DNA of 64,000 nucleotides from Eledone cirrhosa (taxonomy: Eukaryota), in contig OZ024740.1 in assembly GCA_964016885.1 (NCBI GenBank), positions 205,716,001 through 205,780,000 of the forward strand, in the 5' to 3' direction. This document shows, in pieces, positions 1 through 64,000 of the stretch. Positions within the stretch are counted from its first letter, which is position 1. Each line of letters starts with the position of its first letter. The translations under genes were made by a program, and so were the position numbers. The notes under the pieces were generated by a model. The model did not search any database and was not told the DNA's origin. It was given only the letters and a program-made list of their open reading frames with translations.

Positions 1-562
1 CTTTCAATTGGGAGAAGTAGGGGCTCTGATTGGAGTGACTCTCTGAGATCCAAGCTACACTCTATCAAGTAACGTTACTCCAAAGACCCTTCGGAGGAAC
101 CCCATTCCGGCCACTTGAATTCGCGATCGTATTCTTTCTAATGATTCTGAAAGTCACACCGCTAGTACAGTAAGTGATTAACATAACATATTCAATACCA
201 GTGTGGAAAATTTATATTTTCAAGAAGATTTACCTTTAACTGAACTTTTAACACTAGTAAATGCCATTACTCTGTTTTATGATAGATTATCCCGCCTAAG
301 AAAAACAATATATTCAACTATATATATCTGACGTTTTATCTTAATCCAAGGTTTAAAACGTTATATAAATATTGTAGATATTAAGATATTTAAACCAATA
401 TTCTTAATATTTCTTATGTTTTTGTGTTAGGCTCAGTGGTTGGAATCCGATTGATTCTTGGGCTGGGCAGCGAGGTGTGTTCTTGAGCAAACATCTTATT
501 GATTCTTCTGTCAGGAGTTGCCACAAAAAGTTCTTTTTATTATTCTTTGGGCGGAGGAGGAG

Positions 563-685
563 GAAGAAGAAGAAGAAGAAGAAGAAGAAGAAGAAGAAGA
601 AGAAGAAGAAGAAGAAGAAGAAGAAGAAGAAGAAGAAGAAGAAGAAGAAGAAGAAGAAGAAGAAGAAGAAGAAGAAGAAGAAGAA
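563..685. repeat. (GAA)41 microsatellite
   Basis: Uninterrupted GAA run. Confidence 0.98.
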
Positions 686-1038
686 ATCCTTAATCTCCGT
701 TAACATTTTGGCGACATTAATAGCCCTAAGAAGTAACTGAATAATAATAATAATTGATGTCAAATTGTATAAAACGGCAATATTCCTCACTATGGGTGCC
801 ATTAAACCAACCTATCATTTTGGATATAATTCTATATATTTTTTTCTTTTTTTTACTGAGCCGAAAAAAAAAGGATTATTATTTAAATTTTGTTTGTGAT
901 TTTTCAAAGTAAACTTAGGAGTAGCAGAATTCATTGGTTCGGCTCAGCCTGGATATTTAGTTCGCCGGAGAAACGATTGTAATACGTAATAAATTGTGTT
1001 CCGATTCATCACTCATTCTTCGTTTTCCATATATATAT

Positions 1039-3146
1039 ATTATGAAAATAAACCAAAGAAGCCTTCAATACATCAAAAGTCTTTATTAGCCAACAATGTT
1101 TCGTCCTATTAAGGACTCATCAGGGCAAGAAAGCTATAAGAAGCACTATCGAGATATTCTCTTCTTGCCCCCACGCCATTTCTAATTCTTACTTTTATTA
1201 TAAACCTAAAAGTTCTGGTAGTGTAAATTGTATCCATTAGCTGCTATATTCCCTTATCTTTTTTGTTTAGGTTCATTTTGTTTACCACCATCATTATCAT
1301 TATTATTATTGGTTTTTAACAGCTTTTCGATCTAGCTTTCATAGTCTTTTGGCTACCATACCATATCTATCTTCTTAAATATTATATTTTCACTATTAAC
1401 ACCTTATGAGTTTATATCTGATTATATATTTTATTTTATTTTATATTATTTTATTTTATTTGGATTCTCATTTAGATAATTAACCCCCTCCCTCCCCCTC
1501 CCACACTTGTCATTCGCCCCTTCAATTATACTATAATTATATTCAATTCCCTTTTATGCTCCTTTCTATTGTATAATACAGTATATTGATTATGATTTTA
1601 TGCTCCTTCGTATCCTCCATACATTTCTTTTTTCTGTCCCCATTGGCCTACCATTGTTCTATCTTAAGTCCGTTTATTAGATAACGTTATTCAACTGATA
1701 GTAGAATATTTCATTCTATTCTGGATATTTTTATTGAGATATCTTAAACTTTGGAGATTTTGATTACTTAAACCATAGCTAATTTTGTATTGACTTATTA
1801 TGTATTTTAAATACTTTCAATATTAATTAATTTAATAGGGTTTTCTAGTCATTTATCCGGGTTTGATTCCTAATTTTTTTACTTAACTGCTTGTGACACT
1901 TAAGTAAATATATTTGTTTTTGTTTTTCGATTTCCGGTGAATTTATTTATATTTTTTTTTACTACCGTGCGTAGTTTCTGTCTGGTTCTTATTCACTTAT
2001 TCACATATGTCTGTCTACCAACCATGTAATTATGTATATTATACTATGTTCATTATTTGATATTGAAGTTGTTATATCATATCACTCTATGTAATCGTAC
2101 TATTGATCTTAAATATTTACCGATTATTGGATGTACCCTTATGTTAAATTTTGTAAATTCTGTAATATGTTTATATTTTTATAATTTTTGTAATGTTTAG
2201 ATAATATTTATTTATACCAATTGTATAAAAACTTGACCTCCGTCTGTTTTCTTACAACGGTATAGATATTTTTCCAGCACAATTTTTTCAACACAATTTA
2301 GTTCTGTATGATATTTTTTTCTCACCCTGTGTGTAACTTTATATGATTTGTTAAGTCATATGCCAATATATTATAATAATGTTATTATAGTGTTATTGTA
2401 ATATTTATATTGTTTGTACAAATTGACCGGAGATTATTAATTATATAATTATATAGTATATTATATATTATATGTTTACTTTTACTCATTTCTTTATCAT
2501 TTTATACTGTAAATAATATATGTATTATATTTTTATTTTTATTTTTATTTTTATTTATTTATATTTAAACTCTTAATAAGTGTTAGTTTGTGTTTGTATT
2601 GATGGATATGTGTATTGATATATATATATATATATGTGTACATATGTATATATATATATATGTATATTGGGCCTTTTAATATTATTATTATTATCATTAT
2701 CAATTATATTATATTATATTATATTATATTATATATAGTACTGTAATTCTCGCTTTATATCACCACTTGTGTTTAGCTTTAGTTTTTGCATTGTACTATA
2801 TTTGTAATATGGTTCAAAATGTTATTCACTTCCTTAGCAATTTTTACTTGATAATTTTTACTTGATAATTTTCCTATGCTTTAATGTATGTATACTCCAT
2901 ATTCTTCTGAGTTTTTGGCTTGTATTGGCCGATAGTGCTTCTTATAGCTTTCTTGCCCTGATGAGTCCTTAATAGGACGAAACATTGTTGGCTAATAAAG
3001 ACTTTTGATGTATTGAAGGCTTCTTTGGTTTATTTTCATAATTCTTCGGCTCTGTTTAATTACATTGAGCTATACCTTTACTGTCATTTCTATAATATGA
3101 AGAGGGTGTTTAACTCCAACACGCTCTAGTATTTTAATTCTTCTTA
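1039..3146 (+). mobile_element. ORF-less Penelope-like element derivative with 113-bp inverted hammerhead-bearing ends
   Basis: 1039-1151 is the reverse complement of 2930-3042; about 100-bp tail beyond; (TA)n on both flanks. Confidence 0.8.
2948..3000 (+). ncRNA. Minimal type-I hammerhead ribozyme, family A (mirror copy on minus strand at 1081-1133)
   Basis: UUGCC-CUGAUGA-GUCC(UUAAUA)GGAC-GAAA-CAUUGU-U-GGC: intact core, 4-bp stem II, palindromic stem III, GUU cleavage triplet. Confidence 0.85.
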
Positions 3147-3894
3147 TATATATATATATAACATTACGAATTGCTCACAATTCTTTCAGAATAACATTAC
3201 TAATATAATGCCTTTGTTAAACACAAATATAAACAAATACAATTAACTATTGTTAGGAACTTCACAAAAACAACACACCAAAATATATGACCAGAGTGCG
3301 AGAAAGAAGAAAAAAGATGGGGAAGCAAACACAAAAACTCAAAACGACCATCAATTCACCACCAAGTGAAACAATTGGCCGCACCTCTTCTTTATTACAC
3401 ACTGCATCTGATTTCTCTAATGCAGTTTTTATCTCATCTCATCATTCATGCACACTAACAATACACATCGATTGGATTATGCTCGACTTGTGCATCATTC
3501 GCTATCTCTCTACACCTCTTTTGTACTCACATTTTACATTGTGTACATCGTATAAAGTTCCTTCCTACTACGTTTTTACATATTGAGTACAGCTATATCT
3601 CTGGTGATATGAGAGTCGTGTCTTCTTTCCTACTTACTAAAACCTTTACTTAGTTTACTCTTAGTCCTTTTGATTCTAATTTCTGTTCCAGTGTTCCTCT
3701 CAATATCGTTATCTTTTGTTCTGGCAGCAGTTCGTTTGTCCACCCCTTTCGCTTGTATGTATGTAGTCCAAGATGTGTGTATTACCTGCTTTTTTTTTCT
3801 TTCCTTTTCTTTTTTTATGTATTTGAAATATTATTTATACAATTGTGAATAACATTTTGAGACTTTCTATATATATATATAAAAAACATTTCTG

Positions 3895-4170
3895 TTTCGA
3901 AAGCCGGAAATATCTTTCCAAGCTTTTCCACAGATTCAGTTATAAGAACTAAGTTCTTAACATACAGAAGTTCCGATGGACAGCCAGTCATAAACTCATC
4001 TGCTATGGTCCGGAGAACTACAATAAACAGAAGTGGACTGAGGATAGAGACCTGATTAACACCATTGAATTCCTCACTAAACTTATTAATTACCCTTACT
4101 TTACTGAAAGCATCTTTGTACATGACTTGCAATGCTCTACACGTCATCCATCTACACAGTGACCTAAAAA
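3895..4170 (-). mobile_element. RTE LINE RT fragment
   Basis: RALQVMYKDAFSKVRVINKFSEEF..GVNQVSILSPLLF..TGCPSELLY. Confidence 0.85.
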
Positions 4171-4449
4171 TAGGAATATGAAAATCACATTCAGTGGAGA
4201 GAATGACAGCTAAAGCTGACAAATAAATCGATACTTTTTATTAAAAAATTAAAAAATTAGTTAGTTAAAGGCAATCTTGTCGAATATCTGCGTAGTTAAA
4301 AATGAAACTAATGATAATGGGGAATATATAAAAAAAACAACAACTTATAATTCTTGACTTACCGAAATAAATGAGTTTCATTTTAGTGTGGAAACTTCTA
4401 ATATAATTTAACTACCTTATTTCTTTTGTGTATAATACAACTTGAGTAT

Positions 4450-4870
4450 AATAATGGCTTGGATGCTGCAGGCTTTCCCTCCCACCTCGAGCCGGCAGAG
4501 CTGGACCGAGGAGACAGCAAAAGGCCAGACGGTATGACTATCTTCCCGTTTCGCGGTGGGAAACCCCTCATCTGGGATACCACATGCAACGACACATTCT
4601 CCAGCGACAACCTGGTACAGTCTGCGATTAACCCAGGCTTTGCTGCACTTCGGGCCGAGGAGGGTAGTAAACTCTCTAAATATCAGTCTTTCTCCGACAA
4701 GTTTGCGGTCGAGCACGTGGCAGTGGAAACTTCTGGTGCTCTTAGCCTCAGGACCACCATCATCGGCACAGAGTTGGCTACCCGTAGGTATGATCCTCGC
4801 GAGCTCTACCAGTTGGAATGGCTCTTCCAGCGCATCTCTCTCACCATCCTCCGGTGAAACGCCTTCTCTA
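4450..4870 (+). mobile_element. CRE-clade RLE fragment related to 10945-12150
   Basis: LEPAELDRGDSKRPDGMTIFPFRGGKPLIWDTTC...VAVETSG. Confidence 0.85.
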
Positions 4871-5249
4871 ATGTGTCCGCCGGGACCGCAGAGTGACCAG
4901 CGCGTGGGCCCCCATTAGCTCATAATAGTGAGAGATGGGGAGAGCGAGAGAGATGGAGGCAGTGACAGTGGAGTTTGGTTCTTTTGTGTTCGGACCTGGT
5001 GTATGTTTTACGGACACACACTCATGCATCTAGAATGAGATGAAGACGAGGGCAAGTTGAACCGCCCCAGTAGCTTATAACAGGATCTAACATACGTCCC
5101 CGGCTCGGCTTCTGATGCTAAAAAATGGGAATAAATTACATATTTGGGTATAATGCGACTCCGGCTTACAGTCACGTCTATGTTAATTATCGCTTTATAA
5201 TTGAAGCGGGAAAAGTATAATTTTTAAAATAGGCCGCAGATGTAATAAT

Positions 5250-5437
5250 AATTGTTTCTACTTTTGGCACAAGGCCAGCAATTATCCCAGTGGATTACTG
5301 GTACTTTATTTTATCGACCCCGTAAGGATGAAAGGCAAAGTTAACCTGGGCGGGATTTGAACTCAGAACGTAAAGGGACGTAACCCCATGCTGAAAAGCA
5401 TGGCCTATGACCCTCTACCGATACTGCCAATCCACCG
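5250..5437 (-). mobile_element. tRNA-derived SINE with Meta/MESC-like central domain
   Basis: A box TGGCAGTATCGG, B box GAGTTCAAATCC, core GCCTTTCATCCTTACGGGGTCGATAAAATAAAGTACCAG. Confidence 0.88.
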
Positions 5438-5487
5438 CAACAATATTAACAGAACTTATGTTGTCTCTTCATTAACTTATTTTATCA

Positions 5488-5672
5488 GGGGTGGATTGGC
5501 AGTATCGGTAGAGGGACGGACGCCATGCTTTGACGCATAGTGACGTCCCTTTACGATCTGAGTTCAAATCCCGCCGAGGTTGACTTTGCCTTTCATCCTT
5601 ACGGGGTCGATAAAATAAAGTACCAGTAATGCACTGGGTAATTGCTGGCCTTGTGCCTAAAGTAGAAACAAT
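5488..5672 (+). mobile_element. tRNA-derived SINE, same family, inverted relative to 5250-5437
   Basis: Same boxes and core. Confidence 0.88.
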
Positions 5673-5804
5673 TAATTTATTTTATCAGTTTCCTATCTTT
5701 GAGATAAACGACGTTCAATTAAGCTGATTATCAAATACGTATTTGTAAAAATTATCAATACGTATTTGTAAATTTGCCGTTTGAAATTAGTATTTTTAGC
5801 TCTG

Positions 5805-5844
<40 letters not shown>

Positions 5845-5876
5845 ATGTGTGTGTGTGTGTTGACAAAACTACAATA

Positions 5877-6977
5877 CCACATGGTGTTTCATACATACTT
5901 ATATATATATATATAGCCATTACTTAGTTTTAGCTAAGAAGACCAAGGTTATAGCGAAGCAAGGTCTTTAGGTAATATTTTTGATGCCCATATTGAACAA
6001 GGAAGTGAAAATCATAGGCGTTTCTATAAGTAAGGTTAAACAGATGAAAACACGCTGATTAGTTACACAAGATTAAGAAATTAGATTTACTTCCATCTAT
6101 CACTAATGTATATATGTATTCTATTGAATAAATACATACGTAATTAAACTCTACCATTTATGAAAAATGTACAAAATATAATAACTTGAGTTTCTGAAAT
6201 TGCGAAACTTCTAAGTTAACTGAAGGGTTGTTTTGTTTCCGTACTTATAAAATGAAATTATTTTTACTTATATTTAAAGCGTTAAATATACTTTGTTTGC
6301 AAGGATGAACATTTCATTACAAATGCAGACATATTCATAGATTTAAAAAATGTTTGTGAGGTAAAACAAATCCAATTTAAATTTGTAATATAATTTTCAT
6401 CCTTGCAAACAGTGCCGGATTTAGGACAAATGAGGCACTGTGTTAGTTAAGTTATGAGGCCCCGTACTTGGGCCCTGAAGAAGGTAAACATTTTGGGGGG
6501 TAAGGAAGATGGTCCCCAACTCCCTGGTCCATGGGGTCCTGTGCTTAAACACACCTAAGCATTCCGCAAAATTTCATTTTTACGAAAACGTAACCAAACC
6601 TTTAGTTAACTTAGAAGTATTTAGAAGTATCTTGAAACAAAACCCATTTGTTTCGTCAATTTAAGAAACTCAAGTTATTATATTTTGTACATTTTTCATA
6701 AATGGTAGAGTTTAATTACGTATGTATTTATTCAATAGAATACATATATACATTAGTGATAGATGGAAGTAAATCTAATTTCTTAATCTTGTGTAACTAA
6801 TCAGCGTGTTTTCATCTGTTTAACCTTACTTATAGAAACGCCTATGATTTTCACTTCCTTGTTCAATATGGGCATCAAAAATATTACCTAAAGATCTTGC
6901 TTCGCTATAACCTTGGTCTTAGCTAAAACTAAGTAATGGCTATATATATATATAAGTATTGTGAAACACCTTGTGAT
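5877..6977. repeat. Long foldback inverted repeat with near-identical arms of about 330 bp
   Basis: 5877-6208 is the reverse complement of about 6650-6977; weaker pairing continues inward; partial arm copy at about 8410-8475. Confidence 0.9.
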
Positions 6978-6993
6978 ATATATATATATATAC

Positions 6994-7320
6994 ATATTAA
7001 AGTACAAATATTAATAAAATAGATGTTCTTTTGATCAATTACATTTTATTATACATATTTCGGATGTACAACAGTACGCCCTCATCAGACAAAATATAAT
7101 GATACATGACATACCCTGAGATGTTAAATGGTTAATCAAGGTTTAATAAGATTTAACCATTTAACCATTTAAAATGTAATTGATCAAAAGAACATCTATT
7201 TTATTAATATTTGTACTTTAATATTAATAACTCTGGAAAATAATTTTTTCGTAGAGTGCTTCCAATCTACTGTAAAACTCATTCTTTGATATACTCATTG
7301 AATCTTGTTTAACTCTTTAA
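6994..7320. mobile_element. PLE pseudo-LTR relic with inverted arms, family B
   Basis: 54-bp arms at 6994-7047 and 7171-7224; homologous to 7855-8178; (TA)n flanks. Confidence 0.8.
7043..7095 (-). ncRNA. Minimal type-I hammerhead ribozyme, family B
   Basis: AUUUUGU-CUGAUGA-GGGCGUAC(UGUU)GUACAUCC-GAAA-UAUGUAU-A-AUAAAAU. Confidence 0.85.
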
Positions 7321-7806
7321 TATATATATATATATATATATGTAGGAGGTGAGTTTTATTGTAGCACAATAAAGCAATGCAAATATGTATTATCAAATAT
7401 GTAATTATGTACTATCTTACAACGTTTTTTTTAAATTTTTCTATGTGAGACAGTGTTTCTCAGTATTAAAGGTTATCTCTCTCTCTCTCTCACTCATTTT
7501 CTCCTCCTCTCTCATCCTTCCTTCTTATACTCCTCCTCCGTCATCCTTTCCTTATTATTTTTTTTTTTCTTCCTCTTCCTTACCTTTTCTTCCCCTTTCC
7601 TTTCCTTTTTTCCAATCTCATATATCCCTCTTATTTTATTTTTCATATGTTCATTTGACACTTCACTGCTCGCAAGTGTTTTTTAAGCTTCTGATCATGT
7701 CTCCCTATTTTATCTAATGAGAACGCAAATATCATCCCATGATGATATTTGCTTTTGAAATGCGCATAATAAAATACATGGAACTCTTTTAACCATCTTT
7801 TGATTT

Positions 7807-7854
<48 letters not shown>

Positions 7855-7863
<9 letters not shown>

Positions 7864-8173
7864 TACAAATATTAATAAAATAGATGTTCTTGTGATCAAT
7901 TAAATTTTATTATACATATTTCAGAGGTACAACAGTACGTCCTCATCAGATAAAATAAAATGATACATGACATGTATCATTTTATTTTATCTGATGAGGA
8001 CGTACTGTTGTACCTCTGAAATATGTATAATAAAATTTAATTGATCACAAGAACATCTATTTTATTAATATTTGTATTTTAATATTAATAACTCTGGAAA
8101 ATATTTTTTTGTAGAGTGCTTCCAATCTACTGTAACTCATTATTTGATGTACTCATTGAATCTTGTTTAACTC

Positions 8174-8178
<5 letters not shown>
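7855..8178. mobile_element. PLE pseudo-LTR relic forming a 231-bp palindrome plus tail, family B
   Basis: 115-bp arms around centre 7970; inserted in (TA)n. Confidence 0.85.
7984..8036 (+). ncRNA. Minimal type-I hammerhead ribozyme, family B (mirror copy on minus strand at 7904-7956)
   Basis: AUUUUAU-CUGAUGA-GGACGUAC(UGUU)GUACCUCU-GAAA-UAUGUAU-A-AUAAAAU; perfect 7-bp stem I. Confidence 0.85.
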
Positions 8179-8208
<30 letters not shown>

Positions 8209-9171
8209 TACGAAGGCCAAGGCAATACACACATACGCAAATACACACACACAAACACACACACACATATAATATTAACTAGTGAGTAGCTGAGTATTCC
8301 GCAGATAAAAATAAACAACTAAGAACTCATCATTCAATACAATACACAGATAATGTAACAGGCGTATATATATTTTGATTTGTTAATCTAGTTTAACTAC
8401 GTAATTAGTACATTTTCATCTGTTTAACCTTGCTGGTAGAAACGCCTAGGATTTTCACTTCCCTGTTCAATATGTGATAGTGAACTTTGCTTTTATAAAA
8501 CCAGTCTAGAATGAGCAGTACACCTCCGTTGGTCCCAACAGTGGGTGTTCCAGTCATTCGATCAATAGAACAGCTTGTTCATGAAATTAATGTACAAATA
8601 AATAGCTAAGCATTCCGCAAGTATGCGGTGTCTTAACGTAGTTCTCAGGGAGATTCAACATGACATACTGTCTGACAAACTGGCCCTTTGAATTACAAGC
8701 ACAGCACATTTTTCTCAGTAGTCACACATTGAATCTCCCTGAGAACTACGTTAAGACTCCGCGTACTTGAGCAACGTGAGATGAAGTGCCTTGCTTACGG
8801 ACGCAATGCATTGCTGAGAACCAAACTCACGACCGTACAACTGTGAGCTAATCAATATAACCACTAAGCCGCGTACTTTCACTAACCACTAAGTCAAATG
8901 TAAACTCAAGATTAGAATTAATATAAAATTTTCTTGGTCACGGTCATTGCAAAACGATAGTACTTACTGAACACAGCAGTCGAGTAGGTTAAGAATTAAC
9001 TAATAAATTGTATGTTAATTGATGAGCTCATAATTTGATTTGACTGATGCCCTTGAAAATGATGTCATATTATTGGCTATTGAACATGAATGACGAAGAC
9101 AATGTATTTCATAGGTTGTGTAACCAATGATTTGTAGTTTTAGCTGAATCATAATAATCCTCATCACCTCC

Positions 9172-9817
9172 ACCTGGGTACATTTTATTATGGCACCAGC
9201 ATTACCACTTCACAATGTGTACTGGGTACATTTTATTGTGGCACCAACATCACTACTTTATAGTGTGTACCGGGTACATTTTATTGTGAAACCAGCATTA
9301 ACACTTTACAGTGTGTACCGGGTACATTTTATTGTGACACCAGCATCACTACTTTACAGTGTGTACCGGGTACATTTTATTGTGACACCAGCATCACTAC
9401 TTTACAGTGTGTACTAGGTACATATTATTGTGACACCAGCATAACAGCTTCACAGTGTGAACTGGGTACATTTTATTGTGGCACCAGCTATACCACTTTA
9501 CAATGTGTACTGGGCACATGTTATGTGGCACCAGCATCACTACTTCACAGTATGTACCGGGTACATTTTATTGTGGCACCAGCATTGCTACTTGACAGTG
9601 TGTACTGGATACATTTTAATGTGACACCAACTTTATCACTTTACAATGTGTACCGGGTACATTTTATTGTGGCACCAGCATTGCTACTTGACAGTGTGTA
9701 CTGGGTACATTTTAATGTGACACCAACTTTATCACTTTACAATGTGTACCGGGTACATTTTATTATGGCACCAGCATTGCTACTTTACAATGTGTACCGG
9801 GTACATTTTATTGTGGT
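9172..9817. repeat. About 48-bp minisatellite, related to the RTE 3'UTR unit
   Basis: Unit approximately tgtgacaccagcatcactactttacagtgtgtaccgggtacattttat. Confidence 0.9.
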
Positions 9818-9939
9818 ACTAGAACTAACACCTACCTATCCATCGGCCTGCTTATCTAGCTGCCTACCTATCTGCATACCTACCTGCCTACTTACGCAGG
9901 TGCAGTGGAAGCATTTCTGAATTTGATGGGGTGGGGGTT

Positions 9940-10712
9940 GGTGATGACGGCCTCCGCGCTCTCCGACACTTTTTAGACTTACGCCCTACCCCTTACCACA
10001 GCACTACCACTCTTCTCCGTCTGCCTGAGCTTGTTCTGACCCTCAATGGGTTTTCCTATTCCAGTGAATTCTATCAGCATGTCTCTGGGGTAGAGATGGG
10101 AACCAGAATGGGGCCAAACTATGCCAACTTGTTTGTTGGCTACATCGAAGCCCAGATCTTCCCCCAGCACGCTGGACCTACTCCTGAGCTATACGGTCGG
10201 TATATCGACGACTGTACCGGCACCACTTTTCTATCACGTGAACAGCTCGATTGCTTTCTATCTTTTGTTCAAACTTTCCATCCCGCTCTCACCTTCGCCA
10301 CCTCTGTCCCTTTTCTTGATATCTCTCTCTCTCTACTTCCATCTTCTATAAACCAACAGACTCCCACTCTTACCTCGACTTCACCTCCTCCCATCCAACC
10401 CACACCAAACTCTCCATACCTTACTCCAAATTCCTCCGTCTTTGTCGGTCTGCAGTCAGGACCACGATTTCGAAACCCATTCCCTTCACATGGCCTCCTG
10501 CTTCACCCAGCATGGATATCCCTCCACTCTGATCCAAGTTGCTCTTACCAGCGCCCGTGAAATCGACCATACCACAGCCCTCTCACCTCACCAGCGTCCT
10601 CTCAGCACCCGCCTTCTTTCCTCTCTCACCTACCACCGCATCACCCTACCTCCCAGGCGAAATATTCTCCATTCCTTCCGCACCCTCTCTTCTGACCCCG
10701 TTACTTCTAGTT
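9940..10712 (+). mobile_element. Penelope-like element RT fragment, degenerate
   Basis: LVLTLNGFSYSSEFYQHVSGVEMGTRMGPNYANLFVG, YGRYIDD, VPFLDI. Confidence 0.9.
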
Positions 10713-10944
10713 TTTTTAGCGCACTCATGGGGGTTCTCCGAGGAAGGAGAAAATATCCTGGGGGCCATCTGTTATCTATCAGTAAAATAACCAGCGGTCA
10801 CTATAAATAGGCTGTCCTGTGGTCCTAACTCACTCAGTCCTCTGCTTTTTTTCTAGACAACACAGTCAGGATATATAACGGTGTACTACTACACCAGCAC
10901 TGTCAACTGTAACTTGTCACTTTTCTTTTAAGGGAAACCTATGG

Positions 10945-12150
10945 TACTCATCTGCAATGTCAGTTTCGACAGCGCAGGCTGGCAACAGGCAACACTCCCA
11001 GCGAGGTTCGGTGGCCTCGACCTCCGATCAGCTTCGGGTCTCGCTTTACCTGCCTATCTATCTTCTATCTCCTCCTGTCATGCTCTCGTCAGCGAGGCTC
11101 TCAGCCAGATGGCCGAACCTGACCTGGCCCCCGAGATGGAACAGGCTCTGGCCTACTGGACAGGCGAAGGCCTCTCTATCCCCCAGTATACCATAGTCCA
11201 ACGTAACTGGGACGACATCAATTGCAGGTCCTCTGTCAGGCAGAGAGAGTCTGGCTTGGACCAACACCGCCTCGCCTGCTTCCGCTCCGCATCTCAGCCC
11301 AACAGCGGCACGTGGCTCAATTCGGTGCCCCCCTTAACAACCAGTACCCTATTTGATGATGAGTGCACTAGCATCGGGGTAGCCCAACGCCTTGGCCGCC
11401 GCGTATGTGAGCCACACAAATGCCAATGTGGGGCGGTTCTTGACAAGTTCGGCCTGCACCCACCTGTCTTGCCGCCAGAGCGCAGGCCGGTTCCCCCGAC
11501 AGGCCGCTCTCAACGACATATTGAGAAGAAGCCTGGACGCAGCTGACTTTCCATCACAACTGGAGCCAGCAGGTCTAAACCGCGGAGATAGCAAGCGCCC
11601 TGACGGAATCACCCTCTTCCCATTCGAAGCAGGTAGATCCCTCATCTGGGACGCCACCTGTTGCGTCATGTTCTCTGCCTCCAACTTAATCGCTTCGACC
11701 ACAAACCCCGGCATTGTGGCCCGCCTCGCAGAAGAACGTACAATAAACAAATAACGGGGTTTGTCCGACCGCTTCCTCTTCGCACCGGTCGCCGTCGAAA
11801 CCTCAGGCATACTTGGACCCCGTACTGCAAGATCGGAGCATCTGAGGAGGGAGCCCCACGAGGTTGGGTGGCTGTTGCAGCGACTGGCGATTGTCTGGGG
11901 AAGTGCTTTTGCCGTCTTGTCAGCGGGGCGCAGTACTTCTATCCTCTTGGCACAAAGCCCAATAACCCTTCCCCTCACCTCTCTTATGCAACACCAGAGC
12001 TCTTGCCATCCCTCCCCTTCCCGTTCTTCTTCTTTTTTCTTTCTTTCTTTCTTTTTTATATATTTCCCTATTCTTTTTCCTTTTGTTTCCCCTTTTTATT
12101 AATTCTTACTAAATTTTATTTTTAAAATAAACATTTAATTAAAATAAAAA
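10945..12150 (+). mobile_element. CRE-clade non-LTR retrotransposon 3' portion (Zn knuckle plus restriction-like endonuclease)
   Basis: QATLPARFGGLDLRSA, SGTWLNSVP, CQCG..DKFGLH.LSC, RGDSKRPDGITLFPFEAGRSLIWDATC, PVAVETSG; A-rich tail near 12150; frameshifted. Confidence 0.85.
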
Positions 12151-13064
12151 AAAATGATTCTTGCACAATACTGAAGCTTTGTTGAACACCATATTCATTT
12201 GTGAACACTATAATCAAACATTATATTTACGATTTAAAGTAATCATATTTTTTCTTTTTGCTGAAGTGAAGTAAAGATATATATTCAACCAGCATACGTA
12301 GACACAGAAACATATGTTAAAGCAAATAAATTCCTAATCTCCTTTCTCGCCGATGTTTATATTGTACTTGCTTATATATATATATATATATAATCAAGGT
12401 TTAGCAAATAAGAAAAAGTTTTAAAATACATTTTTAAAAGTTCACTATACCTGCTATAATTACCCTTACCGCGCAGTTTCAAGTCTCAAAATAAATGGAT
12501 AATCCATGCGGAAATTCATTAAGAAGACTTTCGTCAGAGGGTTCTTCTCACTCGGAGAATATAAAATTCCCGAGTTCAAATCACGAACTGGCGCCATACA
12601 TAACTGTTCCCGGATGAGAGTGTATGATGAAGAAACAATTTTGTCTAGTGCCGGATGTAAAGATAGAAGGCAGGGGCGGAAAGGTCAATGTACTGCCACT
12701 AGAACCGTGTCAGTCGTCACAAACAATCATGACAGGCATGGGCTGGTGTTCGGATTCTGTCGATCGATTGGTTATTGATTAGGCGATACCCGCATAAGCC
12801 GATTGTGCATTGTTGCATAATATATGCAGACGGATGCATTACTGATGCATTCGTGCGGCAGAAACTCGAGTCCGGGAACCATTATAGGCACCCGTTTTAC
12901 GTGTGTTGTGTTGAAGCAAATAACTATGTGTATACTCTGGGAATGTATCTTACATTGCCCATGGAGTACGCTGAGATACAACCGGTACTGGCATTGATAA
13001 ATATGCTGGGTCCGTCAACTCACATTGGAAATGTGTGAAATCCTTGGTACAGGTAGGTATATTG

Positions 13065-13194
13065 AAAAAAAAGGAAAGGAATGACTTCACTTGTAGTTCT
13101 AAACAATTTGATTTAATTTTATATTATGATTATAATATAAAATTAAATCAAATTGTTTAGAACTACAAGTGAAGTCATTCCTTTCCTTTTTTTT
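13065..13194. repeat. 63-bp-arm hairpin with a 4-nt loop
   Basis: 13065-13127 pairs with 13132-13194. Confidence 0.92.
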
Positions 13195-13860
13195 TTTGAA
13201 GCTTGTCAACCTTCACGCATTATTCGGGAATTTCCAACATTTGCATTCTCATCACATAATCTTGCATTTTGACGAATTGTTCAGCATTTTAAGATGTGTT
13301 CCACATTTACGATGTCTATCTTCCACGCTAACATGGGTTAGACAGCTTTGTCCCATTTAGTCAAAGTCGGGTTGGGTGACCGTGTCTCGCTCATATAGGA
13401 CTGCTTCTCTACGGCTAGATGCCCTTCCTACCACCAACCACATTCATAGTGTGTGCTGGGTGCTTTTTGCCATGTCTTTTACACGACCACTTTACAGTGT
13501 GGGCTGGATATTGAACAATATACATGATGTTTATGAAAAACATTTGGCAGTTTTCTTCTATGAACTTTAAGGTTGAGACCACATTCACACATCCTTGCCT
13601 CAGCAAAAACCAGGGGAAGTAACTGACAACGCGCTGTTTTTCGCTTGTTGGCAGTTGTCAAGGTTACATCTCCACCTAGGCCTAGTTTCCGCTGAGACAG
13701 AAATAAGCTAGAATCTTATAGATTTCTCACTTATGAAGCCCGGCTTATATATAGTCTGATTGACTGAATACACACAGGCTCTTTTTCAAACAATTTTTTT
13801 TTCCATTCCTTTCTCCTCTCACTCTCTATCTTTCTATTTCATCTTTTATTTCTCATACTA

Positions 13861-13896
13861 TCTTCTGCTGAAGGACTAGTGTCTGAAACATAAAGA
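13861..13896 (+). ncRNA. Degenerate hammerhead-like motif
   Basis: UCUU-CUGCUGA-AGGAC(UAGU)GUCU-GAAAC-AU-A-AAGA; core mutated (CUGC instead of CUGA). Confidence 0.4.
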
Positions 13897-14249
13897 CTCC
13901 TTTCCTACTATACCAAACATTAAACTAACACATTTTTCATTGTACGGTGTTGTTTGCTTTGCTGTTTCCGTTTACTTTTTGCATACAGATTATACATATC
14001 ATCATCATCATCACCGTTTTACATCCATTTTTCCATGCTTGCCTGGGTTAGACGAGTTGTCCTGTTGTGGGCAATGCTAGGTCTTACTCATACAGAACTG
14101 ATTTTGGCTTGGATGCCCTTCCTAACGCCAATGTGCATATATATATATATATATACTCCTGCGTTGTTGTTTTTTTATATTCCTATATATATATAATTCT
14201 TCATTGTACTGTGTTGGTTGCTTTGTTATTTCTATTTACTTTTTACACA

Positions 14250-14903
14250 CACGTGTAACAGTAATATATGTGAACGATGGATGTGTAACAGTAATATACG
14301 TGAACGACAAAGCATAAATGAATTGAGAGAGAGACTGAGCATAAGAGGAATCAAATGCTGTGTGCAGGAGAGGCGGTTGCGCTGGTATGGACATGTGATG
14401 CGTATGAAGGATGACAGCTGCATAAAAAGGTGCAGAGCACTAGAAGTTGATGGAAACCGTGGAGTGGGGAGACCCAAGATGACCTGGGATGAGGTGATAA
14501 AAGCCGACCTTACCCAATTACACCTCTCAAAGACAATGACACACGACCGTGACTTCTGGCGTCACGCAATAATACAGAGTACCCGACCTCCCATGGGTAC
14601 AAGCTGAAGCATATAGACAATATGTCCCCACCGCAAGGTGGTCGTGGAGGTGCCACGGCAAAAAAGCACCCAGCCCACACTGTAAAGTGGACGTGTAGGC
14701 GCCACGAAAAAGCACCCAGCACTCACTGTAAATGAGGTTGGTGTTAGGAAGGGCATCCAGCTGTAGAAATCAAGCCAAATCAGTTCCTGTATGAGCAAGG
14801 CATGGTCAGCCGACCAGACACTGCCCACAACAGGACAACCCGTCTAACCCATGCTAGCGTGGAAGAACGGACGTAAAACGGTGATGATGATGATGATGAT
14901 GAT
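14250..14903 (+). mobile_element. RTE LINE 3' fragment with (GAT)n tail
   Basis: [18 protein letters not shown]; shared 3'UTR. Confidence 0.9.
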
Positions 14904-14921
14904 ATATATATAATGCATGAG

Positions 14922-15627
14922 TGTAGCGAAATCTGTCCGCGCCTTGAACTTTGGGTGATACCTAAAGATTAAATTCTAGGTCAACACCCTTTTGGTGTAG
15001 ACAGGTTGATGCGTTGGCTATCCCCTCAAGGTGGGGAGACAGGAAGCGATAGCTATATAAAGCCTATATTTTCCCACTTTACACACAGAGACAGGATACA
15101 CAACTATGTAAAGATTAACCGCTAACTTCAGACCCCAGAGGTCTACAGAAAAGCCAGAGACATCGGAACATTACGCTAGCAACTATGTAAGGATTCACCA
15201 CTATCAACAGACCCCATGAGGTCTACAAATACACACACACAGATTGGAGCCCTACTACTACAGACCATGTACAAGCCACAGTGGTCTACCACCAATTACA
15301 GACCATTCAGAGATATACAAACCATATCTCTCTCTCTTACTAACTAGTCTCACAACTACTACCACAGACTCCAAATTCCAACAACAACAATTATCTGTCT
15401 CTCGCTGTTTTCACTCCAACAACAGACTACAACAGCCTCACATCAGCAGCAATAACTACATTAACAACTCTTGGTAACTGTTTTATATGTACTTTTTAAT
15501 TGATTCACGTGAAGTAAACCATATATACCCAAATCATTTATTCTTTATATTTTCGTATTTACATTTATTCTTATTATTCATGTTAATACAATAACAATTT
15601 CTTAATTCATTTTAACCCTTCGTTATA
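14922..15627 (+). mobile_element. Solo LTR (706 bp, Gypsy-like)
   Basis: Termini TGTAGCGAA...TTCGTTATA; 4-bp TSD TGAG; internal TATATAAA near 15055. Confidence 0.8.
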
Positions 15628-16034
15628 TGAGTATATTCCTTCCTTGTAAATCTTGGAGTCGAGATTGTTGTAGAGTAGAGGTTGTTGGAGAGTGGGTACT
15701 GTTATAGAGTGGAGAAAGGCTACCTTGTTATGCCCACCTAAAGCCTCATTAGGTTCTTGATATTATTTCATTGAGCAAGTCTAGAAAGCTGCTGACTATT
15801 TTAATCTTGATGAAACAGTAGAAATATTGTATGCTATGCTAGAACATTTTTAACTAGTTGTCACTTAAGTTTTGTCTTTAACTCCTCTATAAGTTGTAGC
15901 CATGTCTGACTCCTGAACATACCAATCCTCTGGTACTCAGAAGTTGTATTGGGGATCGCAATCATAAGACACTATTTTATTTCACACTGCTTCAGGCCAC
16001 ACAACTGACAAAAGTGTGCTGAACTTGTAATTAA

Positions 16035-16239
16035 CCTTTTAGCATTTACATTACGCTATATTTACTATTATATTTTCATGGTAAAGGCTTTATCTCACAG
16101 GATATTGAATCTATGAGATTTTGATATTTATTTTGGGAACAATACCGTAACATCTGTATGAGTGGCCAGTTACAGCCAGTTTGAACAGAAAGAGATGAGG
16201 GAATTCAGGCCGGATACAGCTGGTGTAAATGCTAAAGGG
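16035..16239. mobile_element. piggyBac-type MITE
   Basis: TTAA|ccttttagcatttaca...tgtaaatgctaaaggg|TTAA. Confidence 0.8.
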
Positions 16240-17122
16240 TTAAAAGGGCTAGCCTTGTGACACATTATGTCACATGTAATCTCATTTAGGGTACACATGT
16301 CTGTAGAATACTAAACAACTTGCATGTTAATTTCAAGCAGACTGTTCTATTGACTGTAACAATTGGAACACTGGTTGTCGGAGTTGACAGAGATCTAGCA
16401 TAACTCTATGCTGCAAAGCATGGTGTCTGGTGCTCAACCGATACTGTCAATCAACTGCCCTAGTTATATAATAATGCCAGGATGGGCATCTGACCATAGG
16501 CTAAATCTCTCAAAATATTCTCATCCTTTCCAATCCAGTAGAGAATAGACATAAAAATGGCAATGATGATGATGATGGCCCTCTTCTGTTGTTCAGCAGG
16601 ACTACATATGGTTTGTGCTACTCAGAAAAAAAAAATTGTTTTATTAAGAGAATTGCGTTTTCAACATTTCTCTGTGCTGGAAGGTCTTCATGATAGAGTT
16701 CATTGCTAGAACAGAAGTCTAGTAAGGCCTCTCCATTCATATTTAGATCAGGGGTCGCCATTCCTTCCAATCACTTATTTCCATGTCAGGTTATCAGTGC
16801 CATCATGTGCATTAAAGTCTCCCATAAGGATATATGACTCAGTCTTAACTACAACTAACGTTATCAAGGAAGGACCTGTATTCAGACTCAATATTTGGTG
16901 CAATAACTTGCACCACCCACAGAGACTTATCTTTCAGCCTAAGCTTCAAGAGGTAAATCCTCCCTCCTAATGGGATCCAGTCCATAACACATTCTGACAG
17001 CTGGGGGCTTGTGAGTTTCCCCACTACCACCTGTGCAGTCATTTCTCAAAAGACTTTATATTGTTTTTTGTCTTACATTTCATCCTTCCCCAATACATGA
17101 CCCAGCCATCTCACAGCTCCAC

Positions 17123-17370
17123 ACATGACCCAGCCATCATCCTTCACTCTATTCCTGTCACCCAGTCACTTTCCTCCTTCCTCCACACATGACCCAGCCA
17201 TCTCACAGCATTCATCCTTCACTCTATTCCTATCACCCAGTCACTTTCCTCCTTCCTCCACACATGACCCAGCCATTTCACAGCATTCATCCTTCACTCT
17301 ATTCCTATCACCCAGTCACTTTCCTCCTTCCTCCACACATGACCCAGCCATCTCACAACATTCATCACTG
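17123..17370. repeat. 75-bp tandem repeat, about 3 copies
   Basis: catgacccagcc recurs at 17188, 17263 and 17338. Confidence 0.92.
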
Positions 17371-17976
17371 GCTCTATTCCCAACAACCTCTGCAATATAT
17401 TTAACTCTTAACATCCTGTAAAGATTTAGCAGGAAATATCTAAAAAATAGGTTTGTCAATTCATATTTTTATAGTATCTTTACTAGTAGACAAATCATCG
17501 TGAAAATTTGCAGTATTAGGTGCATGGCTTTAATTTATCATGTGCTCTAATCATAGAGCCGTTTTGTATTTTTTAATATTGTCTTGCTAATGCGGTTTCA
17601 TGTGGTACAGGACATTAAGAGATAACACTGATACAAAACAAATAAATACATAAAACCAAAGACCATATCTGTTATAGCTGTGTTGTTATCAAACACTGTA
17701 ATTTGTTAAACATTGTTAAACCAACTTAATAAAGACAATAGTTACAAAATATTTATTTTACTGCTCTTCTTATTTCCTAAAACACAGAATGAAATATTTC
17801 ACTGCAGAGGAAAATAGTCCAACAGTTCAGTGAGGTCTGCTATGTTGGCTTTTTTGTTTTTTGTTAATATAAATATGGAAATCACCCTGGAAGTATTTCA
17901 AGTCCACAAGATATTTCAGTTGTATGAGAAATATGAAAGAAGAATTGAAGTTAGAAGAAGCAACAGCTCTCAGATT

Positions 17977-18091
17977 TTAACGTGACATCCCAAGGAACAT
18001 CTGCATTGCAATAGTGCCGATACTTAGAGTGAAAAGTCCCTTGCAGAATAATAGTGTCCAAGAGCCCAAGTGACCAGCGTGTATGAGAATC
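17977..18091 (-). CDS. TMEM147: TMEM147 exon 6 (terminal)
   Basis: Acceptor tgctag; [37 protein letters not shown] then TAA; candidate AATAAA on the minus strand at 17752-17757. Confidence 0.92.
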
Positions 18092-21000
18092 CTAGCAAAA
18101 TAGAATTAGAATAATTAGAACCAGCGTTAGACAATAATAGACTTACATCATTTGTGCACATTGACATGGAAGTTCCTTTAGTCTAAGGTGGACATGACAG
18201 CCTTAGTGGCAGTGACACAATAGTTCACATAGTTTCAATTCAGCACTCATAAAGTGGTGGATGAACAAACCAAGACAACAAAAAAGAGAGAGGAACCCCT
18301 TGGATCTGCCAAGCACCCAACAACTTCACAAGTGTTGGTGCCGTAATAAAATGTACCCAGTGTCATCATCATCATCATCATCTTCGTTTAACGTCCATCT
18401 TCCACGCTGGGAACTGGGAACTTTTTACCGTGTTACCTACACGGCCACATTACAGCGTGGACTGTGTGTTTTTTTGTTGACACCTACATGATCGCGATCT
18501 CATTATATCATTTATTTGGCCTGGATGTTGTGGTACCAACTTTACAGAGAGAGGGTGGTGTTGGTGGGAGTGGGAGGATAGGGTAGGAGTAGTGGATTGG
18601 GGTGTATATTTGGTTAAGAGGTGCCTACTGACTGTAGGTTTCACTTTGTACATAGGCAAGGCAGGTCTTTTGTATTACTGCGTGGCGCCAAAGATCTCGG
18701 TCCAGTGACATTGTCTTAGAGAGGTGCAAGTGTATAAGGTCGGAATTTATCAAATCGTCCCAGGTTTTTAGTGGGTCTACCTACTCCGTAACTTCCATCA
18801 ATTTTGATCGCCCTACACTTTTTTATACAGCTGTCGTCTTTCATGCGCATCACGTGACCATACCAACGTAGTCTTCTCTCAAGTAAACAGCATCTGATCC
18901 CTCTTATTCCTAATTTCTCACTTAGTTCATTTATGCTTTGCCGTTCACGTATATTACTATTACACATCCAACGGAGCATGCATGCTTCATTCCTTTCCAG
19001 TCTGCGCAGGTCCTCTGCACGCAATGCCCATGTCTCACTGCCATGTAGCATTGCTGTTCGTATACAAGCATCATACAATCTGCCTTTCATTTTTAGAGAG
19101 AAACCTTTAGTGGCCAATAGTGGTATAAGCTCTCTGAACTTTTTCCATCCCGTTCTGACTCCTGTACTTTCAGAGCACCCTCCACCACTGCTGATTTGTC
19201 ACCCAGGTAACGGAAAGTGCCCACTATTTCTATAGAACCATCTGGGCAATAGAAAGAGCTAGTATCCTGTGGGCACTTGCTACTTATTAAACCTGAGCAT
19301 CGGCCACATATAAAATCTACGTTCTTAGATAGTTTACCTATGATCCCACTACATCTTTTATGTACCCATAGTTTGCATTTGGGACATAAAATGGAATTTC
19401 TACCTACTCCATTCTTACACACTGAGCATGGCCATTTCCCTGAGAGCACCTGTACCCTATTTTCCTTCCTACATACTAGAACTTTAGTCTTAGACAAGTT
19501 AACTTTAAAGCCTTTTGATTCTAGGCCATGCTTCCATGTTTGGAATTTCTTCTCTAGTTCAGCCATAGATTCAGCTATGAGTGTTAGAACATCTGTGTAT
19601 AGGAGCTCCCATGGGCAGCCGGTCTTAAACTCCTCTGTTATAGCCTGAAGGGCAATAATAAATAGGAGGGGGTTAAGGACAGAGCCTTGATGAACCAACA
19701 ACTTTTACACTAAATTCTTCACAATATTCATTGTTAATTCTAACCTTACTGACTGTTTCATTATACATAGCTTGTATAGCTCTCAGAAGCTATTCATCTA
19801 CACCTAGTTTTCTAAGAGCCCACCAGATAATGGAGCGGGAGACTCTGTCAAAGGCTTTCTCCAGGTCTACAAAAGCTAAGTAGAGGGGGTTTACTTTTAG
19901 CTAGGTACTTCTCCTGTAGTTGTCGTACAAGGAAAAGAGCGTCTGTGGTACTTTTACCTGACACAAACCCAAACTGCATTTCATCTAGATCAATTTGCTC
20001 TGTGACCTTCATGACCTGATCAACTAACTTAATGCCTCTATAGTTTCCCCTATCTAGAGCATCCCCTTTACCCTTGTAGCAGTTAATGATGTACTCTGTA
20101 AAATGGATAATCAAACAGAGACAACATAAGATAGGAAAAAAAAACACTTGGCTGGAAACCAGTATCCTAGTGATAATGACATCATATCTGCTGTTGATGA
20201 CTTTTTTGACCCACAGGATGAAAGCTTCTTCACCAATGGGATCCAAGCACTGCAATACTGATGGAAGAAGTGTGTGGACATAAGGGGGACTATGTTGAAA
20301 AATAAACCTCTTCATTTGGTCACATTCCATGAGAGTATCTCGGTCAGCCTATGAACTTTTCAGCTGACCCTCATATATACACATATAATTATATACATAC
20401 ATAGAGAGAATTGATCTAGATGAAATGCAGTTCGGGTTTGTGTCAGACAAAAGTACCACAGACGCTCTTTTCATTGTACGACAACTACAGGAGAAGTACC
20501 TAGCTAAAAGTAAACCCCTATACTTAGCTTTCGTCGACTTGGAGAAAGCCTTCGACAGAGTCCCCCGTTCCATTATCTGGTGGTCTCTTAGAAAACTAGG
20601 TGTTGACGAATGGCTTGTGAGAGCTATACAAGCCATGTATAAAGAAACAGTCAGTAAGGTTAGAATTAACAACGAATATAGTGAAGAGTTTAGCGTAAAA
20701 GTTGGTGTCCATCAGGGCTCTGTTCTTAGCCCCCTACTATTTATTATTGCCCTTCAGGCTATAACAGAGGAGTTCAAGACCGGCTGCCCATGGGAACTCC
20801 TATACGCAGATGATCTAACGCTCATAGCTGAATCAATGACCGAACTAGAGAAGAAATTCCAAACATGGAAGCACGGCCTAGAATCAAAAGGCCTTAAAAT
20901 TAACCTGGCTAAGACTAAAGTTCTAGTTTGTAGGAAAGAAAATAAGGCGGCGGTCCCATCTGGGAAATGGCCATGCTCAGTGTGTAGGAAAGGCGTAGGT

Positions 21001-24000
21001 AGAAACTCCATTTTATGTCCCAAATGCAAAGTATGGGTGCATAAAAGATGTAGTGGGATCACAGGTAAGCTAACTAAGAACATAGATTTTACATGTGGCC
21101 GGTGCTCTGGTGCAATAAGTAGCAGCAAGTGCCCACAAAATACTAGCTCCTTCAACTGCGCAGAGGGTTCTATAGAAATAGTGGACAGCTTCCGTTATCT
21201 GGGTGACAAAATCAACAGTGGGGGAGGGTGCTCTGAAAGTACAGTAGCTAGAGTCAGAACTGGATGGAAAAAGTTCAGAGAGCTTATACCACTATTAGCC
21301 GCTAGAGGGTTCTCCCTAAAAATGAAAGGCAGGTTATACGATGCCTGCATACGAACAGCAATGCTGCATGGCAGTGAGACCTGGGCATTGTGTGCAGAGG
21401 ATATACGCAGACTAGAGAGGAACAAAGCTTGCATGCTCCGCTGGATGTGCAATAGTAATATACGTGAACGGCAAAGCATAAACGAACTAAGGAAAAAATT
21501 AGAAATAAGAGGGATCAGATGTTGTTTACTCGAGAGAAGGCTACGTTGGTACGGTCACGTGATGCGCATGAAAGACGACAGCTGTATAACAAAGTGCAGG
21601 GCAATAAAGATAGACGGTAGCCACGGAGTAGGCAGACCCAGAAAAACATGGGACGAGCTGATAAATTCCGACCTCACACGCTTACACCTCTCCAAGACAA
21701 TGTCACTGGACCGAGACCTTTGGCGGTACTCAGTAATAGAGAAGACCCGCCTTACCTAAATACAAAGTAAAAACCTACTACAGTCAGTAGGCATCTCTAT
21801 CAAAACACACCCCCGTCCCACCACCTCCACCCCACCCACACCGCCCCTTTCAATGTAAAGTTATGTTGGTCCCACAACATCCAGGCCGAAACAAATGAGA
21901 TCGTGTAGGTGTCACGACAAAAAACACACAGTCCACGCTGTAAATGTGGCCGTGTAGGCAACACGGTAAAAACCTCCCAGCCCCACACTGTAAATGTGGT
22001 TGGTGTTAGGAAGGGCATCCAGCTGTAGAAAACCCGCCAGACAGTCCACGCTGTAATGTGGCCGTGTAGGCAACACGGTAAAAACCTCCCAGCCCCACAC
22101 TGTAAATGTGGTTGGTGTTAGGAAGGGCATCCAACTGTAGAAAACCCGCCAGACAGTCCTATGCGAGCAAGACAACCACTCTTGCCTCAAGTGGGAAAAC
22201 CCCCGTCCAAACCCATGCAAGCGTGGAACACGGACGCTAAACCTGATGATGATGATGATGATGATGATACACAGTTTAACTTATGCCAAAGCCTCCAAAA
22301 GAGGAAGAAGATACAAAGCAAAAAAAAACAAAAAAACAATGCAATAAACTTTCGCTCACATCATATCCCTAACTGCAGTTTCTGGAATTCTTCTTCGCCC
22401 ACTTATTCCTGAGGGTTGTGGGAGCAAAATCCTCAAGCACTCCTTCCAGTGGGTCCTGTCAGAAGTAACCGTCTCCAACTGATCTGGCTGGATCCCCAAG
22501 TAAGACCAGCCAAGCTCATGGATGTTATCCAACTATCTTGCTCAGGGTCTACCACTGGGTCTCCTGTCAGTTGGTTTTGCCCATAAAATCTGTCCAGTGA
22601 TTCTTTCCTGAGACATTCTAACCACATGCCTGTAGTATAGGAGCTGTAATCTCTCAATTCAGAGAAGTAGCAGCTCTACCTGGAGTGACTCTCTGATCTC
22701 CAAGCTATGCACTCTATTGAGTAACGTTACTCCAAAGACTCTTCAGGGGAATCCCATTTCAGCCGCTTGTATTCGCGATCATATTCTTTCAGTCACTACC
22801 CAAGATTCATGACCATAGGTAAGGGTAGGCACAAATAAGAATTAAGAAACAATAATAATGATCCTAATAAATTAAACAACCAACATTGGAAGCAAATTCC
22901 TTCACCCGTGTGTGTCCATTCTGCTACAATGAGGATATCATCATCATATTTTTATACTAACTAATGAATATAATTTTTTCTTTTTCAAAGAATCTCTGAT
23001 AAAAGAATTTTCTTCCAATATAGGTTGTCTTAATTTATTAGGATGATTAATATTGTTTCTTAATTCCAGAAACTGCAATTAGGGATATGATCTAAGTGTA
23101 ACTTTCTTGTATTAGTTTGTTTCACGTTGTATCTTCCTTCTCTTTTGGAGGTTTTGGTATAAGTTAAACTGGGTTTATATACTTCTCTGATCTAGGAATT
23201 CTTAGCTGTCTTGTTTATAGAGATGTTTTCTATATTAATGACAATTTTCTTTTCTCTGTTACTTACATACATATACATGTGTGTATGTGTGCATGTGTGT
23301 GTATTAAAAAAAAAATGCCCCCATTGGTCATGAATGACCATACTTTTGCACCTAAAAAGTTTCCCTCTGAGGCACAAGCCTGGGCAAGATTTGTTTGTGG
23401 AAGACCAACATTTGTCCATGAATAGAAGCCTCCACTCTCCTGGTTTTGTCCAAGGGAAAGGCAATGACTGATAAAGCTTGACACCAGAGATATTGCAACT
23501 CATTTCTACAGCTGAGTGAACTGGAGCAACGTGAAATAAGGTGTCTTGCTCAAGGACACAATGCATCAGATGGTTTGAGAATTAAACTCACAACCTCTAA
23601 ATTGCAAGCCCAATGCTCTAACCACTAAGCCATGCGAATGTGTGTGTATACACACATATATATATATATATATATGTGTGTATACACACATATATATATA
23701 TATATATAATGGTTAATATTGCTGGAAAATGGTTACTTACTCAACAATGAGGGGTCTGAAAGAACTGAGTAATAGAAGTACGAAAACAACTGGGAAAAGT
23801 GATTTGCGGAGATCGCTTCGTGTCCAAAGCCACACCAAGAGTGCTGTTGAGATGTGTTGAATCTAGAATTAAATAAATAAAAGAACAAAACTCTGATTTC
23901 AATATTTCTTTCATTGTAATAATCCCCATGCAACAAAAGTTCATATATCAATTATTTCATTAATGCTTTCTATGTTTGTCACAGCCTGAGGCTCGACTGG

Positions 24001-27000
24001 TCAGAGAACCTTGACTTGCTTGTATAGTCCATATCTTGTATAGTTTTTAAAGCAGAATGGCCCTCCTAATGCTAATCACTTTACAGAGTGTACTGGGTGC
24101 ATTTAAAAATGAGATAATTGAAATATTTAAAATTAAAATAAAGAAATAATATAAAAGAGTTTTGGTTTTTTTAATAAGAAACAATTTAATATTAAATCTA
24201 TAAGTACCATCATCATCATTTTCATATCTATTATTCCATGTTTGTATGGGTCAGAAAAGGGCTTCTCAAATATTTTACTTAAGAGACCTTTTTCTTCGCC
24301 TACTTATTCCTGAGAGAGTTGTGGGGGCAGAGTCCTCAAACACTCCTTCCAGCGGGTCCTGTCAGAAGCAACCGTCTCTAACTGATCCGGCTGAATCACC
24401 AAGTGTGACCATCCAAGCTCATGGATGTTATCCAACCATCTTGCTCGGGGTCTACCCCTGAGTCTCCTGTCAGTTGGTTTTGCCCGTAAAATCTGTCCAG
24501 TGATTCTTTCCTGAATCATTCTAACCACGTGCCCATAGTATCAGAGCTGTGGCTCTACCTAAGAGACCCATTGTAACAAAACGTAATTTCTATTCATCCC
24601 AAAACATTTTAACTGAGTATAAAATTACAAAACATAATTTACCAATGTTTAATACAACTTACACGAGAAAAGAATCAGTAAACTATAAATGTACATTTAA
24701 TGCTTTAAAGTCAAATTGTTTGTTCATTTAAATTACTTGTTCATATAGAATGGTCCATTAGTAAATGATATATCACTAATGACCATCACAACCAGTCAGG
24801 TATTCTGTTAGGCGTAAAATATCTGACAGCTGTTCTACATGATCCAGTCACTGTTGTCCTGCTATAAAGAGAGTGATAATGGAAAACTAGTAAATTCATC
24901 TCCTGTGGACTCCTAAGATTTTATTCACCCCTAGGAATCTATATGGACCACTTTGAAAAGCCCTGGGTTAGACAAATAAATACAATTTAGAAATAAATGC
25001 AACTTACCAAACTGACATTTGAGTCAAAACTCATTTGGATAAATTTCCAATCAAACTCAATACCTCTTGCTCCAACCCAAAGGGGAATGAACCTGCAAGA
25101 AACATTGTCTAAAATTACTTTAGGGCAAGATTAAACCTTCCCAATATAAAATCATTTGAAATCAGTTCTGGTCCTACAATATTTTAAAGAATTTATATTT
25201 CTCTAAAAAAAACACCCATCATTATTTTATGTGAGAATCTTTCTTAATTTATGGTCCAACTTCTTGATTATTTTCAAAATTATTTTAATATCATAGGCAA
25301 TGCCTTTCATTAGAAATATGGTAACAAAAGGGTTAAATATATTTTTCTAACTTATAGTGAACAACCAGAAATATCTGGCCAGGTTGGTAGAAGGTATGAG
25401 AATAAGCTAGATTGCCTATGACTCCTTTTGAAAAGATATACCCTTCAAATTTCATCTACCTGGGTATACAACTATTGCCTACAACCTGGAATATATATGT
25501 ATATATATCATCATTATCATTTTACGTCCGCTTTTCCCCGCTTTCAAGGGTGGGACGGGAACTGATTCTGGCTTGCAGAGTGTACTGAGTGCATTATATT
25601 GTAACACCAGCATTAGGGACGATGTCATGTCATTGACATGAGTGAAAAGTCCCCGTAATCTTTTTTGGGGGGCTTGGACGTTGTCATGTCCTTGATGTAA
25701 CAGAATAGTCTTCTAAATCCTTTTATTAATATCAAGGAAGTAGTATTGCAGTACTATGCTCTTACTATGCATGAAGACAACACAGATAGATTCTTGAAAA
25801 TCACAGGAAACACTAACCCTTTCATGAGGACCAAACATGTCACCATGAAATCTGCATCTCAAAAGACTAGGCTTCTTCTTTTGAAACAGAAAACATTTTC
25901 ACATCTAACCAGTTTATACTTTACAAAGCTCTAGTGTGACCCACAGAGTACTGCTCACATAGCTGGGACAGTACTGCTCTATAGCTGGACAGTACTGTTC
26001 TATAGCTGAGACAATACTGCTCTATAGCTGAGGTAGTACTGCTCTGTAGCTGGGACAGTGCTGCTCTATAGCTGGGACAGTGCTGTTCTATAGCTGGGAC
26101 AGTGCTGCTCTATAGCTGGGACAGTGCTGCTCTATAGCTGAGACAGTGCTGTTCTATAGCTGGGACAGTATTGCTCTATAGCTGGGACAGTGCTGTTCTA
26201 TAGCTGGGACAGTGCTGCTCTATAGCTGGGACAGTGCTGCTCTATAGCTGAGACAGTGCTGCTCTATAGCTGGGACAGTGCTGCTCTATAGCTGGGACAG
26301 TGCTGTTCTATAGCTGGGACAGTGCTGTTCTATAGCTGGGACAGTGCTGCTCTATAGCTGGGACAGTGCTGCTCTATAGCTGAGACAGTGCTGCTCTATA
26401 GCTGGGACAGTACTGCTCTGTAGCTGGGACAGTACTGCTCTGTAGCTGGGACAGTACTGCTCTATAGCTGGGACAGTACTGCTCTATAGCTGGGACAGTA
26501 CTGCTCTGTAGCTGGGACAGTGCTGCTCTATAGCTGGGACAGTGCTGCTCTATAGCTGAGACAGTGCTGCTCTATAGCTGGGACAGTATTGCTCTATAGC
26601 TGAGGTAGTACTGCTCTGTAGCTGGGACAGTGCTGCTCTATAGCTGGGACAGTGCTGCTCTATAGCTGAGACAGTGCTGCTCTATAGCTGAGACAATACT
26701 GCTCTATAACTGAGGTAGTACTGCTCTGTAGCTGAGACAATACTGCTCTATAGCTGAGGTAGTACTGCTCTGTAGCTGAGACAATACTGCTCTATAGCTG
26801 AGGTAGTACTGCTCTGTAGCTGGGACAGTGCTGTTCTATAGCTGGGACAGTGCTGTTCTATAGCTGGGACAGTATTGCTCTATAGCTGGGACAGTGCTGT
26901 TCTATAGCTGGGACAGTGCTGCTCTATAGCTGGGACAGTGCTGCTCTATAGCTGAGACAGTGCTGCTCTATAGCTGGGACAGTGCTGCTCTATAGCTGGG

Positions 27001-30000
27001 ACAGTGCTGTTCTATAGCTGGGACAGTGCTGTTCTATAGCTGGGACAGTGCTGCTCTATAGCTGGGACAGTGCTGCTCTATAGCTGAGACAGTGCTGCTC
27101 TATAGCTGGGACAGTACTGCTCTGTAGCTGGGACAGTACTGCTCTGTAGCTGGGACAGTACTGCTCTATAGCTGGGACAGTACTGCTCTATAGCTGGGAC
27201 AGTACTGCTCTGTAGCTGGGACAGTGCTGCTCTATAGCTGGGACAGTGCTGCTCTATAGCTGAGACAGTGCTGCTCTATAGCTGGGACAGTATTGCTCTA
27301 TAGCTGAGGTAGTACTGCTCTGTAGCTGGGACAGTGCTGCTCTATAGCTGGGACAGTGCTGCTCTATAGCTGAGACAGTGCTGCTCTATAGCTGAGACAA
27401 TACTGCTCTATAACTGAGACAATACTGCTCTGTAGCTGAGACAATACTGCTCTATAGCTGAGGTAGTACTGCTCTGTAGCTGAGACAATACTGCTCTATA
27501 GCTGAGGTAGTACTGCTCTGTAGCTGGGACAGTACTGCTCTATAGCTGGGACAGTGCTGCTCTATAGCTGGGACAGTGCTGCTCTATAGCTGAGACAGTG
27601 CTGCTCTATAGCTGGGACAGTATTGCTCTATAGCTGGGACAGTATTGTTCTATAGTTGGACAATACTGTTCTATAGCTGGACAATACTGTTCTATAGCTG
27701 AAACAGTACTGCTCTATAGCTGGGATGGTAGAAGAAACCATAAATCAGCAATTTCCAATTTTTTCGCTAACATGGACCCGAAGCTTTGAAAGTGCTGTCT
27801 CCTGAATAACCCTCTGGACCCCCATTTATACCACAAGTTTGTCTTTTGAACAATCTCATTCACCCCCACTACTATTCCATGTCTCTCTAGAACAATTTCA
27901 TGGACCCCTACTTCTGCTTAGGGATCCACAGTTGATGGGTTGGGAAATGTTGATATAAATGATTACAAAACTTTTCAGAATTTTGTCAAATGCTATGCAA
28001 ATAAAATCTATAGAAATACAGTTTAAAAGTGTAGGTGCTTGGCTTAGTGGTTTCGATTCATGGACCTGGCTGTTCAGTGTGTTTTTGAGCAAGATGCTTC
28101 ATTTCACATTGCTTTTCATGATAGGACTTGGGGTCCTGTCATTCAGAAACCTCCTATGAGATTCAACCTTGTAGGAGGCCAGATGAACTTGCACAGGAGT
28201 GAACTGAAATTATTTTTTTAAAAATTCAATTCATTCAAGTGTAAGGAAATAAAGTTTGAAGCAATACAACTTACCTGGTCATAATAAGTTCAGCTGTAGC
28301 CCAACCCATACCAGCAATGAGAAACTTAAGTTGACCTTTGGCAGGAATGGAGTTCATCAGAAGATAAAGACCTACTAGGTCAGCAAGATCAACAAAACAT
28401 TTTAATGTTTCCTGCAAAGAGAAAAAAAAACCCATTAGAATTCTAGTTTAATGTAATTTAAAGAATTGTATAAAAGGCACCTGGCTTAGTGGTTAGAGCA
28501 TTGGGCTTGCAATTGGTAGGTTATGAGTTTGATTATCAGACCGGGTGATGTGTTGTGTCCTTGAGCAAGACACTTTATTTTGTGTTACTCCAGTTTACTC
28601 AGCTGTAGAAATGAGTTGCGATGTCACTAGTGCCAAGCTGTATCGGCCTTTTCCTTTCCCTTGGGCAACATTGGTGCAGCGAAGAGGGGAAATTGGAATG
28701 CAAGGGCGACTGCTGGTCTCCCACAAACAACCTTGCCCGGACTTGTGACATGGAGGTACAAATCCCATGGTCACTTGTGACTGAAGAGGGTCTTTACCCT
28801 CTACCCTATAAAAGGCACCTAACACACTAGAAAGTAGCTGGTGTTCAAACGGTAACAACAAAGGATAGAGTGGACTTTAGTAATATCAAGGATATAACAA
28901 TGTCTCTAGTGCTGATGCAATGACAAAATGCACCCAGTACACTCTGAATTTCCTTTTCAACCATATATCTTAAAACTGACTGAGCTATTTCTGAAGAAAA
29001 TATACAGAAGCAGAAAGTTCCAAACAGAAGTGGAATCTAAAATAAAAAGAGTTTAATTGAACAATAATTGAAATTTTGTAAAGTAGTTTGATGATTGAAC
29101 AAAGACAATGTAAAGTGGACTCTTTATTCTTGTTGAGGACCTTTAGTGATAGGACTACCATCATAAAATGCACCCAGTACAGTTTGAAAAGTGCTTGGTG
29201 TTAGGATGGGCATTCAGACATAGAAACCAAACCAAAACTTGGAATGATGTAGTCTTTGACCTATCTAGGAGGACAGTAACTTCAAAGAAGAACTGACATG
29301 GATCTTGATAACCTGTCCAATCCATGCCAACATGGAAAGCAGATGTAAATTGATGTTGATGCTATTCATTATCATAGTCCAAGGCAAGAGAGGTAGAGGG
29401 AGCATGTTTTGCTTATATGCTGTATATTTGAAATAATTTATATAGCTAGACACCCTTCTTAATGCCAACCTCTTTACAGAATGTACTAGGAGCATTTTAT
29501 TGTGGCCCTAGCACTATCATTTTACAGTGTGCACCAGTTGCATTTTATTGTGGCCCCAGCTCTAGCACTTTATCGAGTATAGTGGGTGAATTTTATCACA
29601 GCACTAACTGAACCACTTTAATGAGTATACTGGGTGCATTTTATCACAGCACTAGCTCTACCACATTATCTAGTATACTGGGTGCATTTTATCACGGCAC
29701 TAGCTCTACCACATTATCGAGTATATTGGGTGAATTTTATCACATCACTAGCTCTACAACTTTACTGGGCGCATTTTATCATGGCTCCAGCACTACCACT
29801 TACAGCTATGATGATATTGATGGTGATAAAGAAAAAAATGAAGGTGTAATTTGCCAACTGACCCCAACAACATCCAAAGAGTCCGAGCTAAATTCTGTAG
29901 CTGGAAAGAAGGTCGCTAACACCAACATCTTACATAGTTGAGTAAAAAGGTACGCTGTTCCAGCCTGGACACATTTCCAGAAAGCACTGTATTCAGCCCT

Positions 30001-33000
30001 GAAATAGATTAAAAGAAAAAATATTAACTGAAATTTCACGTTGAACCCTTTCATTACCATATTTCTAATGAAAGGGTCATGATTTTAATTATTCAGTGAA
30101 ATTCCGTTATAATGAAATTCATGATGTATAAAAAAGAATTTGTAGTAATGAAAAATTCTTTATAATGAGATTGAAACAAATTGAGCATTTGTTTGTTATT
30201 GGGAGTGATTCAATAACAAACTGGTGTCTGGAACATTATTTAAAGATTTTTAAATACAATTATGACAGAAGGTTTTTAGATAGATATAAACACTTTATAA
30301 CAAACAGTTTTGTCTCATTTAACTAAAGACAGTTTGGTATGAAAAGGTTTAATTAGCCAGATAAGAGGACGGCTATTAACATATATACTGTTTTACTGAT
30401 GAAAGAAAGAATATTGGGTTTCTTCACCAAACTTTTACAAAGCTGTTTGTGGATTGCATACACACATATATATATATATATATAAATAAAAACTAGAGAA
30501 CCACTTGATCACCTATAGCTCAGGTGAGCACACTAGCCAAATAAATGTTATCTTCACCAACAAGATAGAGTGATGGTTGTAAACACAAACTCACTGCCTG
30601 GTGAGGAATGCACATCCCAACAACAGAATTATAAAAGCTGAAATTGCACATTTAAATCTCTCAAAGTAGATAACATAGGATTGCGATCTCTGGTGTTATG
30701 TTGTAGTGCAGAAGACCTGCCTTCTGCACAGGATAGAGCAAACATCTAGAAGACACTAGTCTGCACCAATCTTCTCCCCTACCCCATCCCCAATTCACCC
30801 TTCTCAGTCATAGAGCCCCCCTTTCTCTCCAGCTACATATCCTACTCACCTCGTCCATGTCCAACTTACATACATGTTCCCCCTGACCCTTACCTGCCTC
30901 ACTCCTGATACACCTCTCCGGTCCAACCCATGCATACAAGCTTGGAAAACTAGACATGCTCCACATCTGATCTCCCACAACAAAAAAAAGCACTAAATCC
31001 ACCCTGTATGGTGATCTGGCACCACTAAAAATAAAAGCATCATGCAATCCACACTGTAATGTGGTTAGCGTTAGGAAAAGGGCATCCAGCTGTAGAAACC
31101 TAGCCAAAATACAGAGCAAGACATGGTCACTTAACCAGACTTGTTTCACAATGTGACAACTCGTCTAACTAATGCAAGTGTGGAAAAATGGACATTAAAC
31201 AATAAATTAAAAATTAGAATACACAGCCCCCTCCCCAGTTTTACATATCAAAGTTAGCTTGGCGGAAGTAATTGGAATTGAAAAGTTATACATACGGGTA
31301 TTAAATTCAAAAATTCTAACCACCCTAAAACTAAAAAGCCCAGCTGAGGGCACAAATAAATTGGTACGGCCGTCGCTAGTAGGGTCCCCCACCGCAGGGG
31401 GCGCCTCCCATTAAATCCAGCCCTGGATGCACACAACTAATAATATGTGAAGAGGAACAGCAACTATTGTCCTCAGATCGTGTCCAACTTGCTAGCTGCT
31501 ACTGTGACCACTGCTAGAATCTACAGGTGAGAGTGCAATATGTCCTGGCATATTGCACTCCATCCCATCTCCGACTGCCAGAGTGTGCAGTATGGTCATT
31601 AGTTTAGTGGGAGCATGGTATAACTGGAAAAACAGATTTGAGTGTCACACCTGGTTGTATGGTTATCTGTGCATCATAGACCTGAGTGATAAAAGCTGAT
31701 CTGAGACTCCACAACAACAGTTGTCATCAGCATTTTTATGTCTACCTTTCCATGCTTGTATAGGTTGGATGAGTCTTCTACAGTTCAGCTTCTCTCAACC
31801 AACTGCGTTCTCTTGTCATTTCCTCTGTGAAGTTCAGTGTCCTAAGATCAGTTCTCATCCCGTCTGTCCAAGCCTTCCTCTTCTACAGTTACCTTTTACT
31901 TGGAGCTCCTATCACTTCTTCATCCAATGATCATCATCCTTACCATACACATGTCTGTACCAGCACAATCTTCTCTTTTGTACAGTGTATCTGATACCTC
32001 TTATGTCCCATTTTATTATCATATAGATATGTTTACTAATGGATTCATGACATACACAACAATTGGAATTGTAGTAATATGTAGTGTCAAAAGCCAAATA
32101 AAAAAACATTAGATTTCATAGCAAGAGACACAAATTTATATCAAATTAACACTCTATAATTGTAAGGTAGTGGTACCTGTGCCATGACAAAAACCACTCA
32201 GTTCCCTCTGTAAGGTAGTAGTGCTGGTGTCACGAAAAACACTCACTACATGCTGTAAAGTGGTTGGTATTAGGAAGAGCATGAAGCCAAAGAAAACAAA
32301 CTCCAAAATGGAGAGTATGAGCAAGATGTGGTCACCTAATGTAACAGCTCATCTAAGCCATGCAAACGTGGAAAATAGATGTTATACAGTGATGATTATA
32401 TATGTATATTGTTTGTCAACATTCAAATGGGCTCATAGCGGACATTTAAAGCAGTTGATTTTGAACATTTTATTGCTAATATTGTTTGAAATGTGTACTG
32501 TTTTTCAATGTTCAAACGTGCTTATGGTAGACATTTAATGAGTTGATTTCAGAGATTTGATGTAGCTGACTTCTCAATATCCTGCTCTATCGCCCCATCC
32601 ACAAACCCCAACTCAATTGGAGAAGTCATTTTATGTTTAAAATGTATGAGATGCGACAGAGCACATCCTCTTATTTTTAAGACATACCACAAAACAAAAT
32701 AGAACACACCACCCATGCCCTCCCACCCTTCGTCCCATTAAGTCCTGAACTTCAAGTGTCAATGTTGGCACGATGACGGGAAGGGCTTGAACCAGATTCC
32801 TAACAGGCAAGAACGTTTATACAAGTTCTTCTGGATGGGTAGCAGTGTCGGAGTAGATGGGGGTAGACATGCTGCTGGTTGAAAAATGGGTGGATAAAGT
32901 GATCCAGGTTCAATGGGTCACGACTAACTTTGTGGGGGATGAGGGGGGTGGAAAGACTATCAGAGTTTCGCAGATCTACACCCTCCTTGAATCTTAGAGG

Positions 33001-33895
33001 TCAGATTAGTTGATAGCACACAAATAAACGGGGAAAAAATGTTTTTACAATGAAATCGAATGGGGTTTTCTTCTATAATAATACCATTTTTAAAGAGGAT
33101 GACGCAGCACACAGGGATATCATAAAATGTCTTGTAAGATTACGCCACTAATACCATTGGAACGTTGATAGACTTCTAAAAGATTTACTAAGGGAACATT
33201 AATATAAAACGGTGTCGGAGGGGCCATAACTGAAAAAATCCTACCCTGATAGTCGGTCGTACGATTTTAGAAATAACAGTTAAACTCCCTCTAAAGTAAA
33301 GATATGACATGCCTGTATTCATAGGTTTGTTGAATCAAGGCTGACTTCACTAAGGAACAACCTATCGCTACGTTAAACTAACCGGTATCACAGGCAAGAC
33401 ATCTCGTTTGAAGAAAACGATTCAATGGGTTCATATCGCATGCTCCTCATAATATATATATATAAAACTACGAGTTGACAAGGGAACCCTAATGCGGCGC
33501 ATACACACTGAGATATTCCCATTTTCTTCAAACGAGATCTATTTCTGTACTCTAATACGATTCAGCAATTAAGACACGTTTGTGTTTGTCACGGTAAGAA
33601 AGCAAGAACTATACAGATGATTACCAGAAGAAAATATAAAAAGAAATATAGTTAGTAGAGTATCTGTCAGCGAGGTATGGTTACGTACTATTACGTGGAG
33701 AGTGATATTAACATGATGGGTCATGCACGTTATCTACATAGGTTAAAGCATGTTATAGTGTTTATGTGGAGTTACGCTTTCATACAATTTTAAAAACATT
33801 TTTTTCTGCTATACTTACATTCCAGAACATCTGTACACTATTACATATGGCACGTATGCCAATGCAACACAATTTCCGAAGTGAAATAATGTCAT
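17977..33895 (-). CDS. TMEM147: Transmembrane protein 147 (BOS/multipass-translocon subunit), 6 coding exons, 223 aa
   Basis: Exons 33895-33819, 29998-29863, 28411-28275, 25092-25008, 23862-23741 and 18091-17977 all have GT-AG boundaries with consistent phases. Total 672 nt, open. Protein [17 protein letters not shown]...AFWKCVQAG...[38 protein letters not shown]... is the recognisable TMEM147 sequence. Confidence 0.97.
18363..20090 (-). mobile_element. RTE-clade LINE copy of the same family, frameshifted
   Basis: ORF pieces 19848-20330, 19093-19701 and 18716-19117 are homologous to 20425-21759; (CAT)n tail at 18363. Confidence 0.94.
20135..20374 (+). mobile_element. Mariner transposon 3' fragment with right TIR
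   Basis: [51 protein letters not shown]; TIR gtcagcctatgaacttttcagctgaccctca followed by TA. Confidence 0.85.
20402..22268 (+). mobile_element. RTE-clade LINE, 5'-truncated, open 444-aa RT ORF with internal PHD finger, 3'UTR and (GAT)n tail
   Basis: [35 protein letters not shown]4HC3 cluster, [21 protein letters not shown]; in TMEM147 intron 5. Confidence 0.96.
22400..22830 (-). mobile_element. Second RTE-like LINE family, C-terminal fragment (related pieces at 1-150 and 24295-24560; endonuclease piece about 16700-17030)
   Basis: [17 protein letters not shown]...; [30 protein letters not shown]; VVQVIAPNIESEY. Confidence 0.75.
23741..23862 (-). CDS. TMEM147: TMEM147 exon 5
   Basis: Acceptor ttctag; [40 protein letters not shown](E); donor gtaagt. 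Confidence 0.94.
25008..25092 (-). CDS. TMEM147: TMEM147 exon 4
   Basis: Acceptor ttgcag; [28 protein letters not shown]; donor gtaagt. Confidence 0.96.
25955..27725. repeat. 22-bp minisatellite, about 80 copies, in TMEM147 intron 3
   Basis: Unit agctgggacagtgctgctctat. Confidence 0.97.
28275..28411 (-). CDS. TMEM147: TMEM147 exon 3
   Basis: Acceptor ttgcag; [45 protein letters not shown](R); donor gtaagt. Confidence 0.96.
28478..28800 (+). mobile_element. CORE-like tRNA SINE (other copies about 23325-23635 minus, 46145-46290 plus, 8770-8880 minus, 44700-44825 plus, 62360-62480 minus)
   Basis: tggcttagtggttagagc A box, gagtttgatt B box, tgtgtccttgagcaagacacttta core. Confidence 0.82.
29863..29998 (-). 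CDS. TMEM147: TMEM147 exon 2
   Basis: Acceptor tttcag; [45 protein letters not shown]; donor gtcagt. Confidence 0.95.
33819..33895 (-). CDS. TMEM147: TMEM147 exon 1
   Basis: Starts at ATG; encodes [25 protein letters not shown](M); donor gtaagt. Confidence 0.96.
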
Positions 33896-34400
33896 AATTT
33901 GAAGCCGATCTATTCTAGCAAGTGAACAACGAAACGGTGTAAACTAAAAGAAGTTAACACGTATTTTTTAGGTGTGTGTATTTATGTATATATATATAAA
34001 TTTCTCGGCAACTCTTATAAAACTAATGGACTCTACAGGAAAAAAAGATATATATAAAGCAATTTAATTAATAATCAGATAAATGATTTATCAATTTGAT
34101 ATCAAATACTAACTTGAATACTGTTTGCACGTATTTTCAGTAAAACATTTAAAAGTAGAACACATGTACTTACGTATGATTCAATTTCTTAAACTATTTA
34201 ATATTTAAAAACTATATTTCCAAAATTTTCAAACCGTGTTGTTAAAAAGACATTACATTATTTTTTTTATTTCATATTAAAAAAAAAAGTTCCTGCTATA
34301 ACGTAAACTATTTTATGCATTTATTTCTTACATAGTTACCGTTTCCAAGGAAAACAATCTTCCTTAAGCTTAGTTGAATGCAACACGAAAAATAGATGAG
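33896..34400. promoter_or_regulatory. Putative bidirectional promoter with an RFX X-box-like site at 34335-34355
   Basis: 505 bp between divergent ATGs. GTTACCGTTTCCAAGGAAAAC resembles the RFX X-box (GTNRCC-N-RGYAAC) found upstream of ciliary genes. Confidence 0.6.
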
Positions 34401-34427
34401 ATGTCCAGACAATTCAATGCTAATCAG
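34401..34427 (+). CDS. CFAP126: CFAP126 exon 1
   Basis: MSRQFNANQ followed by donor gtaata. Confidence 0.88.
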
Positions 34428-34467
34428 GTAATAAACTATTTTCTCATCTGTCTGTCGCTTGCTTTTA

Positions 34468-34516
<49 letters not shown>

Positions 34517-37500
34517 GTGATAGAGGGACTCAAATTTATCTTGGAGAACAATTACTTCGTTTTCAATAACAAACCCTACAGGCAGAAATCTGGGACCGCT
34601 ATGGGAACGAAAACAGCCCCACTTATGCCAACCTAGTCATGGGATACCTGGAAATCACCCTCTACACTAAAATCCTAAACAAATTTGGAAACACTCTCCA
34701 CTTACACATAGAAAGGAACTGGAAGCGATATCTAGATGACTGCTTCATCCTTTGGTACGAAAACATCGAAAAACTTAAAGAATTTCACACCCTTATAAAT
34801 GGGCTCAACACGAATATTAACTTCACGATGGAATACAGCCATCAACAACTCCCCTTCCTCGACATCCTCATTAAGATCCATAACAAAAAAATAGAAACAG
34901 ACATATACTACAAGCCCACAGACTCCAAGCAATATCTTCCTTTCAACTCTTGCCACCCTAGACACGTTAAAATTAATATTCCCTACAACTTAGCCAAGAG
35001 AATCTGTACTATAGTCTCCAATAAAAACACCTGCTACTTACGGCTACAAGAACTAAAGGACACACTCATAGGCAGGGACTACCCTGCATCACTAATTGAC
35101 AATGGAATCCAACGTGCCCAAAAACTCAGTACCCAGGACCTTAGACACCCTAAAGTAAATCAACTGAAACTAAAAGCTCTTCCATACATCTCCACACACA
35201 ACCCCCTCAACAATGAGGCCTTTGACACCATCCTCCAGAACATCCCTGTGTTGAAAAAGGACCATAGAATGAACCAAATCCTACGAACACACGATATCAT
35301 AAAGAGCAAAAGACAATCTAAGTCAATGAAAAACATCCTAACACATGCCAAAGTACTGCCAACCACAACAACGAAACCCACAGTAAAAAAAATGCGATAG
35401 ACCCAACTGTGGCATTTGCATCAACCTAATAGAGGGTTCGGAATTCTATTTCAAAGAAGGACAACGTTTTATAGTAAAACACAATTTCACATGTGCATTG
35501 GAAAATCTAATATATGTATTAACTTGCTCAGGTTGTCGAGAACAATACATAGGCCGGACCAAAAACAGCCTCCGCCAACGCATGACTGTCCATAGATCCC
35601 AAATTAAAATACGGGAATACTGGAAAATACCACTGAGTGAACACATTGATACCTGTGCCGCCCCAAATCATCCCAACTTCAGAATCTTTCCCCTCTACAA
35701 ATTTAAAGATAATGCCACCCACACCCAGCGCATCAGCAAGGAATCTTACTTCATTAACAAATACGGACCCCGTCTAAACACTTCTCCCTAAGACGAACCC
35801 ACAACATACACACGTCAACATACATACCTACATCAGCACACATCTCTACCCACATATAAACACAATGACATACGTAAACACACATGTTCTATGGTGCAAC
35901 ACAAAAAAAAATATATATATATATATATATGGAAAGTTATATTTAAAATTGTTGGGTTACAACTAGTAAATATTTATAACTGATATAAAAGCACTCGACA
36001 AATATTTGGAGTATATTTACAATATTAAATAAATGGAAACTATATTTATAAAACCATATTTATTTCATTATATATATTTCGGGGATATCATATTAACAAT
36101 ATGCTATGCCTTCCTCAGACAAAATACAATATAAACAGTTTTATAGATAAATAGATTCGACATACCGTTGTAACACCGACTTCCATTTGAAGAGGTTTTA
36201 ACTGCCAGCTTAAACCTCTTCAAATGGAAGTCGGTGTTACAACGGTATGTCGAATCTATTTATCTATAAAACTGTTTATATTGTATTTTGTCTGAGGAAG
36301 GCATAGCATATTGTTAATATGATATCCCCGAAATATATATAATGAAATAAATATGCTTTTATAAATATAGTTTCCATTTATTTAATATTGTATATATATA
36401 TATATATATAGTGAATATGTGTATGTATATATATATAGTGAATATCATTTCACACCTTTTATTGTTAAGGTTTTTGATGTTCTATTGAGAGAATCGTTTT
36501 TACTGAAAATATCGAATAATGTACACCATTTTACCAGGGAAAAAAATACTGGTCCACCCACCCACACACACACACATATATACACACACACATACACACG
36601 CGTACATTAACATACAAAGAGACTTATACACACACACACACACTTCTCTGTATAAGACAAGAGCTGAAAAATATCTTTTAACATGTTAAAATATCCCTCA
36701 CTCACTTACAGACACATTCCTACTGACCATCCCTCTACCACGAATTACTCTGCTACACACACACACACACACTTGTCTTAATAGGCATTTGAACTGTCAA
36801 CAGGCTGCGGTTCGCACACACATCCCTGCTAACCATTATCACAACAACGAACACTTTACTACTACTACACACACACACACACACACACATATTTGTTGTG
36901 AAAGAGTCATTTCTCAGTCTTGGCGCAAAATCAATTTTTTACATTCACATGACCTCTACTGACCAATCAAAATTGTTTTGACCACAAGAATTTTTGCAAC
37001 ACGAATTGGCGCAAAAAATAATTTTAATAGCGCTGGAGCCATTTTTTTAACATAAAAACAGGTAGAATTCCCAAAACTAATCAGATCAGAGCAAACATCA
37101 CGGACGCTCTATCTCAAAATTATTTTTGAAAAGCATTTAGAAATGCGCAACCGGTAAAACTTAAAACCAAAACTCAATACTAACCAATACAATTACTAAT
37201 TCTCATTTATTCCTAATTAAACTATTTTTCACTGTGAACAATTTGTCAGCATTTTCTATTCCGTTTACCAATATATATATATATATATTGTATTGTTTAC
37301 TCGAGAGAAGGCTACGTTGGTATGGACACGTGATGCGCATGAAAGTCGATAGCTGTATAACAAAGTGCAGGGCAATAAAGATAGACGGTAGCCACGGAAT
37401 AGGCAGACCTAGAAAAACCTGGGACGAGCTGATAAACTCCGACCTCACACACTTACACCTCTCCAAGACAATGTCACTGGACCGAGACCTTTGGCGGTAC

Positions 37501-39919
37501 TCAGTAACAGAGAAGACCCGCCTTACCTAAATACATAGTAAAACCTACTACAGCCAGTAGGCATCTCTAACAAAATACCCCCCCGTCCCACCACCACCAC
37601 CCCCACCCCATCCATACCACCCCGTTCTATGTAAAGTTATGTTGGTGCCACAACATCCAGGCCGAAACAAATGAGATCGTGTAGGTGTCACGACAAAAAA
37701 AAACACAGTCCACGCTGTAATGTGGCCGTGTAGGCAACACGGTAAAAACCTCCCAGACCCACACTGTAAATGTGGTTGGTGTTAGGAAGGGCATCCAGCT
37801 GTAGAAAACCTGCCAGACAGTCCTATGCGAGCAAGACAATCACTCTTGCCTCAAGTGGGACTACCCCCGTCCAAACCCATGCAAGCGTGGAACACGGACG
37901 TTACACGTTGATGATGATGATGATGATGATGATGTATATATACAGAGCCCCCAAGAGAAATTTTGCAAGACAGTAACAAGACCCCTTTGGGGCATGAAGC
38001 AGGCAAAGGTTTTTCTCAAAATGAATGTTGCATGGTTGTTGTGGGCCTTCTTAGCTCTTGGGCCCCAGAACAAAGTACCGGCTCCCCCCGCCTCTCATAG
38101 GCCCTGCATATATATATATCAAGGCCATCATCACCATTTAACGTCCATTTTTCCATGCTAGCATGGGTTGAGAAATAAGCCAGGTCAGATGGCCAGGCTT
38201 ATTACAGACTGATTTTGGCTCGGTTTCTACGGCTGGATGCCCTTCTTAACCACATGTAATGGATACGTATTCTTTGTATGGTAGTTGATGAAAAGAATAA
38301 TGCCAGGATTGTGTTGTTAACATGTTTATTTTATAATAACAATATTCGATTTGAACATCGGATAATAAAATTTATGACATGAAAATATCAGTACATTAAA
38401 TTATTAGCTGCTACAAGCTACCGTGAATGCATGTATCAGAGAAGACAATGATGTAAAATTTGTGTTGTGTCCTTGCAGATACAATATGACAGGAAGAATA
38501 GGATGAGAGTATAATGCAAACAATATGAACTTACTATGTGTGTGTGCCTAATTAGATTAGATTATTCTCATAGTAGTAGTGGTCAATCTGTCAGGCAGGC
38601 ATGGCTGGCTGGCTGTCTGGCTGTGTCGTTTGTCGAGAAGGTAGAAGCCAGTAAGGGCCAGGACAGAGAAAGGGTAAACAGTGGTACTGATGCCTACATC
38701 GCTTATCGCTTGCTGACTGCCGCTTTGAGTCTGTTCCTTGGGTTCCTTAACTCCTTGTATTTATAATAAGTGCTAAAGTTAGAAGGATGGATATATGAGG
38801 TTGATTTATGATCAGCCCTGTGGTTATCGTCTCCCAAGAAGTTGGGTCACAGGTCAAGTGGAATGTACATTTATCATCGTTGTTTTGACAAGACAATGGT
38901 GAGAACTTCCAATGATAGATTGTCCAGAGGCGAGAAAGCTCAGATTCGGTTTCGAATCTTCGCCGGTAAAACATAGGAGTATTCCATTATACACATTTAC
39001 AGTGTGTGCTGGGTGATTTTGTTGTGTCACCTACACAACCACTTACAGTTTTGGCTAGGGATTTTGGTAGCGGAGGTGGGTATAGGGGTATGTGTAAGTG
39101 GCTGAGTGTTAAGAGATGGGTGGAGGTGTCAGGACGTGGGAGGTGTATGGAAGGGGAGATGGAGTTGAAGTTGGTGCATACAAGATGTATGGTTCAACCT
39201 GTGCTCATGGGAAGGCGGGTTTTCTATATTACTGGTATAACGCCAGAGATCCTGGTCCTGTGTCATCGCCTTTGCGAGGTGCAATTGTACATGGTCAGTT
39301 TTTATCACCTCATCCCGAGTCTTCCTGGGTCTTCCTACTCCATAGCTTCCATCAACTTTGAGAGCTGTGCACCTTTTTATAAGCTGTCATTCTATCTCGT
39401 CCTCTGGTAAGGATAACATTTCTGACTAGCATGTTCACCAGATCTATAGGTGATTAGGTGGTTGTTGGGTTTTTTGAAGTTGTGTTACATATTGATAGAT
39501 CATTGGCATCACAGAATCTAGGAGCCTGACACCTTCATTTCTTGGAGTGAACAGTTAAATGTAAAATTGTTTTCTACAATCACCTTGTGTTAATCAAAGC
39601 ATTGTTAATGAAATTTAGTAAAGAGAAACTGTGTGGAAACCTGTTGGAAAAACTGTCCTTGATCTTGGGTGGTAGACTTAATTTGTCACCCAGTTTAACA
39701 CCACAATCTGATCTTTCTGTGTCTCTACCCCATTCTGAGCATTTGAACCAAATCCTCTGTCTGAAGATAACTTCCTTCCTTCCTCCCACCAATCTTGGAG
39801 GTCTTGAAAAGGCTCATGAATTCTGATCTTCTGTCTTCTCTGTGGACAAGAAAGTGAGAAACATGAACTTTTCTCCTCCTCCTCCTCCTCCTCATCATCA
39901 TCATCATCATCATAATCAT

Positions 39920-39967
<48 letters not shown>

Positions 39968-41687
39968 AATAATCATCATCACCACCACTACCACCACCAC
40001 CATCACCACCATCATCATCACCACTATCATCATCATTATCATTATCACTACCATCACCACCACCACCGTCATCATCATCATCATGTGTATGTTGAATTCT
40101 CAGCCACTTGCATGTTAATTCATGAGTTGGATGTTCAGTTGATTAAACAACTGAATGTTCATCATCAAAAATAGTGGAGGATCTACCACCACACCACCAT
40201 CACCACCACACCACCACCACCACCACCACACAATCACCTCCACCACCACCACCACCATCACCACCACCACACCACCACCACCACCACCACCATCACCATA
40301 CCACCATCACCACACCACCATCACCACCACCACCACCACCACCACCACCATCACCACACCACCATCACCACCACCACCACACAATCACCTCCACCACCAC
40401 CACCACCATCACCACCACCACCACACCACCACCACCACCACCACCATCACCATACCACCATCACCACACCACCATCACCACCACCACCACAAACCACCAC
40501 ACAATCACCTCCAACACCACCACCACCATCACCAGAATCATCATCAACAACTGTGTTCTCATCGTCAAAAGCAGTGGAGGATCTATGACCACCAGTTATA
40601 TACTAGGGTACACGATTTAATACAAATTAATCAAATATATTTCTCCGGGAGGGTTTCTGTAAATTTTCGGTTCATTTCTCTAGGAAATTCTTCCCTAATC
40701 TAATCCACATCTTTATATTACAGTTTGAAGGAGCCTTCAGGGCAAATTCTTGGAGATAACAGATAAAATAAGACAGGTAAGAAATTTATTCAAGCATTTT
40801 CAATATCTTTTTACTTTCTTTACAATTAAATAAATTGTATGTATTTGGTTTAGGATATCATCATCATCATCATCATCCAGTTTTTGATAATGCAGAACAC
40901 AATCCCTAAGTAGGGGTAGATCCTGCCTGACAGTGCTCCTTAGTGTCCTGCTCCATGTGTTTCTGTCCGCCAGTCTCACTTAGGCCAGGCCAAGCCTAGC
41001 TTGATCTTGACGGACATTCTCCATCCAAGTCCTTTTTGGTCTTTGTGGGCCTCTACTGCTTAGGATCAGATCAGATCAGACTAGATAAGACTGGGTTGAA
41101 TCAGACCAGTTTGGATTGGATCAGACTGGCCTTGATTAGACTGGACCACATCAGTCCAGACAGGATCAGATAAGATCACTCAATACTGGATCATACCAGA
41201 TCTTATCAAACCGGATCAGATCAGGACCGTACTGGATTGGACAAGATTGGATTGTTCTTGGACCAGATTGGGCTGGATCAGGTCATACCAGGTCAAATTG
41301 GACTGGATTAGATCGGATCAAATCATACCCGTTCAGTCATGACCAGATCAGATTGCTCTGAATCAAATCAGGCTGGATTGGATCTGACCACATTGAATAG
41401 GAGCAAACCATGTCAGACCAGATTAGTTTAAATCAGACTGAATCAGATCAAACCAAACCAGATCATACTGGATCAGATCAGATTATACCGGATAGAACAA
41501 GATTGTTCCAGACCATTGGATCGGATCACACAGGACTGAATCAGACTCGATCAGACCAGATTGGGATCAGACATGATCAGTCAAGACCGGGTCAAATCAG
41601 ACTGTACTGGATTAGACCAGACTTGATCAAATCGGAATCTGACTGAATTAGACAACACCAGATCAGGCCAGACCGGATCTGATCAGA

Positions 41688-41724
<37 letters not shown>

Positions 41725-44206
41725 AAAGTATGTCCATAGAATCATTTGATAAAATATATACATTATTTCCTCTCCCAATCAGCATAATCAACCACACAAA
41801 AAAAACAATTAAACAGGGCTATAAGATTAAAAGGTACCCATAAAGAAACAATAAATAAATAAACGATAGCTATCTATCCGCGATCAACAGCCATAGAATA
41901 TTTACCCAGCATTTCTAATAGCCCGTGGAAATCGATTAGATATATCATCAACCATACACAATTAGGTACAAAATCAAAGTTAGAAGAAAAAATGTGTATA
42001 AGCATACCAAAATTATGTTTCTACCCCATGAGGTTTCATTCGCTTTTTGGAAATATCCGATCAAGGATAAATTCACGAGTTTCGAAATCATCAGGAAACA
42101 AACTCAATTGGACCAAGATTTTTCCTTAAATGATCCCCGCCAGAAACGAATTCAAAATGGCTAAGAACTGTGACGTAGCCAGTGGTCAAGTCAGAAAGAA
42201 TGTGATTGGTGCCTTACGGCGATATATATATATATCAGTGGCAAAGGGTAACCTGGAAAGCAGGGCATGCAGTCCAATCGCCATGGCGGAAAGTGGGGCT
42301 GTGCACTCTTAACCCCCCCCCCCCCCCTACCCCATTCCCTCTAAATGACCCTCCTGGTCAAAGCTGCATGTAGTGTTATCTAGTGTGTGTGTGTGTGTGT
42401 TATCTTTTTATGTGTCTACGATTTAGTAAGCAGCCAAAATTCTGCTTGCTTCAACCGACGCAATTGATCAACTCAAGATTCTATAACGCATGCATGCACC
42501 CTTCGCCCCTGATATATATATAGCTATAGGTACACAAAAGATGTAGTGGGGTCACATGCAGGCTATCAAATAATGTAGGTTTTATATGCGACTCATGCAC
42601 ATGACCGGCAAAGCGTAAATGAACTGAGGGAAAAACTGGGCATAAGAGGGGATCAGATGTAGTGTGTAAGAGAGGAGATTGCGTTGGTATGGACATGTAA
42701 TGTATATGAAGGATGACAGCTGTATAAAAAGGTGCATGGCGATCAAAATTGATGGACACTATGGAGTAGCAAGACCTGGGATGAGGTGATAACAGCTGAC
42801 CTTGCAAATCTCACCTCTTGAAGCAATGACATAGGATTGACATCCTTGGTGTTATACAGAAGATCCTCCTTCCCATGTGTACAGGTTGAAGCATGCATCT
42901 AGTATGCATCACTTAACATCTTTCCTCTTTTCCCATTCCATTCTCCTCCCATGCCCTAATACTCCATCAACATAACATCCTAATCACCCCACCCTTCTCC
43001 CACCCCCTTACACCCCCTGCCCCAGTCCACACTGTAAAGTTGTTGTGTTGGTATCATGACAAAAATCACCCAGCCTACACTGTAAAATGATTGTGTAGGT
43101 GTCATGACAAAAAGCACCCAGCTCACACTGTAAATGGGGTTGGCATAAGGCAGAGCATCCAGCTGTAGAAACCAAGCCAGGAATAGTTCTGTATGAGCAA
43201 GACACGGTCACCTGATCTGCCTTAAATGGGACAATCTGTCTAAATCTAGCATGGAAAATGATGATGATGACGATACGTTTTGGGGGTTGTGAATGTCCAT
43301 GTCTCTAGCTATGTGATATTTTCTGATGCCTTCTACAAACCTGGACATGGTTGGGTCATATGTTGAGGAAGGATGAAATTGACTGGATGAGGAGGGAATG
43401 AAATTAATGTGGAAGGAAGTAGAGGAAGAGGAATACCCCACCAAAAAAATACATGACTAAAGATTATAGAGGATGAAACAAGGCCAAGGTTTGGTGGAGG
43501 GTTTGCAGATGATAGGGCAAAATAGAGAAGCTTATCATGTGGTCTACTCTAACGGGGGAAATGGCCTTCAAATGCCTGTTATTGTTGTTGCTGTTCATCT
43601 TACAAAAGATCTGAAAAGATTAGTCATTTTTTCAGGTTCCAAAACTCCAGAGTGGATTCACTGTTTTTATTTCAAACAATAAAGGACATTTGCTTGAAGG
43701 TGTAAAGCGCTCAAATAGTTCACCATGGGGAAATTTCGTTAACACTTGGGATCTACCTCTAAGAATACCAGGTAAATAATATTTTTATTACCATTACCAT
43801 TCCATAACTAAAAAAGTTAATGTCTTTTTTGAGCTTAGAGGTCCATTAAGCTAGAGCTTATCTTTGTTTTATAGGCATTCACCCCTTCTATTGTTGTCAC
43901 TGCTAGTACACATTTTCAACTGAGTGAACATGCCACCTCGTCTGTGAATTGAATCCATGAATTTACAGCTATAAGCACATCACAACCACCAGGGCATGCA
44001 TCTTCACATTACTGTTATCTATTTATATTTACTGAAATTTATTAAGTATCATCATTAATCATCATTTCCGTTTAGCGTCAATTCTTCCATGCTTGCATGC
44101 GTTAGACAGGTTGGCCATGGTTGGCCATGCCGCACCTTGCTCTGGCGAGGATTATAAAATTGGCCCTTGCCAGAGTAAGTTGCGACATGGCCAGACTTAC
44201 TTCCCG

Positions 44207-44261
<55 letters not shown>

Positions 44262-47200
44262 GCATACATTGTATTTAAAATTGAGTGACACAACATCAAG
44301 TGATTAGCAATTTTTAGACACTCTAATCAATGAAACAATTGTTAATACTGTAAGTAAAACCCTTTTTGTACTGTTGACAATGTTATTCTTCACTCTTTCA
44401 CTATATATATAAACCCATGCTAGCGTGGAAGATAGACGTTAAACGATGATGATAATGATGATATATATATATATACCTATATATGTGGCTACCACGTTGA
44501 TGATGGATGACTTGCATAATGTTGAGTGTTGGTATATATATATATATATGATGTACTGAAAGGGCTAGCGTCCCTGTTATAAAAATATCAAAGAAACCTC
44601 TTATGAGAAGAAACCACATAGGAGGCTATTGAAACCTATAAGTGAAGGAACAGTTTCTTAAAAATGAACCTCAAAGACACCGCAATTATTTATCAAAAAG
44701 GGTGTTAGGCTCCCAATCATAAGGTCATGAGTTTGATTGTCAAACTAGGCAATTGCATTGTGTCCTTGATCAAGACACTTTATTTCATGTTCCTCCAATC
44801 CATTTAACTGAAAATAAGTACCATAGGCAGCTGCTGAGGATTAGCTTTATGATGGACAGACATCCTCCTATTTTGTGCTCTCTGTCACTTATTGCCAATG
44901 AATCTTTCCTATCCAAACAAGCATGAAGAAAGAGATGTAAAACAATAACTTATTTAAACACCACAGGAAGGAGTATTACACCTTAAATTTTTTGTATTTT
45001 TTTTTTTTTATCTAAAAAAAAATATTCATAATTAATTATGGTTGCTTCACAGGTAATTCCTGCCTGAATTCAACTTCTCGGAGACTTTCATCAGCAAACC
45101 ATTTGAGCAGAATAAGGGAAAATTTTCACAGGGGAGTTGAAGACCATATAATTCAATCTGCTGTAAGAAAGCTTTCAAAATGAAAGACTTATTCTTATAT
45201 TATTTTGTTGGTTTCAGTCATTTGCAGTTTCTAATGAAAAAAATGATAGTTATATCCACAGTAAAGTTTCCTCACACAGACCTGCCAACCTCTAAAAACT
45301 AAAACGGGGAGAAATGAGGCAAAATGGCGAGATTTTACATAATAAAAATTATACCTATTTTCACAAGAGAAGACATCTCATCCACCTCAAAGGCTATTGC
45401 AAATCTCCACGTCAGATGGGGAGAGGTGACAGGTCTGCTCACATCCTTTAGAATAAGCTGCATTCTTCAATAAATATTTATTATTTAATTATGTTGTCAA
45501 ATATATGTACATTATACAAATTTGACTGGCCATTTCAGATATAGTTGACATCCTGCTTGACATATATAAAGTTGTTTCTATGGTAAGATTCTTCTGTGTA
45601 CAGAATTATAAGGGTTATTATCTTCTGATGTGGGGACACAAATCTCTGAAATGCATAAAGGTAATATCTTATGTTTTTCTGTGTACAGAGAAATATTTTA
45701 AATTCTTTACACTTCATATTTCATTCTTTTCACGGCAAAGGCTTCTAATTTGAAAGCTGTGGTTCTAACTACATTGATCTACAATAAATCTTCTAATATC
45801 TGCTGTTTTAGTATAAATATCTATTATATCATCATCATCATCACCATTTTATATCTGTTTTCCACTCTGGGTTGGGTTAGATGGATTGTCACTTTCTGAG
45901 ACTAGATAAGTTGGATAACCACATCCTGTTCATACATTCCATTTTGGCATGGTTTCTGTAGCATGGATGTCCTTCCTAATGCCAACCAGTTTACAGGGTG
46001 TACTGGTTTCATTTTATCATGGCTGAGCACTTCAGGTTTAGGGGGGGCCCCCCTCACACACAAAAAAATTAGAATACACAGCAAACCCCCCAATTTTACA
46101 TATCAAAGTTAGCTTGGAACAAGTAATTGGAATTAAAAAGTTATGGAGGCACATGGCTTAGTGGTTAGAGCATTGGCCTTGCAATCGAAAGGTTGTGAGT
46201 TCAATTCTCAGACCGGGTGATGTGTTGTTTCCTTGAGCAAGACACTTTATTTCACATTGCTCCAGTTTACTCAGCTGTAGAAATGAGATGATAGGGGCAG
46301 GGGTCCCTATCATTCCACTGCAAAGTGGTCGTGGAGGTGCCACGGCAAAAAAGCACCCAGCACTCACTGTAAATGAGGTTGGTGTTAGGAAGGGCATCCA
46401 GCTGTAGAAATCAAGCCAGAATCAGTTCCTGTCCCACCCTTGCAAGCAGGGAAAAAGCGGACGTAAAATGAAAATGAATACAGGTATTAAATTCTAAAAT
46501 TCTAACTATCCTAAAACTAAAAAAGCACAGCTGAGGGCACATATAAATTGCGCTACAGTTGTTGCTTGTGGGGCCCCCCACTGCAGGGGACCCAGGGCAA
46601 TTGCCCCTTTGACCCCCCCCCCCCCCCCTTAAATCCAGCCCTGGCTATATGATCTGTATAGATTCAGAACATGACAAACCATTTAACCCTTGCAAGCATG
46701 GAAAATAGACATAAAATGATGATGATTATAATAATAATAATCATCATCATCATCATCGTTTAACGTCCGTTTTACCATACTAGCATGGGTTAGACAAGTT
46801 GTCCTGTTGTGAGACAGCCAGGTTGGAGGACTGTGTATTGCTCACTTAGAACTGATTTTGGCTTGGTTTCTACAGCTGGATGCCCTTCCTAATGCCAACC
46901 ACTTTACAGTGTGTGCTGGGCATTTTTTGTTGTGACACCTACACAACCACTGTACAGTGTGTGCCTGGCACTTTTTGTCATGACAACTATATGACCACTG
47001 TACAGTGTGTGCTGGGCACTTTTTGTCATGACACCTACACGACCATGTTACAGTGTGTGCTGGGCACTTTTTGTCATGACACCTACACAACCACTGTACA
47101 GTGTGTGCTGGGCATTTTTTGTCGTGACAACTACATGACCACTTTACAGTGTTTGCTGAGGCTTTTTGTCATGGCTCCAGGATGGTTGCTTTATGGTGTG

Positions 47201-47680
47201 GATTGGGGACTTGGGTGGGAGGATGTATGGGGCATTGGGGATTGGAGTATATATAGGGATGGGGTGATTACATATTTTACATATTTTGTAATGTGTGTGT
47301 GAAGCAATTCATTAGTATGGTATTATATTTTTTTGTTATAGTCTTCATTAAGAAATATGAAAATAAGAAAGAAAGATATACCTAACCAAGAAGCTGCTCC
47401 TGCAAAGGACTTTTCTCCTTCTCTTGTAACAACTCATAGAAGTCCGCATGAAAACAATGAAGAAGAGGAAATAAAACAAAATACAGCTGATCAAAAACCA
47501 ACTGCATCTCTCCCGTCTGCTACTTCCATTGCTAAACCTATGACTCCAAACAACCTCGAGGTACGAGAATCAAAACCTGGATCTGGCCAGTCTGTCGATG
47601 AAACTCAGACTGTTATTTCAAAGCCTGTGTCACCAAATCCCGGGGAGAGACCAGAATCAAAATCTTCTTCTGTTCAGTAA
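34401..47680 (+). CDS. CFAP126: Flattop / cilia- and flagella-associated protein 126, 5 exons; exon 2 is frameshifted in this sequence
   Basis: Exons 34401-34427, 40724-40776, 43636-43771, 45053-45162 and 47342-47680. Motifs MSRQFNANQ-FEGAF and FISNNKGHLLEGVKRSNSSPWGNFVNTWDLPLRIP match the Flattop family pattern (ANQYEKAF...IANDRGHLL...SPWG.F.GTW..P..IP). Pro/Ser-rich C-terminus; AATAAA at 47840-47845. Confidence 0.9.
34515..35910 (+). mobile_element. Penelope-like retroelement (Neptune-like), 5'-truncated: RT plus GIY-YIG endonuclease, two frameshifts
   Basis: QKSGTAMGTKTAP/TYANL, WKRYLDD, LPFLDI, TDIYYKPTD; C-x4-C-x2-C linker; NLIYVLTCSGCREQYIGRT GIY-YIG motif; starts in (TA)n; lies in CFAP126 intron 1. 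Confidence 0.95.
35931..36392. mobile_element. PLE pseudo-LTR relic with 181-bp inverted arms, family C
   Basis: Arms at 36018-36198 and 36212-36392 (one mismatch seen); tail 35931-36017; (TA)n flanks. Confidence 0.85.
36285..36348 (+). ncRNA. Minimal type-I hammerhead ribozyme, family C (mirror copy on minus strand at 36062-36125)
   Basis: AUUUUGU-CUGAGGA-AGG..CAUAUU(GUU)AAUAUG..CCCC-GAAA-UAUAUAU-A-AUGAAAU. Confidence 0.75.
37290..37934 (+). mobile_element. RTE LINE 3' fragment with (GAT)n tail
   Basis: Closely similar to 21520-22268. Confidence 0.92.
38127..39395 (-). mobile_element. RTE LINE 3' fragment interrupted by a solo LTR
   Basis: The 3'UTR motif gatgcccttc..aaccaca/tttacagtgtg is split by 38255-38991. 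Confidence 0.75.
38255..38991 (-). mobile_element. Solo LTR (737 bp, Gypsy-like)
   Basis: Termini TGTAATGGA...TCCATTATA; 4-bp TSD CACA; cleanly splits an RTE 3'UTR; TATAAA and AATAAA on the minus strand. Confidence 0.82.
39874..40548. repeat. (CCT)/(CAT)/(CAC)n compound microsatellites
   Basis: Visible directly; two blocks separated by a short SINE-like piece. Confidence 0.95.
40724..40776 (+). CDS. CFAP126: CFAP126 exon 2 (53 nt, frame-breaking)
   Basis: Acceptor ttacag, then FEGAFRANSW, and after a shift EITDKIRQ, donor gtaaga. Length is not a multiple of 3 between two phase-0 introns. Confidence 0.75.
41063..41690. repeat. Degenerate (GATCA/GACCA)n pentanucleotide satellite
   Basis: 5-bp periodicity, e.g. 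gatcagatcagatcagactagataagactg. Confidence 0.88.
42525..43272 (+). mobile_element. Degenerate RTE LINE 3' fragment
   Basis: gagattgcgttggtatggacatg; 3'UTR and (GAT)n. Confidence 0.8.
43636..43771 (+). CDS. CFAP126: CFAP126 exon 3
   Basis: Acceptor tttcag; VPKLQSGFTVFISNNKGHLLEGVKRSNSSPWGNFVNTWDLPLRIP(G); donor gtaaat. Confidence 0.93.
45053..45162 (+). CDS. CFAP126: CFAP126 exon 4
   Basis: Acceptor tcacag; (G)NSCLNSTSRRLSSANHLSRIRENFHRGVEDHIIQSA; donor gtaaga; phase fits exons 3 and 5. Confidence 0.82.
46741..47260 (-). mobile_element. RTE 3'UTR fragment with about five 48-bp repeats
   Basis: (CAT)n tail, ctggatgcccttcctaatgccaacc motif, repeats at 46897-47170. Confidence 0.85.
47342..47680 (+). 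CDS. CFAP126: CFAP126 exon 5 (terminal)
   Basis: Acceptor ttatag; SSLRNMKIRKK...SKSSSVQ then TAA; in frame with ORF 47357-47680; AATAAA downstream. Confidence 0.85.
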   Translation, partial: SSLRNMKIRKKDIPNQEAAPAKDFSPSLVTTHRSPHENNEEEEIKQNTADQKPTASLPSATSIAKPMTPNNLEVRESKPGSGQSVDETQTVISKPVSPNPGERPESKSSSVQ

Positions 47681-48744
47681 CCATCTGTAAATGATCTTGA
47701 TAAACATTTAGCTTAAACTGCCATTTATTGCCGAAAAGCTTTGAAAATATATTTTATGTGATTTCCATGATTTATTCAACCACAAACTCTTCATGAATTG
47801 ACTGTACTGTATTGCATATTGTATTTGACATATTCTATCAATAAAAGCCATATTCTAATCAAATATTTTTTCTGATATTTTTCTCTTCTAAAATAATGTC
47901 ACCTGACATAAAGTTCTCAGGTAGTTGAAGTGATGATTGGTGAAGGAGGAGGGGGTGTTGTAGAGGTAATAAGACAGTATATGGCTGTGAAACATATACA
48001 GATACACCAGGTCCAAACACAAAGGAACCAAACTCCCACTGTCACTGCCTCCGTCTCTCCTGCTCTCTCCATCTCTCTATTATGAGCAAATGGGGGGCCC
48101 ACGTGCTGGCCGCCCCACGGCCCCAGTGAACAGAATAGAGAAGGCGAAGTTGTAACATGGATTTCAGTCAAACAACAATAAATGTTTTAAGGCCATTTCC
48201 CTACTAAAGCAGGGGTTAGCTTTGCTGGCTTCATGAAAAATTTCTCTATTTTGTCCTATCCTTTATATCTCCTCCTCACAAACCCTTCAGGCTTTCATTT
48301 CTCCCTCCATCATCTTTAGCCACGTCTTACATGGTTTTCTCCTTCCTCTACTTCCTTCCATGTTCTATTCCATTACTTTTCTCCCCCAGTCATTTTCATT
48401 CTTTTTCAACACATGACCCAGCTCATTTGTGTGTATCTAGTTTAGAATAGGTACGGCACATCTCTGCATGTTATAACAGGCTACTAAAAGGGTTGGCAAC
48501 AGGAACAGCATCCATCCATGAAAAACATTACCCCATAAATGATCTTGTGTTTCAAGCTAGAGATGAAATTATTTCACTTTGTCTCTACCATTCATACTTT
48601 CCTCAAAAGCATGAATGGTATAGATAAATTCTGTTCAAACCAGCCATAACTGGCTGTTTATTATGATGTTAAGGTATTGTTCTCAAAATAAATAACATCA
48701 GTATCTCTCTATAGCATCTCACTCCTTCAACATCTCTGTGAGCT

Positions 48745-49325
48745 TCAGCAATTTTGGGTGAGAGGAAAATCGATTAAATCGACCCCAGTGCATTACTGGT
48801 ACTTTATTTCATCAACCCCATAAGAATGAAAGGTAAAGCTAACCTTGGCAGGATTTGAACTCAGAATGTAAAGGGCCATAACTCTATGCTGCTCACGAAG
48901 CAGGGTGTCTGACGCTCTACCAGTACTGCGAATCTACCGCCCTAAATAATAATTGTTTCTACTTTTGGCACAAGGCCAGCAATTATCCCAGTACATTACT
49001 GGTACTTTATTTTATCGACCCTGTAAGGATGAAAGGCAAAGTTAACCTCGGCGGGATTTGAACTCAGATCATAAAGGGCCGTAACTCTTTGCTGCAAAGC
49101 ATGGTGTCCGACCCTCTAAGGCACAAGGCCTGCAATTTTGGTGTGAGGGGAAAGTCAATTAAATTGACTCCAGTGCATTACTGGTACTTTATTTCATCAA
49201 TCCTATAAGAATGAAAGGTAAAGTTAACCTTGGTGGGATTTGAACTCAGAACATAAAGGGCCATAACTCTATCTGCCCATGAAGCAGGGTGTCCAACGCT
49301 CTACCGATTCTGCCAATCTACCAAC
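48745..49325 (-). mobile_element. Three tandem copies of the Meta/MESC-like SINE (further copies about 50700-50885, 56330-56510, 61030-61172, 63645-63800)
   Basis: Repeated ttatcgacccc..aaggatgaaaggcaaagttaacc..ggatttgaactcag. Confidence 0.85.
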
Positions 49326-49557
49326 CTAAATAATAATAAAATGAATATTCAAACAAAGTTTTAAAAATTATCATGGATTCTCTCCTCCTCCTTTTTTAGG
49401 TATAGATATAATATTGCTGCATGGTTAAGGGGTTTTCTTCAAACCAGTTTTGAGGATCAGTCATAAGGTGTGGTGCCATGAACATGTATCATCTACTGTA
49501 GACTTGGCTTGAACAATATCTGTTGATTGGAATTTGATCGATGGAAACTGTGTGGAG

Positions 49558-50134
49558 GTATATGTGTGTGTGTGTGTGTGTTTGTGTGCATGTGTACATG
49601 TATATGTGTGTGTGTGTTTGTGAGCATGTGTACATGTATATGTGTGTGTGTGTTTGTGAGCATGTGTACATGTATATGTGTGTGTGTGTTTGTGAGCATG
49701 TGTACATGTATATGTGTGTGTGTGTTTGTGAGCATGTGTACATGTATGTGTGTGTGTGTGTTTGTGAGCATGTGTACATGTATATGTGTGTGTGTGTGTG
49801 AGCATGTGTACATGTATATGTGTGTATATGTGTGTATGTATGCGTGTGTTGTGTGCATGAGTGTGTATGTATGTGTGTGTGTGTTGTGTGCATGAGTGTG
49901 TATGTGTGTGCGTGTGTTTGTGTGCATGTATACATGTGTATGTATGTGAGCATGTGTGTTTGAGTACATGTGTATGTATGTGTGCATGTGTGTTTATGTG
50001 CATGTGTATGTGTGTGTGTGTTTGTGCACATGTACAAGTGTATGTATGTGTGTGTGCATGTGTGCATGTGTATGTGTGCATGTGCACATGTGTATATATG
50101 TGTGTGTATGCATGTGTACACGTGTATGTGTGTG
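49558..50134. repeat. (TG)-rich low-complexity minisatellite
   Basis: Repeats of tgtgagcatgtgtacatgtatatgtgtg. Confidence 0.95.
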
Positions 50135-51174
50135 AATCCGTGCCTGTATTTATATTTGTATCTTGGGGTCAATATAATCAAGTAAATCTCTTCATGACAG
50201 TGCCCCAGCATGGCCACAGCAAATGACTGAAACCAGTAAAAGAATAAAAAAATAAACGAATAAAAGAGTAATAATATTTAGATTGGATCAGCTGAATTAA
50301 TGCCATTAATATAAAGTGAATAGAGAAAATACACTTTTGATTAGCTTCAGCTCATTTCTTAACGGCATGCTGATACTAGAGTGTGAATCGATTGATAATT
50401 ATAATTATCTAAATCAGTATATCTGGGGAGGGGGTAATTCGAATTCCATTGCACTTCATGACTTTTAATGAGCTTGAGGTAATAATGTATACCTGGTACA
50501 TGGCTGGTGCATTATTCTCAGAAGATGAGCTCTTGAAACAATGAAACAAAGATAATGATGATGATGGGTCATTGAAGAGCCCTTCAAACAATGAAACAAA
50601 GATGTTCATGATGGGACATTGAAGAGCTCTTCAAACAGTGAAACAAAGATAATAATGTTGATGGAATATTGAAGAGCTCTTCAAACAACAAAACAAATAT
50701 AATTGTTTCTACTTTTGGCACAAGGCCAGCAATTACCCAGTGCATTACTGGTACTTTATTTTATCGACCCCGTAAGGATGAAAGGCAAAGTTAACCTCGG
50801 CGGGATTTGAACTCAGACCATAAAGGGCCGTAACTCTTTGCTATAAAGCATGGCGTCTGACCCTCTACCGATACTGCCAATCCACGAAACAAATATAATG
50901 GTGATGAGCTCCATTGTTTTGGATGATGACTGTTCCAGTTGTTCAACCAATTGAACAGTTTTAACATATTTGCCAACACTACACCTGATATTCCCCCTCC
51001 ATACACATGCATGCATGTGTATGTGTGTTGGTGTGTGGTGTGTGTCTGTGTGTATATTGTGACTCATACACTGTACATTTGTACATTATTCTATGTATTA
51101 TACATGCACTTTTGATGAGTTGTAGTGCACCTGTGCACAGTACGCAATAAGTTTCGTTATTATCGATGAAAATC

Positions 51175-51988
51175 AACTAGCCACTCTTTTCAGAAGGACT
51201 TTTGGTCCAGGGCCCATGTATAATTTCCAGAAATCCCTGACATGGCAGTGCTACCGAGGAGCTTTTCCAGTTCAAGATAAACTCTACAGAAATGGAAGTG
51301 CCGTCAGCCGGGCCTGTCTGAGATGCACGCAGTATGACGAAACCGTCCTGCACGCAATCATCCAGTGCCCGATCATTGCTGATTTGTGGGTTTATGTTGA
51401 ATACCTGCTGTCACGTGTAGGACAAATTTGGTTATCAACCGAGTCCATTGTGAAGATTGAACTGCCACCTTCTTTTATACAAGAAGGGCAGGGCGTTTTT
51501 ATCTCTTGTGGCCATGGCGAAAGAGGTTGTATGGTGGACATGCTTGAAGTCCTGATTAATTTCTTCAAATTCCACTTGAGGAGGAAAATAAGGGTAGAGA
51601 GATAAGTGCTACCTTCAAAGCAATTTATTAAAAGGTGGGTGAGAGAAGTGAGCATGACCCGAGTGAATGGGTCCACTCTGAGTGTAAGCCTGTAGATTGG
51701 AGGAGTACAACTGGGACAGGGAACTTACCCTAAATATCAGAGCATCCGTGGTTTTATGGGTTTTTTTCCCCAAATGACCGGCGAATGTATCCTCTCTATT
51801 GTGGAACTCACTTTGTTTTAATTTTATTGTTACCTTTTTTTTAAACTTTATTAAAATTTGTTTACATGCAAAACCCACACACGAACACACATACATACAC
51901 ACGCTCTATATTTTCGTCCTGTACTGTCATAATGTTTTTTCTTGATGTGGACCCTTGTGATTAATAAAGAAATCATTATTATTATTAT
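51175..51988 (+). mobile_element. L1/Tx1-clade LINE 3' end (zf-RVT) with aataaagaaatc(att)n tail
   Basis: LTWQCYRGAFPVQDKL..CLRC...ETVLHAIIQC CCHC motif; a second short 3' piece of the same family at 53929-54050. Confidence 0.8.
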
Positions 51989-51989
51989 T

Positions 51990-53915
51990 GTTCTTTGAGT
52001 CTCAGTCATTGATGTTATTTAACGGGAAAGTTTTTTTAAATGAATATCAAGCCGCTACCTGCAGCCTCAGACATTCAGGACGTATCGAAAGGTTCTTGCT
52101 GTTCCCAGCAAGCATGCCTTTTGAAGTGTTCCAAAAAGCAGGGCTGGACTAATCTTGGTATCGGTTAATTTTCTCCCTCTCCTTTTTTTTACACTCTCGT
52201 GTCAAATGGGCAGGCTACATCTACAATCAGGCACGATCTTTTTTCCTTGTCCAAAGCCACCAGGTCAGGCCTATTGTGTTCTAATTTCTTGTCTGTCTGT
52301 ATCCTAAAATCCCATAGCACCTTCAGCTGATCGTTTTCTATCAACGACTCTGGCTTATGCTCATACCACTTCTCAGAACGTGGTAAAATGTTTACTTTGC
52401 ATAGATGGCAGTGAATCGACTTTCCTATCACATCATGTCTCCAGCCTTTATAGTGAGTCTGGGCTAGGTGTTTACACTTGGATACAATGTGAGCCACAGT
52501 CTCCTCTCTCTCTCCACAGATCCTACACAGTGCGCTAGCCTCCTCCTTGTCAATATGGTGTTTCACCCACTTCGTTCTGAGGGCTTGCTCTTGCGCAGCC
52601 ATTAGCATTCCTTCTGTAGCTTTTTTAAGTTATCTTCTTTTTAACCAGTTCCATGTCTGTGGATCTCTAAATTCCGTTTTCTTAAAGAAGGGATTTTTCA
52701 TGAAGGTTGCTCTTCCTCCTTGTTGTTATTTCCTCCTTGGACATCCCCTGGTCTTCTCCTTCAGTACAATTTTGAGCATTGGCTCCCTACTGTCAGCCAC
52801 ATATTTGTGCATGTTGTTTTTCTCCCTCTGAACACATTCCTTTATGCTGATAAGACCTCTTCCATCTAGATCTCTTTAAGTAGAGTCTATCGACATCACT
52901 CCTCTTGTGGAACATGTTGTAGATAGTCATTAGCTTCCTAGTCTTTCTATCTATTTCTTTTTGTTCTGCAACATTCCATTTCAGAATTCCCGCACTGTAC
53001 TTAATAATAGACACAGCTTGGGAATTTACTGCACTTATGACATTCCTACTATTTAGATGTGATTTTAATACGTTCCTTACTCTCCTTATGTATTCAGATC
53101 TTATCAATTCCTTCATTTTTTTGTTCTTGATGTCATCAGCCTCCAGAACACCTAAATATTTGTATCCCCCTTCAGTGTCAATTTCCTTTATCATCTCACC
53201 TGTTGGTACCTGGATTCCGTTGCTTCTGCTCAATTTACCCCTCTTCATCACTAGGACCCCACACTTATTAATACCAAATTCCATACATATATCATTGCTG
53301 AAAATACGGACAGTGTCAACAAGTACATCCAACTCCTCACTCTTCCCGAAGAGCTTAAGATCATCCATGAAGAGGAGGTGATTGATGTTAAGCTCTCCTT
53401 TTCCCAACTTGTATTCTGCTCTCACTTTTCGCAGTATAATGGTCAGGGGTATCAGGGCAAGAACAAACAACAGAGGGGACAAACTATCTCCCTGGAAGAT
53501 ACCTCTCTTGATCTTTACGCCTCCCAAGGATTCTCCACCCGATGTTAACTGTTTTCCAGGACTTTATACTTTTGCTCAACAACTGTCTGATGTTATCTGC
53601 CACCTTGAAGATCTCTAGGCTTTTGGTTATCCAAGAATGAGGTACCATGTCGAATGCCTTTTTGCAGTCTATCCATCTCATGGCAAGACCAGTGTGTCTC
53701 CTCTTGCAATTCCTCATTACAATCTTATCAATAAGTAACTGGTCCTTTGTACCACGGGACTTCTTTCGGCATCCTTTCTGTTCATCCGGTAACAAGTTGT
53801 TTATATGGAGGTGATAGTAGATTTCCTCAGACACAATGCTTGTTAACAGTTTCCACATTACGGACAGACATGTAATAGGTCTCTAGTTGGTAACATCATT
53901 ACCCTTGATTCGGTC
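51990..53915 (-). mobile_element. R4/Dong-clade non-LTR retrotransposon (RT, CCHC, RLE), 5'-truncated and frameshifted
   Basis: [79 protein letters not shown]; (TAA)n at both ends. Confidence 0.92.
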
Positions 53916-54009
53916 TAATTATTATTATCACGCACAAAACCCACATTGTACCGTCCTGTGCCGTCTGTAATGTTTTTCTTGATGTCAGCCCTTGTGGCCA
54001 ATAAAGAAA

Positions 54010-54046
<37 letters not shown>

Positions 54047-55683
54047 CATTATTATATCAATGTCACATAGTTTGTGACAAGGCTGTGCCTTTGAATTACT
54101 GGTACAGTCCACCAGACAGGCTTCCACACAGTTTCTGTCTACCCAATTTCACTCACAAGGTTTGAGCTGACCCAAGCTATAGTAAATGTTCTGAGGCTAC
54201 AGTAAATGTCCTTTACCCAAGAGGTCATGCAGAGGATTGAACCAGGGACCTAATGATTGTGAAGTGAACCGCTCAACCATTTGTCAATATAGAAATAAAC
54301 AGTAACATATTATATATGAATATAAGCTCAATAGAAAATGTCATCATTGGCAATATGTCATCATTAGCGATATGTCATAATACAAAAAACCCATCCACCT
54401 GTAAAAGCCTTCTTCTTTTTCATCCCATCCTCATATCTGAGGGTCAGAGGTCATGGACCAGCACTCTCCATTTTTTCCTGTTTCTTGCCATTGTCGTACA
54501 TTCTGGCAAACTCCTTCCTGTCCATCTTCCTGTCCTTTTCTGTTGTCCCCTGGCCCTTTCCTTCTGTATTCATCCCTCAAGGATGTGGGTACTAACATTT
54601 TGGGCCCTAGTGATATGACCAAAATACTGACGTTTCCTTTTCCTTACTGTTTCAACCAATTGTTGATTGGCACCAATCTCTTCCAGGAGATTGTACTGTG
54701 ATGCAAAAAATGTAAATGTAGTGAAAGACTGGAGGCTACAGAGTTGACAATCAAATGGAGGGTTTGGGAGGACACTTCAGTCTAGATGAGCATCTGACAA
54801 CCACTCAAGTGTTGGTGCTATGATAAAATGCACTCAGTACAGCCTGTACATTGTTAGTGTCAGTGCCACAATAAAACATGCTCAGTACACTCTGTAATGT
54901 GTTAGTATCAATTCCATGAAAAATGCACCCAGTACACTCTGTAGAGGTGCCTAAAAAAATGCATCCAATACAGGTGGTTGGCATTAGGTAGAGAATCCAG
55001 TCATAGAAACCATGCCAAATATGGAATGTATGAGCAAGACAAGTTACTCCAAGCTACCTGATCTCAGACTTTGACAACCCCCCTCCAACCAATGCCAGCA
55101 TAGAAAGCATCGTAAAATGACGACGACAACGATGATGATGATGATGACGATGACGACGACGACAACGATGATGATGATGATGATGGTGGGGGGTGATGAT
55201 GATGATGATGATGAGGAGGAGAATATCCAAAAATATCTCTCAAATTTCATCCAGTGGCTGATGAAACCTTTGCTTTAGATTGCACATAATATTCAAAGGT
55301 CAATAGAAGGCAACTGTATCTCTAGCTAAAATGTAATCTAGCATTGGTGATTAATATTATAGATTATAAATATAAAATCCTCCACTATTAAAGCAGCTTA
55401 GCAGAGCTTCAGTTAGATCTAAAAGTACTCTACTCTTCTGACACCAATCTATGTAGGTAAAGATTTCCAATTCTGAATCCACTGCAGCTTATTTCTCATA
55501 ATATTATTTACAAGGCTCACGCACATTTTATGAAGTATTATCTTATAAAGAAGGCAGAGAATTGGCAGAGTCATTAGAACATTGGATGAAAGATACCTCT
55601 GTATTTGTTCCAGCTCATGCCAGTCTAAGTTCAATTCCCTCTGATGTCAATTTTGTCTTTCATCCTTTCAGGATCAGTATTGG

Positions 55684-55973
55684 CAGGGCCAGATATAATA
55701 AGGAGTAAATTGCTCTGGGGCCCCTGCACTGTAGCAATATATTTGTGCCCTCAGCTGGGCTTTTTAGTTTTAGGATGGTTAGAATTTTTGAATTTAATAC
55801 CCGTATGTATAACTTTTCAATTCCAATTGCTTTCACCAAGCTAACTTTGATATGTGAAATTGGGGGAGGGGGTTGCTGTGTATTCTAATATTTTGTGTAT
55901 GAGCCCCCCCCCCCCCCCTCCCCAAAAAAAACCGGAAGTGCCCCAGGTTCCCCAAGGTCTAAATCCAACTCTG
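55684..55973 (+). mobile_element. hAT-type MITE (related copies about 31207-31425 and 46030-46643)
   Basis: Termini CAGGGCCAGATATA / TAAATCCAACTCTG; 8-bp TSD AGTATTGG / AGTACTGG. Confidence 0.75.
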
Positions 55974-56615
55974 AGTACTGGGGTTAACCCCCGCCTCTTT
56001 CTGCCCCCCCCCCCCCCTCTCTCCTTGGAAGAAACTGGTTGTGGTCAAACCTGAGAAAGGATATGCGCTGCCTTGTTTAAAATACCTGTATGTCATGACA
56101 GAACCTCTAGAACTCCATTAAGAGTTAAGGGATCAAAGATCTCTTGCTGGATATAAATAATATTTTTCAAGAAACATGATCAACCCTTTTATTACCATAT
56201 TTCGTATGAAATACAATCTATTTGAATTAATTAATAAAACATTTGAAGAGATTTATTAAAATTATTTCAGAATTACAATAAAACTGATAATTAAACAAAA
56301 GGTTGTTAATTATTTAAGTATTACAATGATTGTTTCTATTTTTTGCACAAGGCCAGCAATTTCCCCAGTGCAGTACTGGTGCTTTATTTTATCGACCCCG
56401 TAAAGGATGAAAGGCAAAGTTAACCTCGGCAGAATTTGAACTCAGAATGTAAAGGGCCATAACTATGTGCTGCAAAGCATGGCGTCTGATGCTCTACCGA
56501 TACTGTCAATAAGGGCCTTTGAATTTCCATTATGTGGAAGATCTTAATTTATATTAGGAACCCTTTAAAATGAATGATTTTGTTTCATAGAACCCACAAA
56601 ATTAATTAGAAATAA

Positions 56616-58352
56616 CACTGTGTAACATTTTTTGTTCCCCGGTTCTAAGTGTCATTTTATGGTTTGTTATATCCCATAATTATAAAAAAACACTATTATT
56701 TAATCAGAAGTTTGGGTTTGTGGTCAGGAGTTTGATATTTCAAAATTTTCATATTTTTCAAGAAAAACACATTTTAAAAAAATTTATCAGTTCATATAAT
56801 TAAATCAACAGAGTATATATTTATTTTATTACACAAGCTTATCAAAAGCAAACAAGTAAAAACAAATAACACTTATAAAGCAACTTATACACGTCAGAAA
56901 TGACTGGATTTCCTGGATTTGCGGTTGTAGTCCAGGTCGCACTAGTCCCGCACTAGCCCCCAGATATAGTCCCCCATCATTTTTTCATAGTAGTGGCCCT
57001 GGTACCTCTGCTCTATCTCTTTCACATCTTGGTGGAATCATTCGCCTTGTTCTTTTGAGTAGGCGCCCATATTGTCCTTGAATTTTTCCAGGTGAGCGTC
57101 CAGCATATGGAGTTTAAGCGACATCCTGCATCCCATGGCGCCAAAAGCCTTTATCAGATCCTGCACCAGTTGCTGGTAGTTTTCAGCTCTGTAGTTGCCC
57201 AGGAAGCCCTTAACAACTGCCTTGAGACAGTTCCATGCTGTTCTCTCAATCCTATTGAGCTTATTGGAGAACTTGGTAGACTCAAACACCTTCTTTATCT
57301 GAGGTCGAACAAAAATTCCACCTTTGATTTTGGCCTCAGATAACTTGGGGAAGAACTCAAGAAGGTACTTAAAAGTGGCTGATTCTTAGTTGAGAGCCTT
57401 CACAAACTGCTCCATCAACCCCAACTTAATGTGCTGTGGCGGCATGAGCACAATCCTGGGATCAACCAGTGGCTCCCACATGACATTCCGAGTCCCAACT
57501 ACAAATTCTGTTCGTTGCTCCCAGTTCTTTCTTTTGTAGTGGTCAGAGGTGGCTCTGCTGTCCCAAAGGCAGAGGAAGCATTGGAATTTGATAAAGCCTC
57601 CTTGGAGTCCAAGCAGGAAAGCCACCATCTTGAAGTCTCCAATGATTTCCCAATTGTACTGGTTGTATTGCAGAGCTTCCAAGAGGACTTTCACACTCTA
57701 GTAATCTTCCTTCAGGCAGACTGAATGAGCTAGGGGCAGTGTCGGGAACTTGTTTCCATTGTGGAGGAGGACAGCCTTCAAACTTGTGGTGGAGCTGTCT
57801 ATAAATAGCCACTACTCCTTGGGCACAAACGGCACCCCAATAAATGTCAAACAGTCCAGGCACGTCATGGCAGAAGCAGAGGCCATCCCTAAGAGTGTAA
57901 AAGCCTGAGAAAGGTTTGTGTCGACTTCTCTGACTTGTCACCTACACTTCATCCTTGACCAAGTTCCACTGCTTCATCCTGGAGATGAATGCTTAAAACA
58001 CAACTTATCCTTTATTCAGGGTGCGAAAATCCAGTATCAATAAATCTCTTTAATCCACTTTTTAACAATTTTATACTTTATTGCACTTTTATAATTTCCT
58101 TTAGGTATTTATTTTATAATTTTAATTTAACCTGAAACATATATAAAAAAATCATTTAACATAAGCAAATTAAACTTACATACAACGTAAAATCCAGCAT
58201 ACAAATAATTCTAGTGAATAGCTTAGAACTTTTACAAACCCAAACTTTTAACTGTTTAATAGCACTTTTTATTTATTTATTTGGGGCCTAAACAACACAA
58301 AAAAGTGATTACAAGCCAGGAACAGAGAAAAAACATGTTTTGTTACACAGTG
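56616..58352 (-). mobile_element. TIR DNA transposon, TcMar-m44-like, degenerate transposase
   Basis: TIRs CACTGTGTAACA / TGTTACACAGTG; motifs IGDFKMVAFLLGLQGGFIKFQCFLCLWDSR, PPQHIKLGLM, MSLKLHMLDAHL, EQGE; contains stops and a frameshift. Confidence 0.85.
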
Positions 58353-58552
58353 TAATTGAACCAATCGTTATTGTTTAAATTATTTAACATGGCCTTAACA
58401 TTTCCCCAGTAAATTTTCATAATAACATAATTACAGAAAGCTATAGATAATTATTATACTGTAGCTAATAAATATACTGTAGCTGTAGCTAATAAATATA
58501 CTGTAGCTGTAGCTAAGAAAGATACTATAGCTGTAGACAATAAATATACTGT

Positions 58553-60750
58553 CATTATCATCATCATCATCATTGTTTAACATCCATTTTCCACGCTAGC
58601 ACGGGTTAGACGGGTTCTTCCATTAAATGCAAGTCAGGTCAGGTGACCGTGTCTTGTTCATATAGAACTGATTTTAGCTTGGTTACTTAATGCCAACCAC
58701 TTTTACAGTGTGTGCTGGGTGTATTTTGTCATGACTCCTACACAACCACTTTACAGTGTGGGATGGGTGCTTTTTGTCGTGACACCAACACAACCACTTT
58801 ACAGTGTGGGCTGGGTGTATTTTGTCATGACTCCTACACAACCACTTTACAGTGTGGGCTGGGTGTATTTTGTCATGACTCCTACACAACCACTTTACAG
58901 TGTGGGATGGGTGCTTTTTGTTGTGACACCTACACAACCACTTTACAGTGTGGGCTGGGTGCATTTTGTCATGACTCCTACACGACCACTTTACAGTGTG
59001 GGCTGGGTGCTTTTTGTCGTGACACCAACACAACCACTTTACAGTGTGGGCTGGGTGCTTTTTGTTGTGACACCTACACAACCACTTTACAGTGTGGGCT
59101 GGGTGTTTTTTGTCATGACATCAACACAACCACTTTACAGTGTGGGTTGGGTGCTTTTTGTTGTGACACCTACACAACCACTTTACAGTGTGGGCTGGGT
59201 GCATTTTGTCATGACTCCTACACGACCACTTTACAGTGTAGGCTGGGTGTTTTTTGTCATGACATCAACACAACCACTTTACAGTGTGGGTTGGGTGCTT
59301 TTTGTTGTGACACCTACACAACCACTTTACAGTGTGGGCTGGGTGCATTTTGTCATGACTCCTACACGACCACTTTACAGTGTAGGCTGGGTGTTTTTTG
59401 TCATGACATCAACACAACCACTTTACAGTGTGGGTTGGGTGCTTTTTGTCGTGACACCAACACAACCACTTTACAGTGTGGGCTGGGTGCATTTTGTCAT
59501 GACTCCTACACAACCACTTTACAGTGTGGGCTGGGTGCTTTTTGTCGTGACACCTACACAACCACTTTACAGTGTGGGCTGGGTGCTTTTTGTCGTGACA
59601 CCAAAACAACCACTTTACAGTGTGGGCTAGGTGCTTTTTGTCGTGACACCTACACAACCACTTTACAGTGTGGGCTGGGTGCTTTTTGTCGTGACACCTA
59701 CACAACCACTTTACAGTGTGGGCTGGGTGCTTTTTGTCGTGACACCTACACAACCACTTTACAGTGTGGGCTGGGTGCTTTTTGTCGTGACACCAACACA
59801 ACCACTTTACAGTGTGAGCTGGGTGCTTTTTGTCGTGACACCTACACGACCACTTTACGGTGTGGGCTGGGTGCTTTTTGTCGTGACACCTACACAACCA
59901 CTTTACAGTGTGGGCTGGGTGCTTTTTGTCGTGACACCAACACAACCACTTTACAGTGTGGGCTGGGTGCTTTTTGTCGTGACACCTACACGACCACTTT
60001 ACGGTGTGGGCTGGGTGCTTTTTGTCGTGACACCTACACGACCACTTTACGGTGTGGGCTGGGTGCTTTTTGTCGTGACACCTACACAACCACTTTACAG
60101 TGTGGGCTGGGTGCTTTTTGTCATGACACCAACACAACCACTTTACAGTGTGGGCTGGGTGCTTTTTGTAGTGACACCTACACGACCACTTTACGGTGTG
60201 GGCTGGGTGCTTTTTGTCGTGACACCTACACAACCACTTTACAGTGTAAGGGTGGTGTGTTCAGAAGTGGGTGGATGGGTGTTGGGACATGGGAGGTCTA
60301 TGGAAGAGGGTATAGTGGTTACAAGGTGCCTACTAGATGTATGCTTGAGTATGTGTGCAAGGGAAGATGTCTTCTGTATTATTGCATAACACAAAAGATT
60401 TCGATCCTGTGACATTGTTTTTGAGAGGTGCAATTGCACAAGGTCAGTTTTTATCACCTCATCCCAAGTCTTCCTGGGTCTTTCTACTCCATAGCTTCCA
60501 TCAACTTTGATTGCCCTGCACCTTTTTATACAACTGTCATCCTTCATATGCATCATATATCCATACGATCGCAATCTCCTCTCCTGCACACTGCATCCGA
60601 TTCCACTCATGCTTAATTTCTCTCTCAGTTCATTTATGCTTTGCCATTCATGTATATTACTATTACACATCCATTGGAGCATGCATGCTTCATTTCTTTC
60701 CTTTCTTTGCAGGTCTTCTGCACACAGTGCCCAGGTCTCACTACCATGTA
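58553..60750 (-). mobile_element. RTE LINE 3' fragment whose 3'UTR contains an expanded 48-bp tandem array
   Basis: ORF 60239-60682 matches the RTE C-terminus; (CAT)n tail near 58555. Confidence 0.9.
58697..60247. repeat. 48-bp minisatellite, about 32 copies
   Basis: Unit caaccactttacagtgtgggctgggtgctttttgtcgtgacacctaca. Confidence 0.97.
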
Positions 60751-62697
60751 ACAGTAGATAATAAATATATCATAGATAATAAATACACTGTAGATAATAA
60801 ATATACTGCAGATAATAAATATACCATAGATAATAAATTAGCATAATACTTTTTTTATAGGTTGATGTCTCACATATTTTTTCGTAAAATGTTATATTTG
60901 TAGACGATCTTTTTGTTTTATTTTTGAAGTACCCCGATTGAGACTAAACTGATAGACATTAGACAGGAAGCCACAGAAATCAATTTTTATTATCAGACAT
61001 AGCATGACTTGTATTATTTCTTATCATCTCTTTATGTTCTGATTTCAAATCCCACTGAGGTTAGTTTTGCCTTTCATCCTTACGGGGCCAATAAAATAAC
61101 GTATCGGGGGCTGATTTAATTGACTTTTTCCTCCACCAAAATTACCGGCCTTGTGCCTAAAGTAGAAACAATTATTTCTTAACATCTTGTAATGATTTAA
61201 TAGAAAATAGCTGACAACAGTTTTGTTAATTCAAATGTTTATAGTTTCTTTACTAGTGAATAGATCATTGTGAAAATTTGCCATACTTGTCTTAGTAAAG
61301 ATTTTAAGTTTTGACACAATGCAATCATGATGCTGTTTTGTGCTCTCAAGAATGCCTTACAAATGCAGTTTCATGTGGTACAGTATATTAAAAGTTAAAG
61401 TTGGAACTGTTGTTAGATATAAAATGTTCTATTTAAAAAACTGGAATGTTTCCTATATTTCAATGAAGTTTGTCCTTTGTTTATTAAAATTTCCTTAGTG
61501 CTAATATTTTAGTGTGTTGGGAAATATCCACAAATTCTAGATCAATAAACTACCTCCAATATACTTACTTCACATATATATGTTCTATTGATTATGTGCA
61601 ACATATTACAAAAATAGTCATTGTTATTCATCATCATCATCATTGTTGTTTTAATGTCTGCTTTCCTTGCTAGCAAGGGTTGGAGAGGTCCATATAAATC
61701 AAATCAGTACTAAAACAGAGCCACTGACCTCTCAGGCAGACTAGGGACCTATGTGCTTATCTGCGGTCTCACATTCAATTGAGTGCTCAGAAGAGGGTGT
61801 CATGCCATTAACACAGCTGAGGATCCTTGCAACCCTTTGTCTGCCAAGTTTTCTATGGTTAGTTGCCCTTCCTATCATCAACTACTTTACAGTGAGTACT
61901 GGGTATGTTTATTGTGTAGATCACCAATTCTAGGGAGGTTATTATGTCCATGACATGACTTAAAGGGTCCTCCAAACCCTTTGTTTGCTTGGCAAGATCT
62001 CCATGGCTGGTAGCCTTCCTATCACCAACCACTTCACAGGAAGTGGAGTTGCATCTGTCAAGAATGTGTGTGTGTGTGGGGTGGGGGTGAAGTAGTGAAG
62101 TTGAGAATAACTGTTAAGGAATGCTAGTGTAAAGGGGGGGGGGGGAGGGTCACATTGTAAGCTGCAGGTCAGAAGTGTTAATTATCTGTCACCTGCTAAA
62201 TACATTTAATTACCTAGTGTTTCATAATCACATATATTTCATCAACAGGTTGGGTATGATGACAAGTGTTCCAGTTGATCAGATCAATGGAACAGCCTGC
62301 TTGTGAAATTAACATGCAAGTGGCTGAGCATTCCACAAACAGGTACAACTCATGCCTGCTGAGTGAACTGAGGCAATGTGAAATAAAGTGTCTTGCTCAA
62401 GGAAATAGTCCACCACTGGGAATTGAACTCATGACCTTACGATCGTGAGCCAAATTCCCTAACCACAAAGCCATGCACTTTCATTCCATCAATAGATAGC
62501 TAACAACACAACAACAAATGTTAAATCAGCAGTTGTCATTGTGAACCCCATGACTGGCTTCATACTCATCATGGGTCCTTTCTGGGACAATGTTTTATGG
62601 TTAGATGTTTCAACCCTGTAAGTTGTCTCTCATAGCATGCAAGGATACAGGATATCAATTTTAAACAAGATACACACAAGTCTAAAATCTAAAAAGT

Positions 62698-63005
62698 CTA
62701 AAGTCTGTCTCAAGCTTGGAGGCTCATCTGGCTGGTGCCTATTCCAGTTTCTGTGATATGAAGCAACTGAGAGTACAAGACTCCCTCCTGGTCAGTATGC
62801 CAGTCCATATCAGGGCTAAAGTCTGTCTCAAGCTCGGAGGCTCATCTGGCTGGTGCCTATTCCAGTTTCTGTGATATGAAGCAACTGAGAGTACAAGACT
62901 CCCTCCTGGTCAGTATGCCAGTCCATTTCAGGGCTAAAGTCTCTCTCGAACCTGGAAGCTCATCAGGCTGGTGCTTATCCCAGTTTCTGTGGCATGAAGT
63001 GACTG
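62698..63005. repeat. 118-bp tandem repeat, about 2.6 copies
   Basis: aagtct(g/c)tct recurs at 62701, 62819 and 62937. Confidence 0.9.
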
Positions 63006-63405
63006 AGCGTACAGGACACCAGTCCATTGCAGTGTTAAACACCCAGCTATTGCTGGTACTCATTTTTCTTTCAGCTGAGTATACTGGAGCAACGTGAAAG
63101 TAATCATCCATTACTTGTGTGTATCCTAGACAGGACACAAGTAATGGATGATTAATTAATCATATTGATTCCCCACTTCATGTTTCACTGCACATTTATT
63201 TTTGACAATAACAACACACCAACGATAGCATGTTGTAACAGGTATCTTTACTACAACCTCAAGTCAACCAAAGCCTTGTAAAGGAAACTAGGTAGACACA
63301 AAATATTATTTAGAAGTCCATCAGATGGATTTTACCTGTAATTCAAAAGGTTTGCCTTTTCACATATTGTGTCATGTTGATTCAACTTAGGGGGAATTAT
63401 GTTAA

Positions 63406-63613
63406 CCCTTTAGCATTTACATTACTCTATATTTACTATTTTATTTTTATGGCAAAGGCGTTATCTTACGTAATATCGAATCTATGAGATTTTGATGTTG
63501 TTCATTTTGAGAACAATACATTAACATCAGTATGAACACCTGGTTACAGCCGGTTTGAACAGAAAGAGGTAAGAGAATTATGGCCGGATATGGCTGGTTT
63601 AAATTCTGAAGGG
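63406..63613. mobile_element. piggyBac-type MITE, same family as 16035-16239
   Basis: TTAA|ccctttagcattta...ttctgaaggg|TTAA. Confidence 0.8.
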
Positions 63614-64000
63614 TTAAGGGTAAATGTGTCTCCTCAATGGAGGGGGGGGGGGAATTGGTAGAGTCATTAGACCGCCCAATAGCATGCTTTGTGGTATTTG
63701 TTCTTGGCTCTCTTCATTCTGAGTTCAAATGCAGCCAAGGTCAACTTTGCCTTTCATCCTTTCATGATCGATAAAAAAAAAGTATCAGTCAAGTATTGGA
63801 GTCGATTCTTTGTCTCCCCCCCCCCCCCCCTCTCTCTCTATATATATATATATATCTTTCTCTGGAAGAAATCAGTTGTGTTCAGACATAGAATGGAGTT
63901 GGGCTCTACTTGGTTTAAAAAATGCCCAAGAAATGTCCTATGTCACTACAGAGCCTTTGCTACTCCATCAGGAGTTATGAGTGCATATATGCATACACTC

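Follow-up and report, generated by a model that had tools for sequence, protein, structure and literature searches.

Head-to-head hammerhead repeats in (TA)n of Eledone cirrhosa as probable truncated insertions of Hydra-clade Penelope-like elements

Layout of the four loci and their hammerhead motifs

The window, that is the whole stretch of 64,000 nt analysed here, contains four (TA)n-flanked inverted-repeat loci. All four are real, and together they hold three DNA families (A, B and C) and seven type I hammerhead motifs. In the following list, signed positions are relative to the ribozyme cleavage site, and pLTR stands for the pseudo-LTR of Penelope-like elements (PLEs).

1039..1151, minus: locus 1, inverted arm of family A, a partial pLTR from about -59 to +53; hammerhead with core start at 1123, minus
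1151..1240, plus: locus 1, end of the family A ORF (last 29 codons and stop) with the C-terminal CxH motif of the GIY-YIG domain
1241..2907, plus: locus 1, AT-rich 3' UTR of family A (the "1.8-kb spacer")
2908..3042, plus: locus 1, family A pLTR to the first fixed 3' end (+53); forward hammerhead, core to cleavage site, at 2958-2989, plus
3043..3144, plus: locus 1, 100-nt tail of family A to the second fixed 3' end (+153), then (TA)n
6994..7135, minus: locus 2, inverted arm of family B (-85 to +56); hammerhead 7088-7050
7136..7169, no strand: locus 2, junction filler of about 34 nt, resembling rearranged bits of the nearby pLTR
7170..7320, plus: locus 2, forward arm and tail of family B (about +2 to +151), then (TA)n
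about 7850/7855..7969, minus: locus 3, inverted arm of family B (-62 to +56); hammerhead 7949-7911
7971..8178, plus: locus 3, forward arm of family B (-62 to +151); hammerhead 7991-8029; then (TA)n
34513..37288, plus: 5'-truncated Neptune-type PLE (RT and GIY-YIG), frameshifted, unrelated to families A-C
35931..36208, minus: locus 4, tail-bearing arm of family C (-139 to +138); hammerhead 36118-36069
36201..36390, plus: locus 4, opposite arm of family C, from an Inr-like A (-140) to the first fixed 3' end; hammerhead 36292-36341, plus

The earlier note had described one inverted-repeat layout in (TA)n shared by three dissimilar families. Coordinates and BLAST agree with this, no DNA similarity being detectable among the pLTRs of families A, B and C. 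In locus 1 the two arms (1039-1151 and 2930-3042) are 113 nt long, 100% complementary and 1778 nt apart; the outer end of the inverted arm adjoins (TA)n and the tail runs to 3144. The 5' truncation point of its forward arm falls in the ORF end at 1151..1240, and the 3' UTR is 81-91% identical to that of full-length family A copies (L091, L092, L098, L099). The label ORF-less, given to all four loci, does not fully fit locus 1, where 1151-1240 encodes the last 29 residues of the endonuclease. Locus 2 (6994-7320) was rightly said to have a truncated forward arm without a ribozyme core, this arm beginning about 2 nt past the cleavage site. The arms of locus 3 (about 7850-7969 and 7971-8090) are indeed 1 nt apart, with a tail of about 95 nt to 8178. 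Locus 4 shows the layout on the minus strand, with its tail at 35931-36011; the 13-nt tip reported for it is obtained if no mismatches are allowed, but with two mismatches the arms extend to 193 nt and leave a 1-nt tip.

A strict scan of the window returned five hammerhead motifs (2958 and 7991 on the plus strand; 1123, 7949 and 7088 on the minus strand), whereas 100 dinucleotide shuffles gave 0.02 on average and never more than 1. Allowing one extra base beside stem II added the locus 4 pair (36292, plus; 36118, minus) and nothing else in the window; the shuffle control applies to the five strict motifs and not to these two. Minimal type I hammerheads with a palindromic stem III, as had been claimed, are thus found in all three families, the palindrome being odd in A, interrupted by one G-U in B and perfect in C. 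The proposed conservation of core and stems across genomic copies was also observed (24, 23 and 66 copies compared): only N7 gave a core variant common to at least three copies, and the stem variants include G-U/A-U and G-U/G-C swaps. Rfam at the gathering score returned no match, and single-strand (monomer) folding was unremarkable, with z from -1.8 to +0.7.

Loci 3 and 4 form almost perfect hairpins whose tips coincide with short native palindromes. Long-read sequencing is known to create perfect hairpins as an artefact, and the palindromes could for that reason be taken for fold-back products of assembly or library preparation. We regard this as highly improbable, however: the arms stop at family-specific positions, their flanks are unique and not mirrored, and loci 1 to 3 recur in a paralogous block that is 98-99% identical and in which the site of locus 4 is empty.

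Locus 4 sits in (TA)n within the 3' region of the Neptune-type element at 34513-37288, which had earlier been suggested as a partner of the ribozyme-bearing repeats. This element is of the DKG type with a CX4CxxC linker, is 20% identical to family C and shares no pLTR with families A-C, and no hammerhead core was seen in its 3' part. The paralogous empty site has 26 nt of TA, compared to 19 + 20 nt around the insert. The Neptune-type element is simply the insertion target of locus 4 and not a partner.

Parent elements elsewhere in the genome

In each of the three families the same terminal repeats flank an RT/GIY-YIG gene of their own elsewhere in the genome, and the full-length PLEs that the earlier note had proposed to look for were found for A, B and C. 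Continuity from pLTR through leader to ORF was seen at 2 of 30 family A loci and 2 of 30 family B loci. Since each pLTR is joined to its own Hydra-clade ORF, the four loci are almost certainly 5'-truncated insertions of three protein-coding Hydra-clade PLE families. The original reading as PLE pseudo-LTRs with inverted 5' copies and (TA)n targets is thereby upheld, and the idea of a distinct ORF-less ribozyme mobilisation system falls.

The units measure 4718, 4069 and 3859 nt (3.9-4.7 kb) and have 3' UTRs of 1.4-1.8 kb; the tail probes of the three families matched exactly at 658, 1230 and 2221 places. ORFs are intact in family A (895 aa, with an insert of about 170 aa) and family C (737 aa) and decayed in family B, and 28 of the 148 scored matches to the family A RT lie in stop-free frames of at least 890 aa. 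The intact ORFs contain YRDD, as expected of a telomerase-like RT in a single ORF, and a structural model of the family C protein (pLDDT 90.6) had telomerase RTs as its best PDB matches (E 1.2e-9). PDB searches with the ORFs by sequence and by profile gave nothing meaningful, and a Pfam search of the three family ORFs gave no match, Hydra-type GIY-YIG included. The C-terminal GIY-YIG is reflected by VY..Y(I/V)G..F..R..H, which aligns with the Pfam-positive GIY-YIG of Neptune, and the profile match of the Hydra-type ORF to the Neptune RT/EN reached 97.6%.

The motifs RWR, DKT, YRDD, CxCX5C, CxxC-E and CxH occur in A, in C and in a full-length copy of B. When family D is included, the RWK position reads RWR in A, B and C and RWK in D, DKT stands in place of DKG in all four, and the CX2-5CxxC linker and DKG of the Neptune type are absent. 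The CxCX5C linker, and CxxC and CxH around a conserved E and N, are present and CCHH is absent; one family B copy (L399) lacks two of these Cys, whereas another (L094) retains them. A hammerhead in the pLTR and insertion into (TA)n are further Hydra-clade traits found here, and pLTRs formed from partial tandems, an inverted 5' copy and an optional tail (80-100 nt) are shared with EN+ PLEs. In a quick tree of 47 proteins, A-D and their homologues stood apart from Neptune. As published Hydra references were not among these sequences, the clade placement draws on the motifs and on a comparison by eye, in which the ORFs look like Hydra-1_Obim (supplement text). The closest named homologues are from Argonauta, consistent with the label octopod used before.

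In A-C some 50-70 nt separate the end of the tail from the ATG. Immediately 3' of the tail all four families carry a leader motif, GCTCC...GTYGAGC, which short copies lack. It folds into an RNA hairpin in B and C but not, in that form, in A and D, and no covariation was seen; the leader motif may therefore be a promoter element instead.

Ends of mapped copies and origin of the inverted arms

Insertions were mapped in position-ordered samples chosen by tail probe on a single contig (C1), where 4 of 132 tail-probe matches were unmappable. At the tail end, (TA)n followed in 26 of 27 (A), 27 of 29 (B) and 67 of 72 (C) mapped arms, and the remaining five family C arms continue into the ORF leader. 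Inverted arms ended at +44 to +53 in A (8 of 9), +43 to +61 in B (14 of 19) and +51 to +67 in C (34 of 37). In every family, accordingly, copies end at either of two fixed 3' points separated by 80-100 nt.

Many arms have their 5' end within the same 21 nt, namely 39 of 109 in C and 13 of 49 in B, peaking at -140 and -102, respectively, relative to the cleavage site, with TCA(+1)CT in both; the peak is weak in A (4 of 33, p=0.07). A G that is not native to the element stands before this A in 10 of 16 arms of family C and 5 of 13 of family B, compared to 6 of 53 elsewhere. In C, five of these ten Gs may instead belong to the opposite arm, which leaves a strict count of 5/16 (p=0.03), and family A is uninformative on this point because of a native variant. 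A splice acceptor at -140 in family C was considered and rejected: the copies begin upstream of the AG, at a distance of 7 nt, and in family B, which has no such tract, the start lies at the identical TCA-CT motif. No sharp pile-up of 5' ends was found at the ribozyme cleavage site among the mapped copies, and the genome thus gives no hint that cleavage takes place; we see an even chance that the predicted ribozymes act in processing in vivo.

At polymorphic sites the two arms of one insertion were discordant in 3/504 (C), 5/176 (B) and 1/32 (A) comparisons, a count in which three insertions were entered twice (L216/L217, L031/L032, L049/L272). Between insertions the discordance was 32-39%, with 35% the value to be set beside the 3/504 of family C. 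The arms of family C insertions are nearly identical, with 26 differences in 8227 sites. Such identity could alternatively stem from copying of one cDNA or from gene conversion, and it would fit an origin in which the same elements gave a single cDNA or an antisense RNA that folded back or self-primed, with later tip deletions making the arms unequal. Antisense-RNA self-priming is put forward in PMC3846280, and both the equal arm lengths in 13 of 44 family C insertions and the near-perfect hairpins at loci 3 and 4, with their palindromic tips, point in the same direction. The inverted arm is, however, longer than the tail arm in 23/44 (C), 14/20 (B) and 5/10 (A) insertions, sometimes by kilobases and in copies 94-100% like the reference, a geometry that fold-back of one cDNA cannot give directly. 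Each arm also has a separate fixed outer end, solo non-inverted copies (L319, L039, L054) begin at the same A as the short arms, and the extra G is present on both arms in L085 and L312. We therefore consider fold-back possible but rather unlikely.

We lean, at slightly better than even odds, towards two priming events on one RNA, and the 3' ends, shared alleles and 5' piles likely reflect such events on one capped RNA. The RT/GIY-YIG protein of the element would cut a (TA)n run, and each of the two target strands would then serve as a primer at an internal position of one and the same sense RNA, the first where the tail ends and the second where it starts. Both cDNAs would extend towards the RNA 5' end, stopping early or at the capped transcription start, and end-joining through short microhomology or small templated fillers would link them head to head. 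Going by the literature, a full transcript, with a hammerhead in either pLTR, may be cleaved by these ribozymes acting as a dimer; this would free an RNA of unit length, possibly a circle, as a potential template for longer-than-unit copies. In vitro, a Poseidon PLE is described as cutting and extending both strands and as initiating internally at two sites, one on either side of the tail (PMC11167929). The account as a whole, namely truncated Hydra PLE insertions likely built from two cDNAs on one RNA, has in our estimate a probability of about 0.8.

pLTR-only insertions are common (4/27 in A, 14/29 in B, 35/72 in C), and retrozymes reportedly derive from PLE pLTRs (10.64898/2026.07.22.740005). 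Both facts would suit a reading of the ORF-less hairpins as non-autonomous retrozyme-like elements, transcribed, self-cleaving and mobilised in trans by a PLE such as Neptune. This is improbable and already largely refuted: ORF-bearing copies exist in each family, head-to-head junctions vary from copy to copy, which indicates that the hairpins do not spread as units, the short copies lack the leader motif, and Neptune has no shared pLTR. Retrozymes are further recognised by at least two head-to-tail hammerhead units, but here the ribozyme pairs lie on opposite strands and no short head-to-tail array was found in positions 1-9000 of the window or flagged in the samples. As truncated insertions, the short hairpin loci are likely dead ends, because they lack leader and ORF and their two ribozymes point in opposite directions.

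Long double-stranded RNA would result from read-through of the hairpins and might feed into editing or small-RNA pathways.

Comparison with known elements

Hydra PLEs with hammerheads, (TA)n targets and inverted 5' copies, an Octopus member among them, are already published. Added here are the two fixed 3' ends, the subfamily alleles shared between arms and the Inr-like 5' end, sometimes with an extra G. Our literature search, with subscription journals and Repbase/Dfam outside its range, turned up neither these families nor the idea that inverted pLTRs arise from two-site priming with run-off. We give even odds to a broader reading, in which a Hydra sub-lineage associated with octopods, now expanding and marked by long UTRs and tails of 80-100 nt, preserves a population-scale record of how PLEs build their inverted pLTRs. 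Priming would take place at two sites and from both strands on a single capped sense RNA, guided by the leader motif, and the cDNAs would run off at its transcription start. If this is true, the internal initiation of the Poseidon PLE in vitro would be tied to genomic inversions that have lacked an explanation, and antisense self-priming would become less credible. Craig et al. (PMC8557442) name the origin of tandem and inverted structures and the microsatellite bias as open questions. Families A and C are suited to testing both, since their ORFs are intact, their initiation sites defined and their transcription start predicted, and since young insertions exist in the hundreds to thousands.

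The Hydra clade, including Hydra-1_Obim of Octopus bimaculoides, was described by Craig et al. 2021 (PMC8557442). As far as the clade description there goes, it agrees with our families in the single ORF with RT and C-terminal GIY-YIG, in RWK/RWR, DKT, CxCX5C, CxxC and CxH without CCHH, in the pLTR type I hammerhead with palindromic stem III, in (TA)n targets, and in the optional tail and inverted 5'-truncated copy, the latter noted for Penelope-13_HM. The units found here exceed the clade's "generally <3 kb", which is a tendency, because of their 3' UTRs and the family A insert. The tails are also longer than the 30-40 bp given for Hydra, and young copies with intact ORFs number hundreds to thousands, unlike in that description. 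Proteins and hammerheads differ by eye from Hydra-1_Obim, and ours are therefore other families.

A published hammerhead study reported dimer-type type I motifs, mostly dispersed, in which stem II is preceded by an additional base, a feature shared with family C, and pairs 100-700 bp apart on opposite strands that were ascribed to truncated PLEs, a circular template being proposed. Nothing essential differs here; parent ORFs and junctions are now mapped.

The Poseidon element PAc of Anolis (Frangieh et al. 2024, PMC11167929) resembles the proposed process in its AT-rich target cut on both strands and in its two internal initiation sites around the tail. PAc required RNA 3' of the initiation site, and its hammerhead was dispensable for insertion in vitro. 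Its ORF starts inside the ribozyme and contains the tail, whereas the tail ends before the ATG in A-C, and the 80-100 nt between the two initiation sites here are unlike PAc.

Inverted pLTRs with palindromic junctions, a TCACT initiator-like motif in the pLTR, N-rich ORF inserts and spacers of 0.9-1.5 kb between ORF and pLTR are also described for Penelope families of Adineta vaga (Arkhipova et al. 2013, PMC3846280). Those elements belong to the Penelope/Poseidon clade, have very low copy number and spacers that vary between copies, whereas ours are family-wide; self-priming on an antisense template is favoured there. Non-LTR retrozymes, as outlined in PMC7229834 and 10.64898/2026.07.22.740005, share type I hammerheads, PLE pLTR ancestry and ORF-less short copies, but they are head-to-tail tandems with ribozymes on the same strand, whereas the loci described here are head-to-head truncated copies of autonomous elements.

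Ribozyme-bearing loci and their parent elements

Upon re-mapping of the window, the (TA)n-flanked inverted-repeat loci were recovered at the positions proposed in an earlier note. The shared layout proposed there was present at all four, with the correction that locus 4 carries it on the minus strand. The loci define three families, whose positions (+/−) are counted from the predicted hammerhead cleavage site.

1039-3146: locus 1, family A
6994-7320: locus 2, family B
7855-8178: locus 3, family B
35931-36392, minus strand: locus 4, family C

A strict scan of the window found five type I hammerhead motifs, compared with an average of 0.02 per sequence over 100 shuffles, and a relaxed scan added two, both in locus 4, and no others; the Rfam search did not detect the hammerheads of the loci. 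The ribozyme cores of the families were conserved among genomic copies and belong to the dimer type known from PMC4209133. Genomic signs of ribozyme cleavage were sought in the insertions and none were found.

All three families are high-copy repeats: own-genome searches with A, B and C returned 2695, 2440 and 827 candidates, of which 40 per family were scored; the top genomic copies were 96-99% identical to those of the window. Exact matches to 25-28 nt probes of the tail, the last stretch before (TA)n, numbered 658 (A), 1230 (B) and 2221 (C) genome-wide, with zero for reversed controls. The elements had been described as ORF-less. This did not hold, as the pseudo-LTRs (pLTRs) of A, B and C join RT ORFs elsewhere in the genome: continuity from tail through a short leader into the RT ORF was seen at 2/30 A and 2/30 B loci, and the full-length Penelope-like elements (PLEs) with the same pLTRs that the note had proposed to look for were recovered for all three families, as pLTR-ORF-UTR-pLTR, from longer genomic stretches. 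Family A has an intact ORF of 895 aa (among 148 scored RT matches, 28 fall in frames without a stop of at least 890 aa) and family C one of 737 aa; family B is more decayed, its longest open frame among 151 matches having 750 codons. The stop codon lies ~1.8 (A), ~1.6 (B) and ~1.4 kb (C) from the ribozyme. Because full-length A elements show the ORF followed by this ~1.8 kb, locus 1 is identified from its sequence as an inverted pLTR piece plus a copy whose truncation point lies 29 codons ahead of the stop.

The family C protein is 53% identical to B and 41% to A, and its predicted structure (pLDDT 90.6) best matched telomerase RTs. In three other stretches of the genome (L175, L176, L170), family C insertions form inverted repeats, head to head, whose arms measure ~3.3-3.8 kb; some of them carry a complete ORF in one of the arms. 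A ~190-nt repeat that recurs often across the window also lies within the beginning of the family B 3' UTR, apparently as a captured SINE-like piece. A fourth family, D, with the same layout, was detected in the genome; its ORF of 712 aa is intact, its 3' UTR measures 1.2 kb and its tail 80 nt, and it carries a hammerhead of its own, with arm ends near +34 and +114. One D stretch, L351, holds two pLTR pieces in tandem.

Window 5247-5686, 48785-49318, 50699-50884, 56324-56510, 63715-63789: ~190-nt repeat
Stretches L387, L389-L393 (G000): family D

Arm boundaries and the origin of the inversions

Insertion anatomy was taken from the first tail-probe matches along contig C1 (30 A, 30 B, 72 C), of which 27, 29 and 72 were mapped. 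The expected link to (TA)n was evident: tail ends at +153 (A), +151 (B) and +138 (C) adjoined (TA)n in 26/27, 27/29 and 67/72 insertions, the other five C tails running into the leader. A neighbouring inverted arm was present in 10 A, 20 B and 44 C insertions. Where mapped, its outer end lay near +53 (A, 8/9), +56 (B, 14/19) and +57 (C, 34/37); the five B exceptions and one of those in C look like alignment chains broken in the UTR. The 44 C junctions comprised 20 with overlaps of at least 2 nt and 13 with fillers.

Within one insertion, the arms disagreed at polymorphic sites in 3/504 (C), 5/176 (B) and 1/32 (A) comparisons, compared with 35%, 32% and 39% between insertions; the arm comparison pools best-match and position-ordered loci and counts three insertions twice. 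Both arms go back to a single source molecule, barring homogenisation by gene conversion. The main rival for the inversions, fold-back or self-priming, comes from PMC3846280; the inverted arm was the longer one in 23/44 C, 14/20 B and 5/10 A insertions.

Starts of 5' ends clustered at −146 to −126 in 39/109 C arms and at −110 to −90 in 13/49 B arms, and near −81 in only 4/33 A arms, arms of one insertion not being independent. The longest B and C arms of the peak begin at the A of TCA-CT, which PMC3846280 noted as initiator-like in the pLTRs of rotifers. A non-native G preceded that A in 10/16 C arms (five of the ten ambiguous) and 5/13 B arms, versus 6/53 at other starts. We infer that the fixed 5' end reflects run-off at the capped start of a transcript. 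Many of the pLTRs that lie upstream of ORFs reach far beyond it, which requires a template that is circular or tandem, or else jumps between templates.

According to PMC11167929, a Poseidon PLE in vitro cleaves AT-rich DNA on both strands and extends both, with internal initiation at two sites that delimit the tail; it requires RNA 3' of these sites but no ribozyme cleavage. By analogy, two primers, one per target strand, could use one RNA, and the two resulting antisense cDNAs would be joined head to head. The product would run precisely as (TA)n, a tail-less inverted arm, the junction, a forward arm ending in the tail, and (TA)n. Families A-D, whose pLTRs are otherwise unalike, share GCTCC followed by GTYGAGC immediately 3' of the tail; this motif, which could be a binding signal or part of a promoter, is missing from short copies.

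The Neptune element, the empty site and other repeats

The Neptune element spans 34513-37288, since unlinked copies carry the sequence flanking locus 4 on both sides. It had been proposed as the candidate partner type, which its features speak against: it carries DKG together with a CX4CxxC linker, no hammerhead core was found in 36390-39500, and its protein is only 20% identical to that of family C. The Neptune family is young (1460 candidates, top copies 98-99% identical) and also leaves inverted 5' copies, with no canonical hammerhead core seen; contig C12 holds a cluster of 10 of its best 40 matches, at 17.0-17.4 Mb.

Contig C1 (G000) near 205.39-205.43 Mb, ~330 kb upstream: duplicate of window 1-9000 and 34401-39500, 98-99% identical

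This block, a segmental duplication or an uncollapsed haplotype (it may be the latter), contains loci 1-3 and the Neptune element and lacks locus 4, for which it is the empty site in either case. The TA run measures 26 nt there versus 19+20 nt around the locus 4 insert, a gain that fits target duplication or slippage.

Window 5914-6202 and 6657-6942 form an inverted duplication of ~289 nt, 98% identical, with both outer ends at (TA)n and no hammerhead. Because its six genome matches all lie here or in the paralogous block, it is, on this distribution, a local rearrangement beside locus 2 and not a repeat family. At 8332-8474 there is a further, 77% related piece. At 18766-21759, LINE RT fragments (RVT_1 and a PHD-like finger) form a head-to-head inverted pair with arms 85-94% complementary and a 456-aa frame at 20389-21759. 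The decayed fragments at 9829-10810 and 10932-12125 resemble a further PLE RT and a non-LTR element of CRE/SLACS type; Pfam gave no match on either.

Placement among known elements

The best named homologue among 152 was from Argonauta (39% identity). A quick tree built from 47 proteins, which included no published Hydra sequence, placed A, B and C in one group with three proteins from Argonauta and four that are unnamed (SH-aLRT 100), family D being sister to that group (SH-aLRT 98). No published account of these families or of a two-primer origin of the inversions was found in a literature search lying outside Repbase, Dfam and subscription journals; the accessible part of an Octopus vulgaris repeat paper (PMC13282606) counts Penelope families without mentioning Hydra or ribozymes.

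The inverted-repeat loci are real and already explained in kind by published work, because PMC4209133 reports ribozyme pairs on opposite strands derived from truncated PLEs and PMC8557442 describes the clade; their value lies mostly in a testable mechanism. PMC8557442 marks the Hydra clade by RWK, DKT, a CxCX5C linker, CxxC and CxH motifs and no CCHH, together with hammerheads and (TA)n targets, and its supplement includes Hydra-1_Obim from Octopus, with a similar ribozyme, and a Hydra family in which a 5' copy is inverted. Families A, B and C share these features and are probably new families of the Hydra clade, differing from the clade as described there in exceeding 3 kb.
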